Notes under the pieces: model-generated | What the model saw: the letters and a program-made list of their open reading frames with translations, nothing else | What the model was told of the DNA's origin: nothing | Database searches by the model: none | Origin: Malacoraja senta | Lineage: Eukaryota | Reading direction: 5' to 3' | Length of the DNA stretch: 64,000 bases | Assembly (NCBI GenBank): GCA_038087875.1 | Contig: CM075987.1 | Coordinates: 25,732,001 to 25,796,000 of the forward strand | In this document: positions 1 to 64,000 of the stretch, piece after piece | Position numbering within the stretch: position 1 is the stretch's first letter | Layout: the number at the start of each line of letters is the position of its first letter | Made by a program: the position numbers and the translations under genes

Positions 1-324
1 TAAGGTGCATAGGTGAGGAAAGCTAGAATAGTCCCCTAGGCTAAATGGAATAGCCACATTCGCCATTACATGGCCCAAGTGGGAAGAATAGACCAGGTAG
101 AAAGATACTTTTTCTCCTAATAACAGACTGTTAACGGAAGATTATAAATTTAAAGCGAGTGGCACGGATAAAATGAGGAGAAATTATTTAATGCGGAGAG
201 ATTTTAAGATATGGAATACAGAAAGATGGCAAAACCAGATTCCATTCAGACGACAATTGGAAAGGCCTGTAGTGGAACTAATTTGCAGTGCTTCAGGAAG
301 AAATCCCCAATATGTGACCCTCTT

Positions 325-575
325 TGGTCAGAGGGTGGTGAATCTGTGGAGTTCATTGCCACATAATTCACTGTCACAGATGGCTGTGGAGGCCAAGTCT
401 GGATATTTTTAATGCAGAGATACATAGATTCTTGATTAGTACGGGTGTCAGGGGATATGGGGAGAAGGCAGGAGAATGGGGTTAGGAGAGAGAGATCAAC
501 CATCTCTGAATGGCGGAGTAGACTTGATGGGCCGAATGGCCTAATTCTGCTCCTATCACTTATGACCTTATGAAT
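325..575 (+). mobile_element. CR1 LINE 3' end fragment
   Basis: QRVVNLW-coding segment, then the CR1 3' UTR motif gggccgaatggccta...ctgctcctat and a short repeat tail; same motif as the full-length copy at 18425-23833. Confidence 0.8.
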
Positions 576-967
576 GTGGATGGTCATGGGCCAAATGTCC
601 ACAGGTAGATGGACGAAATATCCAGTGACTAAGAGGCTGAGAGGTGACCTTATTCTGGTGTGGATCATGAGGAACATGGATAAATTGAACACTCATAGTC
701 TTTTTCCAGGAGTAAAGTACTCATGAATAAAGTAATAGAGAATATTGATTAAAGGCATGTAGTAAATGAAACAGCTCTGTAATAGTGATGACATGGATCA
801 AATGGACTCCCTATGTGCTGTACATATGCTGATAAAAGATGGGACTTTTTACACCCAGTTTCACTCGTCAGTGAGGCTCAAAGGGGGCTCAATTTTCAGT
901 GTATATAAATTTAGTGCTCCTTTAGAAACTAAGTGACATTATTTTATAATCATTATTATACTGGACA

Positions 968-1155
968 GTCTGTCTGTACAGAGTTTGTACCTTCTCCCCG
1001 TGACCTGCGTGGGTTTTCTCCAAGATCTTCAGTTTCCTCCTACATTCTAAAGACTTGCAGTTCTGTAGGTGAATTGGTTTCAATAAGTTGTAAAATTGTC
1101 CTTAGTGTGTGTAGGTTAGTGTACAGGGTGATTGATGGTCGGCGCAGACTCGGCA
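968..1155 (+). mobile_element. tRNA-derived V-SINE (HE1-like), partial
   Basis: Central domain gagtttgtaccttctccccgtgacctgcgtgggttttctcc shared with about 25 copies in the window. Confidence 0.8.
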
Positions 1156-1182
1156 AACACACACACAGACACACACACACAC

Positions 1183-1241
<59 letters not shown>

Positions 1242-1292
1242 CACACACACACACGCGCACGCACACGCACACGCACACGCACACGCACACGC

Positions 1293-1350
<58 letters not shown>

Positions 1351-1450
1351 ACACGCACACACATACACACGCACACGCACAAATACACACACACACACAC
1401 ACACACACATACACACACACACACATACACACGCACACACGCACACACAC

Positions 1451-1492
<42 letters not shown>

Positions 1493-1526
1493 ACACGCAC
1501 ACACATACACACGCACACGCACAAAT

Positions 1527-1558
<32 letters not shown>

Positions 1559-1605
1559 ACACACACACACATACACACGCACACACGCACACACACACAC
1601 GCACT

Positions 1606-1659
<54 letters not shown>

Positions 1660-1854
1660 TGCACACACACACACACACACATACACATGCACATACACAC
1701 ATACACACGCATGCACACACACGCACACACACACACACACACACATACACACACACACACGCACGCACACACACATGCACACACGTGCACACACACACAC
1801 ACACACGCACATGCACATGCACACGCACACGCACACATACACACGCATGCACAC

Positions 1855-1885
<31 letters not shown>

Positions 1886-1978
1886 TGCACACATGTACAC
1901 ACACCCACGCACACACACGCACACACACACGCACACAAATGCACACACACACACACATACACACGCACACGCACACGC

Positions 1979-2062
<84 letters not shown>
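1156..2062. repeat. Compound (CA)n microsatellite, about 900 bp, with CG/TA/TG variants
   Basis: Direct reading; internal 142-bp duplication (acaaac at 1341 and 1483, aaatac at 1381 and 1523). Confidence 0.98.
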
Positions 2063-2066
<4 letters not shown>

Positions 2067-2297
2067 ACATTTAAGGCATGCTTACAGTGAACTCTTTATC
2101 TTATCTCCTTTATTTAACAGCTGATTTATGACATTAATTAACAAGACCATGCATACCTTTATGGGCAAGTTAAATAATGACTGATTTCTGAGATATTTAA
2201 CCATTTTATTTGGAGAGAAAAATGCTGCATGGAAATTTTCTTTCTCTCAGCTCGCGATAATTGGAAAGTAATTTCTAAACCGAAAATTCAGCGGTGG

Positions 2298-2980
2298 GCT
2301 GCACTGTGGCGCAGCGGTAGAGTTGCTGCCTTACAGCGTTTGCAGCGCCAGAGACCCGGGTTCAATCCTGACTACGGGTGCTGTCTGTACAGAGTTTGTA
2401 CGTTCTCCCCGTGACCTGCATGGGTTTTCTCCGAGATCTACGGTTTCCTCCCACACTCCAAAGACGTCCAGGTTTGTAGTTTAAAGGGCCTGTCCCACTT
2501 ACGCCACTTTTCCGTCGACTGCCGGCACCCGTCATAGGTCGTTAAAGGTCGCCGAAAATGTTAAACATGTTGAAAATCCAGCAGCGACCAGAAAAAGGTA
2601 CGACTCTTTGGGCGACTACTCACGACCAAACAGGCTTCACCCTGCGACATGTCACCAGGGTGTCGCCTGTATGGTCGTGAGTCGTCTCCTCAGTCGCCCA
2701 AAGAGTCGTAGCGTCTTTCTGGTCACCGCTGGATTTTCAACATGTTGAGAATTTTCGCCAACCTGTAACGACCTATGACGGGTGCCGGCAGTCACCGAAA
2801 AAGTCACATAAGTGGGACAGGCCCATTAATTGTCTTGGTGTAAGTGTAAATTGTCCCTAGTGCGTATAGGATAGTGTTAGTGTGCGGGGATCGTTGGTCG
2901 GTGTGGACTCGGTGGGCCGATGGGACTGTTTCTGCGCCGTGTCTCCGAACCAAACAGAACTGAACTGAACTAAACTAAAA
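2298..2980 (+). mobile_element. V-SINE (HE1-like), full length, interrupted by a MITE
   Basis: A box tggcgcagcgg, B box gggttcaatcc, V-domain, CR1-derived tail and (ACTAA)n end. Confidence 0.88.
2485..2825. mobile_element. PIF/Harbinger-type MITE, family A (near-palindromic, about 340 bp)
   Basis: TIR agggcctgtcccactta / taagtgggacaggccca; TAA/TTA flanks; the SINE is split at ggttaattgg. Confidence 0.85.
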
Positions 2981-3515
2981 CAAGCCTATGTTGTTTTCCT
3001 GGCATCTGCAAATGTGCAGATGATGGATAATCCTCAATACTTCCTGTAGAAGATCTCATTTCATTCAATACCAGGCCATTTACACTGCTCCACTGGTGCA
3101 TGTTAGCAGATGCCAATAAGAAACGATTCAGCAGAGATTTTCCCTGTCACGCAGCTTCAGCCAACTGTACCACATCGTCAGGAAAACTAAACCAGAAAGG
3201 CATCTGGAAAATGTTGACACCAACTTTGTCATCATCAGATAGATAAGGGAGCACAACTTTTCAATATGTTATCATAGCCTCTGCATTTTTTATTTTCATT
3301 CTTGTAACTTGAGACACTTCCGTTTAATTTCGCATTGAATTTTCTGTAAGAGCTCAGCAAAAAAAATTACATCCTATTGCATTTTAAATTGCAATGACGC
3401 ATTTATTAACAGGACCCAAAATAATCAGTCCAACATAGAACAAGGAGTCAAAGGGAGAGACGGCATGGAAACAGATCCTCGTCCTACTGGGTTTGTGTTG
3501 AACCTCAAACACGCG

Positions 3516-3800
3516 AGCGGCACGGTGGCGCAGCGGTAGAGTTGCTGCCTCACAGCGCCAGAGACATGAGTTCGATCCTGACTGCGGGTGCTGTCTGAGC
3601 AGAGTTCGTACATTCTCCCTGTGACCTGCGTGGGTTTTCTCCGGGATCTCCGGTTTCCTCCCACACTTCAAAGACGTACAGGTTTGTTAAAGTTGTAAAT
3701 TGTCCCTAGTGTGTGTAGAATATTGTTAGTGTGGGGGGATCGCTGGTCGGCGAGGACCCGGTGGGCCGAAGGGCCTGTTTTCATGCTGTATCTATAAGCA
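3516..3800 (+). mobile_element. V-SINE (HE1-like)
   Basis: ggcacggtggcgcagcggtagagttgctgcc head, B box, V-domain, gggccgaagggcctgttt tail. Confidence 0.88.
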
Positions 3801-3872
3801 AAATAAGAAAAGGATAAATAGCTATGATTCAAATTTACACATGTGAACGGGATTTCCCCAACCCTCTGCTGA

Positions 3873-4003
3873 TGTGTAGGTAGGAACTGTAGAAGCTGGT
3901 TGAAACTGAAGATAGACACAAAATGCTGGAGTAACTCATTGGGGCAGGCAGCATCTTCGGAGTGATGGAATGGGTGACGTTACAGGTCGAGACCCTTCTT
4001 CAG
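3873..4003 (-). mobile_element. Penelope-like 3' module with hammerhead-like motif
   Basis: Reverse complement reads ctgaagaagggtctcgacctgtaacgtcacc...gagttactccagc, matching the 3' UTR of the GIY-YIG element at 53193-54603. Confidence 0.75.
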
Positions 4004-4386
4004 ATGGAGGGAGTGCAGCGTAGGTACACAAGGTTAATTCCCGGGATGGTGGGACTGTCATATGCTGAGAGAATGGAGCGACTGGGCTTGTATACTCTGG
4101 AATGTAGGATGAGGGGGGATCTTATTGAAACATATAAGATTGTTAAGGGTTTGGACACGCTAGAGGCAGGAAACATGTTCCCGATGTTGGGGTGTCCAGA
4201 ACCAGGGGCCACAGTTTAAGAATAAGGGGTAAGCCATTTAGAACGGAGATGAGGAAACACTTTTTCACACAGAGAGTGGTGAGTCTGTGGAATTCTCTTC
4301 CCCAGGGGGTGGTGGAGGCAGGTTCTCTGGATGCTTTCAAGAGAAAGCTAGACAGGGCTCTTGAAGATAGCAGAGTCAGGGGATAT

Positions 4387-5876
4387 AGAAACATAGAAAC
4401 ATAGAAAAGAAGTGCAGGAGTAGGCCATTCGGCCCTTTGAGCCTGCACCGCCATTCAATATGATCATGGCTGATCATCCAACTCAGTATCCTGTACCTGC
4501 CTTCTCTCCATACCCCCTGATCCCTTTAGCCACAAGTGCCACATCTAACTCCCTCTTAAATATAGCCAATGAACTGGCCTCAACTACCTTCTGTGGCAGA
4601 GAATTCCATAGATTCACCACTCTCTGTGTGAAAAATGATTTTCTCATCTCGGTCCTTATCCTTAAACTGTGACCCCTTGTTCTGGACTTCCCCAACATCG
4701 GGAACAATCTTCCTGCATCTAGCCTGTCCAACCCCTTAAGAATCTTTTCTATAAGATCCCCCCTCAATCTTCTAAATTCTAGCGAGTACAAGTCGAGTCT
4801 ATCCAGTCTTTCTTCATATTAAAGTCCTGCCATCCCAGGAATCAGTCTGGTGAACCTTCTCTGTACTCCCTCTATGGCAAGAATATCTTTCCTCAGATTC
4901 GGTGACGAAAACTGTACGCAATACTCCAGGTGTGGTCTCACCAAGACCCTGTACAACTGCAGTAGAACCTCCCTGCTTGGTTCTTGGTTCTTGGTCCTCC
5001 AAATGGAATTTAAACTGGAGGTGGTGGAGGGAGGACTTAAGCCAGAAAGGGTTTTTGGGAAGAAAGAGCTACCTTAAATATAGTTGCATCTGGTTGGGTA
5101 ACTAAAGTAGGGTGGAGATTATTCCATGCTTTAATTGTGCGGGGGAAGAATGAATTGCTGTACACATCTGTCTTGGTAGCTGGAATCACAAATTGGATCG
5201 AATGCCCTCGTCTGCTCCTAATTGGTTTGGGTTTGGTGTAGGTCTTGTAATCTATGTCGAGCTGACCATTTAACATTTTGTAAAAACAGGTCAAACGGTG
5301 AGCTTCACGTCTGTCTTGGAGAGGGTTCCACCCCAGAGAATTCAGAAGTTTGGTAACACTCGCTTCTCTCTCATAGGTGTTAGTAACAAATCGAGCTGCC
5401 TGTCTTTGGACACGTTCGATGGAAGAAATGTTTTTATTTGTGTATGGGTCCCATGCTGCAACTGCGTAGTCCAAATGAGGTCTAACGAGGGTGAAATATA
5501 GCTTCTCCTTGACAGCTCTTATACTCAAATCCTTTTGCTATGAATGCTAACATACCATTCGCTTTCTTCACTGCCTGCTGCACCTGCATGCCTACTTTCA
5601 ATGACTGGTGTACCATGACACCCAGATCTCGTTGCATCTCCCCTTTTCCTAATCGGCCACCATTCAGATAATAGTCTACTTTCCTGTTTTTGCCACCAAA
5701 GTGGATAAGCTCACATTTATCCACATTATACTGCATCTGCCATGCCTTTGCCCACTCACCCAGCCTATCCAAGTCACCTTGCAGCCTCCTAGCATCCTCC
5801 TCACAGCTAACACTGCCCCCCAGCTTCGTGTCATCCGCAAACTTGGAGATGTTGCATTCAATTCCCTCATCCAGAT
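4387..5876 (-). mobile_element. CR1 LINE 3' fragment (RT C-terminus), itself interrupted
   Basis: ORFs 5482..5772 and 4483..4791 closely match the CR1 ORF2 C-terminus; (ATAGAAAC)n tail on the plus strand. Confidence 0.9.
4978..5514 (-). mobile_element. L2-group (Daphne/Kiri-like) LINE 3' fragment
   Basis: VRPHLDYAVAAWDPY...IERVQRQAARFV...SFFPRTIKAWNNL C-terminus; (CCAAGAA)n tail; inserted at gct in the CR1. Confidence 0.75.
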
Positions 5877-6606
5877 ATGAGGAGAAGGCAGGAACGGGGC
5901 ACTGATTGTGGATGATCAGCGATGATCACATTGAAGAGCCGAATGGCCTACTCCTGCCCCTATTGTCTATTGTCTATTTTCACCCATTCCTTCTCACCGG
6001 AGTTGCTGCCTGTCTCGCTGAGTCAACCCTCTGCTGATGTTCAGTATCAAAAGATATCCCAAGGAGATTCAATAAGATCAGGTCACTTTTTACATTGTGC
6101 TTGCAACATAATTTATTTTAGTTTAGTTTAGAGAGACGGCCCTTCGGCCCACTGTACCGGCAATAGAATTTCCAGGTTCCCTAGGAATGGAGAATTTCAA
6201 CGTTTCCCAGCCCTTTAGTGAAGAAACTTCTTTCCCCCTGTCATGAATAGTGTCTGTATCGCTGCCCTGGCCTCAGTTAGAGTAAACATCCCTGCATCTG
6301 GCAGGTTAAGTCCCGTAAGTATTTTCTATGTTTCAGTAAGCTTGATTTTCACGCTTTACAGAATACAGTTCCAGCCTATTCAATTTCTCCTCATGGCAGA
6401 TGGGATCAGTTTAATTTGGCATTGTGATCTGCACAGACATCATGGGCCCATGGACCTGTACTTGTGCTAAACTGTTCTACATTCTTTATGGCCAACCTGT
6501 CATCCCTGGAACTGAACTAGTGGTTCACTCTATCGGCATGAACATCCTCTCATTGTAAAGAGATCAAAGCTGTACACAACACTCCGAGTGCAATCTCAAC
6601 CCATTC

Positions 6607-7400
6607 AGTTTTAGTTTAGTTTAGTTTAGTTTAGATTAGAGATGCAGCGCGGAAACAGGCCCTTCGGCCCACCAAGTCCGCACTGGCCAGCAATCCCCGT
6701 GCATTAACACCGCCCTCCATACACTACGTACACAATTTTACATTCATACCAAGCCAATTAAAGGGGCTGTCCCACTGTGGCGACCTAATCCACGAGTTCA
6801 GAAGAGTTTGCCCTCGACTCATACTCGCAGCATAGGCGACACAGGGTCCTAGGAGGTCTTTGTAACTCTCCTTCATGCTCGACAGTAGTCCCGCGTACTC
6901 GAGGGCTCAGCTAGGCCGCGGTGTATTTTTCAACATGTTGAAAAATGCCCGCGAGTGAAAAAAGGTCGCCATGGAAAAAATCGATATTTTTTTAACTCGT
7001 AGGTTTAGTCGAAGTAGGTCGTAGTTGGCCGGCATGTTTGTCGTACATAATCGAGGGTAGTCGAAGGTAGTCGTAGATTGTCTTCATCATAGTCGAAGGG
7101 AGGTTGAAGGAGATCGAAGGAGATCGAAGGAGGTCTTCTTCACTCTCCACTATTCGGTGTCCATTTTTCCCGAAGCTAGTCGTACTAGTCATAGCTAGTC
7201 GAAGCTGGTCTTCTACATAGTCGAAGGAGGTCTTCAACATGACACTTTTTCAAACTCTCCTAAACTCTTCTAAACTCGCCAATTAGGTCGCCGCGGTCGG
7301 ACAGCCACTTCACCGACAAACCTGTATGTCTTTGAGTGTGGGAGGAGACCGAAGACCTAGGAGAAAACCCACGCAGGTCACGGGGAGAACGTACAAACAA
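6607..7400 (-). mobile_element. V-SINE (HE1-like), interrupted by a MITE
   Basis: (TTTAG)n tail, aaacaggcccttcggccc, and V-domain on the reverse strand. Confidence 0.82.
6762..7309. mobile_element. PIF/Harbinger-type MITE, family B
   Basis: Ends aggggctgtcccactgtggcgacctaat / attaggtcgccgcggtcggacagccact; TAA/TCA flanks; internal cgaagg/cgtag repeats; sister copy at 43208-43646. Confidence 0.82.
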
Positions 7401-8412
7401 TTACAATATTCCTTACTTGTATTTCTCATTGTTCTTATAAGAAAGTTTAAATGTACTTGTCCTCTTGATACTTTATATTACTTGCATGTTAGTCCTCAGT
7501 AACCTTTGTAACCACGCACCTCGATTATTTTAATCTTCAACTCTACCCAATTTGCCTTCAGATAACAATATATTCTGTTCTCTGTTATCTCAACCAAAGT
7601 AGTAATTTCTCACTTTTCAATACCACATGCCTATACCCTCATCCTTGCGCACTTGGATTAATTCAGCATCTCTGGAGAAATGGACGATCTGAAGAAAGGT
7701 TCCAACTCAAAGCATCACTCATCATTTTCCCCCAGAAATGCTGCCTGATCCGCTGAGTTACTCCAGCACTTTGTGTCTTTTCCTGCGGTGAGTCCCACTA
7801 ATGTTTTTACCTTTGCAAGCACTTAGTTACGTAGCATCTAATTTGATCTTTTTAAAAATAAATTCCCATAACTTGGCCCATTTACTGTTGGACTTTAGCA
7901 TTTGTTGTCCATCTATTTAATTTACAATTACTCTCAGTTCCCTTTCCTGCTTCCTTAATCCCCGTTGCTCGTAAGTTGACATTTAACTGATGTGGTATGA
8001 AAATGGAAATCTTTGTTCAAAGTTAAAAATTGGAAAATGCAATCCGCGATGGTCTTGTTTATGCGAATTTATCAAAGTCATCTAATCTGTCACCATATGT
8101 TGAATAAATTCTCTCATCATCATAACTCACTTAAGTCCTATCGTTTTCGTCAAGATTGATAGGATGCAAGTCTCATCTGCCAGCAGCAATATATGAATTA
8201 GTACAAGCAGCCATAATCTAGTTCCTCGGGGAAATGGATCAGTTCAAAACTAGTCAAAATTCAAGATAACTGGTAAGGAAAGTATTTGACATATTTTGAT
8301 GGGTTATTAATCTTTATTTGACATATTGTTCAGAACTGGTTTTGAATGCAGGAGTAAAGAGGTCTTACTGAAAATTACATAGGACCATGGTGAGGCTGTG
8401 ATGAGAATACTG

Positions 8413-8815
8413 TAGATAGACACAAAACGCTGGAGTAACTCAGCGGGACAGACAGCATCTCTGGAGAGAAGGAATGGGTGACGTTTCCGGTCGAGACCCT
8501 TCATCAGACTGAAGACTGGAGTGCGAAGAAATGTCTCAACCCGAAACGCCACCCATTCCTTCTCTCTCCAGAGATGCTGCCTGTCCTGCTGAGTTACTCC
8601 AGCGTTTTGTGCATATCTTCCAGCATCTGCAGTTCAAAGGTTCAAAGGTCAGTTTATTGTCACGTGTACCAATTAAGGCACAGTGAAACTCAAATTACCG
8701 TACAACCATACTAAATAAAAGCAACCAGACACACAACAACATAAAAGTTAACATATTCCTCACTGTGATGGAAGGCAATAAAGCCCAATCTTCGTCCTCA
8801 GTTCCTCCCGACACG
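8413..8815. mobile_element. Head-to-head twin Penelope 3' modules (with a secondary insert), inside an old CR1 relic
   Basis: Inverted arms about 8416-8510 and 8520-8630; 11-bp TSD tgagaatactg at 8402-8412 and 8816-8826. Confidence 0.75.
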
Positions 8816-9202
8816 TGAGAATACTGGACACAGTTCTGGATTTTATACCTACTGTAAAACACGTGAATTTACCTCAATAAAAGTATATAGTGATCATAGC
8901 AGGAGTGCAGTGAATCATCACTGGATTAAATACTGGAACGGTGGATTTCATGCATAAAGATGTTAATTCTGGCCAAATTGGAGATGCCAGGACTCTAAAA
9001 TTGAGTAAAGGCTTCTGAGCTGCTAGGCCATTTGGTCAATTTAAATGTGCTTTCTGCAGAAATGGGACAAGCTGCAGAATGGTGCCAGCTTGTCTAGAGC
9101 CCAGATAAGAGTTGCAGGGAAAGAATGGGACATCTGCAGATTCTTACAATTAGGTGTAAATTGCATGAAACGGATTGGGTGAATGCAACCAGACATACAC
9201 AT

Positions 9203-9726
9203 TGTAAATATTTTTGCAAAGCTTTACTTTGCTAGATGTTGATTGGGATAAGCGTTGAGCCTTGGCTGGGTTTCCTGAATATCCAGGCACATGTTGCATA
9301 TTTCATCTTTGTTAACTTGTATCTAGAAACTTCGTCAGATACATTGTATTAGTCACTGTATTATTGGGTTAGGGAAATGTCTATCATGCACTGTGTTAAT
9401 CGATATATGTGATTGGACTGTATAGAGACCACCCCCATGTAGTTCGGCCCTCAAGGTTCGGGGAACTATAAAAGGCCACTCCCACGAGGTCCTGTATCGA
9501 TCTTCTGGTAGAACGCTTGGGACTGCGTAACCTTTTGGAGTGTCTCTGCTTGCATGAGGCTAGGAGGGCTTGGACAAGCAGATACAAGGATCAGAACCCG
9601 CGGTGGTCAGGGATAGTAGAACTGTTATTGTGCTTTCCAAAATAAAGTTTCGTTGCACAAGTGCTTGATTCAGTATTTCATTGACTGAAACTAGACTGGG
9701 GAAAGCTTAGAAACGAGCTATTTACA
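9203..9726 (+). mobile_element. Possible solo LTR
   Basis: TG...CA ends with 8-bp inverted termini tgtaaata/tatttaca; tataaaa near 9467; aataaa near 9641; no matching TSD. Confidence 0.5.
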
Positions 9727-9750
9727 AAGTGATAGTGAATAAACTAAAGT

Positions 9751-10312
9751 GTGGCACGGTGGCCAGCCGTGGCCAGAGTTGCTGCCTTACAGCACCAGAG
9801 ACCCAGGTTCGATCCCGACCACAGCTGCTATTTGTGCAGGGTTTGTACGTTCTCCCCTTGACCTGCGTGGGTTTTCTCCCAGATCTTCAGTTCCTCCCAC
9901 ACTCCAAAGACGTGCAGGTTTGTAGGTTAATTGGCTTCGGTAAAAAATTGTCAATTGTCCTCTGTGTAGTGTAATGGGCCTGTCCCTCTTGCAGGACCTT
10001 TTCAGGTCATTGAAGGTCGCCGAAAATGTTCAACATGTTGAAAGTCCAGCGGCGACCAGAACAAGGTACGACTCTTTGGGCGACTACTCACGACCATACA
10101 GGCTTCATTCACCCCACGACATGTCGCCAGGGTGTCGCCTGTACGGTCGTGAGTCGTCTCCTCAGTCGCCCAAAGAGTCGTAGCGTCTTTCTGGTCGCTG
10201 CTGAATTTTCTAAATTTTCGGAGACCTGTGACGGGTGCCGGCAGTCGCTGAAAAAGTCGCGTAAGTGGGACACGCCCATAATATCGCTGGTCGGTACGGT
10301 CTCGGTGGGCTG
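9751..10312 (+). mobile_element. V-SINE (HE1-like), interrupted by a MITE
   Basis: tRNA-like head, V-domain, partial tail after the MITE. Confidence 0.8.
9975..10278. mobile_element. PIF/Harbinger-type MITE, family A
   Basis: tgggcctgtccc...gggacacgccca flanked by TAA on both sides. Confidence 0.85.
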
Positions 10313-10628
10313 AAGATAAAGTCCAGTAAAGTCCGATTAAAAATTGTCCGAGGGTCTCCAGTGAGGTAGATAGTAGCTCAGGACCGCGCTCTAGTTGATG
10401 ATAGCATGATTCAATTGCCTACTTTCACTAGTAGTGCTTATTAAATGTGATGAATTATACATTTTAAACAACTTTCTTTTTTTCAAGTTATTTTGTTCTC
10501 TTGCACTATATTTGAATTGGGCAGAAAAGTCCGACACAAATTTGGACAACAAGCCTATTTGTGTAGGAACGAACAGCAAATGCTGGTTTAAATGGAAGAT
10601 ACTCCAGCTTTTTGTGTTTATCTTCAGC

Positions 10629-10909
10629 ATGGCACGGTGGCGCAGTGGTAGAGATCCTGGTTTGATCCCAACTACGGGTGCTGTCTGTACGGGTTGTACG
10701 TTCTCCCCATGACCGCATGGTTTTCTCCGAGATCTTTGTTTTCCTCTCACACTCCAAAGACGTACAGGTTTGTAGGTGAATTGGCTTGATATAAATGTAA
10801 ATTGTCCCTTGTGTGTGTAGGGTCGTGTTAGTGTGCGGGGATCGCTGGTCGGTGCGTACTCTGTGGGCCGAAGGGCCTGTTTCCGTGCTGTATCTCTAAA
10901 CTAAGCTAA
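10629..10909 (+). mobile_element. V-SINE (HE1-like)
   Basis: Head with internal deletion, V-domain, and tail ending ctaaactaagctaaa. Confidence 0.82.
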
Positions 10910-11299
10910 AAGCCCAGTCTCACTCTGCGAGTTGACCCACGAGTGACCCCGAGTGAAAGACTCGTGGTTGCGTACGAGACTCCAAGTTTATGATCAAGAG
11001 TTTAACCGAGTTCCCACGGGTATGTCTAAGTTTGCCGTTTACTTCTCATTTCTGCGATGTTCCAAGTTCGTCTCCCGAGTGTACCAAGTTCCTCTCCCGT
11101 TAATCTTGAGGCAACAATGTATACCGACGTGTTGAAAAATCATCACATGTTAAAAAAATGATGTCATGCCTTGTTTAAATTGGCTCATTTGGAAAGAATG
11201 TCTGCAAGAAGGCTATTGGAGTCCAGGATGGTGATGTTTTTTGTTCGAGTGCCGTATGCAGCAGCCCTTAATGTGATGCAAGGACGCTTGTGTAATGAA

Positions 11300-11480
11300 G
11301 GCAGAAGGGAGAGAGTAAAGAGGAAAATTAAGAAGAGGTCTCAGTGGGTGAAGCCCCTGTTTCAAAGGAGATCTCTCTTGGACAGTATGAAAAGCTGCTT
11401 AATGTGCTGTGCGAAGAGGATACATCTGCATTTAAAAATTTCATCAGAATTTCACCTGAGCTCTTTAATGAGCTGAACAA
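11300..11480 (+). pseudogene. Harbinger transposase N-terminal relic (frameshifted)
   Basis: RRERVKRKIKKRSQWVKPLFQRR joined across a frameshift to GQYEKLLNVLCEEDTSAFKNFIRISPELFNEL; matches the WV.P...RR...G.Y..L..EL..ED...F.NF.R.....F.EL motif of PIF/Harbinger transposases. Confidence 0.75.
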
Positions 11481-11689
11481 TAACAAGGTGGATGTGAAAT
11501 CTCACCTACCTGTTTCAGTGACAGGCACCCGCAGCCAGTGAATGAAGACACCCCCATCTGTCTCCCCCTCCTCCCCTCCACTCTCCACCCTCTCTCCTCC
11601 ACCCCCCCCCCCCCCAATTTGGAAATGTCATCCCATCACCCATTCCTTCTCTCCAGAGATGCTGCCTGCCCGCTGAGTTAAAGAGTTCC

Positions 11690-12004
11690 CACTTGCAGCA
11701 GCATAACAGCCAGTAAACACAATACTCATAGATAATATACTAAACAAAGAAAATATATATTAAAAAATCCAGTATTATTGCAAAAATCCCAAAGTCCTTA
11801 GTGCAACCAAGGCAGTTGGTAGTTCATAGTTTAGTTAGCATTTGTAGCGTTCAAGAGCCCGATGGTTGTTGGGAAGAAGCTGTTCTTGAACCTGGAGGTC
11901 ATGGTTTTCAGATTCTTATACCTTCTGCTCAGCAGGAATGAAATGAGAGCATGGCCAGGGTAGTGTGGGTCCATGACAATGCTGGCTGCCTTTTTGAGGC
12001 AGCC
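11690..12004 (-). mobile_element. Rex1/Babar LINE 3' fragment
   Basis: CLKKAASIVMDPHYPGH...RRYKNLKTMTSRFKNSFFPTTIGLLN C-terminal motif. Confidence 0.75.
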
Positions 12005-12018
12005 ACCTCCTATAGAAC

Positions 12019-12441
12019 TGCTGCACCCGCTGAGTTTCTCCAGCATTTTTGTGTACCTTCGATTTTCCAGCATCTGCAGTTCCTTCTTTAACATTTTGTC
12101 TACTCCACTGCGAAATCTCGTCAAGGTATGCCTACTTTGAAGAAGTTCTCCTCCTCTCTCCGGAGACTGTTCCACAACCAACTCTCTAACTGCCCCATCT
12201 CTGTGATAACATTGAATTCTCCCAATTCTGCTAGCCCTTGCTGTCCCCTCCCCTTCATCAGCCATCTGGTTGTCTCCTCCCGTCCCCCAGCCCTCGGGCT
12301 CCTCCTCCGCCTTTTTCCTTTTTTCCTTTCTTCTCCACACCCCCTATCAGTCTGAAGAAGGGTTTCGGCCCGAAACGTTACCTATTTCCTTCGCTCCATA
12401 GATGCTGCTGCACCCGCTGAGTTTCTCCAGCATTTTTGTGT
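12019..12441 (+). mobile_element. Internally deleted Penelope-like element with two partial terminal repeats
   Basis: 14-bp TSD acctcctatagaac (12005-12018, 12442-12455); partial module, then ATG-initiated segment, then ORF end NIEFSQFC*, then hammerhead module. Confidence 0.8.
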
Positions 12442-12903
12442 ACCTCCTATAGAACCCTTTGATTCAGTAAAGTTCAGTAAAGAGATCGGGAATCTGGCAT
12501 CATGGCTTGAGAATAAAACCCAGCCTTTAACATCCGCATAATGAAAGAGTTGGTGTTGTCCTACGGAACAGGGGTGCAGGAGAGGTGAACACAACCCTGT
12601 CTTCTTCAACAACACTGGTAGAGATGGCTTCTGGACGTGACTGGCAAACCTCAGATTAGGCTGCCATGAAGTGTCATAAAATGTTCTCACGCTGTTCCTC
12701 AATACTGGTTTGTCTTAAGGTTGTGAGCTCAGTCCCAAATACACAAAATCTATATATAAACTTCAAGCTATTTTTTCTTTTCAACCCACTCTGTCACCTT
12801 ATCAATAACTTGCTTAACTTTGTTAAGCAGAATTTGTCTTTAAAAAGTCTATGTTGGTGTTCCTCAACTGATCCATACTTATCCAAGTAACTGATATTTC
12901 TGT

Positions 12904-13109
12904 GGAAGAAGGGTCTGAAGAAGGGTTCTGTGTCTGAAGAAGGGTTTCGGCCCGAAACGTTTCCTATTTCCTTCGCTGAGTCTGAAGAAGGGTTTCGGCC
13001 CGAAACGTTGCCTATTTCCTTCGCTCCATAGATGCTGCTGCACCCGCTGAGTTTCTCCAGCATTTTTGTGTACCTTCGATTTTCCAGCATCTGCAGTTCC
13101 TTCTTTAAC
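12904..13109 (+). mobile_element. Penelope 3' module with tandem hammerhead-like motifs
   Basis: 14-bp TSD actgatatttctgt (12890-12903, 13110-13123); two full CTGAAGA-agggtttcggccc-GAAACGTT cores. Confidence 0.85.
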
Positions 13110-14034
13110 ACTGATATTTCTGTCCCTGATTATTGTTTCTAAAAAGAGTTCCCACGGTAGACTCACGAGTCACTAAGGCAAACGCACGGGCCACTACGTT
13201 CTTACAACATGTTTAAATGTTTCAAATTTTAACCTCAAGAGTACATTTTACTCGTGGAAAAGTTTAAACATGTTTGAATTTTTTCAAGAGTTAACAAGTT
13301 TCACGGGTACCTGCCGTTAGCGCCACGAGTCGCTAAGTTGCGTCCACGTGTTCCGACGTTCCCGCTACGTTAATCGTACGTGATTACCACGAGTTAAATT
13401 TGTTTTAAACTCGGGGTCACTCGTGGGTCAGCTCGCACAGTGAGACAGGGGTTGAAGGCTGTTTGTTTGATGTGAGATGCTCTGGGATATTATGCGATGT
13501 GCTAAATTGTCATAACAAGGCAACTGCTTACCCCTAATTTCCAAGTTGTTTTATATATTTGTTTGGCGAGTATTAAAGTAAAGAACAGAGATCATTTTGA
13601 AAAAAGGATCCCCCATAAACAGGCCAAGAGGGGAAGGAATCAGAAACTATTCTGATTCCATGCAGGCCGCATTTTCTGCATGTCTGACTTCCATTAAGCC
13701 CTGATTACCGAGAAGCAAACTAACTATGAAATATCGCTCGGTTGGAAACAAGCTTTGAAAGAATGTGGTTGTGTGAATTGTTTCTCATTTCCATTAACTC
13801 AACAGGGGTCCGGAACATTCCAGCTGCTGCTCTTCAGATATCCTGGGACTCAGCAGTTTGTGCCAAGTTTTATTTTTCAGGCTGTTTTTTGACGAGTCCC
13901 AAAATCCTCAAAATGCTGCCGGATTCCTGTTGCCTTTCCCCACCTGCTTGTGTTTAATTATTTTAGACGTTTAATTCTATTCCTTCCATCCTCCAGTAAG
14001 TTGTCCAAATGAGCACGAGGTGCATGTAATCCAG

Positions 14035-15150
14035 AGCGCCTCTGCTCAGTCCGCACAAACCTACCTGATCTCCCGGGTTGCCAAAGACTTTAACTCCCCC
14101 TTCCCATTCCCACAATGACCTTTCTGTCCTGTGCCTCCATTGTCAGAGTGAGGCCCAGCACAAATTGGAGGAACAGCACCTCATATTTCGCTTGGGTAGC
14201 TTACACCCCAGCGGTATGAACATTGACTTCTCCAACTTCAAGTAACCCTTAAAGGCCTGTCTCACGAGTCTGCGGTCATTGGCGGCGAAACGGGAAGAAT
14301 CTGCCGCCATAGACCGCTCACTCGTGAGAACGTACAATTCCGGGGCCGTGCGGCGGTGTTCCCAACACCGCACGGTGCTAAAATAAAACCGACAATGTTG
14401 AAAACAATAATCTTACCGCACAACCTCCACCAGTGATGCATGAGTGTTGCACGGCCGCTCGCACGGGCCGCCGCCAGTGTGGCTCGAGCACCGTGCGTCA
14501 AACCTCCACTGCCACAGCCTCCGCCAGTGAGGCACGTGCCTCCGCCAGTGAGGCACGTGTGCTGCACGGCCGCAGGCACAGCCACCGCTACAGCGCCGCG
14601 ATCAGGATGTCCGCCGCCACAGCCGCCGCTAGTGAGTCACGTGCGGCGGGCCGACGTCATCGCAGTCGGCCCGCCCTTTTTTTTACTTACCGCAAGCACA
14701 TGGGACCCGCCGTGTTTGAATTACTCGGCCCCCGCGCAGCATCCGTGCGGCGCTCCAGTGGATAGGCTCGGCGCTCTCGCCGTTGCCGTGCGGTCCCCGC
14801 TACCGGCGACGCCGCGCTTCACCGCCGATGACCGCAAACAGGTAAGACAGAGCCTTTACTTTCCCTCTCTTCCCTTACCTGTTCTCCAGCCAGTCTTATG
14901 GTCTCCGACTACATTCTATCTCTGTTCGCTTTGTTGTTACCTTCTCCCAGCTAACAATGATCTATTCTACATTTTCCTTGATCTCTATACCCTTTGTCCT
15001 ATTTTCACACCTTACATTTCCTTATCTCAGCATCTTACTCTCCCATGATTCAGGGAAGAAGCGTCTCGACCCGAAACGTCACCCCTTCCTTCAATCCAGA
15101 GAAACTGCCTGTCCCGCTGAGTTACTCCAGCTTTTTTTGTCTGTCTTTGG
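14035..15150 (+). mobile_element. Penelope-like 3' fragment (GIY-YIG C-terminus plus UTR), interrupted by a MITE
   Basis: KLEEQHLIFRLGSLHPSGMNIDFSNF-coding sequence, then UTR and module at about 15050-15150. Confidence 0.8.
14253..14855. mobile_element. PIF/Harbinger-type MITE, family D (GC/CpG-rich)
   Basis: TIR aggcctgtctcacgagtctgcggtcattggcggcgaa vs ttcaccgccgatgaccgcaaacaggtaagacagagcct; TAA/TTA flanks; internal 21-bp tandem gcctccgccagtgaggcacgt. Confidence 0.78.
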
Positions 15151-15659
15151 TGAAATTTAAAGCAATCCAAGATAACACTGCCATACTGATTCAATCTGGT
15201 GATTTTAAGTTTTATATAAACACTGCTGTCGATGAATTATAAATGCTGTCAAAACATATGCACTAAGCACGTATTTCATTAAAAAAAAAATCTCCCTCTA
15301 CATTTCTACATTAGGATTTAATGAAGTTGTAATAAACACTGAAATATCCATATTCCACTCTTCAGGGCAGCACAGTGGCGCAGTGGCAGAGTTGCTGCCT
15401 TACCGTGCCAGAGACCCGCGTTCGATCGTGACTGAGGGTGCTGTCTGTGCGGTGTTGACTGACTGAATGGTATAACTGATGTGAGAGCATAATTGATCAG
15501 CACCCATCTTTTTTTTCTTTTTTTAATTCAGAGATACAGGATGGAAACAGGCCTTTCGGCCCACCGTGTCCACGCCAACCATTCACACTAGTTTATCCCA
15601 CCATGCACTAGGGGCGATTTTACAGAGGCCAATTAACCTAGAAAACGTCTTTGGGATAA

Positions 15660-15967
15660 GTTCATAAGTTACAAGTTATAGAAGCAGAATTAGGCCATTC
15701 GGCCCATCGTCTAATCCGCCATTCAATCATGGTTGATCTATCTTTCTCTCTCAACCCCATTCTCCTGACTTCTCCCCATCATCCCTGACACCCATAGTAA
15801 TCAGAAATGTATCAATCTCTGCCTTAAAAAATATCCATTGACTTGGCCTCCAGAGCCTTCTATGGCAATGAATTCCACAGATTCACCACCCTCTTACTAA
15901 AGAATATCCTCCTTATCTCCTTTCTAAAGGTGCGTCTTTTTATTCTGAGGGTATGGCCTCTGGTCCT
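15660..15967 (-). mobile_element. CR1 LINE 3' fragment
   Basis: Reverse-strand VVNLWNSLP region, 3' UTR and tail. Confidence 0.8.
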
Positions 15968-16492
15968 AAAACATAACTTAAAGCCCTGTCCCACGGTACA
16001 AGTTCATTCCAAGAGCTCTCCCGAGTTTGCCCTGATTCGAACTCGGAGATTTACGGTAATGGCCACTCGTCGGTACTCGGGGCTCTCGTGGACATTTTTC
16101 AACATGTTGAAAAATCTTCACGAGTCTTCCCGTGCTTACCTGCCGTTAGCGAGTCTTCCCGAGTACCTGCCGTTAGCATTACGAGCCGCTAAGAGATGCC
16201 CCCGAGCTCCGACGTACCCGCTACGTTCATTCTCCGTGATTGTTTTTTAACTCGGGAGACCTCTTGGAATGAACTCGTACCGTGGGACAGGGCTTTAAGT
16301 TATGTTTTAGGACCAGAGGCCATACCCACAGAATAAAAAGACGCACCTTTAGAAAGGAGATAAGGAGGATATTCTTTAGTAAGAGGGTGGTGAGTCTGTG
16401 GAATTCATTGCCATAGAAGGCTGTGGAGGCCAAGTCAATGGATATTTTTTAAGGCAGAGATTGATACATTTCTGATTACTATGGGTGTCAGG
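15784..16492. repeat. About 710-bp inverted duplication centred on a MITE
   Basis: 15784-15981 is the reverse complement of 16295-16492 with about 3 substitutions. Confidence 0.92.
15982..16294. mobile_element. PIF/Harbinger-type MITE, family C
   Basis: TIR agccctgtcccacggtac(a/g)agttcattccaagag; sister copies at 61479-61794 and 62129-62456. Confidence 0.85.
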
Positions 16493-16647
16493 ATCCAACT
16501 GCAAATTTATGCTCTTTACAGAGTGAAATCTCATTTGCTGGTTTTCAAGAATCACTAATATGCAACCATTCCTAATGATGCTGTTTCTTTTTTGCCTTAG
16601 ACACAGAATAAAGTGACCTGTGATGAGAATGCAGCGACTGTTATAGA

Positions 16648-16822
16648 CTGTCACAAAATGCTGGAGCAACTCAGCGGGACGGGCAGCATCTCTGGGGAGA
16701 AGGAATGGGTAACGTTTCGGGTCGAGACCCTTCTTCAGTCTGGAGAAGGTTCTGGGCCCGAAACGTCACCCATTTTGTGTCTATCTGCGGTGTACACCAA
16801 CATCTGCAGTTCCTTCCTACAC
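16648..16822. mobile_element. Head-to-head twin Penelope 3' modules
   Basis: aacgtttcgggtcgagacccttcttcag immediately followed by tctggagaaggttctgggcccgaaacgtcacc. Confidence 0.75.
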
Positions 16823-17182
16823 ATAGAGCAACTATTAGTTCTACTCATAATTAAGTAACGTTTTTAGAAAAATTCAGGCAAAAAGGGATAGAAATAAAGA
16901 AAAATGGTATTTATTCAGACCCAGCTCCTGCCTGTTTTGAGATAATTGCAGCATGATTATTTCAATGCTCTTTGGCTAATTTGCTTGGCTGAGGAATCAA
17001 GCTGCAGCATTTCAACATAATTGAACATTGCGATTGCTTTAGGCCATATCTGGTTGGCCGTTTCTTTGGAAACTAGAAGACAGCTAATACATAACTTAAG
17101 AAGACAGTGTCACCCTTGACAAGGTTCAGCTAAACAATTGATTATGAAGTTACTGAGAATGCATATAAAGAGCCAATAGAGT

Positions 17183-17492
17183 GGGCGGCACGATGGCGTA
17201 GCGGGAGAGTCGGTGCCTTACAGCACTGGAGACCCAGATTCAATCCTGACTACGGGTGCTGTCTGTACGGAGTTTGTACGTTCTCCCCGTGACCTGCGTG
17301 GGTTTTCTCCGGGATCTTCGGTTTCCTCCCACACTCCAAAGACGTACAGGTTTGTAGGATAATTGGCTCGGTATCATTGTAAATTGTCCCTAGCATGCAT
17401 AGGATAGTGCTAGTGTATGGGGATCGCTGGGCGGCATGGACTCGATGGGCCGAAGGGCCGTATCTCTAAATTAAACAAAACTAAACTAAACA
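17183..17492 (+). mobile_element. V-SINE (HE1-like), full length
   Basis: tRNA-like head, V-domain, (ACTAA)n tail. Confidence 0.88.
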
Positions 17493-17714
17493 ATATTTTA
17501 ACGTGAAAGACATTGACTATTTTGTCTTGTAAGTGGGATTAATGATCAGGATCCAACTGCAAATTTATGCTCTTTACTGACTGTGCAATTTATCCTTTGA
17601 TTGAGAATTGATCAATTAATTTGGCTGGCAATTTTTAAATGGAAATGGTCCAAGTGTTGCATAACTCAGTCCTTTTACAACGATTGCAAAGAAGATCCTG
17701 TGAAGTTAGACACA

Positions 17715-18140
17715 AAATCAGGAAGGCTGGCTCCATCCTGGGGGCAGAGTTCGATTCACAGGAGATGGTCTTGGAGGGGAGGATGCTCCTCAAACTGCGG
17801 AGCATCTTGGACAATACAGCTCACCCCCTCCGTGACACACTGGTCAACCTGAGGAGCACCTTCAGCAACAGACTGGTTCCACCAAGATGCAGCACAGAAC
17901 GCCACAGGAGATCCTTCTTCCCTGTGGCTATCAAACTGGCCAACTCCTCCTCCCCCTTCTGTCGTGGGGTAGACTGAGACTGACTCCCCCACCCCACCTC
18001 ATCCCAATCTTTGCACATCCCCAATCCTTTCCACTCGTCACTTTAATTTCATGTTTCATGTATTTCGTGTTTTTATGACTGTTGGCAGATCAATTTACCC
18101 CCTGGGATAAATAAAGTTCTATTGTATCGTATTGTAACGT
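17715..18140 (+). mobile_element. Rex1/Babar LINE 3' fragment
   Basis: RKAGSILG...ILDNTAHPL...TERHRRSFFPVAIKLAN; 3' aatttaccccctgggataaataaagt and microsatellite tail. Confidence 0.8.
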
Positions 18141-18522
18141 AAAATGTTGTAGTATAACTCAGCGGGTCAAGCAGCATCTCTGGAGAGAAGGAATGGGTGA
18201 TATTTTAGGACGGCACCCTTCTTCAGACCTGAACTCTAAGCATCAACTATTCACCTTCTCCAGCAATCTTTGAGTATTAAAATATTTTTATTTCTTGTTT
18301 AGTTTGGTGATATGGCAGGAAAACAGGCCCTTCGGCCCACCGAGTCCGTGCCAACCAGCAATCTCTGTACTATCTTACACATTGGGGACAATTTACAATC
18401 TTTACCGAGTTGATTAACCTGTACATAGATACATAGATACATAGAAATTAGGTGCAGGAGTAGGCCATTCGGCCCTTCGAGCCTGCACCGCCATTCAATA
18501 CGATCATGGCTGATCATCCAAC

Positions 18523-21459
18523 TCAGTATCCCGTACCTGCCTTCTCTCCATACCCCCTGATCCCTTTAGCCACAAGGGCCACATCTAATTCCCTCTTAAA
18601 TATAGCCAATGAACTGGCCTCAACTACCCTCTGTGGCAGAGAGTTCCAGAGATTCACCACTCTCTGTGTGAAAAAGTTTTTCCTCATCTCGGTCTTAAAG
18701 GATTTTCCCCTTATCCTTAAGCTGTGACCCCTTGTCCTGGACTTCCCCAACATCGGGAACAATCTTCCTGCATCTAGCCTGTCCAACCCCATAAGAATCT
18801 TGTACGTTTCTATAAGATCCCCTCTCAATCTCCTAAATTCTAGCGAGTATAAGCCAAGTCTATCCAGTCTTTCTTCATATGAAAGTCCTGACATCCCAGG
18901 AATCAGTCTGGTGAACCTTCTCTGCACTCCCTCTATGGCTATAATGTCCTTCCTCAGATTTGGAGACCAAAACTGTACGCAATACTCCAGGTGTGGTCTC
19001 ACCAAGACCCTGTACAACTGCAGTAGAACCTCACTGCTCCTATACTCAAATCCTCTTGCTATGAAGGCCAACATACCATTCGCTTTCTTCACTGCCTGCT
19101 GCACCTGCATGCCTACTTTCAATGACTGGTGTACCATGACACCCAGGTCTCGCTGCATCTCCCCATTTCCTAATCGGCCACCATTTAGATAATAGTCTGC
19201 CTTCCCGTTTTTGCTACCAAAGTGGATAACCTCACATTTATCCACATTATACTGCATCTGCCAAACATTTGCCCACTCACCCAGCCTATCCAAGTCACCT
19301 TGCAGTCTCCTAGCATCCTCCTCACAGCTAACACTGCCCCCCAGCTTAGTGTCATCCGCAAACTTGGAGATGTTGCTTTCAATTCCCTCGTCCAGATCAT
19401 TAATATAAATTGTAAATAGCTGGGGTCCCAGCACTGAGCCTTGCGGTACCCCACTAGTCACTGCCTGCCATTGTGAAAAGGACCCGTTTACTCCTACTCT
19501 TTGCTTCCTGTTTGCCAGCCAGTTCTCTATCCACATCAATACTGAACCCCCAATACCGTGTGATTTAAGTTTGTATCCTAATCTCTTATGTGGTACCTTG
19601 TCGAAAGCCTTCTGAAAGTCCAGATACAACACATCCACTGGTTCTCCCCTATCCACTCTACTAGTTACATCCTCGAAAAATTCTATAAGATTCGTCAGAC
19701 ACGATTTACCTTTCGTAAATCCATGCTGACTTTGTCCAATGATTTCACCACTTTCCAAATGTGCTGCTATCCCATCTTTAATAACTGACTCTAGCAGTTT
19801 CCCCACTACCGATGTTAGACTAACTGGTCTGTAATTCCCCGTTTTCTCTCTCCCTCCCTTCTTAAAAAGTGGGGTTACGTTTGCTACCCTCCAATCCTCA
19901 GGAACTACTCCAGAATCTAAAGAGTTTTGAAAAATTATCACTAATGCATCCACTATTTCTGGAGCTACTTCCTTAAGTACTCTGGGATGCAGCCTATCTG
20001 GCCCTGGTGATTTATCGGCCTTTAATCCATTCAATTTACCCAACACCACTTCCCGACTAACCTGGATTTCACTCAGTTCCTCCATCTCCTTTGACCCGCG
20101 GCCCCCTGCTATTTCCGGCAGATTATTTATGTCTTCCTTAGTGAAGACGGAACCAAAGTAGTTATTCAATTGGTCTGCCATATCCTTGTTCCCCATGATC
20201 AATTCACCTGTTTCTGACTGCAAGGGACCTACATTTGATTTAACTAATCTCTTTCTCTTCACATATCTATAAAAACTTTTGCAGTCAGTTTTTATGTTCC
20301 CTGCCAGTTTCCTTTCATAATCTATTTTCCCTTTCCTAATTAAGCCCTTTGTCCTCCTCTGCTGGTCTCTGAATTTCTCCCAGTCCTCTGGTATGCTGCT
20401 TTTTCTGGCTAATTTGTACGCATCATCTTTTGCTTTGATACTATCCCTGATTTCCCTTGTTATCCACGGATGCACTACCTTCCTTGATTTATTCTTTTGC
20501 CAAACTGGGATGAACAATTTTTGTAGTTCATCCATGCAGTCTTTAAATGCCTTCCATTGCATATCCACCGTCAACCCTTTTAGAACTAATTGCCAGTCAA
20601 TCTTGGCCAATTCATGTCTCATACCCTCAAAGTTACCTTTCTTTAAGTTCAGAACCGTTGTTTCTGAATTAACAATGTCACTCTCCATCCTAATGAAGAA
20701 CTCAACCATATTATGATCACTCTTGCCCAAGGGGGCACGCACAACAAGTCTGCTAACTAACCCTTCCTCATTACTCAATACCCAGTCTAGAATAGCCTGC
20801 TCTCTCGTTGGTTCCTCTACATGTTGGTTTAGATAACTATCCCTCATACATTCCAAGAAATCCTCTTCCTCAGCACCCCTGCCAATTTGATTCACCCAAT
20901 CTATATGTAGATTGAAGTCACCCATTATAACTGTTTTGCCTTTGTTGCACGCATTTCTAATTTCCTGTTTGATGCCATCCCCAACTTCACTACTACTGCT
21001 AGGTGGCCTGTACACAACGCCCACCAGCGTTTTCTGCCCCTTAGTGTTTCGCAGCTCTACCCATACCGATTCCACATCCTCCAAGCTAATGTCCTTCCTT
21101 TCCACTGCGTTAATCTCCTCTCTAACCAGCAACGCCACCCCACCTCCTTTTCCTTTCTCTCTATCCCTCCTGAATATTGAATATCCCTGGATGTTCAGCT
21201 CCCAGCCTTGGTCACCTTGGAGCCATGTCTCCGTGATCCCAACTATATCATAATCATTAATTGCTATCTGCACGTTCAACTCATCCACCTTATTACGAAT
21301 GCTCCTTGCATTGAGACACAAAGCCTTCAGACTTGTTTTTACAACGCTCTTACCCCTTATACAATTATGTTGAAAAGTGGCTCTTTTTGATTTTTGTCCT
21401 GGATTTGTCTGCCTGCCACTTTTACCTTTCACCTTGCTACCTATTGCTTCCGCCCGCAT
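18523..21459 (-). CDS. CR1 ORF2: APE endonuclease plus reverse transcriptase (frame open up to 21822; first in-frame ATG after the ORF1 stop at 21459)
   Basis: NARSI, GITETW, VYRPP, MGDFN, SDHN endonuclease motifs; [36 protein letters not shown] motifs; no stops. Confidence 0.93.
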   Translation of the reverse strand: MRAEAIGSKVKGKSGRQTNPGQKSKRATFQHNCIRGKSVVKTSLKALCLNARSIRNKVDELNVQIAINDYDIVGITETWLQGDQGWELNIQGYSIFRRDREKGKGGGVALLVREEINAVERKDISLEDVESVWVELRNTKGQKTLVGVVYRPPSSSSEVGDGIKQEIRNACNKGKTVIMGDFNLHIDWVNQIGRGAEEEDFLECMRDSYLNQHVEEPTREQAILDWVLSNEEGLVSRLVVRAPLGKSDHNMVEFFIRMESDIVNSETTVLNLKKGNFEGMRHELAKIDWQLVLKGLTVDMQWKAFKDCMDELQKLFIPVWQKNKSRKVVHPWITREIRDSIKAKDDAYKLARKSSIPEDWEKFRDQQRRTKGLIRKGKIDYERKLAGNIKTDCKSFYRYVKRKRLVKSNVGPLQSETGELIMGNKDMADQLNNYFGSVFTKEDINNLPEIAGGRGSKEMEELSEIQVSREVVLGKLNGLKADKSPGPDRLHPRVLKEVAPEIVDALVIIFQNSLDSGVVPEDWRVANVTPLFKKGGREKTGNYRPVSLTSVVGKLLESVIKDGIAAHLESGEIIGQSQHGFTKGKSCLTNLIEFFEDVTSRVDRGEPVDVLYLDFQKAFDKVPHKRLGYKLKSHGIGGSVLMWIENWLANRKQRVGVNGSFSQWQAVTSGVPQGSVLGPQLFTIYINDLDEGIESNISKFADDTKLGGSVSCEEDARRLQGDLDRLGEWANVWQMQYNVDKCEVIHFGSKNGKADYYLNGGRLGNGEMQRDLGVMVHQSLKVGMQVQQAVKKANGMLAFIARGFEYRSSEVLLQLYRVLVRPHLEYCVQFWSPNLRKDIIAIEGVQRRFTRLIPGMSGLSYEERLDRLGLYSLEFRRLRGDLIETYKILMGLDRLDAGRLFPMLGKSRTRGHSLRIRGKSFKTEMRKNFFTQRVVNLWNSLPQRVVEASSLAIFKRELDVALVAKGIRGYGEKAGTGY

Positions 21460-21638
21460 TTTACACCCCTCTGTTTCTCTGCTCACCCATTTAAGAACCC
21501 CACCACCTCTTATTCTCTGTTTATTATTGTTTTCTTCTTTCCCCCCTACATGTTGGGTCTGAGTGCTTTCCTTCTCTGCCTCCTGCCTCACACACTGTCT
21601 AATAGCATTCTCTATTTGAGTCCCTCCCCCCAACCATT

Positions 21639-22573
21639 CTAGTTTAAAGTCTCCCCAGTAGCCTTTGCAGATCTCCCCGCCAGGATATCGGTCCCCCTCA
21701 GGTTCAAGTGCAACCCATCCTTTTTGTACAGGTCGAACCTTCCACAAAAGAAGTCCCAATGATCCAGAAATTTGAATCCCTGCCTTCTGCACCAGTCCTT
21801 CAGCCACGCATTTATCCTCCACCTCGCTCCATTCCTACTCTCACTGTCGCGTGGTACAGGCAGTAATCCCGAGATTGTTACCTTTGCTGTCCTTCTCTTT
21901 AACTCCCCTCCTAACTCCCTAAATTCTCCTTTCAGGACCTCTTCTCTTTTTTTACCTATGTCATTGGTACCTATATGTATCACGACCTCGGGCTCCTCTC
22001 CCTGCCCTTTCAGGATGTCTTGGACACGTTGGGACACATCACAGACCCTGGCACCAGGGAGGCAAACTACCACCGGGTCTCCCGACTGCGTCCACAGAAT
22101 CGCCTGTCTGACCCCCTAACTATAGAGTCCCCTATTAATATTGCCCTCCTCTTCTTTTCCTTACCCTTCTGAGCAACAGGACCGGTCTCTATACCGGAGG
22201 CCCGGCCGCTGTCGCTACCCCCAGGTAGGCTGTCCACCCCAACAGTGCTCAAACAGGAGTACTTATTGTCAAGGTGTACAGCCACCGGGGTACTCTCTAG
22301 TCCCTGCCTGTGCCCCTTGCCTCTCCCAACCGTGATCCACTTGCCTGCCTCCTGTGGTGTTGGAGTGACCACATCCCTGTAACTCCTCTCAATGACTTCC
22401 TCGCTCTCCCTGACCAGACGGAGGTCATCGAGCTGCTGCTCCAGGTTCCTAATACGGTCCATTAGGAGCCCCATCTCGATACACCTGGCGCAAATGTGGA
22501 CGTCTGGAGGGCTATCAGACTCCATGACTTCCCACATCTGACATCCAGAACAGTAAACTGCCCTGGCCCTCAT
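21639..22573 (-). pseudogene. CR1 ORF1 (zinc finger, coiled coil, SGNH esterase) with one frameshift near 22075
   Basis: CSGC...HICARC, then LIGDSIVRG, CLPGA, HIGTNDI and DGLHLN blocks split across ORFs 22067..22660 and 21639..22073; restoring one base gives ETR-M-VVCLPG. Confidence 0.88.
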
Positions 22574-22600
22574 ACTCCCCTTACCCTGGATAGAATATAA

Positions 22601-23100
22601 AACAAACTGATAGAATACAAAACAAACTGCTACAATACAAAACAAACTGCTACAATACAAAACAAACTGCTACAATACAAAACAAACTGCTACAATACAA
22701 AACAAACTGCTACAATACAAAACAAACTGCTACAATACAAAACAAACTGCTACAATACAAAACAAACTGCTACAATACAAAACAAACTGCTACAATACAA
22801 AACAAACTGCTACAATACAAAACAAACTGCTACAATACAAAACAAACTGCTACAATACAAAACAAACTGCTACAATACAAAACAAACTGCTACAATACAA
22901 AACAAACTGCTACAATACAAAACAAACTGCTACAATACAAAACAAACTGCTACAATACAAAACAAACTGCTACAATACAAAACAAACTGCTACAATACAA
23001 AACAAACTGCTACAATACAAAACAAACTGCTACAATACAAAACAAACTGCTACAATACAAAACAAACTGCTACAATACAAAACAAACTGCTACAATACAG
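22601..23100. repeat. 20-bp tandem array (aacaaactgctacaatacaa) x24 plus one degenerate unit, in the CR1 5' UTR
   Basis: Direct reading; units are essentially identical. Confidence 0.97.
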
Positions 23101-23215
23101 TACAATCAGCAGGGATCTGACTCCCAATCAGCTGCTCTCTCTTATCTGCGTCCACCAATCAGCGGCTTCCTCAAACCCACTTGTTTTTGAAGTGGAACGT
23201 TGCCGATTTGGGTAC

Positions 23216-23833
23216 TCCTTTTTAAGTCCTACCGCTCGGTTGTAGCTCCTCCCTCAGCGACCTCTCCAACGGCTTTCGGACCTCTGTAAGGAACAAGCCC
23301 CCGCGCTCCTTTTTAAGTCCTACCGCTCGGTTGTAGCTCCTCCCTCAGCGACCTCTCCAACGGCTTTCGGACCTCTGTAAGGAACAAGCCCCCGCGCTCC
23401 TTTTTAAGTCCTACCGCTCGGTTGTAGCTCCTCCCTCAGCGACCTCTCCAACGGCTTTCGGACCTCTGTAAGGAACAAGCCCCCGCGCTCCTTTTTAAGT
23501 CCTACCGCTCGGTTGTAGCTCCTCCCTCAGCGACCTCTCCAACGGCTTTCGGACCTCTGTAAGGAACAAGCCCCCGCGCTCCTTTTTAAGTCCTACCGCT
23601 CGGTTGTAGCTCCTCCCTCAGCGACCTCTCCAACGGCTTTCGGACCTCTGTAAGGAACAAGCCCCCGCGCTCCTTTTTAAGTCCTACCGCTCGGTTGTAG
23701 CTCCTCCCTCAGCGACCTCTCCAACGGCTTTCGGACCTCTGTAAGGAACAAGCCCCCGCGCTCCTTTTTAAGTCCTACCGCTCGGTTGTAGCTCCTCCCT
23801 CAGCGACCTCTCCAACGGCTTTCGGACCTCTGT
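23216..23833. repeat. 91-bp tandem monomer array (6 full units plus 1 partial) forming the CR1 5' end
   Basis: tttaagtcctacc recurs at 23221, 23312, 23403, 23494, 23585, 23676 and 23767. Confidence 0.97.
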
Positions 23834-25081
23834 CTTTGGAGTGTGGGGGGAAACCAGTGTACCCGGAGAAAACCCACGCAGACAAGCACCCGTAGTCAGG
23901 ATCGAACCCGGGTCTCTGGCACTGTGAGGCAGCAACTCTACCGCTGCGCCACCGTGCGTCATATAATAATAACAAAACATATATTTCCCTGCCACTAACC
24001 CTTTGTCATGGTTTAGTAAAGGTTTAGTTTAACTTGGAGATACAGCTCGGAAACAGGCCATTCGGCTGACCAAGTCCATGCCGACCAACGACCCGCACAC
24101 AACACAAAACTAGAAGATGGTTGGAAAATGAAGGTGACTGTTTCATTGTTACACCTCTTCAACACTATTAAAGCAACCTTATTTTTTTCTTTTTCGTGCT
24201 TTTTATCCTTTTCATAGAAATATAGAAATATAGTAGACCATTCGGCCCTTCGAGCCAGTACCACCATTCAATATGATCACGGCTGATCATCCAGAATCAG
24301 TACCTCGTTCCTGATTTCCCCCCATATCCCTTGATTCCTTTAGCCCTAAGAGCACAATCTAACTCTCCCTTGAAAAAAATTTCTTCGATCTCCCTTTCTC
24401 CTTATCCACCTATCTTTTTCGTCATTGAACAAATTGGGACAACTATGGTCGATGGTACTGTCTTGCGAGTGTCTCCAGAATTAACTTCCCACAAGGTCTC
24501 ATGCTGAATGAAGCCAAGCTAATCATTAGTTTACAAAGCATAGTGTGCTGCAAATAAATTGCTTTTTCATTGCAGCAAGCAGAGAGCAGAATCTGATCAA
24601 TGCCTTCACTTCAAAAAGTGATTGATTCATGGAGGGCCCTGAATAATTCACTACTGGACTCTACATGCCCGTTTGTGTATTCACGACCTGAAACGTCACC
24701 CATTCCGTCTCTCCAGAGATGCTGCCTGTCCCTCCAGAGATGCTGCCTGTCCCTCCAGAGTTACTCCAGCAGTTTGTGTCCATCTTCAGTGTATTACTGA
24801 TTCTGTAACAATATGAAGTATTTGAGACATTTTCAATATGGATGATGGGGAAAAAAGATATCTGTATTGATTTTTGAATATTCACCATCTTTTCAAACAG
24901 AATTGAAGTGACCAAGAGACATTTGAATTTTACAAAGAGTCATTGGGTCATAGAGTGATATAACGTGGAAACAGGCCCTTCAGCCCAACTTGCCCACACC
25001 AGCCAACATGTCCCAGCTACACTAGTCCCACCTGCCCACGTTTGGTCCATATCCCTCCAAACCTGTCCTATCCATGTACCT

Positions 25082-25224
25082 TCTTCTTCTTCTTGCGTAT
25101 GGCGTGCACAGCCTAAACTTGTAGGATAAACTTGTTCTATTTGATCGTATTTGATTGTGCACGCCAGGTTGATTGCATTCGTTGAAACAGGGCAGACCAC
25201 GTGAAGGTTGCAATCTCCCACCCC
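25082..25224 (-). mobile_element. 143-bp non-autonomous retroelement (Ingi/Vingi-like ends) with (AAG)n tail
   Basis: 12-bp TSD atccatgtacct (25070-25081, 25225-25236); 3' hairpin ggcgtgcaca/tgtgcacgcc; ccatacgc-aagaagaagaag tail; 5'-truncated sister at 59887-59968. Confidence 0.88.
25171..25224 (-). ncRNA. Minimal HDV-like self-cleaving ribozyme (predicted)
   Basis: GGGGUGG(P1) GA GAUUGCA(P2) ACC(P3) UUCACGU(L3) GGU(P3) CUGCCCU(P1) GUUUCAA CGAA(J4/2) UGCAAUC(P2); G1-U wobble; starts exactly at the TSD junction. Confidence 0.8.
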
Positions 25225-25973
25225 ATCCATGTACCTGTCTAACTGTTTCTTAAATGTTGGGTTAGTCCCAGCCTCAACTACCTCTTCTGGCAGCTCGTTC
25301 CATACACCCATCACCCTTTGTGTGAAAAAGTTACCCGTCAGATTCCTATTAAAAATGGGAGAAAGCCGGAGCACCCGGAGAAAACCCACGCAGGTCACGG
25401 GGAGAACATACAAACTCCGTACAGACAGCACCTGTAGTCACGATCGAGCCCGGGTCTCTGATGCTGTGAGGCAACTTACAACTTGTTTCGCTCTAATTAT
25501 TAAAATGTTAATCCATTTGCTGCTGAGACACGATTAACGTTCAAGGACTAGTTTTCTGTTCATAAGTTATTGCAGACTCTTCAAAGCAAGTGATGCTTCA
25601 AATACTGGCAACATCAAGTCATTAATTTTGGTTGAAAATTCACTCCCCAGTCTTGCAATTATCAAAATTAATGTTCATAGTGAAGACAATTAATATATAT
25701 ACACACATAGCATTGGACATAATTCATTGTCGAGTTATGGCATGGCCAACATCAGACTGGGGATTGAATAGCTGTGAAGAAAGCACATAATGAATCCAAA
25801 GCATTGTGAACAATGGAATGAGCCATTAATATTCTCCTGGAGCCTGCTGGCAACTCATTCATCAGCTGAGTCAATCATTTAAATAATTATTGGAAGATAA
25901 TTCTCTTTTGTGTGATGTCAAATGACCCCAGCTATTGTGCATTTTTATCACTGCCAAGTAGGGTTTAGTTTAG

Positions 25974-26178
25974 ATGGACACACAATGCTGGAGTAACTCA
26001 GCGGGTCAGGCAGCATCTCTGGAGAGAAGGAACGGGTGACGTTGCGGGTGGAGACCCTTCTCGACCCGAAACGTCACCCATTCCTTCAATCCAGAGATGC
26101 TGCCTGACCCGCTGAGTAACTCCAGCATTTACTGTCTACCTTCGGTGTAAACCAGCATTGCAGTTCCTTCCTACAGAG
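25974..26178. mobile_element. Head-to-head twin Penelope 3' modules inserted as one unit
   Basis: 14-bp TSD agggtttagtttag (25960-25973, 26179-26192); arms meet within the hammerhead stem II. Confidence 0.85.
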
Positions 26179-26179
26179 A

Positions 26180-26550
26180 GGGTTTAGTTTAGTTAACCTT
26201 GGAGAAACAGCGCAGAAACAGGCCCTTCGGCCCACCTTGTCCGCGCCGACCAGCGATCCCTGCATACTGACGCTATAGTGTACACACCAAGGACGATTTA
26301 CAATTTCACCAAGCCAATTGTACATCTTTGGAATGTGGGAGGAAACTGGAACAATTTTAACAGAAGCCAGTTAACCTACCAACCTGTTGGTCTCTGGAGT
26401 GTGGAAGGAAACTGGAGCACCCGGAGAAAAGCCCACGCAGGTCACGGGGAGAACGTACAAACTCCGTACAGACAGCACCTGTGGTCAGGATCGAACCAGT
26501 GCCTCTGGCGCTGTGAGGCAGCAACTCTACCGCTGCGCCACTGTGCCGCC
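26180..26550 (-). mobile_element. V-SINE (HE1-like) with internal duplication
   Basis: Reverse-strand head ending ctgcgccactgtgccgcc; tail aaacaggcccttcggccc. Confidence 0.85.
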
Positions 26551-27235
26551 CATGGTTTAAGGGATTCTCGCGTGAAGAAAAATATTAAGACGCGTTACTT
26601 TCCTGAAGAAATAAATAAAATAAATGTCAGAACAAACAAAAAGCAATCCAATTGCTCTTCAATAATCCGTAGAATGTGCCGTGGTATATGTTTATTTTAT
26701 GAGTGTTGAAAATCTATAATTCATGACCGTCACATCCCTCTTATTGGGGGTGAAAGCTGTGTTATGTCGAGCCCATGGATTTAAAAGATGAATAATTTTC
26801 CCAAGGGGGTTTCCATATCAAAAGAGTTCATGCTTTTATAGGCAGAGCAAAAGAACATTGTTATTGCGTCCTTGTGAAAAAAAACACACAGCAGAGCTGA
26901 CACTTTGGATAAATATGGGGATAAAAGAAGGAATTTTGAAATCTGCGGTAGAATTCGGTGACAAAATTATGATTCATTGGAAATGTTAGACGACTGAAAA
27001 AGGCATTTTGAAGTGAAGGTGCAGAATCACTATTTGTGAAGTCAAAACTAGTTTCTATTTGATTCGCATTTTAGAAATATATTTGAATACATTTAAATCA
27101 AATTGGACAAGTGGCCATATCTTTCTAATTATGCACAATAAATATTTTAATAATGAAATTGGCAGTAATTGGGAAACAAGGACATTAGCAAAAATGGGCA
27201 AAAGGTCTCGGAAATACACATTCAGTTTAGTATAG

Positions 27236-27332
27236 GAGGTAGACAAAAGTGCTGGAGAAACTCAGCGGGTGCAGCAGCATCTATGGAGCGAAGGAAATAG
27301 GCAACGTTTCGGGCCGAAACCCTTCTTCAGAC
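27236..27332 (-). mobile_element. Short Penelope 3' module with hammerhead-like motif
   Basis: 14-bp TSD tcagtttagtatag (27222-27235, 27333-27346); sense 5' end is gtCTGAAGA. Confidence 0.85.
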
Positions 27333-27346
27333 TCAGTTTAGTATAG

Positions 27347-27620
27347 TTTAGTTTAGAGATGCAGCATGGAAACAGGCCCACCGAATCCACGCCGACCAGC
27401 GATTGCCACACACTAACCCTATCCTGCACACACAAGGGACAATTTACAGTGATACCGCACCAATTAGCCTACAAACCTGGACGTCTTTGGAGTGTGGGTG
27501 GAAGCCAGAGATCCCGGGGAAAACACAAACAGGTCAGGGGGGAGAACGTACAAACTCTGTACAGACAGCACCCGTAGTCGGGATCGAACCCGGGTCTCTG
27601 GCGCTGTGAGGCAGCGGCTC
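27347..27620 (-). mobile_element. V-SINE (HE1-like)
   Basis: B box and V-domain on the reverse strand; (TTTAG)n tail. Confidence 0.82.
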
Positions 27621-28484
27621 GACCTCTACATGATAGCACATGGGGATCAACCATGGGGAAGAAACCGAGTCCTTGTAGATGGTGTTAATGAGAATGTCAC
27701 AAATCTGCGCCAGTTTAGAAAATCAGTGGCTGTAAGGAGTGGAAGATGTGAGGAAAATAAGATCAGAAAATGTAAGGCCTGGATGTACACAATTCTCACA
27801 AGAGATCCATTAGTAAGTCACACAGGCACCCGGCACTGAACATTGACACTTTGATCCATACCATTTAATATACTACTGTTTAGATCTGATTCTTCAACTG
27901 AATAAAACCTATGCATTATAGTTTCAAAAGGATATACACCAGGCTACTCTCGTCTTGCGCCTGGCATTGCAATTCTCAGAAGTTATCGAGAGACTGCAAT
28001 AGCAATTTAAAATAAAATTAAATTAACAACAGAACACACCACAGTTCTTTTGTTTATATTGTTGGAAGATCCACTGTGTTAGATTTTTTTTTAGGAGATA
28101 ACAGGCTGACATCTCCTTTGATTGGAGCAGAATTGTTTCCTACCTGATATTATTATCCACCATTGTTATTATCTGGCACATGGAAAAAATATTTTTTCTG
28201 CTAACCTCTTAAAATGTATAGATGCATGCATATATTTTAGCGAGACCAGGCAGGTTGAGTTAAATAATTTTTATTGACAAATAAAAATGGCAATTAAACT
28301 CGGTAACACGCGTGCCACGCGAGAATAGCTCCTGTTGCAGGGAGGAGCGCTGATGACTAACTGGAAAACCCGCGAACGAACCACCACGGTCACGTCATCC
28401 AGCAATGACGAGAGTTCGAACTTCCCCAAACCACCACTATAACACTATCCTATATATCCCATATACAGCATCCTACATATAACC

Positions 28485-28805
28485 TATGTCCTCTGGTCCT
28501 CGATTCACCTACTCTGGGCAAGAGATTCTGTGCATCTACCCAATCCATTCCTCTCTTTTTTTTACACCCCTATAAGATCACCCCTCATCCTCCTGCTCTC
28601 CAAGGAAGAAGGTCCCAAGCCTACTCAACCTGTCCCCATAACTCAGACCCTCCAGTCCCGGCAACATCCTCGTAAATCTTCTCAGCGCCCATACCAGCTT
28701 GACAACATCTTTCCTATAACATGGTGCCCAGAACTGAACACAATATTCTAAATGCGGCCGACACCAACGTCTTACACAACTGCAACGTGACCTCTCAACT
28801 TCTAC
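28485..28805 (-). mobile_element. CR1 ORF2 C-terminal fragment, degenerate
   Basis: Reverse strand reads LEYCVQFWAP...RRMRGDL. Confidence 0.7.
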
Positions 28806-29285
28806 ACATGGATAGACACGACATGCTGGAGAAACTCAGCGGGGCAGGCAGCATCTCTGGAGAGAAGGAATGGGTGATGTTCCGGGGTTCTAGAACCTTC
28901 TTCAGACTATACGTTGAGTTCAGGTAGCTGCCCGTATTTAATTAGTGGTGCTGTTTTTTTTTTGATGGAAGGAAATAGGTTGCACTGTTACGGAGACTTG
29001 CAGGTTCACATTGATGTGTGAGTATTCTCAGCTTCTACTCCTGTCATCTGACTCCTGTTGATATTTACGTGTATGGAGCGCTGCAGTTTTCCACATCAAT
29101 AGGTGTAGATTCTGACAGCTCACAAGACAGAACAGGATGTTAAAACAACCCACACACTTTTCGTGGAAATCCTGTGTGAAAATCATTATTTGTATACCCT
29201 GTTGGAGGAAGAAATGTTCCTTGAGAAAACGGATGAAGGAGATCAGAATTGCCCTGTGGAAATATAGTTTCCCTCCACAACCTTA

Positions 29286-29575
29286 GCGCGCCACGGTGGC
29301 CCAGCGGTAGAGTTGCTGCCTTACAACACCCGAGAGCCAGGTTCCATCCTGACTACGGGTGCTGTACGTACGGTGTTTGTACGTTCTCCCCATGACCTGC
29401 ATGGATTTGCTCCGGTTTTCCGCCCACATTCCAAAGACATGCAGGTTTGTGGATTAATAGGCTTTAGTAAAAATTGTAAATTGTCCCTAGTGTGTTGGAT
29501 AGTGCTAGCGTATGGGGTGATCGCTGGTCGACATGGACACGGTGAGCCAAAGGGCCAGTTTCCATGCTGTATCAT
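29286..29575 (+). mobile_element. V-SINE (HE1-like), diverged
   Basis: Head, V-domain and tail recognisable. Confidence 0.8.
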
Positions 29576-29852
29576 TAAAATCTTTAATGATTTTGTGAAA
29601 AAGCATAATTAATCTATTGCAGAATTTCTCAATCAATGTATTTTTCATGCATATCATTTTATAGGAGCATAATTAGGCCATTCGGCCCATTAAGTTTACT
29701 CCACCATTCAATCATGACTGATCTACATGCACCCAATACGCCAAATGCAGTCTGACCTGCTCCTTATGAAGCCTCAGCATTATATCATTGTTTTCATATT
29801 CTAGTCCTTTGGAAATAAAAGCTAGCATTGCATTTGCCTCACTTACTACCGA

Positions 29853-30437
29853 TCAACCGCAAGAAATACTACACTTGTCGCTTTACCTCCCCCCTTCACA
29901 CCATCCAAGGACCTAAACAGTCTTTCCAGGTGCGGCAGAGGTTCACCTGCACCTCCTCCAACCTCATCTATTGCATCCGCTGCTCTAGTTGTCAGCTGCT
30001 CTACATCGGTGAGACCAAGCGTAGGCTTGGCGATCGCTTCGCCCAACACCTCCGCAATAACCAACCTGATCTCCCGGTGGCTCAGCGCTTCAACTCCCCC
30101 TCCCATTCCGAATCTGACTTTTCTGTCCTGGGCCTACTCCATGGCCAGAGTGAGTCCCACCGTAAATTGGAGGAGCAGCGCCTCATATTTCGCTTGGGTA
30201 GTTTACACCCCAGCGGTATGAACATTGACTTCTCCAAATTCAGGTAGTCCCTGCTTTCTCCCTCTTTCCCCTCACATTCCCAGCGCTCCCACAGCCCACT
30301 GTCTCCGCCTCTTCCTTTCTTCTTCCCGACTCCCCCACATCAGTCTGAAGAAGCGTCTCGACCCGAATCGTCACCTATTTCCTTCGCTCCACAGATGCTG
30401 CCTCACCCGCTGAGTTCCTCCAGCATTTTTATCTACC
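29853..30437 (+). mobile_element. Penelope-like 3' fragment (GIY-YIG domain plus hammerhead module)
   Basis: NLIYCIRCSSCQLLYIGETKRRLGDRF...GMNIDFSKF*; ctgaagaagcgtctcgacccgaatcgtc. Confidence 0.88.
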
Positions 30438-30588
30438 ACCGATCTACTGACTATCATCTACTGACCGTCATGCCTCTTGTGATAAAGATGTCATTTGACA
30501 TCCCAAGAATGAGCAGAGGTGTAATCTTCAGGTGAAATTATGTTATAGTGAGGAGATAGGACTTGTAGATCTACTTTAGTTACCACTG

Positions 30589-30607
30589 TGGCACCATCTG
30601 GTGGTCA
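30589..30607 (-). promoter_or_regulatory. CTCF-like motif
   Basis: Reverse strand tgaccaccagatggtgcca resembles the CTCF core CCACCAGRKGGCGC; lies in non-repeat DNA; motif match only. Confidence 0.35.
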
Positions 30608-30659
30608 AGCCACTTATAGATCGCTCCCTCGTCATCAAAGCTGGAACGGTCACCTGACC

Positions 30660-31112
30660 GTTGAGAGAATGGAGCGGCTGGGCTTGTACACTCTGGAGTT
30701 TGGAAGGATGAGAGGGAATCTCAATGAAACATATAAGATTGTTAAGGGTTTGGACACGCTAGAGGCAGGAAACATGTTACCGATGTTGGGGGAGTCCAGA
30801 ACCAGGGCCCACAGTTTAAGAATAAGGGGTAAGCCATTTAGAACGGATACGAGGAAACACTTTTTCTCACAAAGAGTGGTGAGTCTGTGGAATTCTCTGC
30901 CTCAGAGGGCTGTGGAGGCAGGTTCTCTGGATGCTTTCAAGAGAGAGCTAGATAGGGCTCTTAAATATAACGGAGTCAGGGGATATGGGGAGAAGGCAGG
31001 AACGGGGTACTGATTGTGGATGATCAGCCATGATCACATTGAATGGCGGTGCTGGCTCGAAGGGCCGAACGGCCTACTCCTGCACCTATTGTCTATTGTC
31101 TATTGTCTATTG
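30660..31112 (+). mobile_element. CR1 LINE 3' fragment
   Basis: ERMERLGLYTLEF...GYGEKAGTGY*, 3' UTR, (tattgtc)n tail. Confidence 0.88.
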
Positions 31113-31504
31113 ACTGCGTTGGGCCGGAGTTGGGGGTGGAGAACATCATCAGTTTACAACAACAGCAGGAACTTAGCTTGAGTTTGTCAGTCAATGGGTG
31201 CGTTCTGCAGTAGCAACAATGACTTTGTTTTAGAGTGTACCAAACATGCTTGTGTGCCAAACTTGTAATGTGTTAACAAAGATACTGTTTGTACACAACG
31301 TTTGAGTCACCACACCACATCATCATTTCTTTCATTTTAATTATAATTTTCTGTGTATCAATAAAGAAAATTACATCCATGACCTAATTAGACAATGAAT
31401 TCCAGATCAAGATCAATTGTTGTTTCATTTCCTCAAGTTTGTCTTTACCATTCTTTTGAATGCTGACACCATGTTAGATACAGTACATTTCATCCAATTT
31501 TACC

Positions 31505-31801
31505 TTTAGTTTTAGAGATGCAGTGTGGAAACAGGCCCGATGGCCCGGTGAGCCCGCACCGACCAGCGATCCCCGTACATGACGTCTATTTTACAAACTA
31601 GGCACAAGTTACAGAAGCCAATCAACCTACAACCCTGCACGTCTTTGGAGTGTGGGAGGAAACCGAAGATCTCGGAGAAAACCCACGCGGGTCACGGGGA
31701 GAACGTACAAACTCCGTACAGACAGCACCCGTAGTCAGGATCGAACCCGGGTCTCTGGTGCTGTGAGGCAGCAACTCTACCGCTGCGCCACCGTGCCGCC
31801 C
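31505..31801 (-). mobile_element. V-SINE (HE1-like)
   Basis: Complete reverse-strand head, V-domain and tail. Confidence 0.87.
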
Positions 31802-32292
31802 ACTACTTGTGCAATAGATAACTGTGTCCTCTTGATGGTTGTCTTTCTTTACTGCCATTCTAAACTCAGCTGCATTTACAAGGATTATCTCCATGTCTCT
31901 GAACTTAATTTTAAAGGGGAATATATCTGGTGCCTGCCATTACTATATCTAATAGATAGCTTCAGACCTTACCACACTCTCTCTGTGTCATTGCTGTAGT
32001 TTTGTCTCTGCCACTGTTTTGGTTCATAATGACAATTGGCCCTCGTGGCCTCTTAAAGGTGTTGCTCCATGAAGGGTTTTTGCATTAAGTCTACCACATC
32101 TGCTGCTGAACGGCTCGAGTCTTTCAACATTATACATAATTGATGGAATCCTCCATTCATATAACTCCCTTGGTCTTGTGCTTTTCCAATGGTATGGAAA
32201 GCAATGTCCTCCTTATAATAATATGGTGGAATGTCCTTCATGCTAACAGTTTTATAGCATTAGTTATCTCAATCTGGACTAGATTTTTGGAT

Positions 32293-32515
32293 GGGAAGGA
32301 ACTGCAGATGCTGGTTTATACTGAAGACAGACACAAAGTGCTGGAGCAACTCCGCGGGTCAGGCAGCATCTCTGGAGAGAAGGAACAGGCAATGTTTCGG
32401 GTCCGAACCCTTCTTAGCAGTCTGAAGGAAGGTTCTGACCCAAAATGTCACCTGTTCCTTTTCTCCAGAGATGCTGCCTGACCCGCTGAGTTGCTCCAGC
32501 ACTTTGTGTCTGTCT
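32293..32515. mobile_element. Head-to-head twin Penelope 3' modules
   Basis: Arms about 32325-32415 and 32420-32515 are reverse complements. Confidence 0.8.
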
Positions 32516-33772
32516 GTGGACTCAATCCCTTATGTTTCCCACTCCCATGAGCCCTATACCTTGAGGAAAACAACAACAAAAAGTGCCGGAGAAACTCAGC
32601 GAGTCAGGCAGCTGCTGTAAAGGTGATGTTTCAGGTTTGGACCCTTTCTCCAGGCGATTCTAGTAGGAGGGAGCACAACTGCAACAGAGATGGGGACAGG
32701 ACTGGAAAAAGAGATGGGAATGGGCGGGTGATGGGTGGACACAAAAATATACAGGTCCTGACCTCCTTCCACACCTCCCCTTCAAGTCAAGTCAAGTCAA
32801 CTTTATTTGTCACATACACACATACAAGATGTGCAGTGAAATTAAAGTGGCAACGCCTGCGGATAGTGCAAAAAACAACAGCACAACAGAACAGAACAGA
32901 ACCAGTATTTACATTTTAGAAAAAAAATTAAAAAAGACACAACATGTGTCTTTGTCCTTTGTCTCCTTTTCATCTCCAGCCTTTGTCCACCCATCTGCCA
33001 AGCAAACCTCCCCCCTACCCCCTACCCCCCCTCTCTCCTCTCCACCTCTCCCCACCCCCCCCCCCCTCACCTGTATCCAACTCTAATAATAATAATAATA
33101 ATATATTTTATTGTCATTGCACAGAGGTACAACGAGATTTGGTATGCAGCTTCCATCTGATGTAATAACAATTAGCTAAAAATTTAGACACCCAGAGAAA
33201 CAAGATTAAAAACCAAGATAGACACTTAAATCTGTAGTAACTCAGCGGGTCAGGCAGCATCTTTGGAGAGAAGGAATAGGTGACGTTTTGGGTTCAGACC
33301 ATTCTTTAGACTGAGAGTCAAGGGAGAAGGGAACTGGAGCAATGATAGATGAGGGAAAAGATTACAAAGCAGCTTGTAGTTCTCAAAATGAAAGTAGAAA
33401 TAAAGATGTATTAAATAAATATATTGATCTGTGCCAGGGAAATGCAAATTAACGATAGTCATCAGAAATCTGGCAGTGCAGTCAGTATCTTTCCCCAGCT
33501 CGATGCCAATAAAAACAGGTGTCATCTTCTGTAACCCATGCATATTAAAACAGTGCTGCAATGATAATGTTATGCCTTTCCTAACTGTCAACATATCATC
33601 ATTTTTAATGCAGACAAAGTTTCACCCAGAAATTGTTGGCAAAATGATCACAACATTTAACAATGCTGCAAAATGACGGATGATTTTTTCGATGCTGGAA
33701 AGGAAATGAACATTGCAGCTGGGTGTTGGCGTTAAAATAACACTCTTAGCAACAAGTGCTAATGTCCTCAGT

Positions 33773-34055
33773 TATAGACAATAGACAATAGGTGCAGGAG
33801 CAGGCCATTCGGCCCTTCGAGCCAGCACCGCCATTCAATGTGATCATGGCTGATCATCCCCAATCAGTACCCCGTTCCTGCCTTCTCCCCATATCCCCTG
33901 ACTCCGCTATCTTTAAGAGCCCTATCTAGCTCTCCCTTGAAAGCATCCAGAGAACCGGCCTCCACCACCCTCTGAGGCAGAGAATTCCACAGACTCACAA
34001 CTCTCTGTGAGAAAAAGTGTTTCCTCGTCTCCGTTCTAAATGGCTTACTCCTTAC
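33773..34055 (-). mobile_element. CR1 LINE 3' fragment
   Basis: KPFRTETRKHFFSQRVVSLWNSLP; (atagaca)n tail. Confidence 0.85.
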
Positions 34056-34384
34056 TTTGATTAAGAGCTGCAAATGTATCTTCATTGGGATTTGATGTGT
34101 GGTTGCACCTTGAGTGAATGGACTTAACAGGGGCCTACAGTTACAGAGTGTAGAGGGAGGATCTGCCGATGCTGGCTTAAACCGAAGACAGACACAAAAG
34201 CCTGGAGTAACTCGGCGGGGCCAGGATACATCTCTGGAGAGAAGGAATGGGTGACATTTCGGGTGGAGGCCCTTCTTCAGACTGAGAGTCAGGGGAAAGG
34301 GGAAGGAGAGATATAGACAGTGCTTAAGTTAGGATAAATGAATGGAAGAAATGCAAAAAGCACTCATAATCAAGGAAAGAGGTA

Positions 34385-34765
34385 GGTAGACAAAAATGCT
34401 GGAGAAACTCAGCAGGTGAGGCAGCATCTATGGAGCGAAGGAATAGGTGACATTTTGGGTCGAGACCCTTCTTCAGACTGATGTGGGGGTGGGGGGGGGG
34501 CTGGAAGAAGAAAGGAAGAGGCGGAGACAGTGGGCTGTGGGAGAGCTGGGAAGGGGGAGGGGAAGGAGGGAGAAAGCAAGGATTACCTGAAATTGGAGAA
34601 GTCAATGTTCATACCGCTGGGGTGTAAACTGCCCAAGCGAAATATGAGGTGCTGCTCCTCCAATTTGCGGTGGGACTCCCCTCTGGCCATGGAGGAGGCC
34701 CAGGACAGAAAGGTCGGCTTCGGAGCCACCGGGAGATCAGGTTTGTTATTGCGAACTGAGCGGAT
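34385..34765 (-). mobile_element. Penelope-like 3' fragment
   Basis: HRKLEEQHLIFRLGSLHPSGMNIDFSNF* plus module. Confidence 0.83.
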
Positions 34766-35269
34766 GTAATCTAGGAAATGTCGGGACACACAATGGGCCA
34801 CTGTTGTCACCTATTCCACAGCCACCAATGGCCTGAACAAGGGTCTCGACCAGAAAGGTCACCCACTCCTTTTATCCAGAGATGCTGCCTGCCCCGCTGA
34901 GTTATTCCAGCATTCTTTGTCTCTCTTCGGTTTAAACCAGCCTACAACTGACCATTATTTTGATTTGTGTGAGTTTTGTACAGTTTCTTTTCCACTTGGT
35001 TGGAGTCCTTCATGAGAATATCTGTGCAGTTTCTGCCCAATTTTCATTTGCAAACATTATCCCATTCATCTGTAAAGCCTCCCCCACAATTTGCATCTGA
35101 AAGTCAAATGGAAATCCGATGTGTGAAAATATTCCCAGTGGTTAAAAGATACCTCAGGTTGAAGTTCGGAGACTACACTGATTAGGAAAAAATAAGTGAA
35201 TACATCTAGACGTAAGAATAGAGAAATAGGAACTCAATAACCAGCTGCAATGAGGAGTCTCATGATGTT

Positions 35270-35607
35270 TGGTTTAGTTTCGTTTAGTTTAGAGATACAG
35301 CGTGGAAACAGGCCCTTCGGCCCACCGAGTCTGTGCTGACCAATGATCACCCATACACTAGTTCTATCCTGCACACTAGGGATGATTTACAGAAGCCAAT
35401 TCACACAATGTGCCCTTATTAAGGGCATGTGCGTGGGTAAGGTGTGGATGTGTGTGGAGAGTGGGAGGAAACCGGAGCTCCCGGAGAAAACCCACATGGT
35501 CACAGGGGGAGAACGTGCCAACTCCGTATTGAAAGCACCCGTAGCCAGGATTGAACCCGGGTCTCTGGCACTGTGATGCAGCAACTCTACCGCTGCGCCA
35601 CCGTGCC
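35270..35607 (-). mobile_element. V-SINE (HE1-like)
   Basis: Reverse-strand head, V-domain, (TTTAG)n tail. Confidence 0.85.
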
Positions 35608-36029
35608 TCTCGTGTCATTCTTAATTCTCTTCCATGTTATTTCACACCAGGGACCTCCAGTCCTTGAACCCACCACCACTGAGAACAGCCTCCACTATCC
35701 GTTCAGTTTAGGCCCCGTGATGTTTTAGGCGCTTCTATCGGTTCTCCTCAGCTTCCTCCCTTCAAACGGAAAAGTGTCCCAAGCCTTTCTAATCCATCCT
35801 CGTGACTGCAGTCCCTCATCCCAAAGACCTTTCCTGTAAGTACATCTTGTTCTGTCTCGAACGCTCTCTAGCATTCGCACATAATTCCTACAACGCATTG
35901 ACCCTTTGTCTGCACAGGTACATGGACAGGTAGGTTTAGGATATGGGCCTATATCTATATCTGTATAATATAAATATATATATGTGTGGGTGAATGTGTG
36001 TATATAGTTATGTAGATCAACATACTGTA

Positions 36030-36053
36030 TACACACACACACACACACACACA

Positions 36054-36137
<84 letters not shown>

Positions 36138-36155
36138 CACACACACACATTCACA

Positions 36156-36195
<40 letters not shown>

Positions 36196-36199
36196 CACA

Positions 36200-36268
<69 letters not shown>

Positions 36269-36545
36269 ACACACACACTCACACACACACTCACACACAC
36301 ACACACATATAAATATATACAATATATATACACACACACACATACATATAAGTAAAATTATATATATAATATATAATTATAAAAATATATGTGTGTAAGT
36401 GTGTGTATATATATATCTACATATGTATAGATATATAAATACACACACACACTCACGCAGACGCACACTCGGACGCACATGCTCACACACTCACGCACAC
36501 ACTATCACTCCCACTCCCACACACACACACACACACACACACGCA
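36030..36545. repeat. (CA)n/(TA)n microsatellite complex
   Basis: Direct reading. Confidence 0.97.
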
Positions 36546-37044
36546 TATATACACTATATTTAGGTAGGCAGGTGGCACTAGTGTAGATGGGGCATGTTGG
36601 TCGGTGTGGGCAAGTTGGGCCGAAGGGCCTATTTCCCTGCTAACTGACTCAATGGCCAGAATTAAATGCAAGGCCATTTATTTTGTAATTATTACGGTGA
36701 TTTAGGAAAAGCACAATCTTGACTTGGCCTCCAGCTATGCGTGCGTTGAACACATTTAATTTGAGTATTCCTCTTGGATAGTTAAGTTAAACATCTGCTG
36801 ATATTGGAGTATTGAGGGGGAAACAAAGATGGGCATGAGCATTCACAGCAAGCCAAATCAATCCAATTGGAGTCGACTGCACTGACAGATTGAATTACAG
36901 TCCAATCCAAATAAAAGAGTAAATGACCTTAAGCTTGATGTTCAAACAAAGGGAAATATCTCTGTGTGGTTATAGCTAGCCCATCCCTTGTTCACAATTG
37001 AACAGATTGATGTGAGTTCAAATTTTTATTTTAAATTGGTACAT

Positions 37045-37330
37045 TGCCAAGTTGGTAGAGTTGCTGCCTCACAGCGCCGGAGACCCAGGTTCGATCCTGA
37101 CTACGGGTGCTGTCTGTGCGGAGTTTGTACGTTCTCCCCGTGACCTGCGTGGGTTTTCTCTGATATCTTCCTCCCACACTCCAAAGACGTACAGGTTTGT
37201 AGGTTAATTGGCTTGGTATACATTTAATTGTCTCAAGTGCGTGTAGGACAGTGTTAGCATGCCGGGATCGCTGGTCGGCACGGACTCGATGGGCCAAAGG
37301 GCTTGTTACCGCGCTGTATCTCTGAATTAA
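37045..37330 (+). mobile_element. V-SINE (HE1-like)
   Basis: B box, V-domain and tail. Confidence 0.85.
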
Positions 37331-37840
37331 GGATGTCAACAAAATAGAGAGAGTACAGAGGAGATTTACTAGAACGTTGCCTGGGTTTCAGCAACTAAGT
37401 TACAGAGAAAGTTTGAACAAGTTAGGTCTTTATTCTTTGGAGAGCAGAAGGTTAAGGGGGGACTTGATAGAGGTCTTTAAAATGATGAGAGGGATAGACA
37501 GAGTTGACGTGGATAAGCTTTTCCCACTGAGAGTAGGAAGATTCAAACAAGGGGACATGACTTGAGAATTAAGGGACAGAAGTTTAGGGGTAACATGAGG
37601 GGGAACTTCTTTACTCAGAGAGTGGTGGCTGTGTGGAATGAGCTTCCAGTGAAGGTGGTGGAGGCAGGTTCGTTTTTATCATTTAAAAATAAATTGGATA
37701 GTTATATGGACGGGAAAGGAATGGAGGGTTATGGTCTGAGCGCAGGTATATGGGACTAGGGGAGAATACGTGTTCGGCACGGACTAGAAGGGTCGAGATG
37801 GCCTGTTTCCGTGCTGTAATTGTTATATGGTTATATGGTT
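37331..37840 (+). mobile_element. CR1 LINE 3' fragment (second subfamily, (ATATGGTT)n tail)
   Basis: IERVQRRFTR...FFTQRVVAVWNELP; inserted in the SINE tail with aattaa on both sides. Confidence 0.85.
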
Positions 37841-38511
37841 AATTAAATTAAACTAAAGCAAACAGCAGGCAGTTTAATTGAACATTGAAGGTTATCATGT
37901 TCCTTCTACATTCATTTGTATTTTTTCTCTGAAGATAGACACAAAATGCTGAAGTAACTCAGTTTCAATTTCCTTCAACAAGGAACACCACTGTAAATAG
38001 GCCTGAAGTGTCTGAAAAAAGTGTCTCGGCTAGAAACCTCATCAATCCATACATTCCAGAGATGATACACGGTCCACTGAGTTACTCCAGCTCTTTGTGG
38101 CTATTTTGTTTTGTAAACCAACATCTCATAGAGTCATAGAGTCATACAGTGTTGTAAACAGGCCCTTCGGCCCTACCTGCCCACGCCGACCTGATGTCCC
38201 ATCTACACCAGTCCCACTTTCCTGCGTTTGGCCCATATCCCCCAAAAACCAACCCCTCCATGTACCCATCCAAATGTTTTTTTAACATTGGGATAGTCCC
38301 AGCCTCAACTACATCCTCCAGCAGCTCGTTCCATACACCCACCACCCTTTGTGTGAAAAAGTTAACAATCGGGTTCCTGTTAACCTCTCGCATGTTTTAC
38401 TAAACCTAGAATGCTACACTTTTGGGTCAATGGCAGATTTGAAATAGCACAGGAAATAATTTTGGACAAATATATCAATTAGTTATCAAGGTATTGTTCT
38501 AGTGTTCACCT

Positions 38512-38931
38512 ACGGGCGGCGGCACTGAACTTTACATCGGGAGCCTGGATCTCTCGCCGAGATCGCCAGTGTGTGGAGCTCCGTCCAGCGCAGCCTGTTG
38601 GCTTGTAAGCCGCGGTCTCTGGTAAGGAGGCGGCCGTTCCTGGCATCCGAAGCCGCTGAGAGGGTTCTCCCGACGCCGGGGCACCATCACCCGGCGAGAA
38701 CGGCCTGGAACATCGGGCCTCCGTAGCGGCGATTGCGGAGGCCTCAATAGGCCCGACCATGGGTGGACAAGAGGATGGGGACTGGACGTTGTGCCTTCCC
38801 TCACAGTGGGAACCATTGTGGGGGGATGTTTTTATGTTTTTATGTTAAACTTCTTCTTTAATGCTATGTTGTATTTTTATTAGTGTGCTGCAAGGACATC
38901 TGAATTTCCCCTGAAAAGGGGATTAATAAAG

Positions 38932-38990
<59 letters not shown>
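38512..38990 (+). mobile_element. GC-rich non-autonomous element with Rex1/Babar-type 3' end and (ATT)n tail
   Basis: aatttcccctgaaaaggggattaataaagt resembles the tail of the Rex1 fragment at about 18090-18120. Confidence 0.55.
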
Positions 38991-38993
<3 letters not shown>

Positions 38994-39302
38994 TGAAATT
39001 GCTCCTTAAGTTCAAGTCAAGAGAGTATTGTCATGTGTCCCAGATAGGACAATGACATTCTTACTTGCTGCAGCACAACAGAGTATTGTAGGCATGAATA
39101 CAGATCAGATCAGTGTGTCCATATACCATAGAATATATATATATACACACATAAATAAACAGATAATGTGCAATAGGCTGCTATAGTTCAGAGCCTATTG
39201 CAGAGCCTATAGTTCAGAGACTATTCCTATTAAATATTTCCCCCCTCACATGTTTTACTAATCTAAAATGTTTTACTAACCTAACCTTTTAAAAGACTTT
39301 TG

Positions 39303-39474
39303 CCTCCATCACAGTGAGGAGGTGCCTGGTGAACTCACTGTGGTGGATGTTAATTTGTGTTTATTGTGTGTTTTGTTATTTATTATTATATGTATGACTG
39401 CAGGCAACGAAATTTCGTTCAGACCGAAAGGTCTGAATGACAAATAAAGGAATCTCTAATCTCTAATCTCTAAT
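39303..39474 (+). mobile_element. Short retroposon 3' end with stem-loops and (AATCTCT)n tail
   Basis: cttttg on both flanks; hairpin ttcagacc-gaaa-ggtctgaa just before aataaa. Confidence 0.6.
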
Positions 39475-40130
39475 CTTTTGAGTCAATAGGTTATTTAAAA
39501 TAGCACAGGAATATAATTTTGGACACATATATTCATTAGTTATCAAGGTATTGTTGTAGTATTCTCCTATTTGGTTCCTAATAGGTTCCTATTAAATCTT
39601 TCCCCCCCCTCCCCTTAAACCTGATTCTTGAACCCAGTTCCTTGTTTCTACCGTAAATGTATTATTCGTGGTGTTGACAAGTGTGTCGGTGGAGGGGAAC
39701 GGATTAGGCCTCAGTAAAGAGAAGAAGCAGAGCTTGTAGCTTTTGGCTTCCGTCAGAAGCAGTCCAACCAGCCAGTTAAACGATGACAAAGAGTACAAAC
39801 TGCAGTGTGTCAAGATTATCCATTATCCCCCTCCCTAGAGCCACTACAGATCACCATTTAATGCTGATCTTGCCAGTAAATCTCACACCCTGGGGATAAT
39901 TTGAAAACATCCATAATAGCATTTCACCATTTAGCTTGTTCTTAACCAACCATTGATAAACTGACATACGATGAAAGAATGGGTCGACTGGGCTTGTATT
40001 CACTGGTATTTAAAAGGATGAGAGGGGATCGTATAGAAACATACAAAATTCTTATGGGATTGGACAGGCTAGATGTTGGGGGGGGGGGGGATCCAGAACC
40101 AGGGGTCACACCGTTTAAGAATAAGGGGTA

Positions 40131-40969
40131 AATAAACTGAATCTATCTCAAAAATTATTTTTTAATTATGGTTTAATAATAGCTAAAAAAATTAATATTG
40201 AAATTTTGGAAAAATACACCAATACCAACGCTTAAAATGTGGATTGCAAGTATGTTGGACACCGCACATCTTGAGGAAATGCGATTCCGCCTAATAGACA
40301 AATTTGACCAATTCACAACGAGTTGGTCTCCGTGTACAAGATGGCGGTCGGAGGGGAGAGTGGACGCTGGCGCGAATTGGTCGCCGCTGCTCTCTCCTCA
40401 AATTGTGTTTCTTATTTTCTTTTGGTGCTCTTGAAATTGAATTCTGTCCTTGATTTGTGTACTGTGGTGTTTTTATATTTAATTTATTCCGATTATGGGT
40501 TTTGTATTTTTTTTTTTGTTGTGATTCTATGCATTGTAAGGTGTCCTTGGGTTTTAGAAAGGCGCCAGTAAATAAAATGATTATTATTATTATTATTATT
40601 ATTTGTCGTCTTTTTGGAATCATATGGTGCAACACAATTGTAAAAGTTAACTCGTGACTGGGCGAGGGATGGTCAAGATTATAAATACGATCTCCTTACT
40701 TCTTTTTTTTTCTTTTTCTTTCTTTTTCTTCTTTTATTTTATTTTTTCTATTTTCTATTTCTTAATTTTCTTCTTTCACTCTCTATTTTTCTTTTTCACA
40801 CACTATATATCTCACATTTTTCTATTTTTCATTATCTAACTTCTTTTTCTTTTTCTCCTTTATTATAAAAATAAGAAGCTGTACATAATATGCATTATGA
40901 AAATATGATTGTATACAATTGTACTTACTTCTAATAAAAAAATAAAAAAATAAAAAAATAATAAATAAA
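40131..40969 (+). mobile_element. L1-clade LINE 3' fragment with poly(A)
   Basis: 14-bp TSD aagaataaggggta (40117-40130, 40970-40983) at a TT/AAGA site; AKKLILKFWK...W...M...E...F...WSP C-terminus; T-rich UTR. Confidence 0.85.
40332..40601 (+). mobile_element. Short element with L2-type 3' tail inserted in the L1
   Basis: 5' aagatggcgg; 3' tgtaaggtgtccttggg...aaaggcgcc...aataaaatg(att)n; L1 frame resumes afterwards (WSP|FVVFL). Confidence 0.65.
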
Positions 40970-41434
40970 AAGAATAAGGGGTAGGCCATTTAGGACTGAG
41001 ATAAGGAGAAACTTTTTCTGTGGAGTTCTCTGCCACAGAAGGCAGTGGAGGCCAATTCACCGGATGTTTTCAAGAGAGAGTTAGATACAGCTTTTAGTGC
41101 TAGCAGAATCAAGGAGAGAGCAGGAACGGGGTACTGATTGTGGATGATCAGCCATGATCATAATGAATGGCGATGCTGGCTTGAAGGGCCGAATGTACTA
41201 CTCCTGCACCTATTGTCTGTTTCTATGGTTCTATTTAGCAAGCATAACGACAATCTGACAAAGAAAAAAACAACAAAGATGAATTTATACTGAGAACAAA
41301 ACACCAGTAAATGCTAGAAATCCCAAATAAAATGAGATCATGCTGGAAGCACTCAGCAGGTCAGGAAACATCTTTAGTTTATTGTCACGTGGAGCGAGGT
41401 ACATTGAAAAGCTTTTGTTGCGTGCTAACCATGT

Positions 41435-42263
41435 GGAATTAAATTGATTGGATATGATTTGGAAGGGCACACACCTGTCTAATATAGGGTTGCACAGTTG
41501 ACAGTGCATGTCAGAGCAAATACCAAGTCATGAGGATGAAGGATTTGTCCGTAGACCTCCGAGACAGGATTGTGTCCAGCCACATATCTGGGGAAGGGCA
41601 TCAAACAATTTCTGCAGCATTGCTGGTCCCGAAGAGTACAGCGGCCTCCGTCATTCTTAAATGGAAGAACTTTGGAACTGCCTGGGCTCTTCACAGAGCT
41701 GGCCGCCCAGCCAAACTGAGCAATTGGGGGAGAAGGGCCTTGGTCAGGGAGGTGACCAAGAACCCGATGGTCATTCTGACAGAGCTCCAGAGTTCTTCTG
41801 TGGAGATTTGAGACCCTTCCAGAAGGACAACTATATCTGCAGCACTCCACCAATCAGGCCTTTATGGCCAGACGGAAGCCACTCCTCAGTAAAAGGCACA
41901 TGACAGCCCGCTTGGAGTTTGCCAAAAGGCAACTAAAGGACTCTCAGACCATGAGAAACAAGATTCCCTGGTCTGATGAAACCAAGATTGAACTCTTTGG
42001 CCTGAATGCCAAGCGTCATGTCTGGAGGAAACCTCAACAAAGTACTGAGTAAAGTGTCTGAATATTTATGTAAATGTGATATTTCAGTTATTTCTTTTAA
42101 AATACTTTGCAAACATTTCTAAACACCTGTTTTTGCTTTTTTATTATGGGGTATTGTGTGTAGATTGATGATTAAAAAAAATCAATTTAATCCATTTCAG
42201 AATAAGGCTGTAACGTGACAAAATGTGGAAAATGTGAAGGGGTCTGAATACTTTCTGAATGCA

Positions 42264-42266
<3 letters not shown>
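41435..42266 (+). mobile_element. Tc1-family DNA transposon, internally deleted, right TIR intact
   Basis: LSVDLRDRIV...GRPAKLS...ARRKPLLSKRH...WSDETKIELFG; ends gaatgcactg|TA, followed by (TA)n. Confidence 0.92.
41530..42035 (+). pseudogene. Tc1 transposase N-terminal half (paired-like HTH to first catalytic D), frameshifted
   Basis: ORFs 41530..41811 and 41864..42052. Confidence 0.88.
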
Positions 42267-42299
<33 letters not shown>

Positions 42300-42483
42300 T
42301 TACTAGAGAGATTTAGCTCTTAGGGCTAAAGAAATCAAAGGATAAGGAGAGAAAGCTGGAACGGGCTACTGATTTTGGATGATCAGCCATGATCATATTG
42401 AATGGCGATGCTGACTCGATGGGGCCAAATGGCCTACTCCTGCACCTATTTTTCTATGTTTCTATGTTTAAACACATACACAA

Positions 42484-42514
<31 letters not shown>

Positions 42515-42858
42515 GAACTGCAGATGCTACGTATATATATATTCATAATGTTTCTCTTGTTTATTGTCTTGTTTACAGTACACAATATTCACATATTCTG
42601 TTGTGCGGCTGTAAGTAAGAATGTCATTGTTCTATCTGGGACACATGACAATAAAACACTCTTGACCCTCGACTGTACAGGGAGATAAGAGTATTTCATC
42701 TTCCAATAATCAATTATTTGAAAAGTACATCCATGCAAGTGACCCTTCCATTCACCTGGTAATAGTCCTGAGTCAGAAGTTTCTTGCTACAATGTCACCA
42801 GCAGTGTTTTCACTATTTGCCATTTCATAAAGTTGCGGAATGTTAGACGTCTCTCTCA

Positions 42859-43204
42859 AGGGCCTGTCCCACTTACACAACTTTTTCGGTGACTTGCCGG
42901 CACCCGTCATAGGTCATTGCAGGTCGGCGAAAATTTTCCACATGTTGAAAATCCAGCGGCGACCAGAAAGACGCTACGACTCTTTGGGCGACTGAGGTGA
43001 CGACTCACGACCGTACAGGTGACACCCTGGCGACATGTCGCGGGGTGAATGAAGCCTGTATGGTCGTGAGTAGTCGCCCAAAGTGTCGTACCTTGTTCTG
43101 GTCGCTGCTGGATTTTCAACATGTTTAAAATTTTCGGCGACCTGTAACGACCTATGACGGGTGCTGGCAGTCGCCGAAAAAGTCACGTAAGTGGGACAGG
43201 CCCA
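42859..43204. mobile_element. PIF/Harbinger-type MITE, family A
   Basis: agggcctgtcccactta...taagtgggacaggccca; TCA/TTA flanks. Confidence 0.85.
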
Positions 43205-43207
43205 TTA

Positions 43208-43646
43208 AGGGGCTGTCCCACTTGGGCGACCTAATTGGCAAGTTTAGAAGAGTTTCCTTCGACCTCCTTCGACCTCCTTCGACCTCCTTCGACCTCCTTC
43301 GACCTCCTTCGACCTCCCTTTGACTATGATGAAGACTACCTACGACTACCTTCGACTACCCTCGATTACCTACGACTATACATGCCGACCTACTACGACT
43401 AAACCTACGAGTAAGAAAAGTATCGATCTTTACCGCGGCGACCTTTTTTTACTAGTGGGCATTTTTTAACACATTGAAAAAAACGCCGCGACCTAGCTGA
43501 GGCCTCGAGTACGCGGAGACCACTCTCGAGCATGAAGGAGAGTTACGAAGACCTCCTACGACCTCGTGTCGACCATGCTGCGAGTATGAGTCGAGGGCAA
43601 ACTCGCCAGAACTCGCGGATTAGGTCGCACAAGTGGGACAGGCCCT
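43208..43646. mobile_element. PIF/Harbinger-type MITE, family B, abutting family A
   Basis: TTA-aggggctgtcccactt...aagtgggacaggccct-TTA; internal (ccttcgacct)n. Confidence 0.85.
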
Positions 43647-43889
43647 TTAGATTCCCTCTTACCTTCATTGTTTAGTGAAAAAAAATGTTTGAAGTGTTTC
43701 TTTACAATGTATTCTTTCATTCCTGGCATAATTTTAATGAATCGTCAATATGCTTGTTGCTTGACTCCGAAAAACATTTTCGAAAGGTCAATGCCTTGGA
43801 GCTCAGATGGACACGTATTAATGTGGTTGAAAGTAGTTCTGACCTCGTGGCTGTTGTTTTATCGGGAATATTTAAGTTACAAGCATGAA

Positions 43890-44190
43890 CTTTTAGTTTA
43901 GTTTAGTTTGGAGATACAGTGCAGAAACAGGCCCTTTTGCCCACAGAGTCCACGATGACCAGCGATCCCCACACACTCGCAATATTCTACACACACTAGG
44001 ATCAATTTCTAATCTTTACCAGAGCCAATTAATCTATAAACCTGTACGTCTATGGAGTTTGAGAGGAAACTGGAGCACCCGGGAAAAACCCACGTGGTCA
44101 CAGGAAGAACGTACAAACTCCGTACAGACCACATGCAGTCAGGTTCGAAACTGGGTTTCTGGTGGTGTGAGGCAGCAACTCTACCACAGC
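43890..44190 (-). mobile_element. V-SINE (HE1-like), diverged
   Basis: Reverse-strand V-domain and tail. Confidence 0.8.
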
Positions 44191-46678
44191 GACCCTTAAT
44201 GTCGGAAGCATTGATGGGGGATATTGACCCAAAAGATACTTATACTTTTATAATATCTAATAACAAAATCCAGTAATCCAGATGGCCAGTAATGTTTAAA
44301 AAAGAATCGCAGACACTGGTAAAATCGAAGGTAGACACAAAATGCTGTAGAAGGGTCTGAAGAAGGGTCTCGACCCGAAATGCCGCCAATTCCTTCTCTC
44401 CATAGATGCTGTCTGACCCGCTGAGTTACTCCAGCATGTTGTGTCTACCTTGGCTAGTAATCTTATTCAAGTTGACTATTTTTTTTATTTAGGAAGGAAC
44501 TACAGATGTCGGTTTAAACCGAAGATAGCGCAAAATGCTGGAGTAACTCAGCGGGTCAGGCAGCATCTCTGGGGAAAAGAAGCAGGCGATGTTGCAGGTC
44601 AAGACCCTTCTTCAAACCCTTCAGGCATGGTAGCCCCGGCATTCCCTCTCTCTCTATCCCTCCCCACCCAAGTCGCACCAGCTTCTCATTTTCATCCAAC
44701 AAACAGCTTTCAACAATTTTCATTTTCATCCAACAACAGCCTGTTTCCTTTATGCTTGTTAATTTTTTGCATATCTTTCATTCATTGTTCTTTATCTCTC
44801 TACATCATCGTCTATATCATCCTTACCCCCTAACCAGTCTGACGAAGGGTCTCGATCCGTAACACCACCCTTTCCTTGAAACGATAAATAAAGTTCTGAA
44901 GCATTTCCACATCAGAGGGTGGTGAATCTGTGGAATTCTTTGCCACGGAAGGCTGTGGAGGCCCTCAGTGGATATTTTTAAGGCGCAGCTCGTTGGATTC
45001 TTGATCAGTACGGGTGTCAGGGGTTATGGGGAGAAGGCAGGAGCATGGGACTAGGGGGAAGTATTTTTTTTTTTTTTTTTAATTTAAAAAAAATGTTCGG
45101 CACGGACTTGAAGGGCCGAGATGGCCTGTTTCCGTGCTGTAATGGTTATATGGTTATATGGTTATATGGGGTCTGGAGGGAGAGATAGATCAGCCACAAC
45201 GAAGGGTCTTGACCCAAAACGTCACCCATTCCTTCTCTCCAGAGATGCCGCCTGTCCTGCTGAGTTACTCCAGCTTTATCTATCTTCAGTTTAAACCAAC
45301 ATCTGCTGTTCCTTCCTACACATGTATTTCTCATTGTCTCTTTCATTCTAGGCATGACGTTACGTTACCACGTTACAGACAGACAGGTCCACAAGGTAAA
45401 TTCTTGATTTACTTTAACAAAACTCTTCATAGAAATTCAGATCAGTTTAGTTTATTGTCACTTGTATCGAGGTACAGAGAAAACCTTTTGTTGCGTGCTA
45501 TCCAGTCAGCGGAAAGACAATACATGATTACAATTGAGACAATTACACTGTACAGAGAACTGTACACTGTACACTGTTCGCTCCATAGATGCTGCTGCAC
45601 CCGCTGAGTTTCTCCAGCACTTTTGTCTACCTTCGATTTTCCAGCATCTGCAGTTCCTTCTTATACACTGTACAGATACACGGTAAGGGAATAACATTTA
45701 GTGCAAGGTAACGCCAGCTGCTCTCTGGTTGTGTTTCACTTGTGTACACATGACAATAAACTAAACTCAAACTCAATCCCATGTACACTGCAATGTATAC
45801 TGTTTGCAGGCTGCCAGCCTCAGTCTGCTTGATCTCTCCTCTCCAGCGTGTGTTCTGACCTGGTCAGTGTTTCTCTCTGCTCAGCAGTACACACCGGGTC
45901 ACAGCCAATTTGTTCCGACAATGTTGGTAGATCTCAGAAGACATCAGTTTGCCATCCATCATCACACAAACTTGAACTGCAACTGACCTGCTCCATTTCC
46001 CATCCATTATCTCCCCGCGACTGAAGCCAGAGCTCATGTAAGGTGAAATTGCTCCATAAGTCAGCAAGACGCACAAAGTCATAGAAAAGTTGTTCCTCCT
46101 GATCTGACTCAAATGAAATCTTATACCCCGGTCACAATTTCATGACAGTTCATAAATATACCTAGGAAGTTTCTGGGCAATGCATTTAAGATGGTGTGGT
46201 GTCTTTCAATTCGTGGTAAGTTTAGTTTAGTTTCGGAAAGAACTGCGCATGCTGCTTTAAATCGAAGGTAGACACAAAATGCTGGAGTAACTCAGCGGGA
46301 CAGACAGCACCTCTGGAGCGATGCTGCCTGTCCCACTGAGTTACTCCAGAATTGTGTGTCTAGTTTAGCTTAGAGATACAGCACAGAAACAGGCCCTTCT
46401 GCCCACTGAGTTCGCGCCGACCAGCGATCCCCGCACATTAACACTACCTGACATAAACTAGGGACAATTTTACATTCATACCAAGCCAATTAACCCACAA
46501 ACATGTACGTCGTTGGAGTGATAAGGAATATCGTTTGGTGCAGGGTAAAGTCCGATCAAAGTCCATAGAAGTTCAGGACCGCTCTCTGGTTGCGATAGAT
46601 TGGTTCAGTTGCCTGATAACATCTGGGAGGAAATTGTCCCTGAGCTTCGCTCGGTCACCTGAGCATAATTTCTTGTTT

Positions 46679-46709
<31 letters not shown>

Positions 46710-47070
46710 GTTTAGAGATACAGCATGGAAACAGCCCCATCTGCTCATCGTGTCTGATACACCAAAGACTATTTAAAAATGTCACCAAAGTCAATTAACC
46801 TGCATACCTATACATCTTTGGAGTGTGGGAGGAAATTCTCCAGAGGCAGACACAAAAAGCTGGAGAAACCTAGCCGGTCAGGCAGCATCTCTGGAGAATA
46901 GCACAAAGCGACGTTTCAAGTCAAAACCCTTCTTCAGTCTGAAAGTGAAGGGCCAGGGGAACAAGAGATATAAAGGGTACTAAGGATGGGAAATCCTACA
47001 TGCACCCAGACAGGAAAGGGCATTTTGTGCACATTTGGCGACCCAATCTGCCCTTTCCATCGTTCCACAA

Positions 47071-47417
47071 GGGCGGCCATGATGGCGCAGCGGTAGAGTT
47101 GCTGCCTTACAGCGCTTGCAGCGCCGGAGACCCGAGTTCGATCCCGACTACGGGAGCTGTCTGTACGGAGTTTGTACGTTCTCCCCGTGACCTGCGTGGG
47201 TTTTCTCCGAGATCTTTGGTTTCTTCCCACACTCCAAAGACGTGCATGTAAGCAGGTAAATTGGCTTGGTATAAGTGTAAATTGTCACTAGTTTGTATAG
47301 GGCAGTGTTAGTGTGCGGTGATCGCTGGTCGGTACAGACTGGATGGGCTGAAGAGCCTGTTTCCGCGCTTCTTCTTCTTCTTCTGTCGTGTGTCTCTAAA
47401 ACTAAAACTGAACTAAA
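47071..47417 (+). mobile_element. V-SINE (HE1-like), full length
   Basis: Head, B box gagttcgatccc, V-domain and tail. Confidence 0.88.
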
Positions 47418-47921
47418 CATCTGTATTCTTCACCGACTGTTAAGCGCCCGCCCATCTCTAGCCTGCTCAATCAAAAATTGATTCAATTCCCCATCAAAAC
47501 CCTCGTATGAACCTTTTCTTACATTACAGGAAGGCAGCCCATTACAGGAGCTGACAACTTAAAGGTTGTGGTTATTTATCAAGTGCACTTTGCCTCCTGG
47601 CTTTTTCAGCTTATAATCGTGTCCTTTGGTTCTTTTTGTATTTTTGTTTAAAATACTTTTTCTTGCGCACTATATTGATTATTTGCAGCAGAATTGAGAG
47701 ATCATATTGCCTCTTTCTCAAGTGACAGCAGCTTTAGCTTCTTTCCAAGACAGTAGCTAAAAATATGGAATCATTGCAGGTTTGAATTTTAATTTTGCTA
47801 ACTCTGCACGTTGTGGGTTGATTCTTCAGACACCCCAAAACATCCCCTATTGGTGCCTGATCCACTGAGTTACTCCAGCATTTTGTGTCTACCTTTGGTG
47901 TAAACCAGCATTTGCAGTTCA

Positions 47922-50900
47922 TTTTGTGGAAGGTGCGACCTGTACAAAAAGGATGGGTTGAACTTGAACCTGAGGGGGACCGATATCCTGGCGGGGAGAT
48001 CTGCAAAGGCTACTGGGGAGACTTTAAACTAGAATGGTTGGGGGGAGGGACTCAAATAGAGAAAGCTATTAGACAGTGTGTGAGGCAGAAGGCAGAGAAG
48101 GAAAGCACTCAGACCCAACATGTAGGGGGGGAAGAAGAAAACAATAATAAACAGAGAATAAGAGGTGGTGGGGTTCTTAAATGGGTGAGCAGAGAAACAG
48201 AGGGGTGTAAAATGCGGGCGGAAGCAATAGGTAGCAAGGTGAAAAGTAAAAGTGGCAGGCAGACAAATCCAGGGCAAAAATCAAAAAGGGCCACTTTTCA
48301 ACATAATTGTAAAAACAAGCCTGAAGGCTTTGTGTCTCAATGCAAGGAGCATTCGTAATAAGGTGGATGAGTTGAACGTGCAGATAGCTATTAATGATTA
48401 TGATATAGTTGGGATCACGGAGACATGGCTCCAGGGTGACCAAGGCTGGGAGCTGAACATCCAGGGATATTCAATATTCAGGAGGGATAGAGAGAAAGGA
48501 AAAGGAGGTGGGGTAGCGTTGCTGGTTAGAGAGGAGATTAACGCAGTGGAAAGGAAGGACATTAGCTTGGAGGATGTGGAATCGGTATGGGTAGAGCTGT
48601 GAAACACTAAGGGGCAGAAAACGCTGGTGGGTGTTGTGTACAGGCCACCTAGCAGTAGTAGTGAAGTTGGGGAAGGCATCAAACAGGAAATTAGAAATGC
48701 GTGCAACAAAGGCAAAACAGTTATAATGGGTGACTTCAATCTACATATAGATTGGGTGAATCAAATTGGCAGGGGTGCTGAGGAAGACAATTTCTTGTAA
48801 TGTATGCAGGATAGTTATCTAAACCAACATGTAGAGGAACCAACGAGAGAGCAGGCTATTCTAGACTGGGTATTGAGTAATGAGGAAGGGTTAGTTAGCA
48901 GTCTTGTTGTGCGTGCCCCCTTGGGCAAGAGTGACCATAATATGGTTGAGTTCTTCATTAGGATGGAGAGTGACATTGTTAATTCAGAAACAACGGTTCT
49001 GAACTTAAAGAAAGGTAACTATGAGGGTATGAGACGTGAATTGGCCAAGATTGACTGGCAATTAGTTCTAAAAGGGTTGACGGTGGATATGCAATCGAAA
49101 GCATTTAAAGACTGCATGGATGAACTACAAAAATTGTTCATCCCAGTTTGGCAAAAGAATAAATCAGGGAAGGTAGTGCATCCGTGGATAACAAGGGAAA
49201 TCAGGGATAGTATCAAAGCAAAAGATGATGCGTACAAATTAGCCAGAAAAAGCAGCATACCAGAGGACTGGGAGAAATTCAGAGACAGGCAGAGGAGGAC
49301 AAAGGGCTTAATTAGGAAATGGAAAATAGATTATGAAAGAAAACTGGCAGGGAACATAAAAACTGACTGCAAAAGTTTTTATAGATATGTGAAGAGAAAG
49401 AGATTAGTTAAAACAAATGTAGGTCCCTTGCAGTCAGAAACAGGTGAATTGATCATGGGGAACAAGGATATGGCGGACCAATTGAATAACTACTTTGGTT
49501 CCGTCTTCACTAAGGAAGACATAAATAATCTGCCGGAAATAGCAGGGGACCGCGGGTCAAAGGAGATGGAGGAACTGAGTGAAATCCAGGTTAGTCGGGA
49601 AGTGGTGTTGGGTAAATTGAATGGATTAAAGGCCGATAAATCACCAGGGCCAGATAGGCTGCATCCCAGAGTACTTAAGGAAGTAGCTCCAGAAATAGTG
49701 GATGCATTAGTGATAATTTTTCAAAACTCTTTAGATTCTGGAGTAGTTCCTGAGGATTGGAGGGTAGCAAACGTAACCCCACTTTTTAAGAAGGGAGGGA
49801 GAGAGAAAACGGGGAATTACAGACCAGTTAGTCTAACACCGGTAGTGGGGAAACTGCTAGAGTCAGTTATTAAAGATGGGATAGCAGCACATTTGGAAAG
49901 TGGTGAAATCATTGGACAAAGTCAGCATGGATTTACGAAAGGTAAATCATGTCTGACGAATCTTATAGAATTTTTCGAGGATGTAACTAGTAGAGTGGAT
50001 AGGGGAGAACCAGTGGATGTGTTGTATCTGGACTTTCAGAAGGCTTTCGACAAGGTCCCACATAAGAGATTAGTATACAAACTTAAAGCACACGGTATTG
50101 GGGGTTCAGTATTGATGTGGATAGAGAACTGGCTGGCAAACAGGAAGCAAAGAGTAGGAGTAAACGGGTCCTTTTCAAAATGGCAGGCAGTGACTAGTGG
50201 GATACCGCAAGGCTCAGTGCTGGGACCCCAGCTATTTACAATTTATATTAATGAACTGGATGAGGGAATTGAAGGCAACATCTCCAAGTTTGCGGATGAC
50301 ACTAAACTGGGGATGCAGTGTTAGCTGTGAGGAGGATGCTAGGAGACTGCAAGGTGACTTGGATAGGCTGGGTGAGTGGGCAAATGTTTGGCAGATGCAG
50401 TATAATGTGGATAAATGTGAGGTTATCCACTTTGGTGGCAAAAACAGGAAAGCAGACTATTATCTAAATGGTGGCCGATTAGGAAAAGGGGAGATGCAGC
50501 GAGACCTGGGTGTCATGGTACACCAGTCATTGAAAGTAGGCATGCAGGTGCAGCAGGCAGTGAAGAAAGCGAATGGTATGTTAGCTTTCATAGCAAAAGG
50601 ATTTGAGTATAGGAGCAGGGAGGTTCTACTGCAGTTGTACAGGGTCTTGGTGAGACCACACCTGGAGTATTGCGTACAGTTTTGGTCTCCAAATCTGAGG
50701 AAGGACATTATAGCCATAGAGGGCGTGCAGAGAAGGTTCACCAGACTGATTCCTGGGATGTCAGGACTTTCATATGAAGAAAGACTGGATAGACTTGGCT
50801 TATACTCGCTAGAATTTAGGAGATTGAGAGGGGATCTTATAGAAACGTACAAAATTCTTATGGGGTTGGACAGGCTAGATGCAGGAAGATTGTTCCCGAT

Positions 50901-51231
50901 GTTGGGGAAGTCCAGGACAAGGGGTCACAGCTTGAGGATAAGGGGGAATTCCTTTAAGACCGAGATGAGAAAACACTTTTTCACACAGAGAGTGGTGAAT
51001 CTCTGGAACTCTCTGCCACAGAGGGTAGTTGAGGCCAGTTCATTGGCTATATTTAAGAGGGAGTTAGATGTGGCCCTTGTGGCTAAAGGGATCAGGGGGT
51101 ATGGAGAGAAGGCAGGTACGGGATACTGAGTTGGATGATCAGCCATGATCATATTGAATGGCGGTGCAGGCTCGAAGGGCCGAATGGCCTACTCCTGCAC
51201 CTATTTTCTATGTATCTATGTATCTATCTAT
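47922..51231 (+). mobile_element. 5'-truncated CR1 LINE, close sister of 18425-23833, with disrupted ORF2
   Basis: ORFs 48252..48602, 48804..50324 and 50197..51129 nearly identical in translation to the intact ORF2; stops and frameshifts; (TCTATGTA)n tail. Confidence 0.95.
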
Positions 51232-51296
51232 TGCTACGCTGACTATTCCAGCCTTGTTAAATTGGACTCAGCGATGCAGCTAATGTCATTGCGTGG

Positions 51297-51620
51297 TTTA
51301 GCTTAGCTTAGTTTAGAGTTACAGCGTGGAAACAGGCCCTTCGGCCCACCGAGTCCGCACCGTCCAGCGATCCCCGCACGCTAACACTATCGTACACACA
51401 CCAGGGACAATTTACACTTGTACCAAATTAATTTACAGACCTGCACGTCCTTTAGAGTGTGGGAGGAAACCGAAGATGTCGGAGAAAACCCACGCAGGTC
51501 ACGGGGCGAAAGTACAAACTCTGTACAGACAAGCGCCCGTAGTCAGGATCGAACCCGGGTCACTGGCACGGCAAGCGCTGTAAGGCGGCAACTCTACCGC
51601 TGCGCCACCGTGGCCGCCCT
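51297..51620 (-). mobile_element. V-SINE (HE1-like), full length
   Basis: Reverse-strand head, V-domain and tail. Confidence 0.88.
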
Positions 51621-52288
51621 TGTGGGGCCTGAAGGAAAGGACTTTTATTCTTCTGTCCAAACGGAGTGTAGGGCAAGCCATCGACTCCAGAGCCAGCAGC
51701 TCCCATCTCTGATTGTTGCCAGACTTCCCCAAGCCCTGGAAAACGTGCACAGGAGCCGTGCATAGTGGTTCTAATTACACTGTGGATTAAATATATTTAT
51801 AGTGTTTCATGTGTCCATAAGTCAATACTATTTTTCTCCTGTCGGAACAGGTGGATCCAGCTCCACAGATACTGGGAAGCCCAGGGGCTCCAACTAAATG
51901 AACGAGCATGCACGGAGACCTGGCAGATAATTCAATCACCGTTTAACACTTGAGGCAAACTATCCATTCAATGCACACCAAGAACCGCAAACTAAAATCA
52001 CTGGGGGTAACAATGGCGGGGGAAATATGCCAATCGTTTAGTTTAGTTTAGTTTAATTTAGAGATACAGCGTGGAAACAGGCCCTTCGGCCCACCGAGTC
52101 CAGACCGACCAGCGATCCCCGCACACTAACACTATCCTCCACACACTGAGGACAATTTTACATTTTATTCCAAGCCAATTGACTCACAAACCTGCGCGTC
52201 TTTGGAGTGTGGGAGAAAACCGGAGATGTTGGAGAAAACCCACGCGGGTATTTAAATGATGAGAGGCATAGTTAGGATAGACAGTCGG

Positions 52289-52669
52289 GGGGGGATGATA
52301 GTTGAAGAGTTGGTATGTCCTATTTACGTGATGCTCAAAAAAAAAAACATTTGTTTTTCTTTTTTTCTCTCTCTCTTTTCTTTTCTTAGGGCCTATTTCT
52401 TAACTCCTTTTTTTTTTTTTTTGTCTTTAATTTCGCTTTCATAGGGTCCTCGTCCTTTTTTTTTTTTTTGTTTGTTGTTACATTTTCTACACTTTTCTAC
52501 ACTTGCACTTTTTCCTTCACTTTCTTCTCTCTTTCAATCTTTTCTTTCTTTAGCGTAAAAAAAAAATAAAGGGAGTACATTAATTGTAAGAAGATATAAA
52601 TGACGAGTATTAATGTATGTGGCTGTGATGTAATGTACTTCTAATAAATAAAAATTTAAAAAAAAAAAA
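52289..52669 (+). mobile_element. L1 3' UTR fragment with poly(A), inserted in a CR1 fragment (about 52250-52980)
   Basis: 15-bp TSD aggatagacagtcgg (52274-52288, 52670-52684); same tacttctaataaa end as the L1 at 40131-40969. Confidence 0.8.
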
Positions 52670-53192
52670 AGGATAGACAGTCGGAACATTTTTTCCCAGA
52701 GTGGAAACATCCAATACTAGAGGCCATAGCTCTAAGATGAGAGGGGAAAGCTTAATGGAGATGCGTGAGGCCATTTTTTTACACAGAGGGAGCCCGGAAC
52801 GCGCTGCCAGGGGTGGCGGTAGAGGCAGATCCAATCGTGGCGTATAAGAGGCTTTTGGATAGGCACGTGGAAATAGAGGGATATGGGTCATGTACGGGTA
52901 GAAGAGATCAGTTTAACTTGGCCACATGTTCAACACAAACATTATGGGCCGAAGGGCCTGTTCCTGTGCTGTACTGTTCTATATCCGATATTCTAGGTTA
53001 TATGTCTAAAATAGGCGGCATGGTGGCGTAGCGATAGAGTTGCTGCCTCACAGCGCCAGAGACCTGGGCTCAATACTGACTGCAGGTGCTGTCTGTACGG
53101 AGTTTGTACATTCTCCCCGTGACCTGCGTGGGTTTTCTACGGGTGCTCCGGTTTCCTCCCACTCTCCAAAGACCAGCAGGTTTGTAGGTTAA

Positions 53193-54603
53193 AGAAGGAA
53201 CTGCAGATGCTGGATAATCGAAGGTACACAAAAATGCTGGAGAAACTCAGCGGGTGCAGCAGCATCTATGGAGCGAAGGAAATAGGTAACGTTTCGGGCC
53301 GAAACCCTTCTTCAGACTGATAGGGGGTGGGGAGAAGAAAGGAAAAAAGGACAAAGGCGGAGGAGGAGCCCGAGGGCTGGGGGAGGGGAGGAGACAACCA
53401 GGTGGCTGATGAAGGGGAGGGGACAGCAAGGGCTAGCAGAATTGGGAGAATTCAATGTTCAAGCCCCCAGGATGTAGACTGCCCAAGCGGAATATGAGGT
53501 GCATTTCCTCCAATTTACGGTGTTGCTCGCTGTGGCCATGGAGGAGACCCAGGACAGAGAGGTCAGATACGGAATGGGAGGGGGAGTTGAAGTGCTGAGC
53601 CACCGGGAGTTCAAGTTGGTTATTGCGGACCGACCGGAGGTGTTCGGCGAAACGATCGCCAAGCCTCCGCTTATTCTCACCGATGTATATCAGCTGGCAT
53701 CTAGAGCAGCGAATGCAATAGATGAGGTTGGAGGAGATGCAGGTGAACCTCTGTCGCACCTGGAACGACTGCTTGGGTCCTTGAATGGAGTAGAGGGGGG
53801 AGGTGAAGGGACAAGTGTTGCATCTCTTGCGGTTGCAAGGGAAAGTACCAGGGGAGGGGGTGGTATGGGAGGGAAGGGAAGAATTGACAAGGTAGTTACG
53901 GAGGGAGCGGTCTTTGCGGAAGGCAGACATGGGGGGAGATGGGAAGATGTGGCAAGTGGTGGGGTCACGTTGGAGGTGGCGGAACTGACGGAGGATCACT
54001 TGTTGTATGTGACGGCTGGTGGGGTGAAAGGTGAGGACTAGGGGGACTCTGCCCTTGTTGTGAGTGGGGGGATGGGGAGAGAGAGCAGTGTTGCAGGGTA
54101 TGGCAGAGACCCTGGTGCGAGCCTCATCTATGGTGGAGGAGGGGAACCCCCGTTCCCTGAAGAATGAGGACATTTCAGATGCCCTGGTGTGGAACGCCTC
54201 ATCCTGGGAGCAGATGCGGCGTAGACGGAGGAATTGGGAGTGGGGGATGGAGTCCTTACAGGAAGCAGGGTGGGAAGAAGTGTAGTCCAGATAGCCATGG
54301 GAGTCGGTAGGTTTGTAGTGGATGTCGGTAAGGAGTCTATCACCTGCGATGGAGATAGTGAGGTCAAGGAATGGTAGGGAAGTGTCGGAAATGGTCCAGG
54401 TGTATTTGAGTGCCGGATGGAAGTTGGTGGTGAAGCGGATGAAGTCAGTCAGTTGTGTGTGGGTGCAGGATGTGGCACCAAAACAATCATCGATGTAGCG
54501 GAGGTAGAGGTCGGGGATGGGGCCCTGGTACACATTGAACAAGCATTGTTCTACGTACCCGACAAAGAGGCAGGCGTAGCTGGGGCCCATGCGTGTGCCC
54601 ATA
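53193..54603 (-). mobile_element. 5'-truncated Penelope-like element
   Basis: 15-bp TSD aggtttgtaggttaa (53178-53192, 54610-54624); RT plus GIY-YIG ORF; hammerhead module at about 53285-53318. Confidence 0.93.
53433..54602 (-). CDS. Penelope-like RT (C-terminal part) plus GIY-YIG endonuclease, 5'-truncated, open frame
   Basis: MGTRMGPSYA, YLRYIDD, LPFLDL, YKPTD..YLDYTSSHP, CNRKRCNTC, NLIYCIRC...YIGE. Confidence 0.9.
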   Translation of the reverse strand: MGTRMGPSYACLFVGYVEQCLFNVYQGPIPDLYLRYIDDCFGATSCTHTQLTDFIRFTTNFHPALKYTWTISDTSLPFLDLTISIAGDRLLTDIHYKPTDSHGYLDYTSSHPASCKDSIPHSQFLRLRRICSQDEAFHTRASEMSSFFRERGFPSSTIDEARTRVSAIPCNTALSPHPPTHNKGRVPLVLTFHPTSRHIQQVILRQFRHLQRDPTTCHIFPSPPMSAFRKDRSLRNYLVNSSLPSHTTPSPGTFPCNRKRCNTCPFTSPLYSIQGPKQSFQVRQRFTCISSNLIYCIRCSRCQLIYIGENKRRLGDRFAEHLRSVRNNQLELPVAQHFNSPSHSVSDLSVLGLLHGHSEQHRKLEEMHLIFRLGSLHPGGLNIEFSQFC

Positions 54604-55076
54604 GTTTGTAGGTTTGTAGGTTAACTGGCTTCTGTTAAAATTGTAAATTGTCCCAAGTGTGTGTGGGATAGTGTTCCTGTACGGGGTGATCGCTGGTCGG
54701 CGCGGACTCGCGTGGTCTGCAGGGCCTGTTTCCGCGCTGTATCTCCAAAGTCCAAGGTAACATTGACTCCTGCAGGCTGCAGCGTGCCGCGGGGGAGGAT
54801 GAAGTGACTTTTCCCAAGGACGTGCGATGCTTTTACATCATTTGCTCATGTTATCGACCTTCCTCAGCCTGCCCAGATATATGACCCAAATAAAAGTCAA
54901 AGGGTTTCTCCTGCCAATGTGCTTTGCGTTGCCAGGTCCATGAATTAATATACACCGCAGGTAATTGGTGCTGAATTAATTTCATTCTGCATGTGAACTT
55001 AATCGAATGTGAGAAACACAACAGAGAAATGAATGAGATTGAATTTGTCATCCTCGGCCAATATGGCAGTACACAA

Positions 55077-55619
55077 TTAGACCTCATTTGGACTACGCAG
55101 TTGCAGCGTGGGACCCATACACAAATAAAAACATTTCTTCCATCGAACGTGTCCAAAGACAGGCAGCTCGATTTGTTACTAACACCTATGAGAGAGAAGC
55201 GAGTGTTACCAAACTTCTGAATTCTCTGGGGTGGAACCCTCTCCAAGACAGACGTGAAGCTCACCGTTTGACCTGTTTTTACAAAATGTTAAATGGTCAG
55301 CTCGACATAGATTACAAGACCTACACCGAACCCAAACCAACTAGGAGCAGACGAGGGCATTTGATCCAATTTGTGATTCCAGCTACCAAGACAGATGTGT
55401 ACAGCAATTCATTCTTCCCCCGCACAATTAAAGCATGGAATAATCCCCACCCTACCATAGTTACCCAACCTGATGCATCTAAATTTAAGGTAGCTCTTTC
55501 TTCCCAAAAACCCTTTCTGGCTTAAGTCCTCCCTCCTCCACCTCCAGTTTAAATTCCATTTGGAATATTTTGGAGGACCAAGAAACCAAGAACCAAGAAC
55601 CAAGAACCAAGAACCAAGA
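55077..55619 (+). mobile_element. L2-group (Daphne/Kiri-like) LINE 3' fragment, near-identical to 4978-5514
   Basis: ORF 55088..55525 differs from 5037..5528 at only a few residues; (CCAAGAA)n tail. Confidence 0.78.
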
Positions 55620-56809
55620 TTGCTTTCCTGTACATTGCTACGACTGCAAATGGCAGCGGTTTGCTTAAGTTGGTAATATATATTGCCGCCCAGCTCAAAC
55701 TGTTTGAAAAGATTAAGAAGGTGGAGTTCTGAAGCTTTTCCACATCAGAGGGTGGTGAATCTGTGGAATTCTTTGCCACTGAAGGCTGTGGAGGCCAAGT
55801 CAGTGGATATTTTTAAGGGGCAGCTAGATAGATTCTTGATTAGTACGGGTGTCAGGGGTTATGGGGAGAAGGCAGGAGAATGGGGTTGAGGGGGAGAGAT
55901 AGATCAGCCATGATGAAGGGTCTCGACCCAAAACGTCAACCGTTCCTTCCCTCCAGAGATGCTGCCTGCCCCCCTGAGTTACTCCAGGTTTTGGTGTCTA
56001 CCTTCGGTTTAAACCAGCATCTGCAGTTCCTCCTTGCACAGCCATGATTGAATGGCAGAGTAGACTTGATGGGCAGAGGTATCCACTGGCACCAGAGGGA
56101 TCCACTGGCATTTCTAAGTCTCTTCAATGCAGTTCAATATTTGATTGTATCTGTCACTTTGCATTGATATTTGATTGCTTGTTGAGATGGGGGGGTGGGG
56201 GGGGGGGGATGGAAGGTTAGGTCTGCAGGTGTGAGGGGGTGGTTGGGGAATGAGGAGAGCTGGGGGAGAGAGGAGCTGAGGAAGGGTGGAGGAGGGGGAG
56301 GACTAGACGAGTGTGAAGATGGGGAGAGGGCAGAGACGCTGCCTGTCCCACTGAGTTACTCCAGCATTTTGTGTCTATCTTCGGTGGCAATGGAGAGAAC
56401 TAGGGGGAGCAATGAGTTGGAGACAGGTGGGTGTGGGTTGAGATGGGGATGGAGATAGAGTGGACTTAGGAACGCTGGTGATGAGTAGGAATGAGCTGCA
56501 GATGCTGGTTTAAACCTGACACAAAATGCTGGAGTACCTCAGTCTGTCTGAAGAAGGGTCTCGCCCCGAAACGTCACCCATTCCTTCCCTCCGGTGAGTT
56601 ACTCCAGCATTTTATGTCTATCTTTGGAGAGAAGGAGGGTCGGGGAGTCTGGATTTTGGGTCCATAGAAGCTGCAGCACTTTACAAATTCCTTTGTAACT
56701 CATTACTCGTAACATCCAGGACAAGGATCATCTTAACTGAGATGATTGAAATAACATCCAGCACCTCGTACCACAGCCCAAATTAAAGTCAACATAATCA
56801 AAGACTTAA

Positions 56810-57042
56810 GATCGATACAAAAAGCTGGAGTAACTCAGCGGGTCAGGCAGCATCTCTGGAGAAAAGGAATAGGTGACGTTTCGGGTTGAGACCCTTCTTC
56901 AGACCCTTCAGTCTGAAGACGTGTTTCGACCTGAAACGTTACCTATTCTGTTTCTCCAGAGATGTTGCCTGTCCCGCTGAGCCACAGCAGAATTTCGTGT
57001 CTATCTTCAGTGTAAACCAGCATCTGCAGTTCCTTCCTGCAC
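56810..57042. mobile_element. Head-to-head twin Penelope 3' modules
   Basis: gacgtttcgggttgagacccttcttcagac, then gtctgaagacgtgtttcgacctgaaacgtt. Confidence 0.8.
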
Positions 57043-57075
57043 ATTTTGAATCATGCTAAACAGGAATCTATAACA

Positions 57076-57208
57076 TTTGAGTCTGAAGAAGGGGTCTCGA
57101 CCCGAAACGTCACCTATTCCTTCGCTCCATAGATGCTGCCTCACCCGCTGAGTTTCTCCAGCATTTTTGTCTACCTTCGATTTTCCAGCATCTGCAGTTC
57201 TTTCTCAC
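57076..57208 (+). mobile_element. Short Penelope 3' module with hammerhead-like motif
   Basis: 16-bp TSD acaggaatctataaca (57060-57075, 57209-57224); CTGAAGA-aggggtctcgaccc-GAAACGTC. Confidence 0.87.
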
Positions 57209-57364
57209 ACAGGAATCTATAACAAATAATTTTTGATTTTATTAACCAACCATGTTATGAATTTTTCACTCTCAGCCCTGGACAGAAAGGTCGGATTCGG
57301 AATGGGAGGGGGGTTTGAAGTGCTGAGCCACCGGGAGATCAGGTTGGTTATTGCGAATGTGGCC

Positions 57365-58290
57365 ATGCGCCAAGTTTGCAGATGATGCTAAGATAGGTGG
57401 AGGGGCAGGCAGTGTAGAGGAAGCAAGGACTCTGCAGAAGGACATGGACGGGTCAGGAGAATGGGCAGAGAAGTGGCAGATTAAATGCAGTACAGCAAAG
57501 TGCAGAGTCATGCAATTTGATAATAACAATAAAGTCATAGATTATTTTCTAAATGGAGAGAGAATTCGTAAATCGGAGGTACAAAGAGACTTGTGAGTGT
57601 TGGTGCAGGACACCCAGAAAGTCCATTTGCAAGTCGAATCGGTAGTAAAGATGGCAAATTCAATGATGGCATTTATCCCAAGAGGACTGGAATACAAAAA
57701 CAGAGATGTAATGCTGAGGCTCTATAAGGCGCTGGTCAAGGCCACATTTGGAGCACTGTCAGAAAATCTTGGCCACATATCTGAGGAAGGATGTGCTGGC
57801 TCTGGAGAGGGTCCAGATGAGGTTTACAAGAGTGATCCCAGGAATGAGTGGGTGAGCATATGATGAGCGTTTGACAGCACTGGGGACTTCACTCGCTGGA
57901 GTTTAGAAGGTTGAGGGGGGGACCTCATTGAAACGTACAGAATAATGAAAGGCCTGGATGGAGTGGATGTGGAGAGGATGTTTCCACTGGTGGGAGAGTC
58001 TAGGACTAGAGGTCATAGCCTCAGAATTAAAGGGCGCTCTGTTAGAAAGGAGGTGAGGAGGAACTGGCTAGTTAATCTGTGGAACTCTGCCACAGAGGGG
58101 AGTGGAGGCCAAGTGTGTAATCCCTAGTGTGTAGGATAGTGCTACAAATTGGTGATTAGAACAGGTGTCAATGGTTATGGGGAGAAGGCAGGAAAATGGG
58201 ATTAGGAGGCAGAGATAGATCAGCCATGATTGAATGGCAGAGTAGACTCGATGGGCTGAATGGCCTAATTCTACCCCTATAACTTGTGTA
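57365..58290 (+). mobile_element. CR1 LINE 3' fragment, older subfamily
   Basis: AKFADDAKIGG...LVNLWNS and 3' UTR, with several frameshifts. Confidence 0.85.
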
Positions 58291-58409
58291 CGTGTGAACT
58301 ATGCATTGATTACAATCAAGCTATCCACAGTGTACAGATACATGATAAAGGGAATTACATTTAGTGAAAGTAAAGTCAAATTAAAAATAGTCTCAGGGTC
58401 TCCAAATAC

Positions 58410-58695
58410 ACAAGCTCCCATCACACAAACCAACCTCCCTTCCATTGACTCCATGTATACCTCACGCTGCCTCGGCAAGGCCAGCAGCATAATCAAGGAC
58501 CAATCGCCCCCATGGCCACTCCCTCTTCTCCCCTCTCCTATCGGGCAAAAGGGATAGAAGTGTGAAAACGCACACCCCCAGGTTCAGGGACAGTTTCTTC
58601 CCAGCTGTTATCAGGCAACTGAACCATCCTACCAACAATCAGAGAGCAGTCCTGAACTACTGTCTACCTCATTGGTGACCCTCGGACTATCCGTA
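58410..58695 (+). mobile_element. Rex1/Babar LINE 3' fragment
   Basis: LPSIDSMYTSRCLGKASSIIKD...RFRDSFFPAVIRQLN. Confidence 0.75.
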
Positions 58696-58739
58696 ATGAG
58701 TTATACAGATAGCGACACTCAACAGATGACAGTGAAACT

Positions 58740-58995
58740 AGTACAATGACTAGGGTGGGGGAGAGACAGAGAGAGAGGGGATGCAAGGGTTACTTGAAGT
58801 TAGAGAAACCAATGTACATACCGCTGGGGTGTAAGCTGCCCAAGCGAAATATGAGGTGCTGTTCCTCAAATTTGCGCTGGGCCTCACTCTGACAGTGGAG
58901 GAGGCCCAGGACAGAAAGGTCAGATTGGGAATGGGAGGGGGGGGGGGGGGGGTAAAGTGTTTGGCAACCGGGAGATCGCATAGGCCAAGGCGGGC
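58740..58995 (-). mobile_element. Penelope-like GIY-YIG C-terminal fragment
   Basis: DLSVLGLLHCQSEAQRKFEEQHLIFRLGSLHPSG. Confidence 0.8.
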
Positions 58996-59886
58996 TGAAG
59001 GACATCGTACCCAGAAGGAGCTTTAAGTCTACTGCAGTAACTTGTTACATATTGGCACAGGAAATAAAAATGATGGAATTGGTTTGTCATTGAACTCAAA
59101 TGAACTGAATGAGTACGAGATACTGATGTTTCACACGTAGTTGACACTGGCAAACAAAGATAATTTCTCCTCTGGTAATTCCAAGATCTTACAACCACTC
59201 TTCTAGTATTTCCATGGTATTGCATCTCTATGTCAATACCTTCTTTTGTCATTACTACAATTCTTTAAACTTGTTCAGTGCTCATCAAAAATCAGTTTTT
59301 GATCCAGCCCTGTAATTTCCTTGTGACTTGATACTGCTGTAGTCAATTATATCTGGTACAAGTTGTCAAGGAAACAGTGTCCAACATTAAACATGCAGGT
59401 CAGAAAGATCTCCATCAACTGTTTTCACATCACTGTTTCAGATTGCCTGCGTCGACTACAATTATACCGAATTGTGTTAACTCCTTATAAAACTGAAAGA
59501 GGTTTTCAAGGTGGCGAGGTGAATTGAGTTGAAATTAATTGATCACTTTATTGTCACGTGTGACAAGTCACAGTGAAATTCTTTGCTTGCGCACCCAAGG
59601 TATGCAAATAGTGGCCACATAAAGGACGTAGACAACTTCACAAAGTATCTCGCACCAGATCCACACTTTGATCTCCCCCTCCCCCCACTCACGGCAGTCC
59701 CTCCATTGTTTTTTAGTTTAGAGATACAGCGCGGAAACAGGCCCTTCGGCCCACCGAGTCACCGCAGACCAGCGATCCCCACATATTAACACCGTCCTAC
59801 ACACACTAGGGACAATTTTTACATTTACCAAGCCAATTTACCTACAAACCTGCACGTCTTTGGAGTGCGGGAGGAAAACCGGAGAG

Positions 59887-59968
59887 TGTGCACAATCAAA
59901 TAAGATCAAATAGAACTAGTTGTCCTACAACTTTAGGCTGTGCACGCCACACGCAAGAAGAAGAAGAT
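59887..59968 (+). mobile_element. 5'-truncated copy of the (AAG)n-tailed mini-retroelement (ribozyme head missing)
   Basis: gtgcacaatcaaataagatcaaatagaac...ctgtgcacgccacacgcaagaagaagaaga matches the reverse complement of 25082-25162. Confidence 0.85.
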
Positions 59969-60691
59969 AAAATCATACGGTCATATGTGATAGGAGCAGA
60001 ATTAGGCCATTTGGCCCATCAAGGCTACTCCGCCATTCAATCATGGCTGATCTATCTCTCCCTCCTAACCCCATTCGCTTGCCTTCTCCCCACAACCTCT
60101 GACATCCGTACTAATCAAGAATCTATCTGTCTCTGCCTTAAAAATATCCACTGACTTGGCCTCCACAGCCTTCTGTGGCAAAGAATTCCACAGATTCACC
60201 ACCCTCTGACTAAAGAAATTTCTCCTCATCTCCTTCCTAAAGAACGTCCTTTAATTCTGAGGCTGTGACCTCAGAAAGTCCTAGACTTTTCCATTAGTGG
60301 ATCTCGGAGAAAACCCACGCAGGTCACGGGGAGAATGTACAAACTCCGTACAGACAGTGCCCGCAGTCGGGATCGAACCCGGGTCTCAGGCGCTGCGCGT
60401 GCTGTAAGGCAGCAACTCTACCACTGCACCACAGTGCCGCCTTGCTCCCTGGAGGTCCGTCCTTGACCGCCAGCGCCCTCAGCGATCAAACTTGGTGAGC
60501 GCCACACCGACCTCCTCCACCATCACCACCGGGTCCCCTGGCACAGCGATAGAGTTGCTGCCTTTCAGCGCCAGGGACCCTGGTTCCATACTTACTTTGG
60601 GTGTTTGTCATAGTCATTGAGTCATAGTCATAGATTGACACAGTGTGGAAACAGGCCCTTCAGCCCTACTTACCCACACCGGCCAACATGT

Positions 60692-60819
60692 TTAATAAAG
60701 AACTGCAGATGCTGGTAAAATCAAAGGTAGATACGAAATGCTGGAGAAACTCAGCGGGTGAGGCAGCATCTTTGGAGAGAAGGAATTGGCGACGTTTCAG
60801 GTCGAGAACCTTCTTCAGA
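60692..60819 (-). mobile_element. Short Penelope 3' module
   Basis: 9-bp TSD ccaacatgt (60683-60691, 60820-60828); sense 5' end at tCTGAAGA. Confidence 0.82.
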
Positions 60820-61478
60820 CCAACATGTCCCAGCTACACTCAGCCCACCAGCCTGCATTTGGTCCATATCCCTCCAAACCGGTCCTACCCATGTATGTAC
60901 GGAGTGTGTACGTTCTCCCCGTGACCTGCGCGGGTTTTCCCCTAAATATTCGGTTTCCTCCCACACTCCAAAGACGCGCAGATCTGTAGGTTAATTGGCT
61001 TGGTGTAAATGTAAATTGCCCCTACTGTGTGTAGGGTAGACCCTGAAGAAGGGTCTCGACCCAAAACGTCACCCATTCCTTCTCTCCATAGATGCTGCCT
61101 CACCCGCTGAGTTACTCCAGCATTTTGTGTCTACATTCGATTTTATCCAGCATCTGCAGTTCTTTCTCACACAGGTTTGTAGGGAACTTGGCTTCTGTAA
61201 ATTGTAAAAAAAAATAATCCCCAGTGTGTAGGATAATGCTAGTATATGGGATAATTGCTGGTCGGTGTGGACTCGGTGGGCTGAAGGGCCTGTTTCCACT
61301 CTGCATCTCTGGAGTCTAAAGTACATCTGCATGCATGTAAATATGCAGAGCATGTATATGTATATTCAACGCCAAAGGAAATAAGCCTGTAACATATCTC
61401 TAACATCCACTTGTTGATATGGCTGAATATTGACAGATAGCTTTGGATATGTCAATGTTTGTGGAGCTGCTGCCTTAA

Positions 61479-61794
61479 AGCCCTGCCCACGGTACGAGTT
61501 CATTCCAAGAGCTCTCCCGAGTTTGCCCTGATTCGAACTCGGAGATTTACGGTAATGGCCACTCGTCGGTACCCGGGGCTCTCGTGGACATTTTTCAACG
61601 TGTTGAAAAATCTTCACGAGTCTTCCCGTGCTTACCTGCCGTTAGCGAGTCTTCTCGAGTACCTGCCATTCGCGCTAAGAGACGCCCCCGAGCTCCGACG
61701 TACCCGCTACGTTCATTCTCCGTGCTTACCACGAGTTTGATTTTTTTAAACTCGGGAGAGCTCTTGGAATGAACTTGTCCCGTGGGACAGGGCT
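61479..61794. mobile_element. PIF/Harbinger-type MITE, family C
   Basis: Same body and TIRs as 15982-16294. Confidence 0.85.
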
Positions 61795-61938
61795 ATAAAA
61801 ACACAATTGTTCCTAGCGTGTGCGATAGTGCTAGTGTATCGCTGTCCAGCGCGTACTCGGTGGGACAGAGGGCCTGCTTCCACTCTATCTCTAAAGACAT
61901 CCATCTCTCTGTATCTCTGCAAATATGCAGAGCATGTA

Positions 61939-62481
61939 GAGGAAGGAACTGCAGATGCTGGTTTACACCGCAGTGACACCAAAATGCTGGGGTAACTCAG
62001 CGGGGACAGGCGGCATCTCTGGAGAGAAGGAACGCGTGACGTTTCGGGTCGAGACCCTTCTTCAGCCTCAACCCGAAACGTCACCCATTCTTTCTCTCCA
62101 CAGATGCTGCCTGTACCCGCTGAGTAATACCCCTGTCCCACGGTGCGAGTTCATTCCAAGTGCTCTCCCGAGTTTAAAAAAAATCAAACTCGTGGTAAGC
62201 ACGGAGAATGAACGTAGCGGGTACGTCGGAGCTCGGGGACGTCTCTTAGCGGCTCGTAACGCTAACGGCAGGTACTCGGGAAGACTCGCTAACGGCAGGT
62301 AAGCACGGGGAGACTCGTGAAGATTTTTCAACATGATGAAAAATATCCACGAGAGCCCCGAGTACCGACGAGCGGCCATTACCGTAAATCTCCGAGTTCG
62401 AATCGGTGCAAACTCGGGAGAACTCGTGGAATGAACTCGTACCATGGGACAGGGCTTTTACTCCAGCATTTGGAGTCTGTC
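61939..62481. mobile_element. Head-to-head twin Penelope 3' modules with a nested MITE
   Basis: 13-bp TSD tgcagagcatgta (61926-61938, 62482-62494). Confidence 0.82.
62129..62456. mobile_element. PIF/Harbinger-type MITE, family C (opposite orientation)
   Basis: Splits gctgag-TTA-ctccagc of the Penelope module. Confidence 0.85.
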
Positions 62482-63016
62482 TGCAGAGCATGTATATATA
62501 TATACAGTATGTATGTATATTCCACTACAAAGGAAATAAGCCTCTTAAATTCCCACTTGTCTGTGGCTGAATATTGACAGATAGCTTGGGTAAGTCAATG
62601 GTTTTTCCTAAATGCAATATTTTTCACTTCAAATGACTTTAATTATTAAATCTGTTATTCACCATTTAAGGTCATTTACTAATTTACAGAGCCTTTCCCT
62701 CAGCAATCCATATCTGCATATTTGATTCTGTTGTTTTTAAAATGTTGCATTTGGAGAATTGCAACATATTCATAGCACCATGAACACCATTATTTTCAAG
62801 AGCAAGAGCAAGAGCTGTGGATCTGAATTGATATCGTTTCAATTATTCATGAATTAGCTTATTAAATCAATACTTTACCTTCTTTGATATTGAAATGCTG
62901 GAAACATTTTTCACTGATCCCGGTTTTAACATTCAAGTCTTGTAAGTCAAGATTTGCTTATTCAGATCACAAAATACTGATGTCACGACCGTGACTTCAT
63001 GATCACATGTTGTGTT

Positions 63017-63143
63017 AAAGAAGGAACTGCAGATGCTGGAAAATCGAAGGTAGACAAAAATGCTGGAGAAACTCAGCGGATGCAGCAGCATCTATGGAGC
63101 GAAGGAAATAGGCAACGTTTCGGGCCGAAACCCTTCTTCAGAC
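63017..63143 (-). mobile_element. Short Penelope 3' module with hammerhead-like motif
   Basis: Sense gtCTGAAGAagggtttcggcccGAAACGTTgcc. Confidence 0.82.
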
Positions 63144-63149
63144 ATTGTG

Positions 63150-63449
63150 CTTAGTTTCGTTTAGAGATACAGCGGGGAAACAGGCCCTTCGGCCCACCAA
63201 GTCCGCGCCGACCAGCCATTAATACTGTCCTACACCAGGGACATTTTTTACATTTATACCAAGCCAATTAACCTACAAACCTGTACGTCTTCGGAGTGTG
63301 GGTGGATACCGAAGATCTCGGAGAAAACCCACGCAGGTCACGGGGAGAACGTACAAACTTCGTACAGACTAGCACCCGTAGTCGGGATCGAACCCGGGTC
63401 TCTGGCGCTGTGAGGCAGCAACTCTACCGCTGCGCCAGCGTGCCGCCCT
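63150..63449 (-). mobile_element. V-SINE (HE1-like), full length
   Basis: Reverse-strand head, V-domain and tail. Confidence 0.88.
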
Positions 63450-64000
63450 AGTGCAGAGGAACAGTTGGGTCTATGTTGGTGATGCAGAGTGTTTGAGTGA
63501 CTGCAGATCACATTAACTCGTACTTCAGTACGAGAACCTTAGCTTCACCTGCCCAATCAATCAGTTTCGCAAACACTGAACACAGCGTTGCCTTGAAGTC
63601 GAGAAGGCAGACCTGAAAATAAAATCCCAAAATGTTTCATGAATCAGAATGCTGTCAGAAGTCCATTGTAATACTGACCAAAAGCGTTGGATTAAAAATT
63701 GTACCTCATCAATCACGTTATTGATTTTTATTTTCCTTCCGGTAAATAAAAAAGCTCTTTAGAACTTCCAACATACAAATAAGTATGGAGCAGAATCGTT
63801 ATGCTCTGAGAAATTGTGCTAATAGCAAATTTTAGATGGATTAAATATTGTCTGTACGAAACAATTACACTGAGTACATTGTCCTATCATAAGTAGCAAA
63901 CTCGTTTTCAGATCTCTAAGGAGAGGTATTATGAGCTTACCATTACACATTCTCCACGTGGCTTATTGTTTCCAAAGCAATTATGTAACTAGCTGTGTAG

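What the first reader, a model, noticed from the sequence alone, without database searches (positions are those of the whole stretch)
3873..63143. More than 30 short Penelope-derived modules carrying a minimal hammerhead core, many starting just before CTGAAGA
Seen: a 100-140-bp module recurs on both strands: CTGAAGA-A-GGGT(CTCG or TTCG)(A or G)CCC-GAAA-CG-T(C or T), then a conserved 3' stretch. It is the 3' UTR of the RT/GIY-YIG element at 53193-54603. Stem II varies compatibly (U-A with a CUCG loop versus U-G with a UUCG loop). Stand-alone copies have their own 9-16-bp TSDs (12904-13109, 27236-27332, 57076-57208, 60692-60819), and the last three begin within a few nt upstream of the core. 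Established: Penelope-like elements carry minimal type I hammerheads with a palindromic, vestigial stem III that is thought to work as a dimer; an extra A after A9 occurs in natural hammerheads. Inference: the biased 5' boundary points to either a discrete short RNA (retrozyme-like) or a strong RT stop. The boundary lies upstream of the core rather than at the predicted GUC/GUU cut, and stem I is only about 2-4 bp, so catalytic activity is uncertain.
Basis: partly seen in the sequence, partly recalled or inferred. Interest (0 to 1): 0.72.

Follow-up and report, generated by a model that had tools for sequence, protein, structure and literature searches.

The report
Penelope-element tails carrying mini hammerheads
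These repeats are the short tail ends of a very abundant Penelope-like jumping gene, each carrying a minimal hammerhead ribozyme motif; this kind of element is already known, but here the copies stop unusually sharply just in front of the ribozyme.

Summary
The 26-nt core occurs 24 times in the window at up to 3 mismatches, against 0 in shuffles. A profile of the 161-nt module finds 58 pieces. The exact core occurs 43,554 times in the 1.94-Gb genome. The module is the terminal segment of a young Penelope-like element (PLE). A full copy has a 1212-codon ORF with RT, DKG, a CX4CX2C linker and GIY-YIG. The module runs from the 5' edge of a minimal type-I hammerhead to one of two 3' ends 35 nt apart. 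That is the published PLE "tail"/internal-RT-start signature.

The 5' bias is also real. Adding TCAGT upstream of the core keeps 44.2% of exact cores. Adding 5 nt downstream keeps 88.8%. The predicted cleavage site is no comparable hot spot (90.6% kept over 2 nt).

All hammerhead features were described in 2014. The stem II "covariation" is a lineage-linked, one-sided change.

Additions from this work: head-to-head pairs (40 of 95 core-bearing copies), and tandem arrays of deletion derivatives. Two arrays join exactly at the predicted cut and two at the core's 5' edge.

The cause of the hot spot is unresolved. I favour run-off at a discrete RNA 5' end (about 0.45) over an RT stop.

Verdict: a known kind with a new detail.

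The parts
53188..54604 (-). 5'-truncated copy (1.4 kb) of the young 'A' subfamily Penelope-like element: the end of the RT, the linker, GIY-YIG, the 3'UTR, the hammerhead module and the 35-nt tail. It is flanked by a CTACAAACC duplication.
   Evidence: 98% identical to L027 3504-4885 plus 946-1001. ORF listed.
53433..54620 (-). Open frame of 395 aa covering the C-terminal part of the RT, the CX4CX2C linker and the GIY-YIG nuclease.
   Evidence: The genome holds copies 97-98% identical, with open frames up to 1224 aa. The full frame gives RVT_1 and GIY-YIG, both under Pfam's cut-offs.
53290..53315 (-). Minimal hammerhead core of that copy: CUGAAGA-A-GGGU UUCG GCCC-GAAA-CG. The predicted cut is after GUU, between 53288 and 53287.
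   Evidence: Exact match. The anatomy is read from the sequence and compared with Cervera & De la Pena 2014.
12904..13109 (+). Stand-alone module with a stuttered 5' end (two partial re-copies of the first about 12 nt plus a 48-nt partial unit) and the long (tail) 3' end. 14-bp target-site duplication.
27236..27332 (-). Stand-alone module that starts at GT before CTGAAGA and has the short 3' end. 14-bp target-site duplication. It is inserted in the AAACT-rich tail of another repeat.
57076..57208 (+). Stand-alone module that starts 7 nt upstream of the core and has the long 3' end. 16-bp target-site duplication.
60692..60819 (-). Stand-alone module that starts 1-2 nt upstream of the core and has the long 3' end. 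9-bp target-site duplication.
55910..56038 (+). Stand-alone module that starts inside CTGAAGA (microhomology with the target). 10-bp duplication CAGCCATGAT.
12332..12455 (+). Longer copy that continues upstream into the pyrimidine-rich 3'UTR (...CCCCCTATCAGT|CTGAAGA). Short 3' end.
16629..16822 (.). Head-to-head inverted pair. Both arms begin at the core, with a 1-nt centre (CTTCAG-T-CTGGAG).
8406..8639 (.). Head-to-head inverted pair. The arms begin a few nt upstream of the cores, with a 15-nt stuttered spacer.
32294..32525 (.). Head-to-head inverted pair joined at the core start.
56803..57042 (.). Head-to-head inverted pair with a 10-nt stutter (ACCCTTCAGT) between the cores.
61937..62126 (.). 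Inverted pair. One arm starts exactly at C of CTGAAGA. The partner is truncated inside stem II.
44295..44476 (.). Inverted pair. The plus arm starts at the core behind a duplicated AGAAGGGT. The partner is truncated near module position 102.
63014..63154 (-). Stand-alone module of the young subfamily that starts at GT before the core and has the long 3' end. It is inserted at the tail of the same foreign repeat as 27236-27332.

Best explanation
WHAT IT IS (about 0.9 sure).
The modules are minimal insertions of a very abundant, recently active Penelope-like element of the Neptune type. [quoted passage not shown]

Each module is the stretch of element RNA that runs from the 5' edge of the minimal hammerhead to one of two internal reverse-transcription start sites. 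These sites lie about 95 and about 130 nt downstream of CUGA. The 35-nt difference between them is the PLE 'tail'. In the full element the tail runs straight on into the 5'UTR and the ORF. The unit is therefore circularly permuted, as in the Anolis element PAc.

HOW THE COPIES ARISE.
- Shown by anatomy: target-primed reverse transcription leaves 8-16-bp target duplications.
- Inferred from PAc biochemistry: both strands of the cut target can prime, which gives the frequent head-to-head pairs.

WHY THEY START JUST BEFORE CUGAAGA (inferred, about 0.45; the confidence given for this explanation is for this step).
Many template RNAs begin there. The conserved TCAGTC directly upstream reads like a Pol II initiator, with A at -3 as +1. 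It sits behind a pyrimidine-rich pseudo-LTR with a GC box. An RT that starts at the first start site downstream then runs off the RNA end after about 100-135 nt.

ROLE OF THE HAMMERHEAD.
It does not set this boundary. It is a weak, dimer-type motif that is cut only occasionally. Rare tandem arrays whose unit junction lies exactly at GUU|A look like footprints of such cleaved RNAs.
For: Identity.
- ORF architecture.
- 115,376 first-look protein candidates; the 105 scored are 97-100% identical, with frames up to 1224 aa.
- In full copy L027 the tail is contiguous with the 5'UTR and ATG.
- Two 3' ends 35 nt apart: profile-end bins 126-135 hold 41 hits and 156-160 hold 71 of 193 hits. This matches the optional 30-40-bp tail and the two adjacent internal RT starts of PAc.
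- Inverted and partial-tandem copies are listed as PLE hallmarks.

Hot spot.
- 44.2% of 43,554 exact cores keep TCAGT, against 88.8% that keep 5 nt on the 3' side.
- 19 of 32 stand-alone copies start with GT.
- Starts bounded by target duplications fall at -7 to +2.
- In RNA and DNA reads of three other organisms, loose ends pile up at 53317-53321 and at the two 3' ends.

RNA 5' end rather than a uniform RT stop.
- Of 20 non-array copies that contain hammerhead, tail and 5'UTR, 15 run on at least 83 nt upstream. Only 4 end at the hot spot (1 plain, 3 inverted). Among all core-bearing copies, 72 of 95 are stand-alone or inverted.
- 5' stutters that re-copy the first 9-12 nt occur at 12904, 44357 and 56902, and at position 193789 of the joined 264-kb stretch.
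- In eight tandem arrays the 5' unit boundary recurs at only a few places: at the ribozyme cut twice, which is a true RNA end; at T-1 to T+2 twice; and at -35 twice, plus L055.
- A transcription start inside the pseudo-LTR is reported for Penelope and Chlamys-3 (passage).
Against: - No RNA 5' end was observed. The one read-laying run found no place where many molecules begin or end. 92-93% of the reads laid from the two bulk RNA-seq runs (78% from the single-cell run) run on into unlike sequence, and all three RNA runs came from other species.
- The initiator match is a 6-nt motif with about 1% chance per site. Its consensus is recalled, not tested.
- There is no clear cap-derived extra G. GGT makes up 3,530 of the 7,195 copies with a non-A base before GT. 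A-to-G transitions or a subfamily could explain that.
- Boundaries are spread over about 9 nt and often show microhomology with the target.
- The choice of 3' end is independent of the 5' class: tail versus short is 12/16 in stand-alone copies and 7/12 in longer ones, Fisher p = 0.77. A context effect that I had predicted is therefore absent.
- L027 itself starts at module position 103, not at -3.
- The classes come from a simple scripted rule, and a few rows are debatable (12982, 15053, and 225700, which is a duplicate).
Confidence: 0.45

Rival explanations
1. The hot spot is made at the DNA-synthesis level, not by an RNA end. Either the RT tends to fall off or switch template when it leaves the purine-rich, structured hammerhead (CUGAAGAAGGG...) and enters the long polypyrimidine 3'UTR. 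Or second-strand synthesis is primed from an RNase-H-resistant purine-rich remnant, and the rest of the cDNA is trimmed.
For: - The boundary coincides with a sharp switch from a purine run to a tract that is more than 80% pyrimidine.
- Boundaries are fuzzy (-7 to +2) and show target microhomology.
- Stutters use the repeated GUCU at -2 and in stem II.
- No RNA end was seen.
- The predicted folds pair GAAGAAGGG with CCUAUUUCCUUC, so the region is structured.
Against: - cDNAs coming from the 5'UTR side cross the same site without stopping in 15 of 20 cases. A uniform stop probability of 0.5-0.75 does not fit that.
- RT pauses are expected at the 3' base of a structure, not after it has been copied.
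- A primer-remnant model predicts a boundary at the 3' side of the purine run.
Confidence: 0.25
2. The stand-alone modules are copies of a discrete small non-autonomous RNA, retrozyme-like or SINE-like. It would be transcribed from modules or tandem arrays, processed by the hammerhead and perhaps circularised, and then mobilised in trans by the PLE enzyme.
For: - Tandem arrays of 138-384-bp deletion derivatives of this element exist. Six of the eight fetched carry the hammerhead in every unit.
- Vertebrate non-LTR retrozymes are proposed to be pseudo-LTR derivatives of PLEs.
- Metazoan retrozymes give circular RNAs.
Against: - Stand-alone modules span the predicted cut instead of starting at it. 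Only 9.4% of 46,993 A-type copies lose the two bases before the cut.
- Of 154 copies that reach module position 100, 3 start at positions 58-60, the same as neighbouring bins.
- Stand-alone modules are dispersed with their own target duplications, not in tandem.
- RNA reads show the module embedded in unlike flanks.
- I saw no internal Pol III box arrangement; that was a visual check only.
Confidence: 0.08
3. The boundary is only apparent. The hammerhead module is conserved among subfamilies while the upstream 3'UTRs differ, so homology seems to stop at the core.
For: - Upstream sequence is unalignable between subfamilies, while the module is 84-94% conserved.
- Local profile alignments smear the 5' ends.
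Against: - Exact target duplications abut the boundary in at least 8 copies.
- Genome-wide loss of the subfamily-invariant TCAGT is five times the 3' control.
- Inverted-pair and array junctions fall at the same place.
Confidence: 0.03

Closest known systems
Minimal hammerheads (min-HHR) in the pseudo-LTRs of metazoan Penelope-like elements (Cervera & De la Pena 2014, PMC4209133; parts 1-2 of 4 read: abstract, introduction, results, discussion and part of the methods)
   Same: - Type I motif with the CUGANGA and GAAA cores.
[quoted passage not shown]
- No helix III, only the palindromic 15.2-16.2 (ACGU).
- A short helix I (2 bp is reported for D. virilis).
- Thousands of mostly single motifs, ascribed to truncated PLEs.
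- Pairs on opposite strands 100-700 bp apart.
   Different: - Here helix II is 4 bp with a tetraloop, whereas Schistosoma has 7-8 bp.
- The copy number is far higher: 43,554 exact cores.
- The paper does not describe a preferred 5' end of the truncated copies at the ribozyme's edge; this rests on the parts I read.
PAc, the Poseidon PLE of Anolis carolinensis (Frangieh et al. 2024, PMC11167929; main text read)
   Same: - The hammerhead lies just upstream of the region where RT initiates internally at two adjacent sites. That produces the optional 30-40-bp tail.
- Tandem, circularly permuted organisation.
- Both target strands are cut and extended, which fits the inverted pairs.
- Unprocessed RNA is the main template, and no reads end at the ribozyme cut.
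   Different: - In PAc the ORF starts inside stem II and RT starts 111-118 nt into the ORF. Here the two main start sites lie about 70 and 35 nt upstream of the ATG.
- Nothing here was tested biochemically.
Non-LTR retrozymes of animals (Cervera & de la Pena 2020, PMC7229834, passages; Li, Clavereau & Pollet 2026 preprint 10.64898/2026.07.22.740005, part 1 of the results and the whole discussion)
   Same: - Head-to-tail arrays of 207-384-bp units, each with a type I hammerhead, derived from the PLE pseudo-LTR region (L031, L032, L035-L038).
- They co-occur with the autonomous PLE.
   Different: - The window's modules are dispersed single insertions, not tandem units.
- The ribozyme is the minimal type, not the canonical one with loop-loop contacts.
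- Two arrays (L033, L034) lack the ribozyme core altogether.
- No circular RNA was shown.
General PLE insertion architecture (Craig et al. 2021, PMC8557442; passages)
   Same: - Heavy 5' truncation.
- Partial tandems that form pseudo-LTRs.
- An inverted 5'-truncated copy next to the 5' end.
- A 30-40-bp tail.
- Insertion bias for simple repeats.
- A CX2-5CxxC linker in Neptune.
   Different: The passages I saw make no statement about a discrete truncation point.
Twin priming of LINE-1 and ribozymes at the 5' ends of R2/L1Tc elements (recalled, not looked up; HDV-like ribozymes in non-LTR elements are mentioned)
   Same: - Inverted structures arise from priming on both target strands.
- A ribozyme sits near the RNA 5' end of a retroelement.
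   Different: - Here both arms carry their own 3' end, so these are two cDNAs and not an internal re-priming on one RNA.
- A type I hammerhead would cut itself off the downstream RNA, unlike HDV-like ribozymes.

Membership tests
Penelope-like elements (EN+, Neptune type) | Single ORF with an RT followed by a C-terminal GIY-YIG nuclease | tested here: met
   In the L027 frame, RVT_1 scores E 6.7e-6 (26.4 bits, cut-off 29.6) at residues 708-877, and GIY-YIG scores E 0.0015 (19.3 bits, cut-off 22.6) at residues 1128-1161. Both are in the right order but below Pfam's curated cut-offs. The nearest Atlas clusters (scores 0.97-0.98) carry HTH_animal, DUF8422, RVT_1 and GIY-YIG. YIDD and LIY...YIG are read.
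Penelope-like elements (EN+, Neptune type) | DKG motif, and a Zn-finger-like CX2-5CxxC linker between RT and EN (Neptune/Nematis) | tested here: met
   IKPADKGG and CNRKRCNTC are read in the translation. The motif definitions come from passages of Craig 2021.
Penelope-like elements (EN+, Neptune type) | Pseudo-LTR/partial tandem organisation, inverted 5'-truncated copies and an optional 30-40-bp tail | tested here: met
   - 15 of 20 5'UTR-bearing copies are preceded by a further 3'UTR plus hammerhead.
- 40 of 95 core-bearing copies lie in inverted pairs.
- There are two 3' ends 35 nt apart.
Penelope-like elements (EN+, Neptune type) | RT groups with PLE and telomerase RTs in a phylogeny | not tested
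   No tree was built. phmmer against PDB chains found nothing at E up to 1.
Hammerhead ribozyme, minimal type I (PLE min-HHR) | Catalytic boxes CUGANGA and GAAA, with an NUH triplet before the cut | tested here: met
   CUGAAGA ... GAAA-CG-UC or -UU is present in all exact cores. Both GUC and GUU are allowed triplets; that rule is recalled.
Hammerhead ribozyme, minimal type I (PLE min-HHR) | Helix II closed by G10.1-C11.1, an extra nucleotide between 9 and 10.1, and palindromic 15.2-16.2 in place of helix III | tested here: met
   A-GGGU(CUCG/UUCG)(A/G)CCC and GAAA-CG-U are read. The criteria come from Cervera 2014.
Hammerhead ribozyme, minimal type I (PLE min-HHR) | Helix I of about 4-6 bp | tested here: not met
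   Only U2.1-A/G1.1 and G2.2-C1.2 can pair. The same was reported for the D. virilis PLE motif.
Hammerhead ribozyme, minimal type I (PLE min-HHR) | Match to a curated hammerhead covariance model | tested here: not met
   There are 0 Rfam matches at gathering score in the window. No hammerhead family appears at E up to 10 in L031 plus L035. This is expected for motifs without helix III.
Hammerhead ribozyme, minimal type I (PLE min-HHR) | Self-cleavage at the predicted site | not testable with these tools
   - Indirect only: two tandem arrays (L033, L034) join exactly at GUU|ACCUAUUUCC.
- No RNA ends were seen.
- The thermodynamic MFE favours a competing fold.
Non-LTR retrozymes | Head-to-tail tandem repeats of about 150-450 bp, each with a type I hammerhead | tested here: not met
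   Not met by the window's dispersed modules; the only tandem there is the 48-nt stutter at 12934/12982. Met elsewhere in the genome by L031, L032 and L035-L038.
Non-LTR retrozymes | Expression as unit-length linear and circular RNAs | not testable with these tools
   Only poly(A)/oligo-dT and single-cell RNA runs of other species were available.

The most novel reading that the evidence does not exclude
The pseudo-LTR of this element would start transcription at an initiator that abuts the ribozyme. Every primary transcript would then begin with a capped leader of about 31 nt that is itself the whole minimal hammerhead.

Cleavage, helped by dimerisation or by the element's protein, would remove the cap and the ribozyme. 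That would convert an mRNA into an uncapped 5'-OH template.

The genome would record both states. Tens of thousands of run-off copies start at -3/-2. Rarer arrays have units that start exactly at the cut, made by repeated jumps from the RNA 5' end back to the internal RT start site.

If so, the ribozyme has a concrete job, and the tandem/pseudo-LTR architecture of PLEs has a simple mechanism.
Probability: 0.2. Interest if true: 0.7.

Novelty: new member of a known kind. Interest (0 to 1): 0.42.

Why it matters
The function of the hammerheads that all canonical Penelope-like elements carry is still unknown. The only biochemical study found cleavage dispensable in vitro and saw no cleaved RNA in vivo.

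This genome offers a very large natural data set:
- more than 43,000 near-identical cores,
- about 400 copies that reach the 5'UTR,
- several independent tandem arrays.

In it, three kinds of molecular ends can be read directly from insertion junctions: the RT start sites, a sharp 5' end at the ribozyme's edge, and a minor 5' end exactly at the predicted cut.

That turns two open questions into ones a single 5'-end-mapping experiment could settle. Where do PLE template RNAs begin? Is the ribozyme ever used in vivo?

Apart from this, the finding is an ordinary, already described class of repeat.

Tried and rejected
- Rfam found nothing at gathering score in the window. At relaxed threshold on two arrays it gave only chance rows and no hammerhead family.
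- Pfam on the window's 395-aa frame found 0 families at E up to 0.01. The full frame was needed.
- phmmer of the RT-EN half against PDB chains found nothing.
- No RNA holder was listed by the run search.
- The single read-laying run used 4 of the 24 listed runs. It gave no begin/end pile-ups and no splice-like joint at the boundary among the rows shown.
- A predicted RNA-RNA dimer through ACGU was not recovered as the MFE. The folds favour other pairings.
- The cap-G test by counts was inconclusive.
- The test for a link between 5' class and 3' end type showed no association.
- Three readings of the sequence before the core were considered and dropped:
  - a 3' splice site (pyrimidine tract plus CAG), as in D. 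virilis Penelope, because most stand-alone copies keep the G of that AG;
  - a second cleavage at the GUC formed by -2 to +1, because the ends lie at -2/-3 and not at +2;
  - a Pol III SINE with box B in stem II, because there is no room for box A and the copies' 3' ends lie beyond the T run.
- Automatic target-duplication calling gave few clear cases: 9 of 157 at 10 bp or more, against 1 in the shifted control. A wider search added some.
- Earlier-findings look-ups returned nothing.
- A whole-genome breakpoint histogram could not be made.

Full report
1. IS IT THERE?

The 26-nt pattern CTGAAGAAGGGTYTCGRCCCGAAACG matches 24 times in the window at up to 3 mismatches, on both strands. It matches 0 times in 100 dinucleotide-preserving shuffles. 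At up to 5 substitutions there are 29 matches.

I built a profile from 23 aligned copies, 161 positions long, with the core starting at position 31. It finds 58 hits or fragments in the window. In 264 kb (the window plus the adjoining 200 kb, L001-L020) it finds 193 hits.

The assembly is 1.94 Gb. The exact pattern occurs 43,554 times in it, and the reversed control occurs 0 times.

2. WHAT IS IT?

The window's RT/GIY-YIG piece lies at 53188-54604 on the minus strand. It is a 5'-truncated copy with its own CTACAAACC duplication.

Its protein has 115,376 first-look candidates in the genome. The 105 that were scored are 97-100% identical, with open frames up to 1224 aa.

One such copy is L027. 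It has an ATG-to-stop frame of 1212 codons containing IKPADKGG, YIDD, CNRKRCNTC and LIY...YIG. Pfam gives RVT_1 and then GIY-YIG, both just under their curated cut-offs. The nearest Atlas clusters carry the same families. This is the architecture of an EN+ Penelope-like element. The linker is the kind assigned to Neptune/Nematis (passages of Craig 2021). I built no RT tree.

In L027 the sequence after the stop runs as follows:
- a 119-nt pyrimidine-rich 3'UTR (4673-4791);
- the hammerhead core at 4792-4817;
- GUU, with the predicted cut after 4819;
- the rest of the module up to ...GTGTACCT at 4885, where the insertion ends.

The copy begins at 947 with the last 20 nt of that same module. These are followed by a 35-nt 'tail' (...TTCTTTAACAC), the 5'UTR, and the ATG at 1037. 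The tail is therefore contiguous with the 5'UTR. The module is the part of a circularly permuted unit that lies between the ribozyme and the place where copies end.

Genomic copies end at two places 35 nt apart. Profile-end bins 126-135 hold 41 hits and bins 156-160 hold 71, of 193 hits.

This is the published PLE signature. In the Anolis element PAc, RT starts internally at two adjacent sites downstream of the hammerhead. That gives an optional 30-40-bp tail (Frangieh 2024, main text; Craig 2021 passages).

3. THE HAMMERHEAD

Read against Cervera & De la Pena 2014 (parts 1-2 of 4 read: abstract, introduction, results, discussion and part of the methods), every feature is the described 'min-HHR':
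- CUGAAGA;
- an extra A between positions 9 and 10.1;
- a 4-bp helix II closed by G10.1-C11.1;
- GAAA;
- no helix III, only the palindrome A15.1-C-G-U16.1, which can pair only between two molecules;
- GUC or GUU before the cut;
- a 2-bp helix I.

Rfam's models do not see it.

The two stem II versions are subfamily markers. Among the first 100 genomic cores listed there are 51 CUCG/U-A, 44 UUCG/U-G, 5 UUCG/U-A and 0 CUCG/U-G (my count). The change is one-sided and compatible, not compensatory.

Among genomic copies the catalytic boxes are no better kept than another part of the module: 0.94 and 0.92 against 0.92 for positions 91-110. The CpG positions are the most decayed. That is what neutral decay after insertion gives.

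Predicted folds favour pairing of GAAGAAGGG with CCUAUUUCCUUC over the hammerhead fold. This agrees with the low, dimer- or protein-dependent activity reported for such motifs.

4. THE 5' BOUNDARY

A scripted rule sorted the 95 core-bearing copies in the 264 kb, after removal of a segmental duplicate. It gave three classes:
- 40 arms of head-to-head inverted pairs;
- 32 stand-alone copies with unrelated upstream sequence;
- 23 longer copies that continue into a 3'UTR.
A few rows are debatable: 12982, 15053 and 225700.

Of the 32 stand-alone copies, 19 have GT directly before CTGAAGA; chance is 1 in 16. Starts bounded by target duplications lie at -7, -6, -6, -2, -2 to +2, -1/-2 and 0/-2, with further ones at 0/+2 and about +5. 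They often show 1-4 nt of microhomology with the target.

Copies truncated further downstream are spread thinly. 66 of 154 start between profile positions 34 and 105. There is no excess at the predicted cut: 3 copies fall in positions 58-60.

Genome-wide counts for the 43,554 exact cores:

| Extension | Copies kept | Share |
|---|---|---|
| GT upstream | 35,158 | 80.7% |
| AGT upstream | 27,963 | 64.2% |
| CAGT upstream | 22,801 | 52.4% |
| TCAGT upstream | 19,258 | 44.2% |
| TYRCC downstream (control) | 38,669 | 88.8% |

The loss per upstream position is 10-20%, against about 2% per position in the downstream control. By my rough correction, about 40% of young copies end within 5 nt upstream of the core.

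At the predicted cut, 42,576 of 46,993 A-type copies keep the two bases before it (90.6%). This is at most a small excess over the control, and part of it may be the C/U variant at that position.

Reads from three other organisms, both RNA and DNA, show loose ends at the same places. These are 53188/53192 and 53220-53223 (the two 3' ends) and 53317-53321 (the 5' edge).

5. INVERTED PAIRS AND STUTTERS

In 10 pairs both arms begin at or within a few nt of the core. Some have a 1-nt centre, using the natural palindrome UCAG-U-CUGA. In about 19 further arms the partner is cut at positions 38-102.

Several 5' ends re-copy the first 9-12 nt. Examples are 12904, 44357 and 56902 in the window, and position 193789 of the joined 264-kb stretch. 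The re-copying uses the repeated GUCU at -2 and in stem II.

Both-strand cleavage and extension by PAc, and the 'inverted 5'-truncated copy' of PLEs, are the known counterparts.

6. TANDEM ARRAYS ELSEWHERE IN THE GENOME

A pattern joining stem II to the 5'UTR occurs 242 times. The tail/5'UTR junction occurs 403 times. The listings showed short-period arrays, and I fetched eight of them. I left unfetched at least three close pairs with spacings of 299, 961 and 2145 bp.

Each array unit is an internal-deletion derivative. It runs from a point X near the hammerhead, through the module, tail and 5'UTR, to a point Y. Y lies 3-100 nt into the ORF.

| Array | Unit (bp) | X, relative to C of CUGA | Carries the hammerhead core? 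|
|---|---|---|---|
| L031 | 384 | -129 | yes |
| L032 | 275 | -58 | yes |
| L037 | 254 | -35 | yes |
| L038 | 260 | -35/-34 | yes |
| L035 | 207 | -1 to +2 | yes |
| L036 | 219 | -1 to +2 | yes |
| L033 | 138 | exactly the predicted cut (GUU\|ACCUAUUUCC) | no |
| L034 | 165 | the predicted cut (1 nt ambiguous) | no |

One non-array copy, L055, also starts near -36.

X therefore recurs at three places, and one of them is the ribozyme's cut. Two independent arrays landing on that single phosphodiester is hard to get by chance. I read it as a genomic footprint of in vivo cleavage. This is an inference: each array is one event, later expanded.

7. WHAT SETS THE HOT SPOT?

The most telling result is. 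I looked at 20 non-array copies whose cDNA came from the 5'UTR side and crossed the hammerhead:
- 15 continue at least 83 nt into a further 3'UTR;
- 1 ends near -36;
- 4 end at the hot spot (1 plain, 3 inverted).

Among all core-bearing copies, 72 of 95 are stand-alone or inverted. Genome-wide, about half lose homology there. A stop that is a fixed property of the enzyme at this sequence should act alike in both sets.

A mixture of templates fits better, with some RNAs continuous across the site and many beginning at it. Three further points are consistent with this reading:
- The conserved TCAGTC reads like a Pol II initiator, with A-3 as +1.
- The -35 point reads like a TCT-type initiator. 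Both consensus motifs are recalled, and both are short.
- A transcription start inside the pseudo-LTR is reported for Penelope and Chlamys-3.

An RT that starts at the first start site of such an RNA would run off after 100-135 nt and leave exactly the module.

Against this reading:
- No RNA end was seen.
- There is no clear extra 5' G.
- 3' end choice does not depend on 5' class.
- The ends are spread over several nt.

I put the explanations at:
- run-off at an RNA 5' end: about 0.45;
- an RT or second-strand cause: about 0.25;
- a separate small mobile RNA: about 0.08;
- a mere conservation edge: about 0.03;
- something else: the rest.

8. COMPARISON AND VERDICT

The following are all in print:
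- the element, the ribozyme type and its dimer logic;
- the mass of single motifs from truncated copies;
- opposite-strand pairs;
- the tail and internal RT initiation;
- derivation of tandem 'retrozyme' repeats from PLE pseudo-LTRs.

Two things I did not find in the texts I read:
- a discrete 5' end of copies at the ribozyme's edge;
- array junctions at the cut.

I searched 'Penelope-like' + 'hammerhead' (37 papers), 'Penelope' + 'pLTR' + 'transcription start site' (3 papers), and 'hammerhead' + 'cleave RNA as dimers' (10 papers). I opened five papers in part. Supplements were not consulted and may hold relevant alignments.

The finding is a new member of a known kind, with one detail worth an experiment.

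Noticed in passing
G000 C1:27817150-27817650 (L033) and C1:381271150-381271600 (L034): Tandem arrays with 138-bp and 165-bp units made of module, tail, 5'UTR and the first codons, without the hammerhead core. The unit junction lies exactly at the predicted ribozyme cut (GUU|ACCUAUUUCC).
   Followed up: partly
G000 C1:28902300-28903500 (L031), C1:256828900-256830000 (L032), C6:39676700-39677300 (L035), C2:79144850-79145450 (L036), C1:231191550-231192300 (L037), C1:363286750-363287600 (L038): Retrozyme-like head-to-tail arrays with units of 384, 275, 207, 219, 254 and 260 bp. They are internal-deletion derivatives of the young PLE, and each unit has a hammerhead. The right-hand deletion ends cluster 45-100 nt into the ORF, around an AC-rich stretch (CCACACCCAAC). 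That recalls the AC-rich RT start of PAc.
   Followed up: partly
window 27333-27400 and 63142-63200; also positions 129002 and 144804 of the joined 264-kb stretch (L007, L009): 4 of 32 stand-alone modules sit directly behind the 3' end of another abundant repeat (...GGGCCTGTTTCCATGCTGTATCTCTAAACTAAA). This suggests a target preference for its A/T-rich AAACT tail.
   Followed up: no
G000 C1, e.g. 4429534/4429581, 4976480/4976527, 5119561/5119608 (listing); positions 106293 and 124757 of the joined stretch: A recurrent class of inverted pairs has its centre in the loop of stem II, with the two position-57 bases 18 nt apart. This is what snap-back priming at the stem II hairpin of the cDNA would give.
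   Followed up: no
Joined stretch about 137,000-182,400 and 188,200-233,700 (C11, about 25.869-25.914 and 25.920-25.966 Mb; L008-L017): A segmental duplication of about 45-50 kb. The same module copies recur with the same flanks about 50.6-51.5 kb apart.
   Followed up: no
G000 C1:3.87-4.04 Mb (listings): A long array with a period of about 2.45 kb (some steps 1.96 or 3.2 kb) that carries A-type modules in both orientations.
   Followed up: no
L028 (C1:233472600-233473300) and L029 (C19:1746970-1747670): Two independent long copies are 5'-truncated at nearly the same ORF position (L027 1158 and 1161). In L029 the end is joined head-to-head to an inverted ORF segment.
   Followed up: no
window 55043-55525 (+): A 160-aa open frame (...IERVQRQAARFVTNTY...) that looks like the C-terminal part of an unrelated non-LTR retrotransposon RT. 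This reading is from recall only.
   Followed up: no
window 53184-53330: In poly(A)/oligo-dT RNA-seq of two related organisms the module is covered about 100 times more deeply than the adjacent 3'UTR. Coverage is about equal in both read orientations. The reads come almost wholly from transcripts that run on into unlike sequence. The module is therefore a common passenger of host transcripts.
   Followed up: partly

What the first reader, a model, noticed from the sequence alone, without database searches (positions are those of the whole stretch)
25974..26178. Palindromic twin insertions: two hammerhead modules head-to-head inside a single TSD
Seen: two modules with tails pointing outward, joined at or near the hammerhead core, form about 200-bp hairpins bounded by one TSD. 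Examples: agggtttagtttag at 25974-26178; tgagaatactg at 8413-8815; tgcagagcatgta at 61939-62481; imperfect ggc(c/t)agtaat around 44294-44450. The same geometry without a clear TSD occurs at 16648-16822, 32293-32515, about 46235-46360 and 56810-57042. Junctions and arm lengths differ between copies, so this is not one amplified MITE. Established: Penelope insertions often carry an inverted 5' segment. Inference: both target nicks prime reverse transcription from RNA 3' regions and the two cDNAs meet at the ribozyme, possibly because two RNAs are held together by the hammerhead dimer. Transcription across any twin would give dsRNA hairpins.
Basis: partly seen in the sequence, partly recalled or inferred. 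Interest (0 to 1): 0.72.

Follow-up and report, generated by a model that had tools for sequence, protein, structure and literature searches.

The report
Inverted twin Penelope-element insertions
These roughly 200-bp hairpin-shaped repeats are single insertions of the tail end of a Penelope-like retrotransposon, copied inwards from both cut ends of the target DNA; the architecture is already known for this element class and appears here in miniature and in very large numbers.

Summary
At 25974-26178 two inverted arms (83 nt, 87% complementary) lie between an exact 14-bp direct repeat.

The module is the 3' end of a Penelope-like element (PLE). It starts about 130 nt after the stop codon of an RT + GIY-YIG ORF in the window.

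In 264 kb (window plus 200 kb taken elsewhere) I found 129 modules. Among neighbours under 80 bp apart, 25 pairs were head-to-head and 3 tail-to-tail. Duplications bound whole twins in 29 of 47 cases, against 2.4% of controls. They are 9-18 bp long.

Junctions vary. Arms share source alleles. So twins form at insertion and are not copies of one hairpin element.

One rule stands out. Almost every twin has one arm ending at the internal start site and one arm carrying the ~38-nt "tail": 19 of 21 and 15 of 16 classifiable twins, where about half is expected.

This is the published PLE architecture (inverted truncated copy, tail at one end). It fits in-vitro priming from both target strands. The hammerhead-dimer idea is unsupported: Rfam finds no hammerhead, and arms meet there because the motif is the module's 5' end.

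The parts
25960..25973 (.). Left copy of the 14-bp target-site duplication of the focal twin
   Evidence: family D2: 100% identical to 26179-26192.
25974..26061 (-). Short (S) arm of the focal twin. The module is in antisense and covers model positions ~7-97. Its outer end lies at the internal start site and it has no tail.
   Evidence: strict alignment: model 7-91, inner end at 26061.
26059..26061 (.). Junction of the focal twin: 3 nt (TCT) that can belong to either arm. It lies inside helix II of the hammerhead-like motif. The hairpin loop is 26055-26058.
   Evidence: overlap -3; 4 nt between the arms.
26059..26178 (+). Tailed (L) arm of the focal twin. The module is in sense and covers model positions 14-132, including the ~38-nt tail (about 26141-26178).
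26179..26192 (.). Right copy of the 14-bp target-site duplication
8402..8826 (.). Twin with an exact 11-bp duplication (8402-8412 and 8816-8826). The S arm is 8413-8509. The L arm starts at 8525, and its tail is split by a ~170-bp later insert.
61926..62494 (.). Twin with an exact 13-bp duplication (61926-61938 and 62482-62494). The L arm is 61939-62065 (antisense). The S arm is 62067-62481 and is split at module position ~74 by a ~335-bp element with terminal inverted repeats.
44284..44462 (.). Twin made of an L arm truncated to model ~74-131 and a full S arm, flanked by a 9-of-10 duplication
16645..16822 (.). Twin of S arm plus L arm. The L arm has an internal deletion of model ~38-81. The duplication has decayed to 9 of 11.
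32292..32524 (.). Twin of L arm plus S arm. Only a 6-nt exact flank match was found.
46231..46371 (.). Twin with both arms truncated (model ~44 and ~51) and an 11-of-12 duplication in a GTTTAG repeat
56802..57042 (.). Twin of S arm plus L arm, both complete, with 6-8 nt of filler at the junction. No duplication was found.
56485..56627 (.).
53433..54620 (-). ORF fragment of the parent element, 395 aa. [quoted passage not shown]
   Evidence: translation. (Pfam GIY-YIG, E 0.014, below the family cut-off). (nearest Atlas clusters carry HTH_animal, GIY-YIG and RVT_1). (172 longer homologues at E <= 1e-10; most of the 120 listed carry RVT_1, PF28514 and PF26215, and a minority also GIY-YIG).
53189..53316 (-). 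Module (model 2-131, tailed) lying about 130 nt downstream of that ORF's stop codon. This shows that the module is the 3' end of the element.

Best explanation
Each twin is the product of one integration of a Penelope-like element (PLE).

Proposed mechanism:
1. The element's nuclease makes two nicks on opposite strands, about 9-18 bp apart.
2. Both 3' ends prime reverse transcription of the 3'-terminal ~100-130 nt of element RNA.
3. The two antisense cDNAs grow towards each other.
4. They are joined near the RNA's 5' end by a few bases of microhomology or a few filler bases.
5. Fill-in gives an inverted duplication flanked by one target-site duplication.

The two primings are not equivalent. 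One starts at the internal start site and gives the short arm. The other starts ~38 nt further 3' and gives the tailed arm.

My preferred reading of that rule is that one RNA molecule, or one RNA-protein particle, offers each start site once. This part is inferred.

Shown here: the geometry, the single duplication, the rule for the ends, the varied junctions, the allele sharing between arms and the PLE parentage.

Inferred: the order of steps, and one RNA rather than two.
For: Geometry and single duplication: (29 of 47 twins against 50 of 2070 controls). Duplication length is 9-18 bp, median 14, n = 31.

Orientation bias: 25 head-to-head against 3 tail-to-tail.

PLE parentage.

Rule for the ends:
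- Unbiased sample: of 23 twins, 19 are short/tailed, 2 short/short, 0 tailed/tailed and 2 unresolved. The script scored 17; two more were resolved by eye.
- Non-twin hits end short in 35 cases and tailed in 33. That predicts about 50% mixed pairs. P = 1.1e-4.
- A second set was found with a query that lacked the outer ends. Of 20 loci, 15 are short/tailed and none is tailed/tailed. One scored short/short but is short/tailed by eye. Four are unresolved.

Twins form anew at each insertion:
- Junction classes vary.
- Both alleles at positions 82 and 62 occur within one junction class.

Arms come from one source:
- A/T-discordant twins at position 82 number 4 of 59, where 23.2 are expected.
- At position 62 they number 7 of 60, where 20.1 are expected.
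- AA and TT twins overlap in age: mean divergence 5.2% and 3.8%, both ranging 2.3-8.3%.
- In the unbiased set, arms share 54 non-consensus sites. Permuted partners share 20.3 +/- 5.6, and 0 of 2000 permutations reach 54.

Literature:
- PLE insertions often carry an adjacent inverted 5'-truncated copy, and a 30-40-bp tail at only one end (PMC8557442, passages).
- A purified PLE protein cleaves and extends both target strands. It has two start sites with the tail between them, and it is predicted to be a dimer (PMC11167929, main text read).
Against: - No empty site was seen. Contigs of four other organisms already carry the left junction. A single event is therefore inferred from the duplication and was not observed directly.
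- Within one subfamily, the arms of a twin are no more alike than arms from different loci: identity 0.875 against 0.882. Shared rare variants number 43 against 38 for permuted partners, and 257 of 2000 permutations reach 43. Sharing therefore rests on two polymorphic sites, and time structure of the source lineages could produce it.
- In vitro, no difference in start site was seen between the two strands (PMC11167929). The end rule is not predicted by published data.
- One tailed/tailed twin exists (L025), and so do two short/short twins.
- One head-to-head pair is two independent insertions. At L044:1786-2067 the arms belong to different subfamilies and one arm has its own duplication.
- 18 of 47 twins show no clear duplication.
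- The 264-kb sample is small, and the window itself holds about 2.5 times more modules per kb than the 200 kb taken elsewhere.
Confidence: 0.8

Rival explanations
1. Snap-back. A single cDNA primed at one nick reaches the 5' region of the RNA. Its 3' end folds back on itself at 2-3 nt of homology and copies itself, making the second arm.
For: Many junctions are nearly symmetric, with 2-3 nt of overlap or a loop of a few bases. Examples are classes (7,14,-3), (5,14,-2) and (1,18,-3). Twins with both arms deeply truncated stop at nearby positions (66/67, 44/51, 22/16). The hammerhead helix II region is itself a near-palindrome.
Against: A self-copied arm cannot contain sequence that the first arm lacks. 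So the tailed arm would always have to be the first, loop-owning arm.

In the set chosen without regard to the ends, the arm that owns the extra inner bases is the short arm in 7 twins and the tailed arm in 9, of 16. In the unbiased set it is the short arm in 13, the tailed arm in 5, with 1 tie, of 19. For about half of all twins the tail therefore needs its own RNA-templated synthesis.

The short arm's outer end also falls at the same place as the ends of single short copies. A run-back copy would not be expected to stop there.
Confidence: 0.1
2. Two RNAs. Each nick primes on a separate RNA, and the two RNAs are held together by the dimeric hammerhead, so the cDNAs meet at the ribozyme.
For: Minimal PLE hammerheads are thought to act as dimers (PMC4209133, passages). 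The PLE protein is predicted to be a dimer (PMC11167929). In 13 of 23 twins both arms start within module positions 1-22.
Against: - Single copies also start at the same 5' end (62 of 83 at position 10 or lower). Meeting there needs no dimer.
- In 10 of 23 twins at least one arm lacks the motif altogether.
- The model gives no reason for pairing one short end with one tailed end.
- Arms share source alleles far more than random pairs of RNAs would.
- Only 24 of 60 copies keep an intact core, which is neutral decay and says nothing about the active source.
- No Rfam hammerhead hit.
Confidence: 0.2
3. An amplified hairpin element. One or a few twins became master copies (MITE-like or SINE-like) and spread as whole units.
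For: At least 39 other genomic places match the full 205-bp focal twin at 84-90%, out of 4406 first-look candidates of which 40 were scored. 10 of 25 aligned independent copies share exactly its junction, and 5 more differ by 2-3 nt. All have the same outer ends.
Against: - The shared junction was selected by the query. In the unbiased sample only the focal twin has it.
- Copies with the same junction carry either allele at positions 82 and 62, with both arms switching together. A master lineage would need paired parallel changes.
- The two arms have the same consensus as the general module and no private diagnostic changes.
- Duplication length varies from 9 to 18 bp, unlike a cut-and-paste transposon.
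- With a rough estimate of about 1e5 twins in the genome (13-14 per 200 kb), thousands sharing a junction are expected without any master copy.
Confidence: 0.05
4. Chance, or homing of a second insertion next to the head of an older one.
For: One such case was found. At L044:1786-2067 the arms belong to different subfamilies, 51 bp apart, and the second arm has its own 11-12-bp duplication. PLE nucleases can target their own sequence (PMC11167929).
Against: - Duplications bound the whole twin, not one arm.
- 25 head-to-head against 3 tail-to-tail.
- Arms belong to the same subfamily and carry the same alleles.
Confidence: 0.03

Closest known systems
Complex insertions of Penelope-like elements: an inverted 5'-truncated copy next to the main copy, and an optional 30-40-bp tail at one end (Craig et al. 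2021, PMC8557442, passages read; earlier reviews by Evgen'ev and Arkhipova are cited there and were not read)
   Same: Same element class: RT + GIY-YIG ORF, with a hammerhead-like motif in the terminal repeat. Same inverted arrangement, same one-sided tail, and variable-length duplications.
   Different: Here both copies are cut down to 30-130 nt, so the whole insertion is only a ~200-bp hairpin. Such twins take in about 40% of all module hits: 28 of 72 in the 200 kb taken elsewhere and 22 of 57 in the window. The near-obligatory pairing of one short and one tailed end is quantified here. [quoted passage not shown]
In-vitro integration by the Anolis PLE 'PAc' (PMC11167929, main text read)
   Same: Both target strands are cut and extended. 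There are two start sites with the tail between them. A template that begins at the hammerhead and ends ~170 nt later is sufficient, which corresponds to the module seen here.
   Different: The paper reports no difference in start-site use between strands. It does not connect two-strand priming to inverted copies in the text I read. The genomic twins suggest that the two sites are used once each per event.
Twin priming of L1 elements
   Same: The second target 3' end primes reverse transcription, and the two cDNAs are joined by microhomology inside one target-site duplication.
   Different: As I recall it, L1 twin priming copies different parts of one RNA and gives an inversion without duplication. 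Here both cDNAs cover the same part of the RNA and give an inverted duplication.
Non-LTR retrozymes, described as non-autonomous derivatives of PLE terminal repeats (bioRxiv 10.64898/2026.07.22.740005, abstract and passages; Cervera and de la Pena 2020 cited there, not read)
   Same: Short units that carry a hammerhead and derive from PLE terminal repeats.
   Different: Retrozymes are head-to-tail tandem arrays. Here only 7 same-strand neighbour pairs were seen, two of them split alignments of one copy, against 25 head-to-head pairs. Circular RNA was not tested.
MITEs (miniature inverted-repeat DNA transposons)
   Same: About 200 bp, long inverted arms, flanked by a direct repeat, many copies.
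   Different: Duplication length varies from 9 to 18 bp. The arms are unequal (one-sided tail). The junctions vary. The arms are the 3' end of a retroelement.

Membership tests
Penelope-like element (canonical, nuclease-bearing) | A single ORF with reverse transcriptase followed by a C-terminal GIY-YIG nuclease | tested here: met
   The ORF at 54620..53433(-) has a YIDD motif and then a GIY-YIG-like block. Pfam GIY-YIG scores E 0.014, below the family cut-off. Most of the 120 listed longer homologues (694-1626 aa) carry RVT_1, PF28514 and PF26215, and a minority also GIY-YIG. Atlas neighbours show the same domains. The window copy is a 5'-truncated fragment.
Penelope-like element (canonical, nuclease-bearing) | The module is part of the element's terminal (pseudo-LTR) region | tested here: met
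   The module lies about 130 nt after the ORF stop codon. Three other window copies extend 240-620 bp upstream into the same element. A 5' pseudo-LTR in front of a full-length ORF was not looked for.
Penelope-like element (canonical, nuclease-bearing) | An optional 30-40-bp tail, giving two classes of 3' end | tested here: met
   The 3' ends of 83 non-twin hits fall in two groups: 35 at model positions 86-108 and 33 at 118 or beyond. Three lie between and 12 are truncated.
Penelope-like element (canonical, nuclease-bearing) | Inverted 5'-truncated copy adjacent to the insertion, inside variable-length target-site duplications | tested here: met
Hammerhead ribozyme (minimal type-I form reported for PLEs) | Conserved core (CUGANGA ... 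GAAA ... UH), an extra base before helix II, a G10.1-C11.1 pair and palindromic positions 15.2-16.2 | tested here: met
   Module positions 3-30 read CTGAAGA, A, GGGTC..GACCC, GAAAC, GTC. These are the features listed in PMC4209133. All core positions are intact in 24 of the 60 hits that cover them.
Hammerhead ribozyme (minimal type-I form reported for PLEs) | A match to a curated covariance model | tested here: not met
   No hammerhead family in Rfam 15 matched: not at gathering score, not at E <= 1 over the window, and not at E <= 10 on two short stretches. The paper says its minimal motifs needed a special descriptor.
Hammerhead ribozyme (minimal type-I form reported for PLEs) | Helix II supported by compensatory changes | tested here: inconclusive
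   The five pairs are 78-90% paired. The variants are one-sided only (G-C to G-T, T-A to T-G, C-G to T-G).
Hammerhead ribozyme (minimal type-I form reported for PLEs) | Self-cleavage | not testable with these tools
   Copy 5' ends pile up at module positions 1-2, not at the predicted cut after position 30.
MITE / cut-and-paste DNA transposon | A duplication of fixed length, and copies descending from a master with fixed internal structure | tested here: not met
   Duplications are 9-18 bp. Junctions vary, and allele pairs switch within one junction class.
Non-LTR retrozyme | Head-to-tail tandem arrays of hammerhead units | tested here: not met
   7 same-strand neighbour pairs, 2 of them split alignments of one copy, against 25 head-to-head pairs.

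The most novel reading that the evidence does not exclude
PLE integration is inherently two-ended. A dimeric particle holding one RNA uses that RNA's two start sites once each, the internal site for one target strand and the 3'-distal site for the other. On this reading the long-puzzling one-sided tail is the footprint of the second priming event. The inverted copy is the normal by-product of that event, not an accident.
Probability: 0.3. Interest if true: 0.7.

Novelty: new member of a known kind. Interest (0 to 1): 0.45.

Why it matters
PLEs are the least understood class of retrotransposon. Their tandem and inverted insertions and their one-sided tail are described in the literature as unexplained (PMC8557442).

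This genome holds on the order of 1e5 miniature twin insertions. That is a rough extrapolation from 13-14 twins per 200 kb. Each twin records both ends and the inner joint of one integration event.

That makes three questions testable by counting in a genome:
- Are the two start sites coupled?
- Does one RNA or do two RNAs serve as template?
- How are the two cDNAs joined?

Practically, these twins will be mistaken for MITEs or microRNA-like hairpins by annotation pipelines. Rfam already gives sub-threshold microRNA-family hits on them.

Tried and rejected
**Rfam.** No hammerhead at any threshold. The sub-threshold microRNA-family hits on the twins reflect hairpin shape only.

**Private variants shared by the arms within one subfamily.** Not significant: 43 against 38 for permuted partners, with 257 of 2000 permutations reaching 43. 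Only positions 82 and 62 were informative. Position 94 looked discordant, but it lies at the ragged end of the short arm.

**"The short arm is the leader."** I first thought the short arm is always the more 5'-complete one. In the first genome set this was imposed by the query. In the set chosen without the outer ends it is 7 against 9. In the unbiased set the tailed arm is the shorter one in 7 of 7 twins whose offset exceeds 12 nt. That result is confounded: a short arm truncated as deeply would be too short to detect. I dropped the claim.

**Nick-site motif.** Only a weak T-rich tendency 3' of both nicks, similar on the two sides.

**Empty site.** Contigs of four other organisms laid on 25600-26600 all run from the unique left flank into the left arm, at 96-97% identity. 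One also covers the right junction. None joins across the twin. The insertion is shared, and the test could not be made.

**Expression.** No RNA holder was listed. No RNA run was laid.

**Earlier notes of this scan.** None for this genome.

**Literature.** A search for 'Penelope' plus 'twin priming' returned 3 papers, none about PLE integration judging by the listing. PMC522041 is not held. Supplements of PMC11167929 (Figs S1, S2) were not opened and may bear on start-site use.

Full report
**1. The observation**

At the given coordinates the sequence is as described. A 14-bp direct repeat (25960-25973 and 26179-26192, 100% identical) flanks a unit of 205 bp. Its two arms (25972-26054 and 26059-26141) are 83 nt long, 87% complementary and 4 nt apart.

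Read in the sense orientation, both arms are copies of one module of about 130 nt. The left arm is antisense and stops at module position ~97. The right arm is sense and continues through a further ~38 nt to 26178.

- 8413-8815 has an exact 11-bp duplication.
- 61939-62481 has an exact 13-bp duplication.
- 44295-44451 has a 9-of-10 duplication.
- 46231-46371 was listed as having no clear duplication. It has an 11-of-12 one.
- 16645-16822 has a decayed 9-of-11 match.
- 32292-32524 has a 6-nt match only.
- 56802-57042 has none.

The extra length of the second and third examples comes from later insertions into one arm.

**2. What the module is**

The module lies about 130 nt downstream of the stop codon of a 395-aa ORF fragment at 54620..53433 (minus strand). 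[quoted passage not shown]

- Pfam gives GIY-YIG at E 0.014, below its cut-off.
- The nearest Atlas clusters carry HTH_animal, GIY-YIG and RVT_1.
- 172 longer homologues were found at E <= 1e-10. Most of the 120 listed carry RVT_1, PF28514 and PF26215, and a minority also GIY-YIG.

Reverse transcriptase followed by GIY-YIG is the architecture of canonical Penelope-like elements (PLEs). So the module is the 3' terminal part of a PLE. Most copies are extreme 5' truncations.

The first 30 nt read CTGAAGA, one extra A, a 5-bp helix, GAAAC and GTC. These are the features listed for minimal PLE hammerheads: an extra base before helix II, a G10.1-C11.1 pair and palindromic positions 15.2-16.2 (PMC4209133, passages).

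Limits on the hammerhead label:
- All core positions are intact in 24 of the 60 hits that cover them. Helix II varies only by one-sided changes.
- Rfam finds no hammerhead at any threshold tried.
- So the label rests on a motif match only. Activity is untested.

**3. Census**

I built a profile of the module (132 positions). I scanned the window plus 200 kb fetched at round-number coordinates on three large contigs. This gave 129 hits, 57 in the window and 72 elsewhere.

Among neighbours less than 80 bp apart:
- 25 pairs were head-to-head.
- 3 were tail-to-tail.
- 7 were same-strand, two of them split alignments of one copy.
- Head-to-head against tail-to-tail gives P = 2.7e-5.

About 40% of hits sit in twins. 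At 13-14 twins per 200 kb, the 1.94-Gb genome may hold on the order of 1e5. This is a rough extrapolation.

A flank-to-flank repeat score of 8 or more was found in 29 of 47 twins (23 unbiased and 24 from a genome search). Only 50 of 2070 mismatched-flank controls reached it. In the 31 best cases the duplication is 9-18 bp long, median 14. That is typical of nick-based retrotransposition and unlike a DNA transposon.

One head-to-head pair is clearly two events. At L044:1786-2067 the arms belong to different subfamilies, lie 51 bp apart, and one has its own duplication.

**4. One amplified hairpin, or a new twin each time?**

A search of the genome with the whole 205-bp twin found at least 39 other places at 84-90% identity over nearly its full length. 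There were 4406 first-look candidates, of which 40 were scored.

I aligned 28 loci. Three pairs are duplicates, which leaves 25 independent copies. They have the same outer ends, unrelated flanks and their own duplications. Ten of the 25 have exactly the focal junction, and five more differ by 2-3 nt. Taken alone, this looks like an amplified unit.

Three results argue against that:
- In the unbiased sample the junctions are spread widely and only the focal twin has this one. The shared junction was selected by the query.
- The arms have the consensus of the general module, with no private changes.
- The family has an A/T polymorphism at position 82 and another at position 62. Twins with the same junction carry either allele, and the two arms nearly always agree.

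Over all three sets:
- Position 82 gives AA 34, TT 15 and AT 4 of 59 twins, where 23.2 discordant are expected.
- Position 62 gives 7 discordant of 60, where 20.1 are expected.
- AA and TT twins overlap in age.

A master-copy lineage would need paired parallel changes in both arms. Twins therefore form anew at insertion, from one source.

A caution applies. Within one subfamily the arms of a twin are no more alike overall than arms from different loci: 0.875 against 0.882. Shared rare variants are 43 against 38, not significant. The sharing argument rests on two sites. Time structure among the sources could contribute.

**5. The rule for the outer ends**

Single copies end in two places. 35 end at module positions 86-108 ("short") and 33 end at 118 or beyond ("tailed"). 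This matches the published PLE tail, an optional 30-40-bp extension that lies between two start sites of reverse transcription (PMC8557442; PMC11167929).

If the two ends of a twin were independent, about half would be mixed.

In the unbiased sample of 23 twins:
- 19 are short/tailed. The script scored 17, and two more were resolved by eye.
- 2 are short/short.
- None is tailed/tailed.
- 2 are unresolved because an arm is interrupted.
- P = 1.1e-4.

My first genome set was biased by its query. I therefore searched again with only the inner 120 nt and fetched 20 new loci. Of these:
- 15 are short/tailed.
- One scored short/short but carries the end of the tail after a 19-nt gap.
- Four are unresolved.
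- None is tailed/tailed.

One tailed/tailed twin was seen in the first set (L025). [quoted passage not shown]

**6. Mechanism**

Junctions show 2-3 nt of overlap or a few filler bases.

A single cDNA that snaps back and copies itself would explain this. It cannot explain a tail on the second arm when the first arm lacks one. The arm owning the extra inner bases is the short arm in 7 and the tailed arm in 9 of 16 twins chosen without regard to ends. In the unbiased set it is the short arm in 13 of 19. Both arms therefore need their own RNA-templated synthesis.

That fits priming from both nicks, which a purified lizard PLE protein performs in vitro. It cuts and extends both strands and is predicted to be a dimer (PMC11167929).

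The end rule and the allele agreement fit best with one RNA, or one particle, offering each start site once. This is an inference, and I rate it at about 0.3. The published assay saw no strand difference in start-site use.

The motif is simply the 5' end of the module. 62 of 83 single hits also start at position 10 or lower. In 10 of 23 twins at least one arm lacks the motif.

**7. Other checks**

- Contigs from four other organisms run from the unique left flank into the left arm at 96-97% identity. One also covers the right junction. The insertion predates their split, and no empty site was available.
- As RNA, the twin would fold at -141.6 kcal/mol (z -17.8).
- No RNA evidence was obtained.

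**8. Verdict**

The finding is real and abundant. It is the known PLE insertion architecture in miniature. The new element is the near-obligatory pairing of one short and one tailed end, which makes the PLE integration mechanism testable by counting.

Noticed in passing
window 62129-62463; also L041 from 9389 and L058 up to position 88: A ~335-bp element with terminal inverted repeats sits at the same place (module position ~74, in GAGTTAC) in three independent module copies. It looks like a DNA-transposon MITE with a preferred target inside the PLE module.
   Followed up: partly
window 53317-53375 (-), 12290-12350 (+), 30290-30343 (+): In longer PLE copies the hammerhead-like motif is directly preceded by a long pyrimidine tract ending in CAG. 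That resembles a 3' splice site. PMC4209133 reports an intron ending at the 5' edge of helix I in Drosophila virilis Penelope.
   Followed up: no
window, all module hits: Copy 5' ends pile up at module positions 1-2: 33 of 83 non-twin hits begin at the alignment limit, and some of these are longer copies. This is 28 nt upstream of the predicted hammerhead cut. None pile up at the cut itself. What sets this 5' end is unexplained.
   Followed up: partly
window 25960-26230 and 46215-46400; L024; L067: Several twins are inserted in GTTTAG/CTAAAC-type short repeats at the end of another abundant ~140-bp repeat family, which has over 20 copies in the window. This agrees with the microsatellite insertion bias reported for PLEs (PMC8557442 abstract).
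   Followed up: no
window 18523-21834 (-) and 48801-50324 (+): LINE-type ORFs. The first carries an Exo_endo_phos nuclease plus RVT_1 (1103 aa open). The second carries RVT_1 only. They are unrelated to the PLE.
   Followed up: no
window 12933-13108; L031 5411-5613; L034 9565-9853; L038 1005-1131; window 56912-57209: Head-to-tail neighbour pairs of modules, which are partial tandems as known for PLEs. In L031 the upstream copy ends at the short site, 7 bp before the next copy starts.
   Followed up: no
whole window compared with L029-L048: Module density is 0.89 per kb in the window and 0.36 per kb in the 200 kb taken elsewhere. The window is a local hot spot.
   Followed up: no
window 8637-8803: A ~170-bp insert splits the tail of the twin at 8413-8815. 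CAGTTC appears on both sides of it. Its identity was not determined.
   Followed up: no
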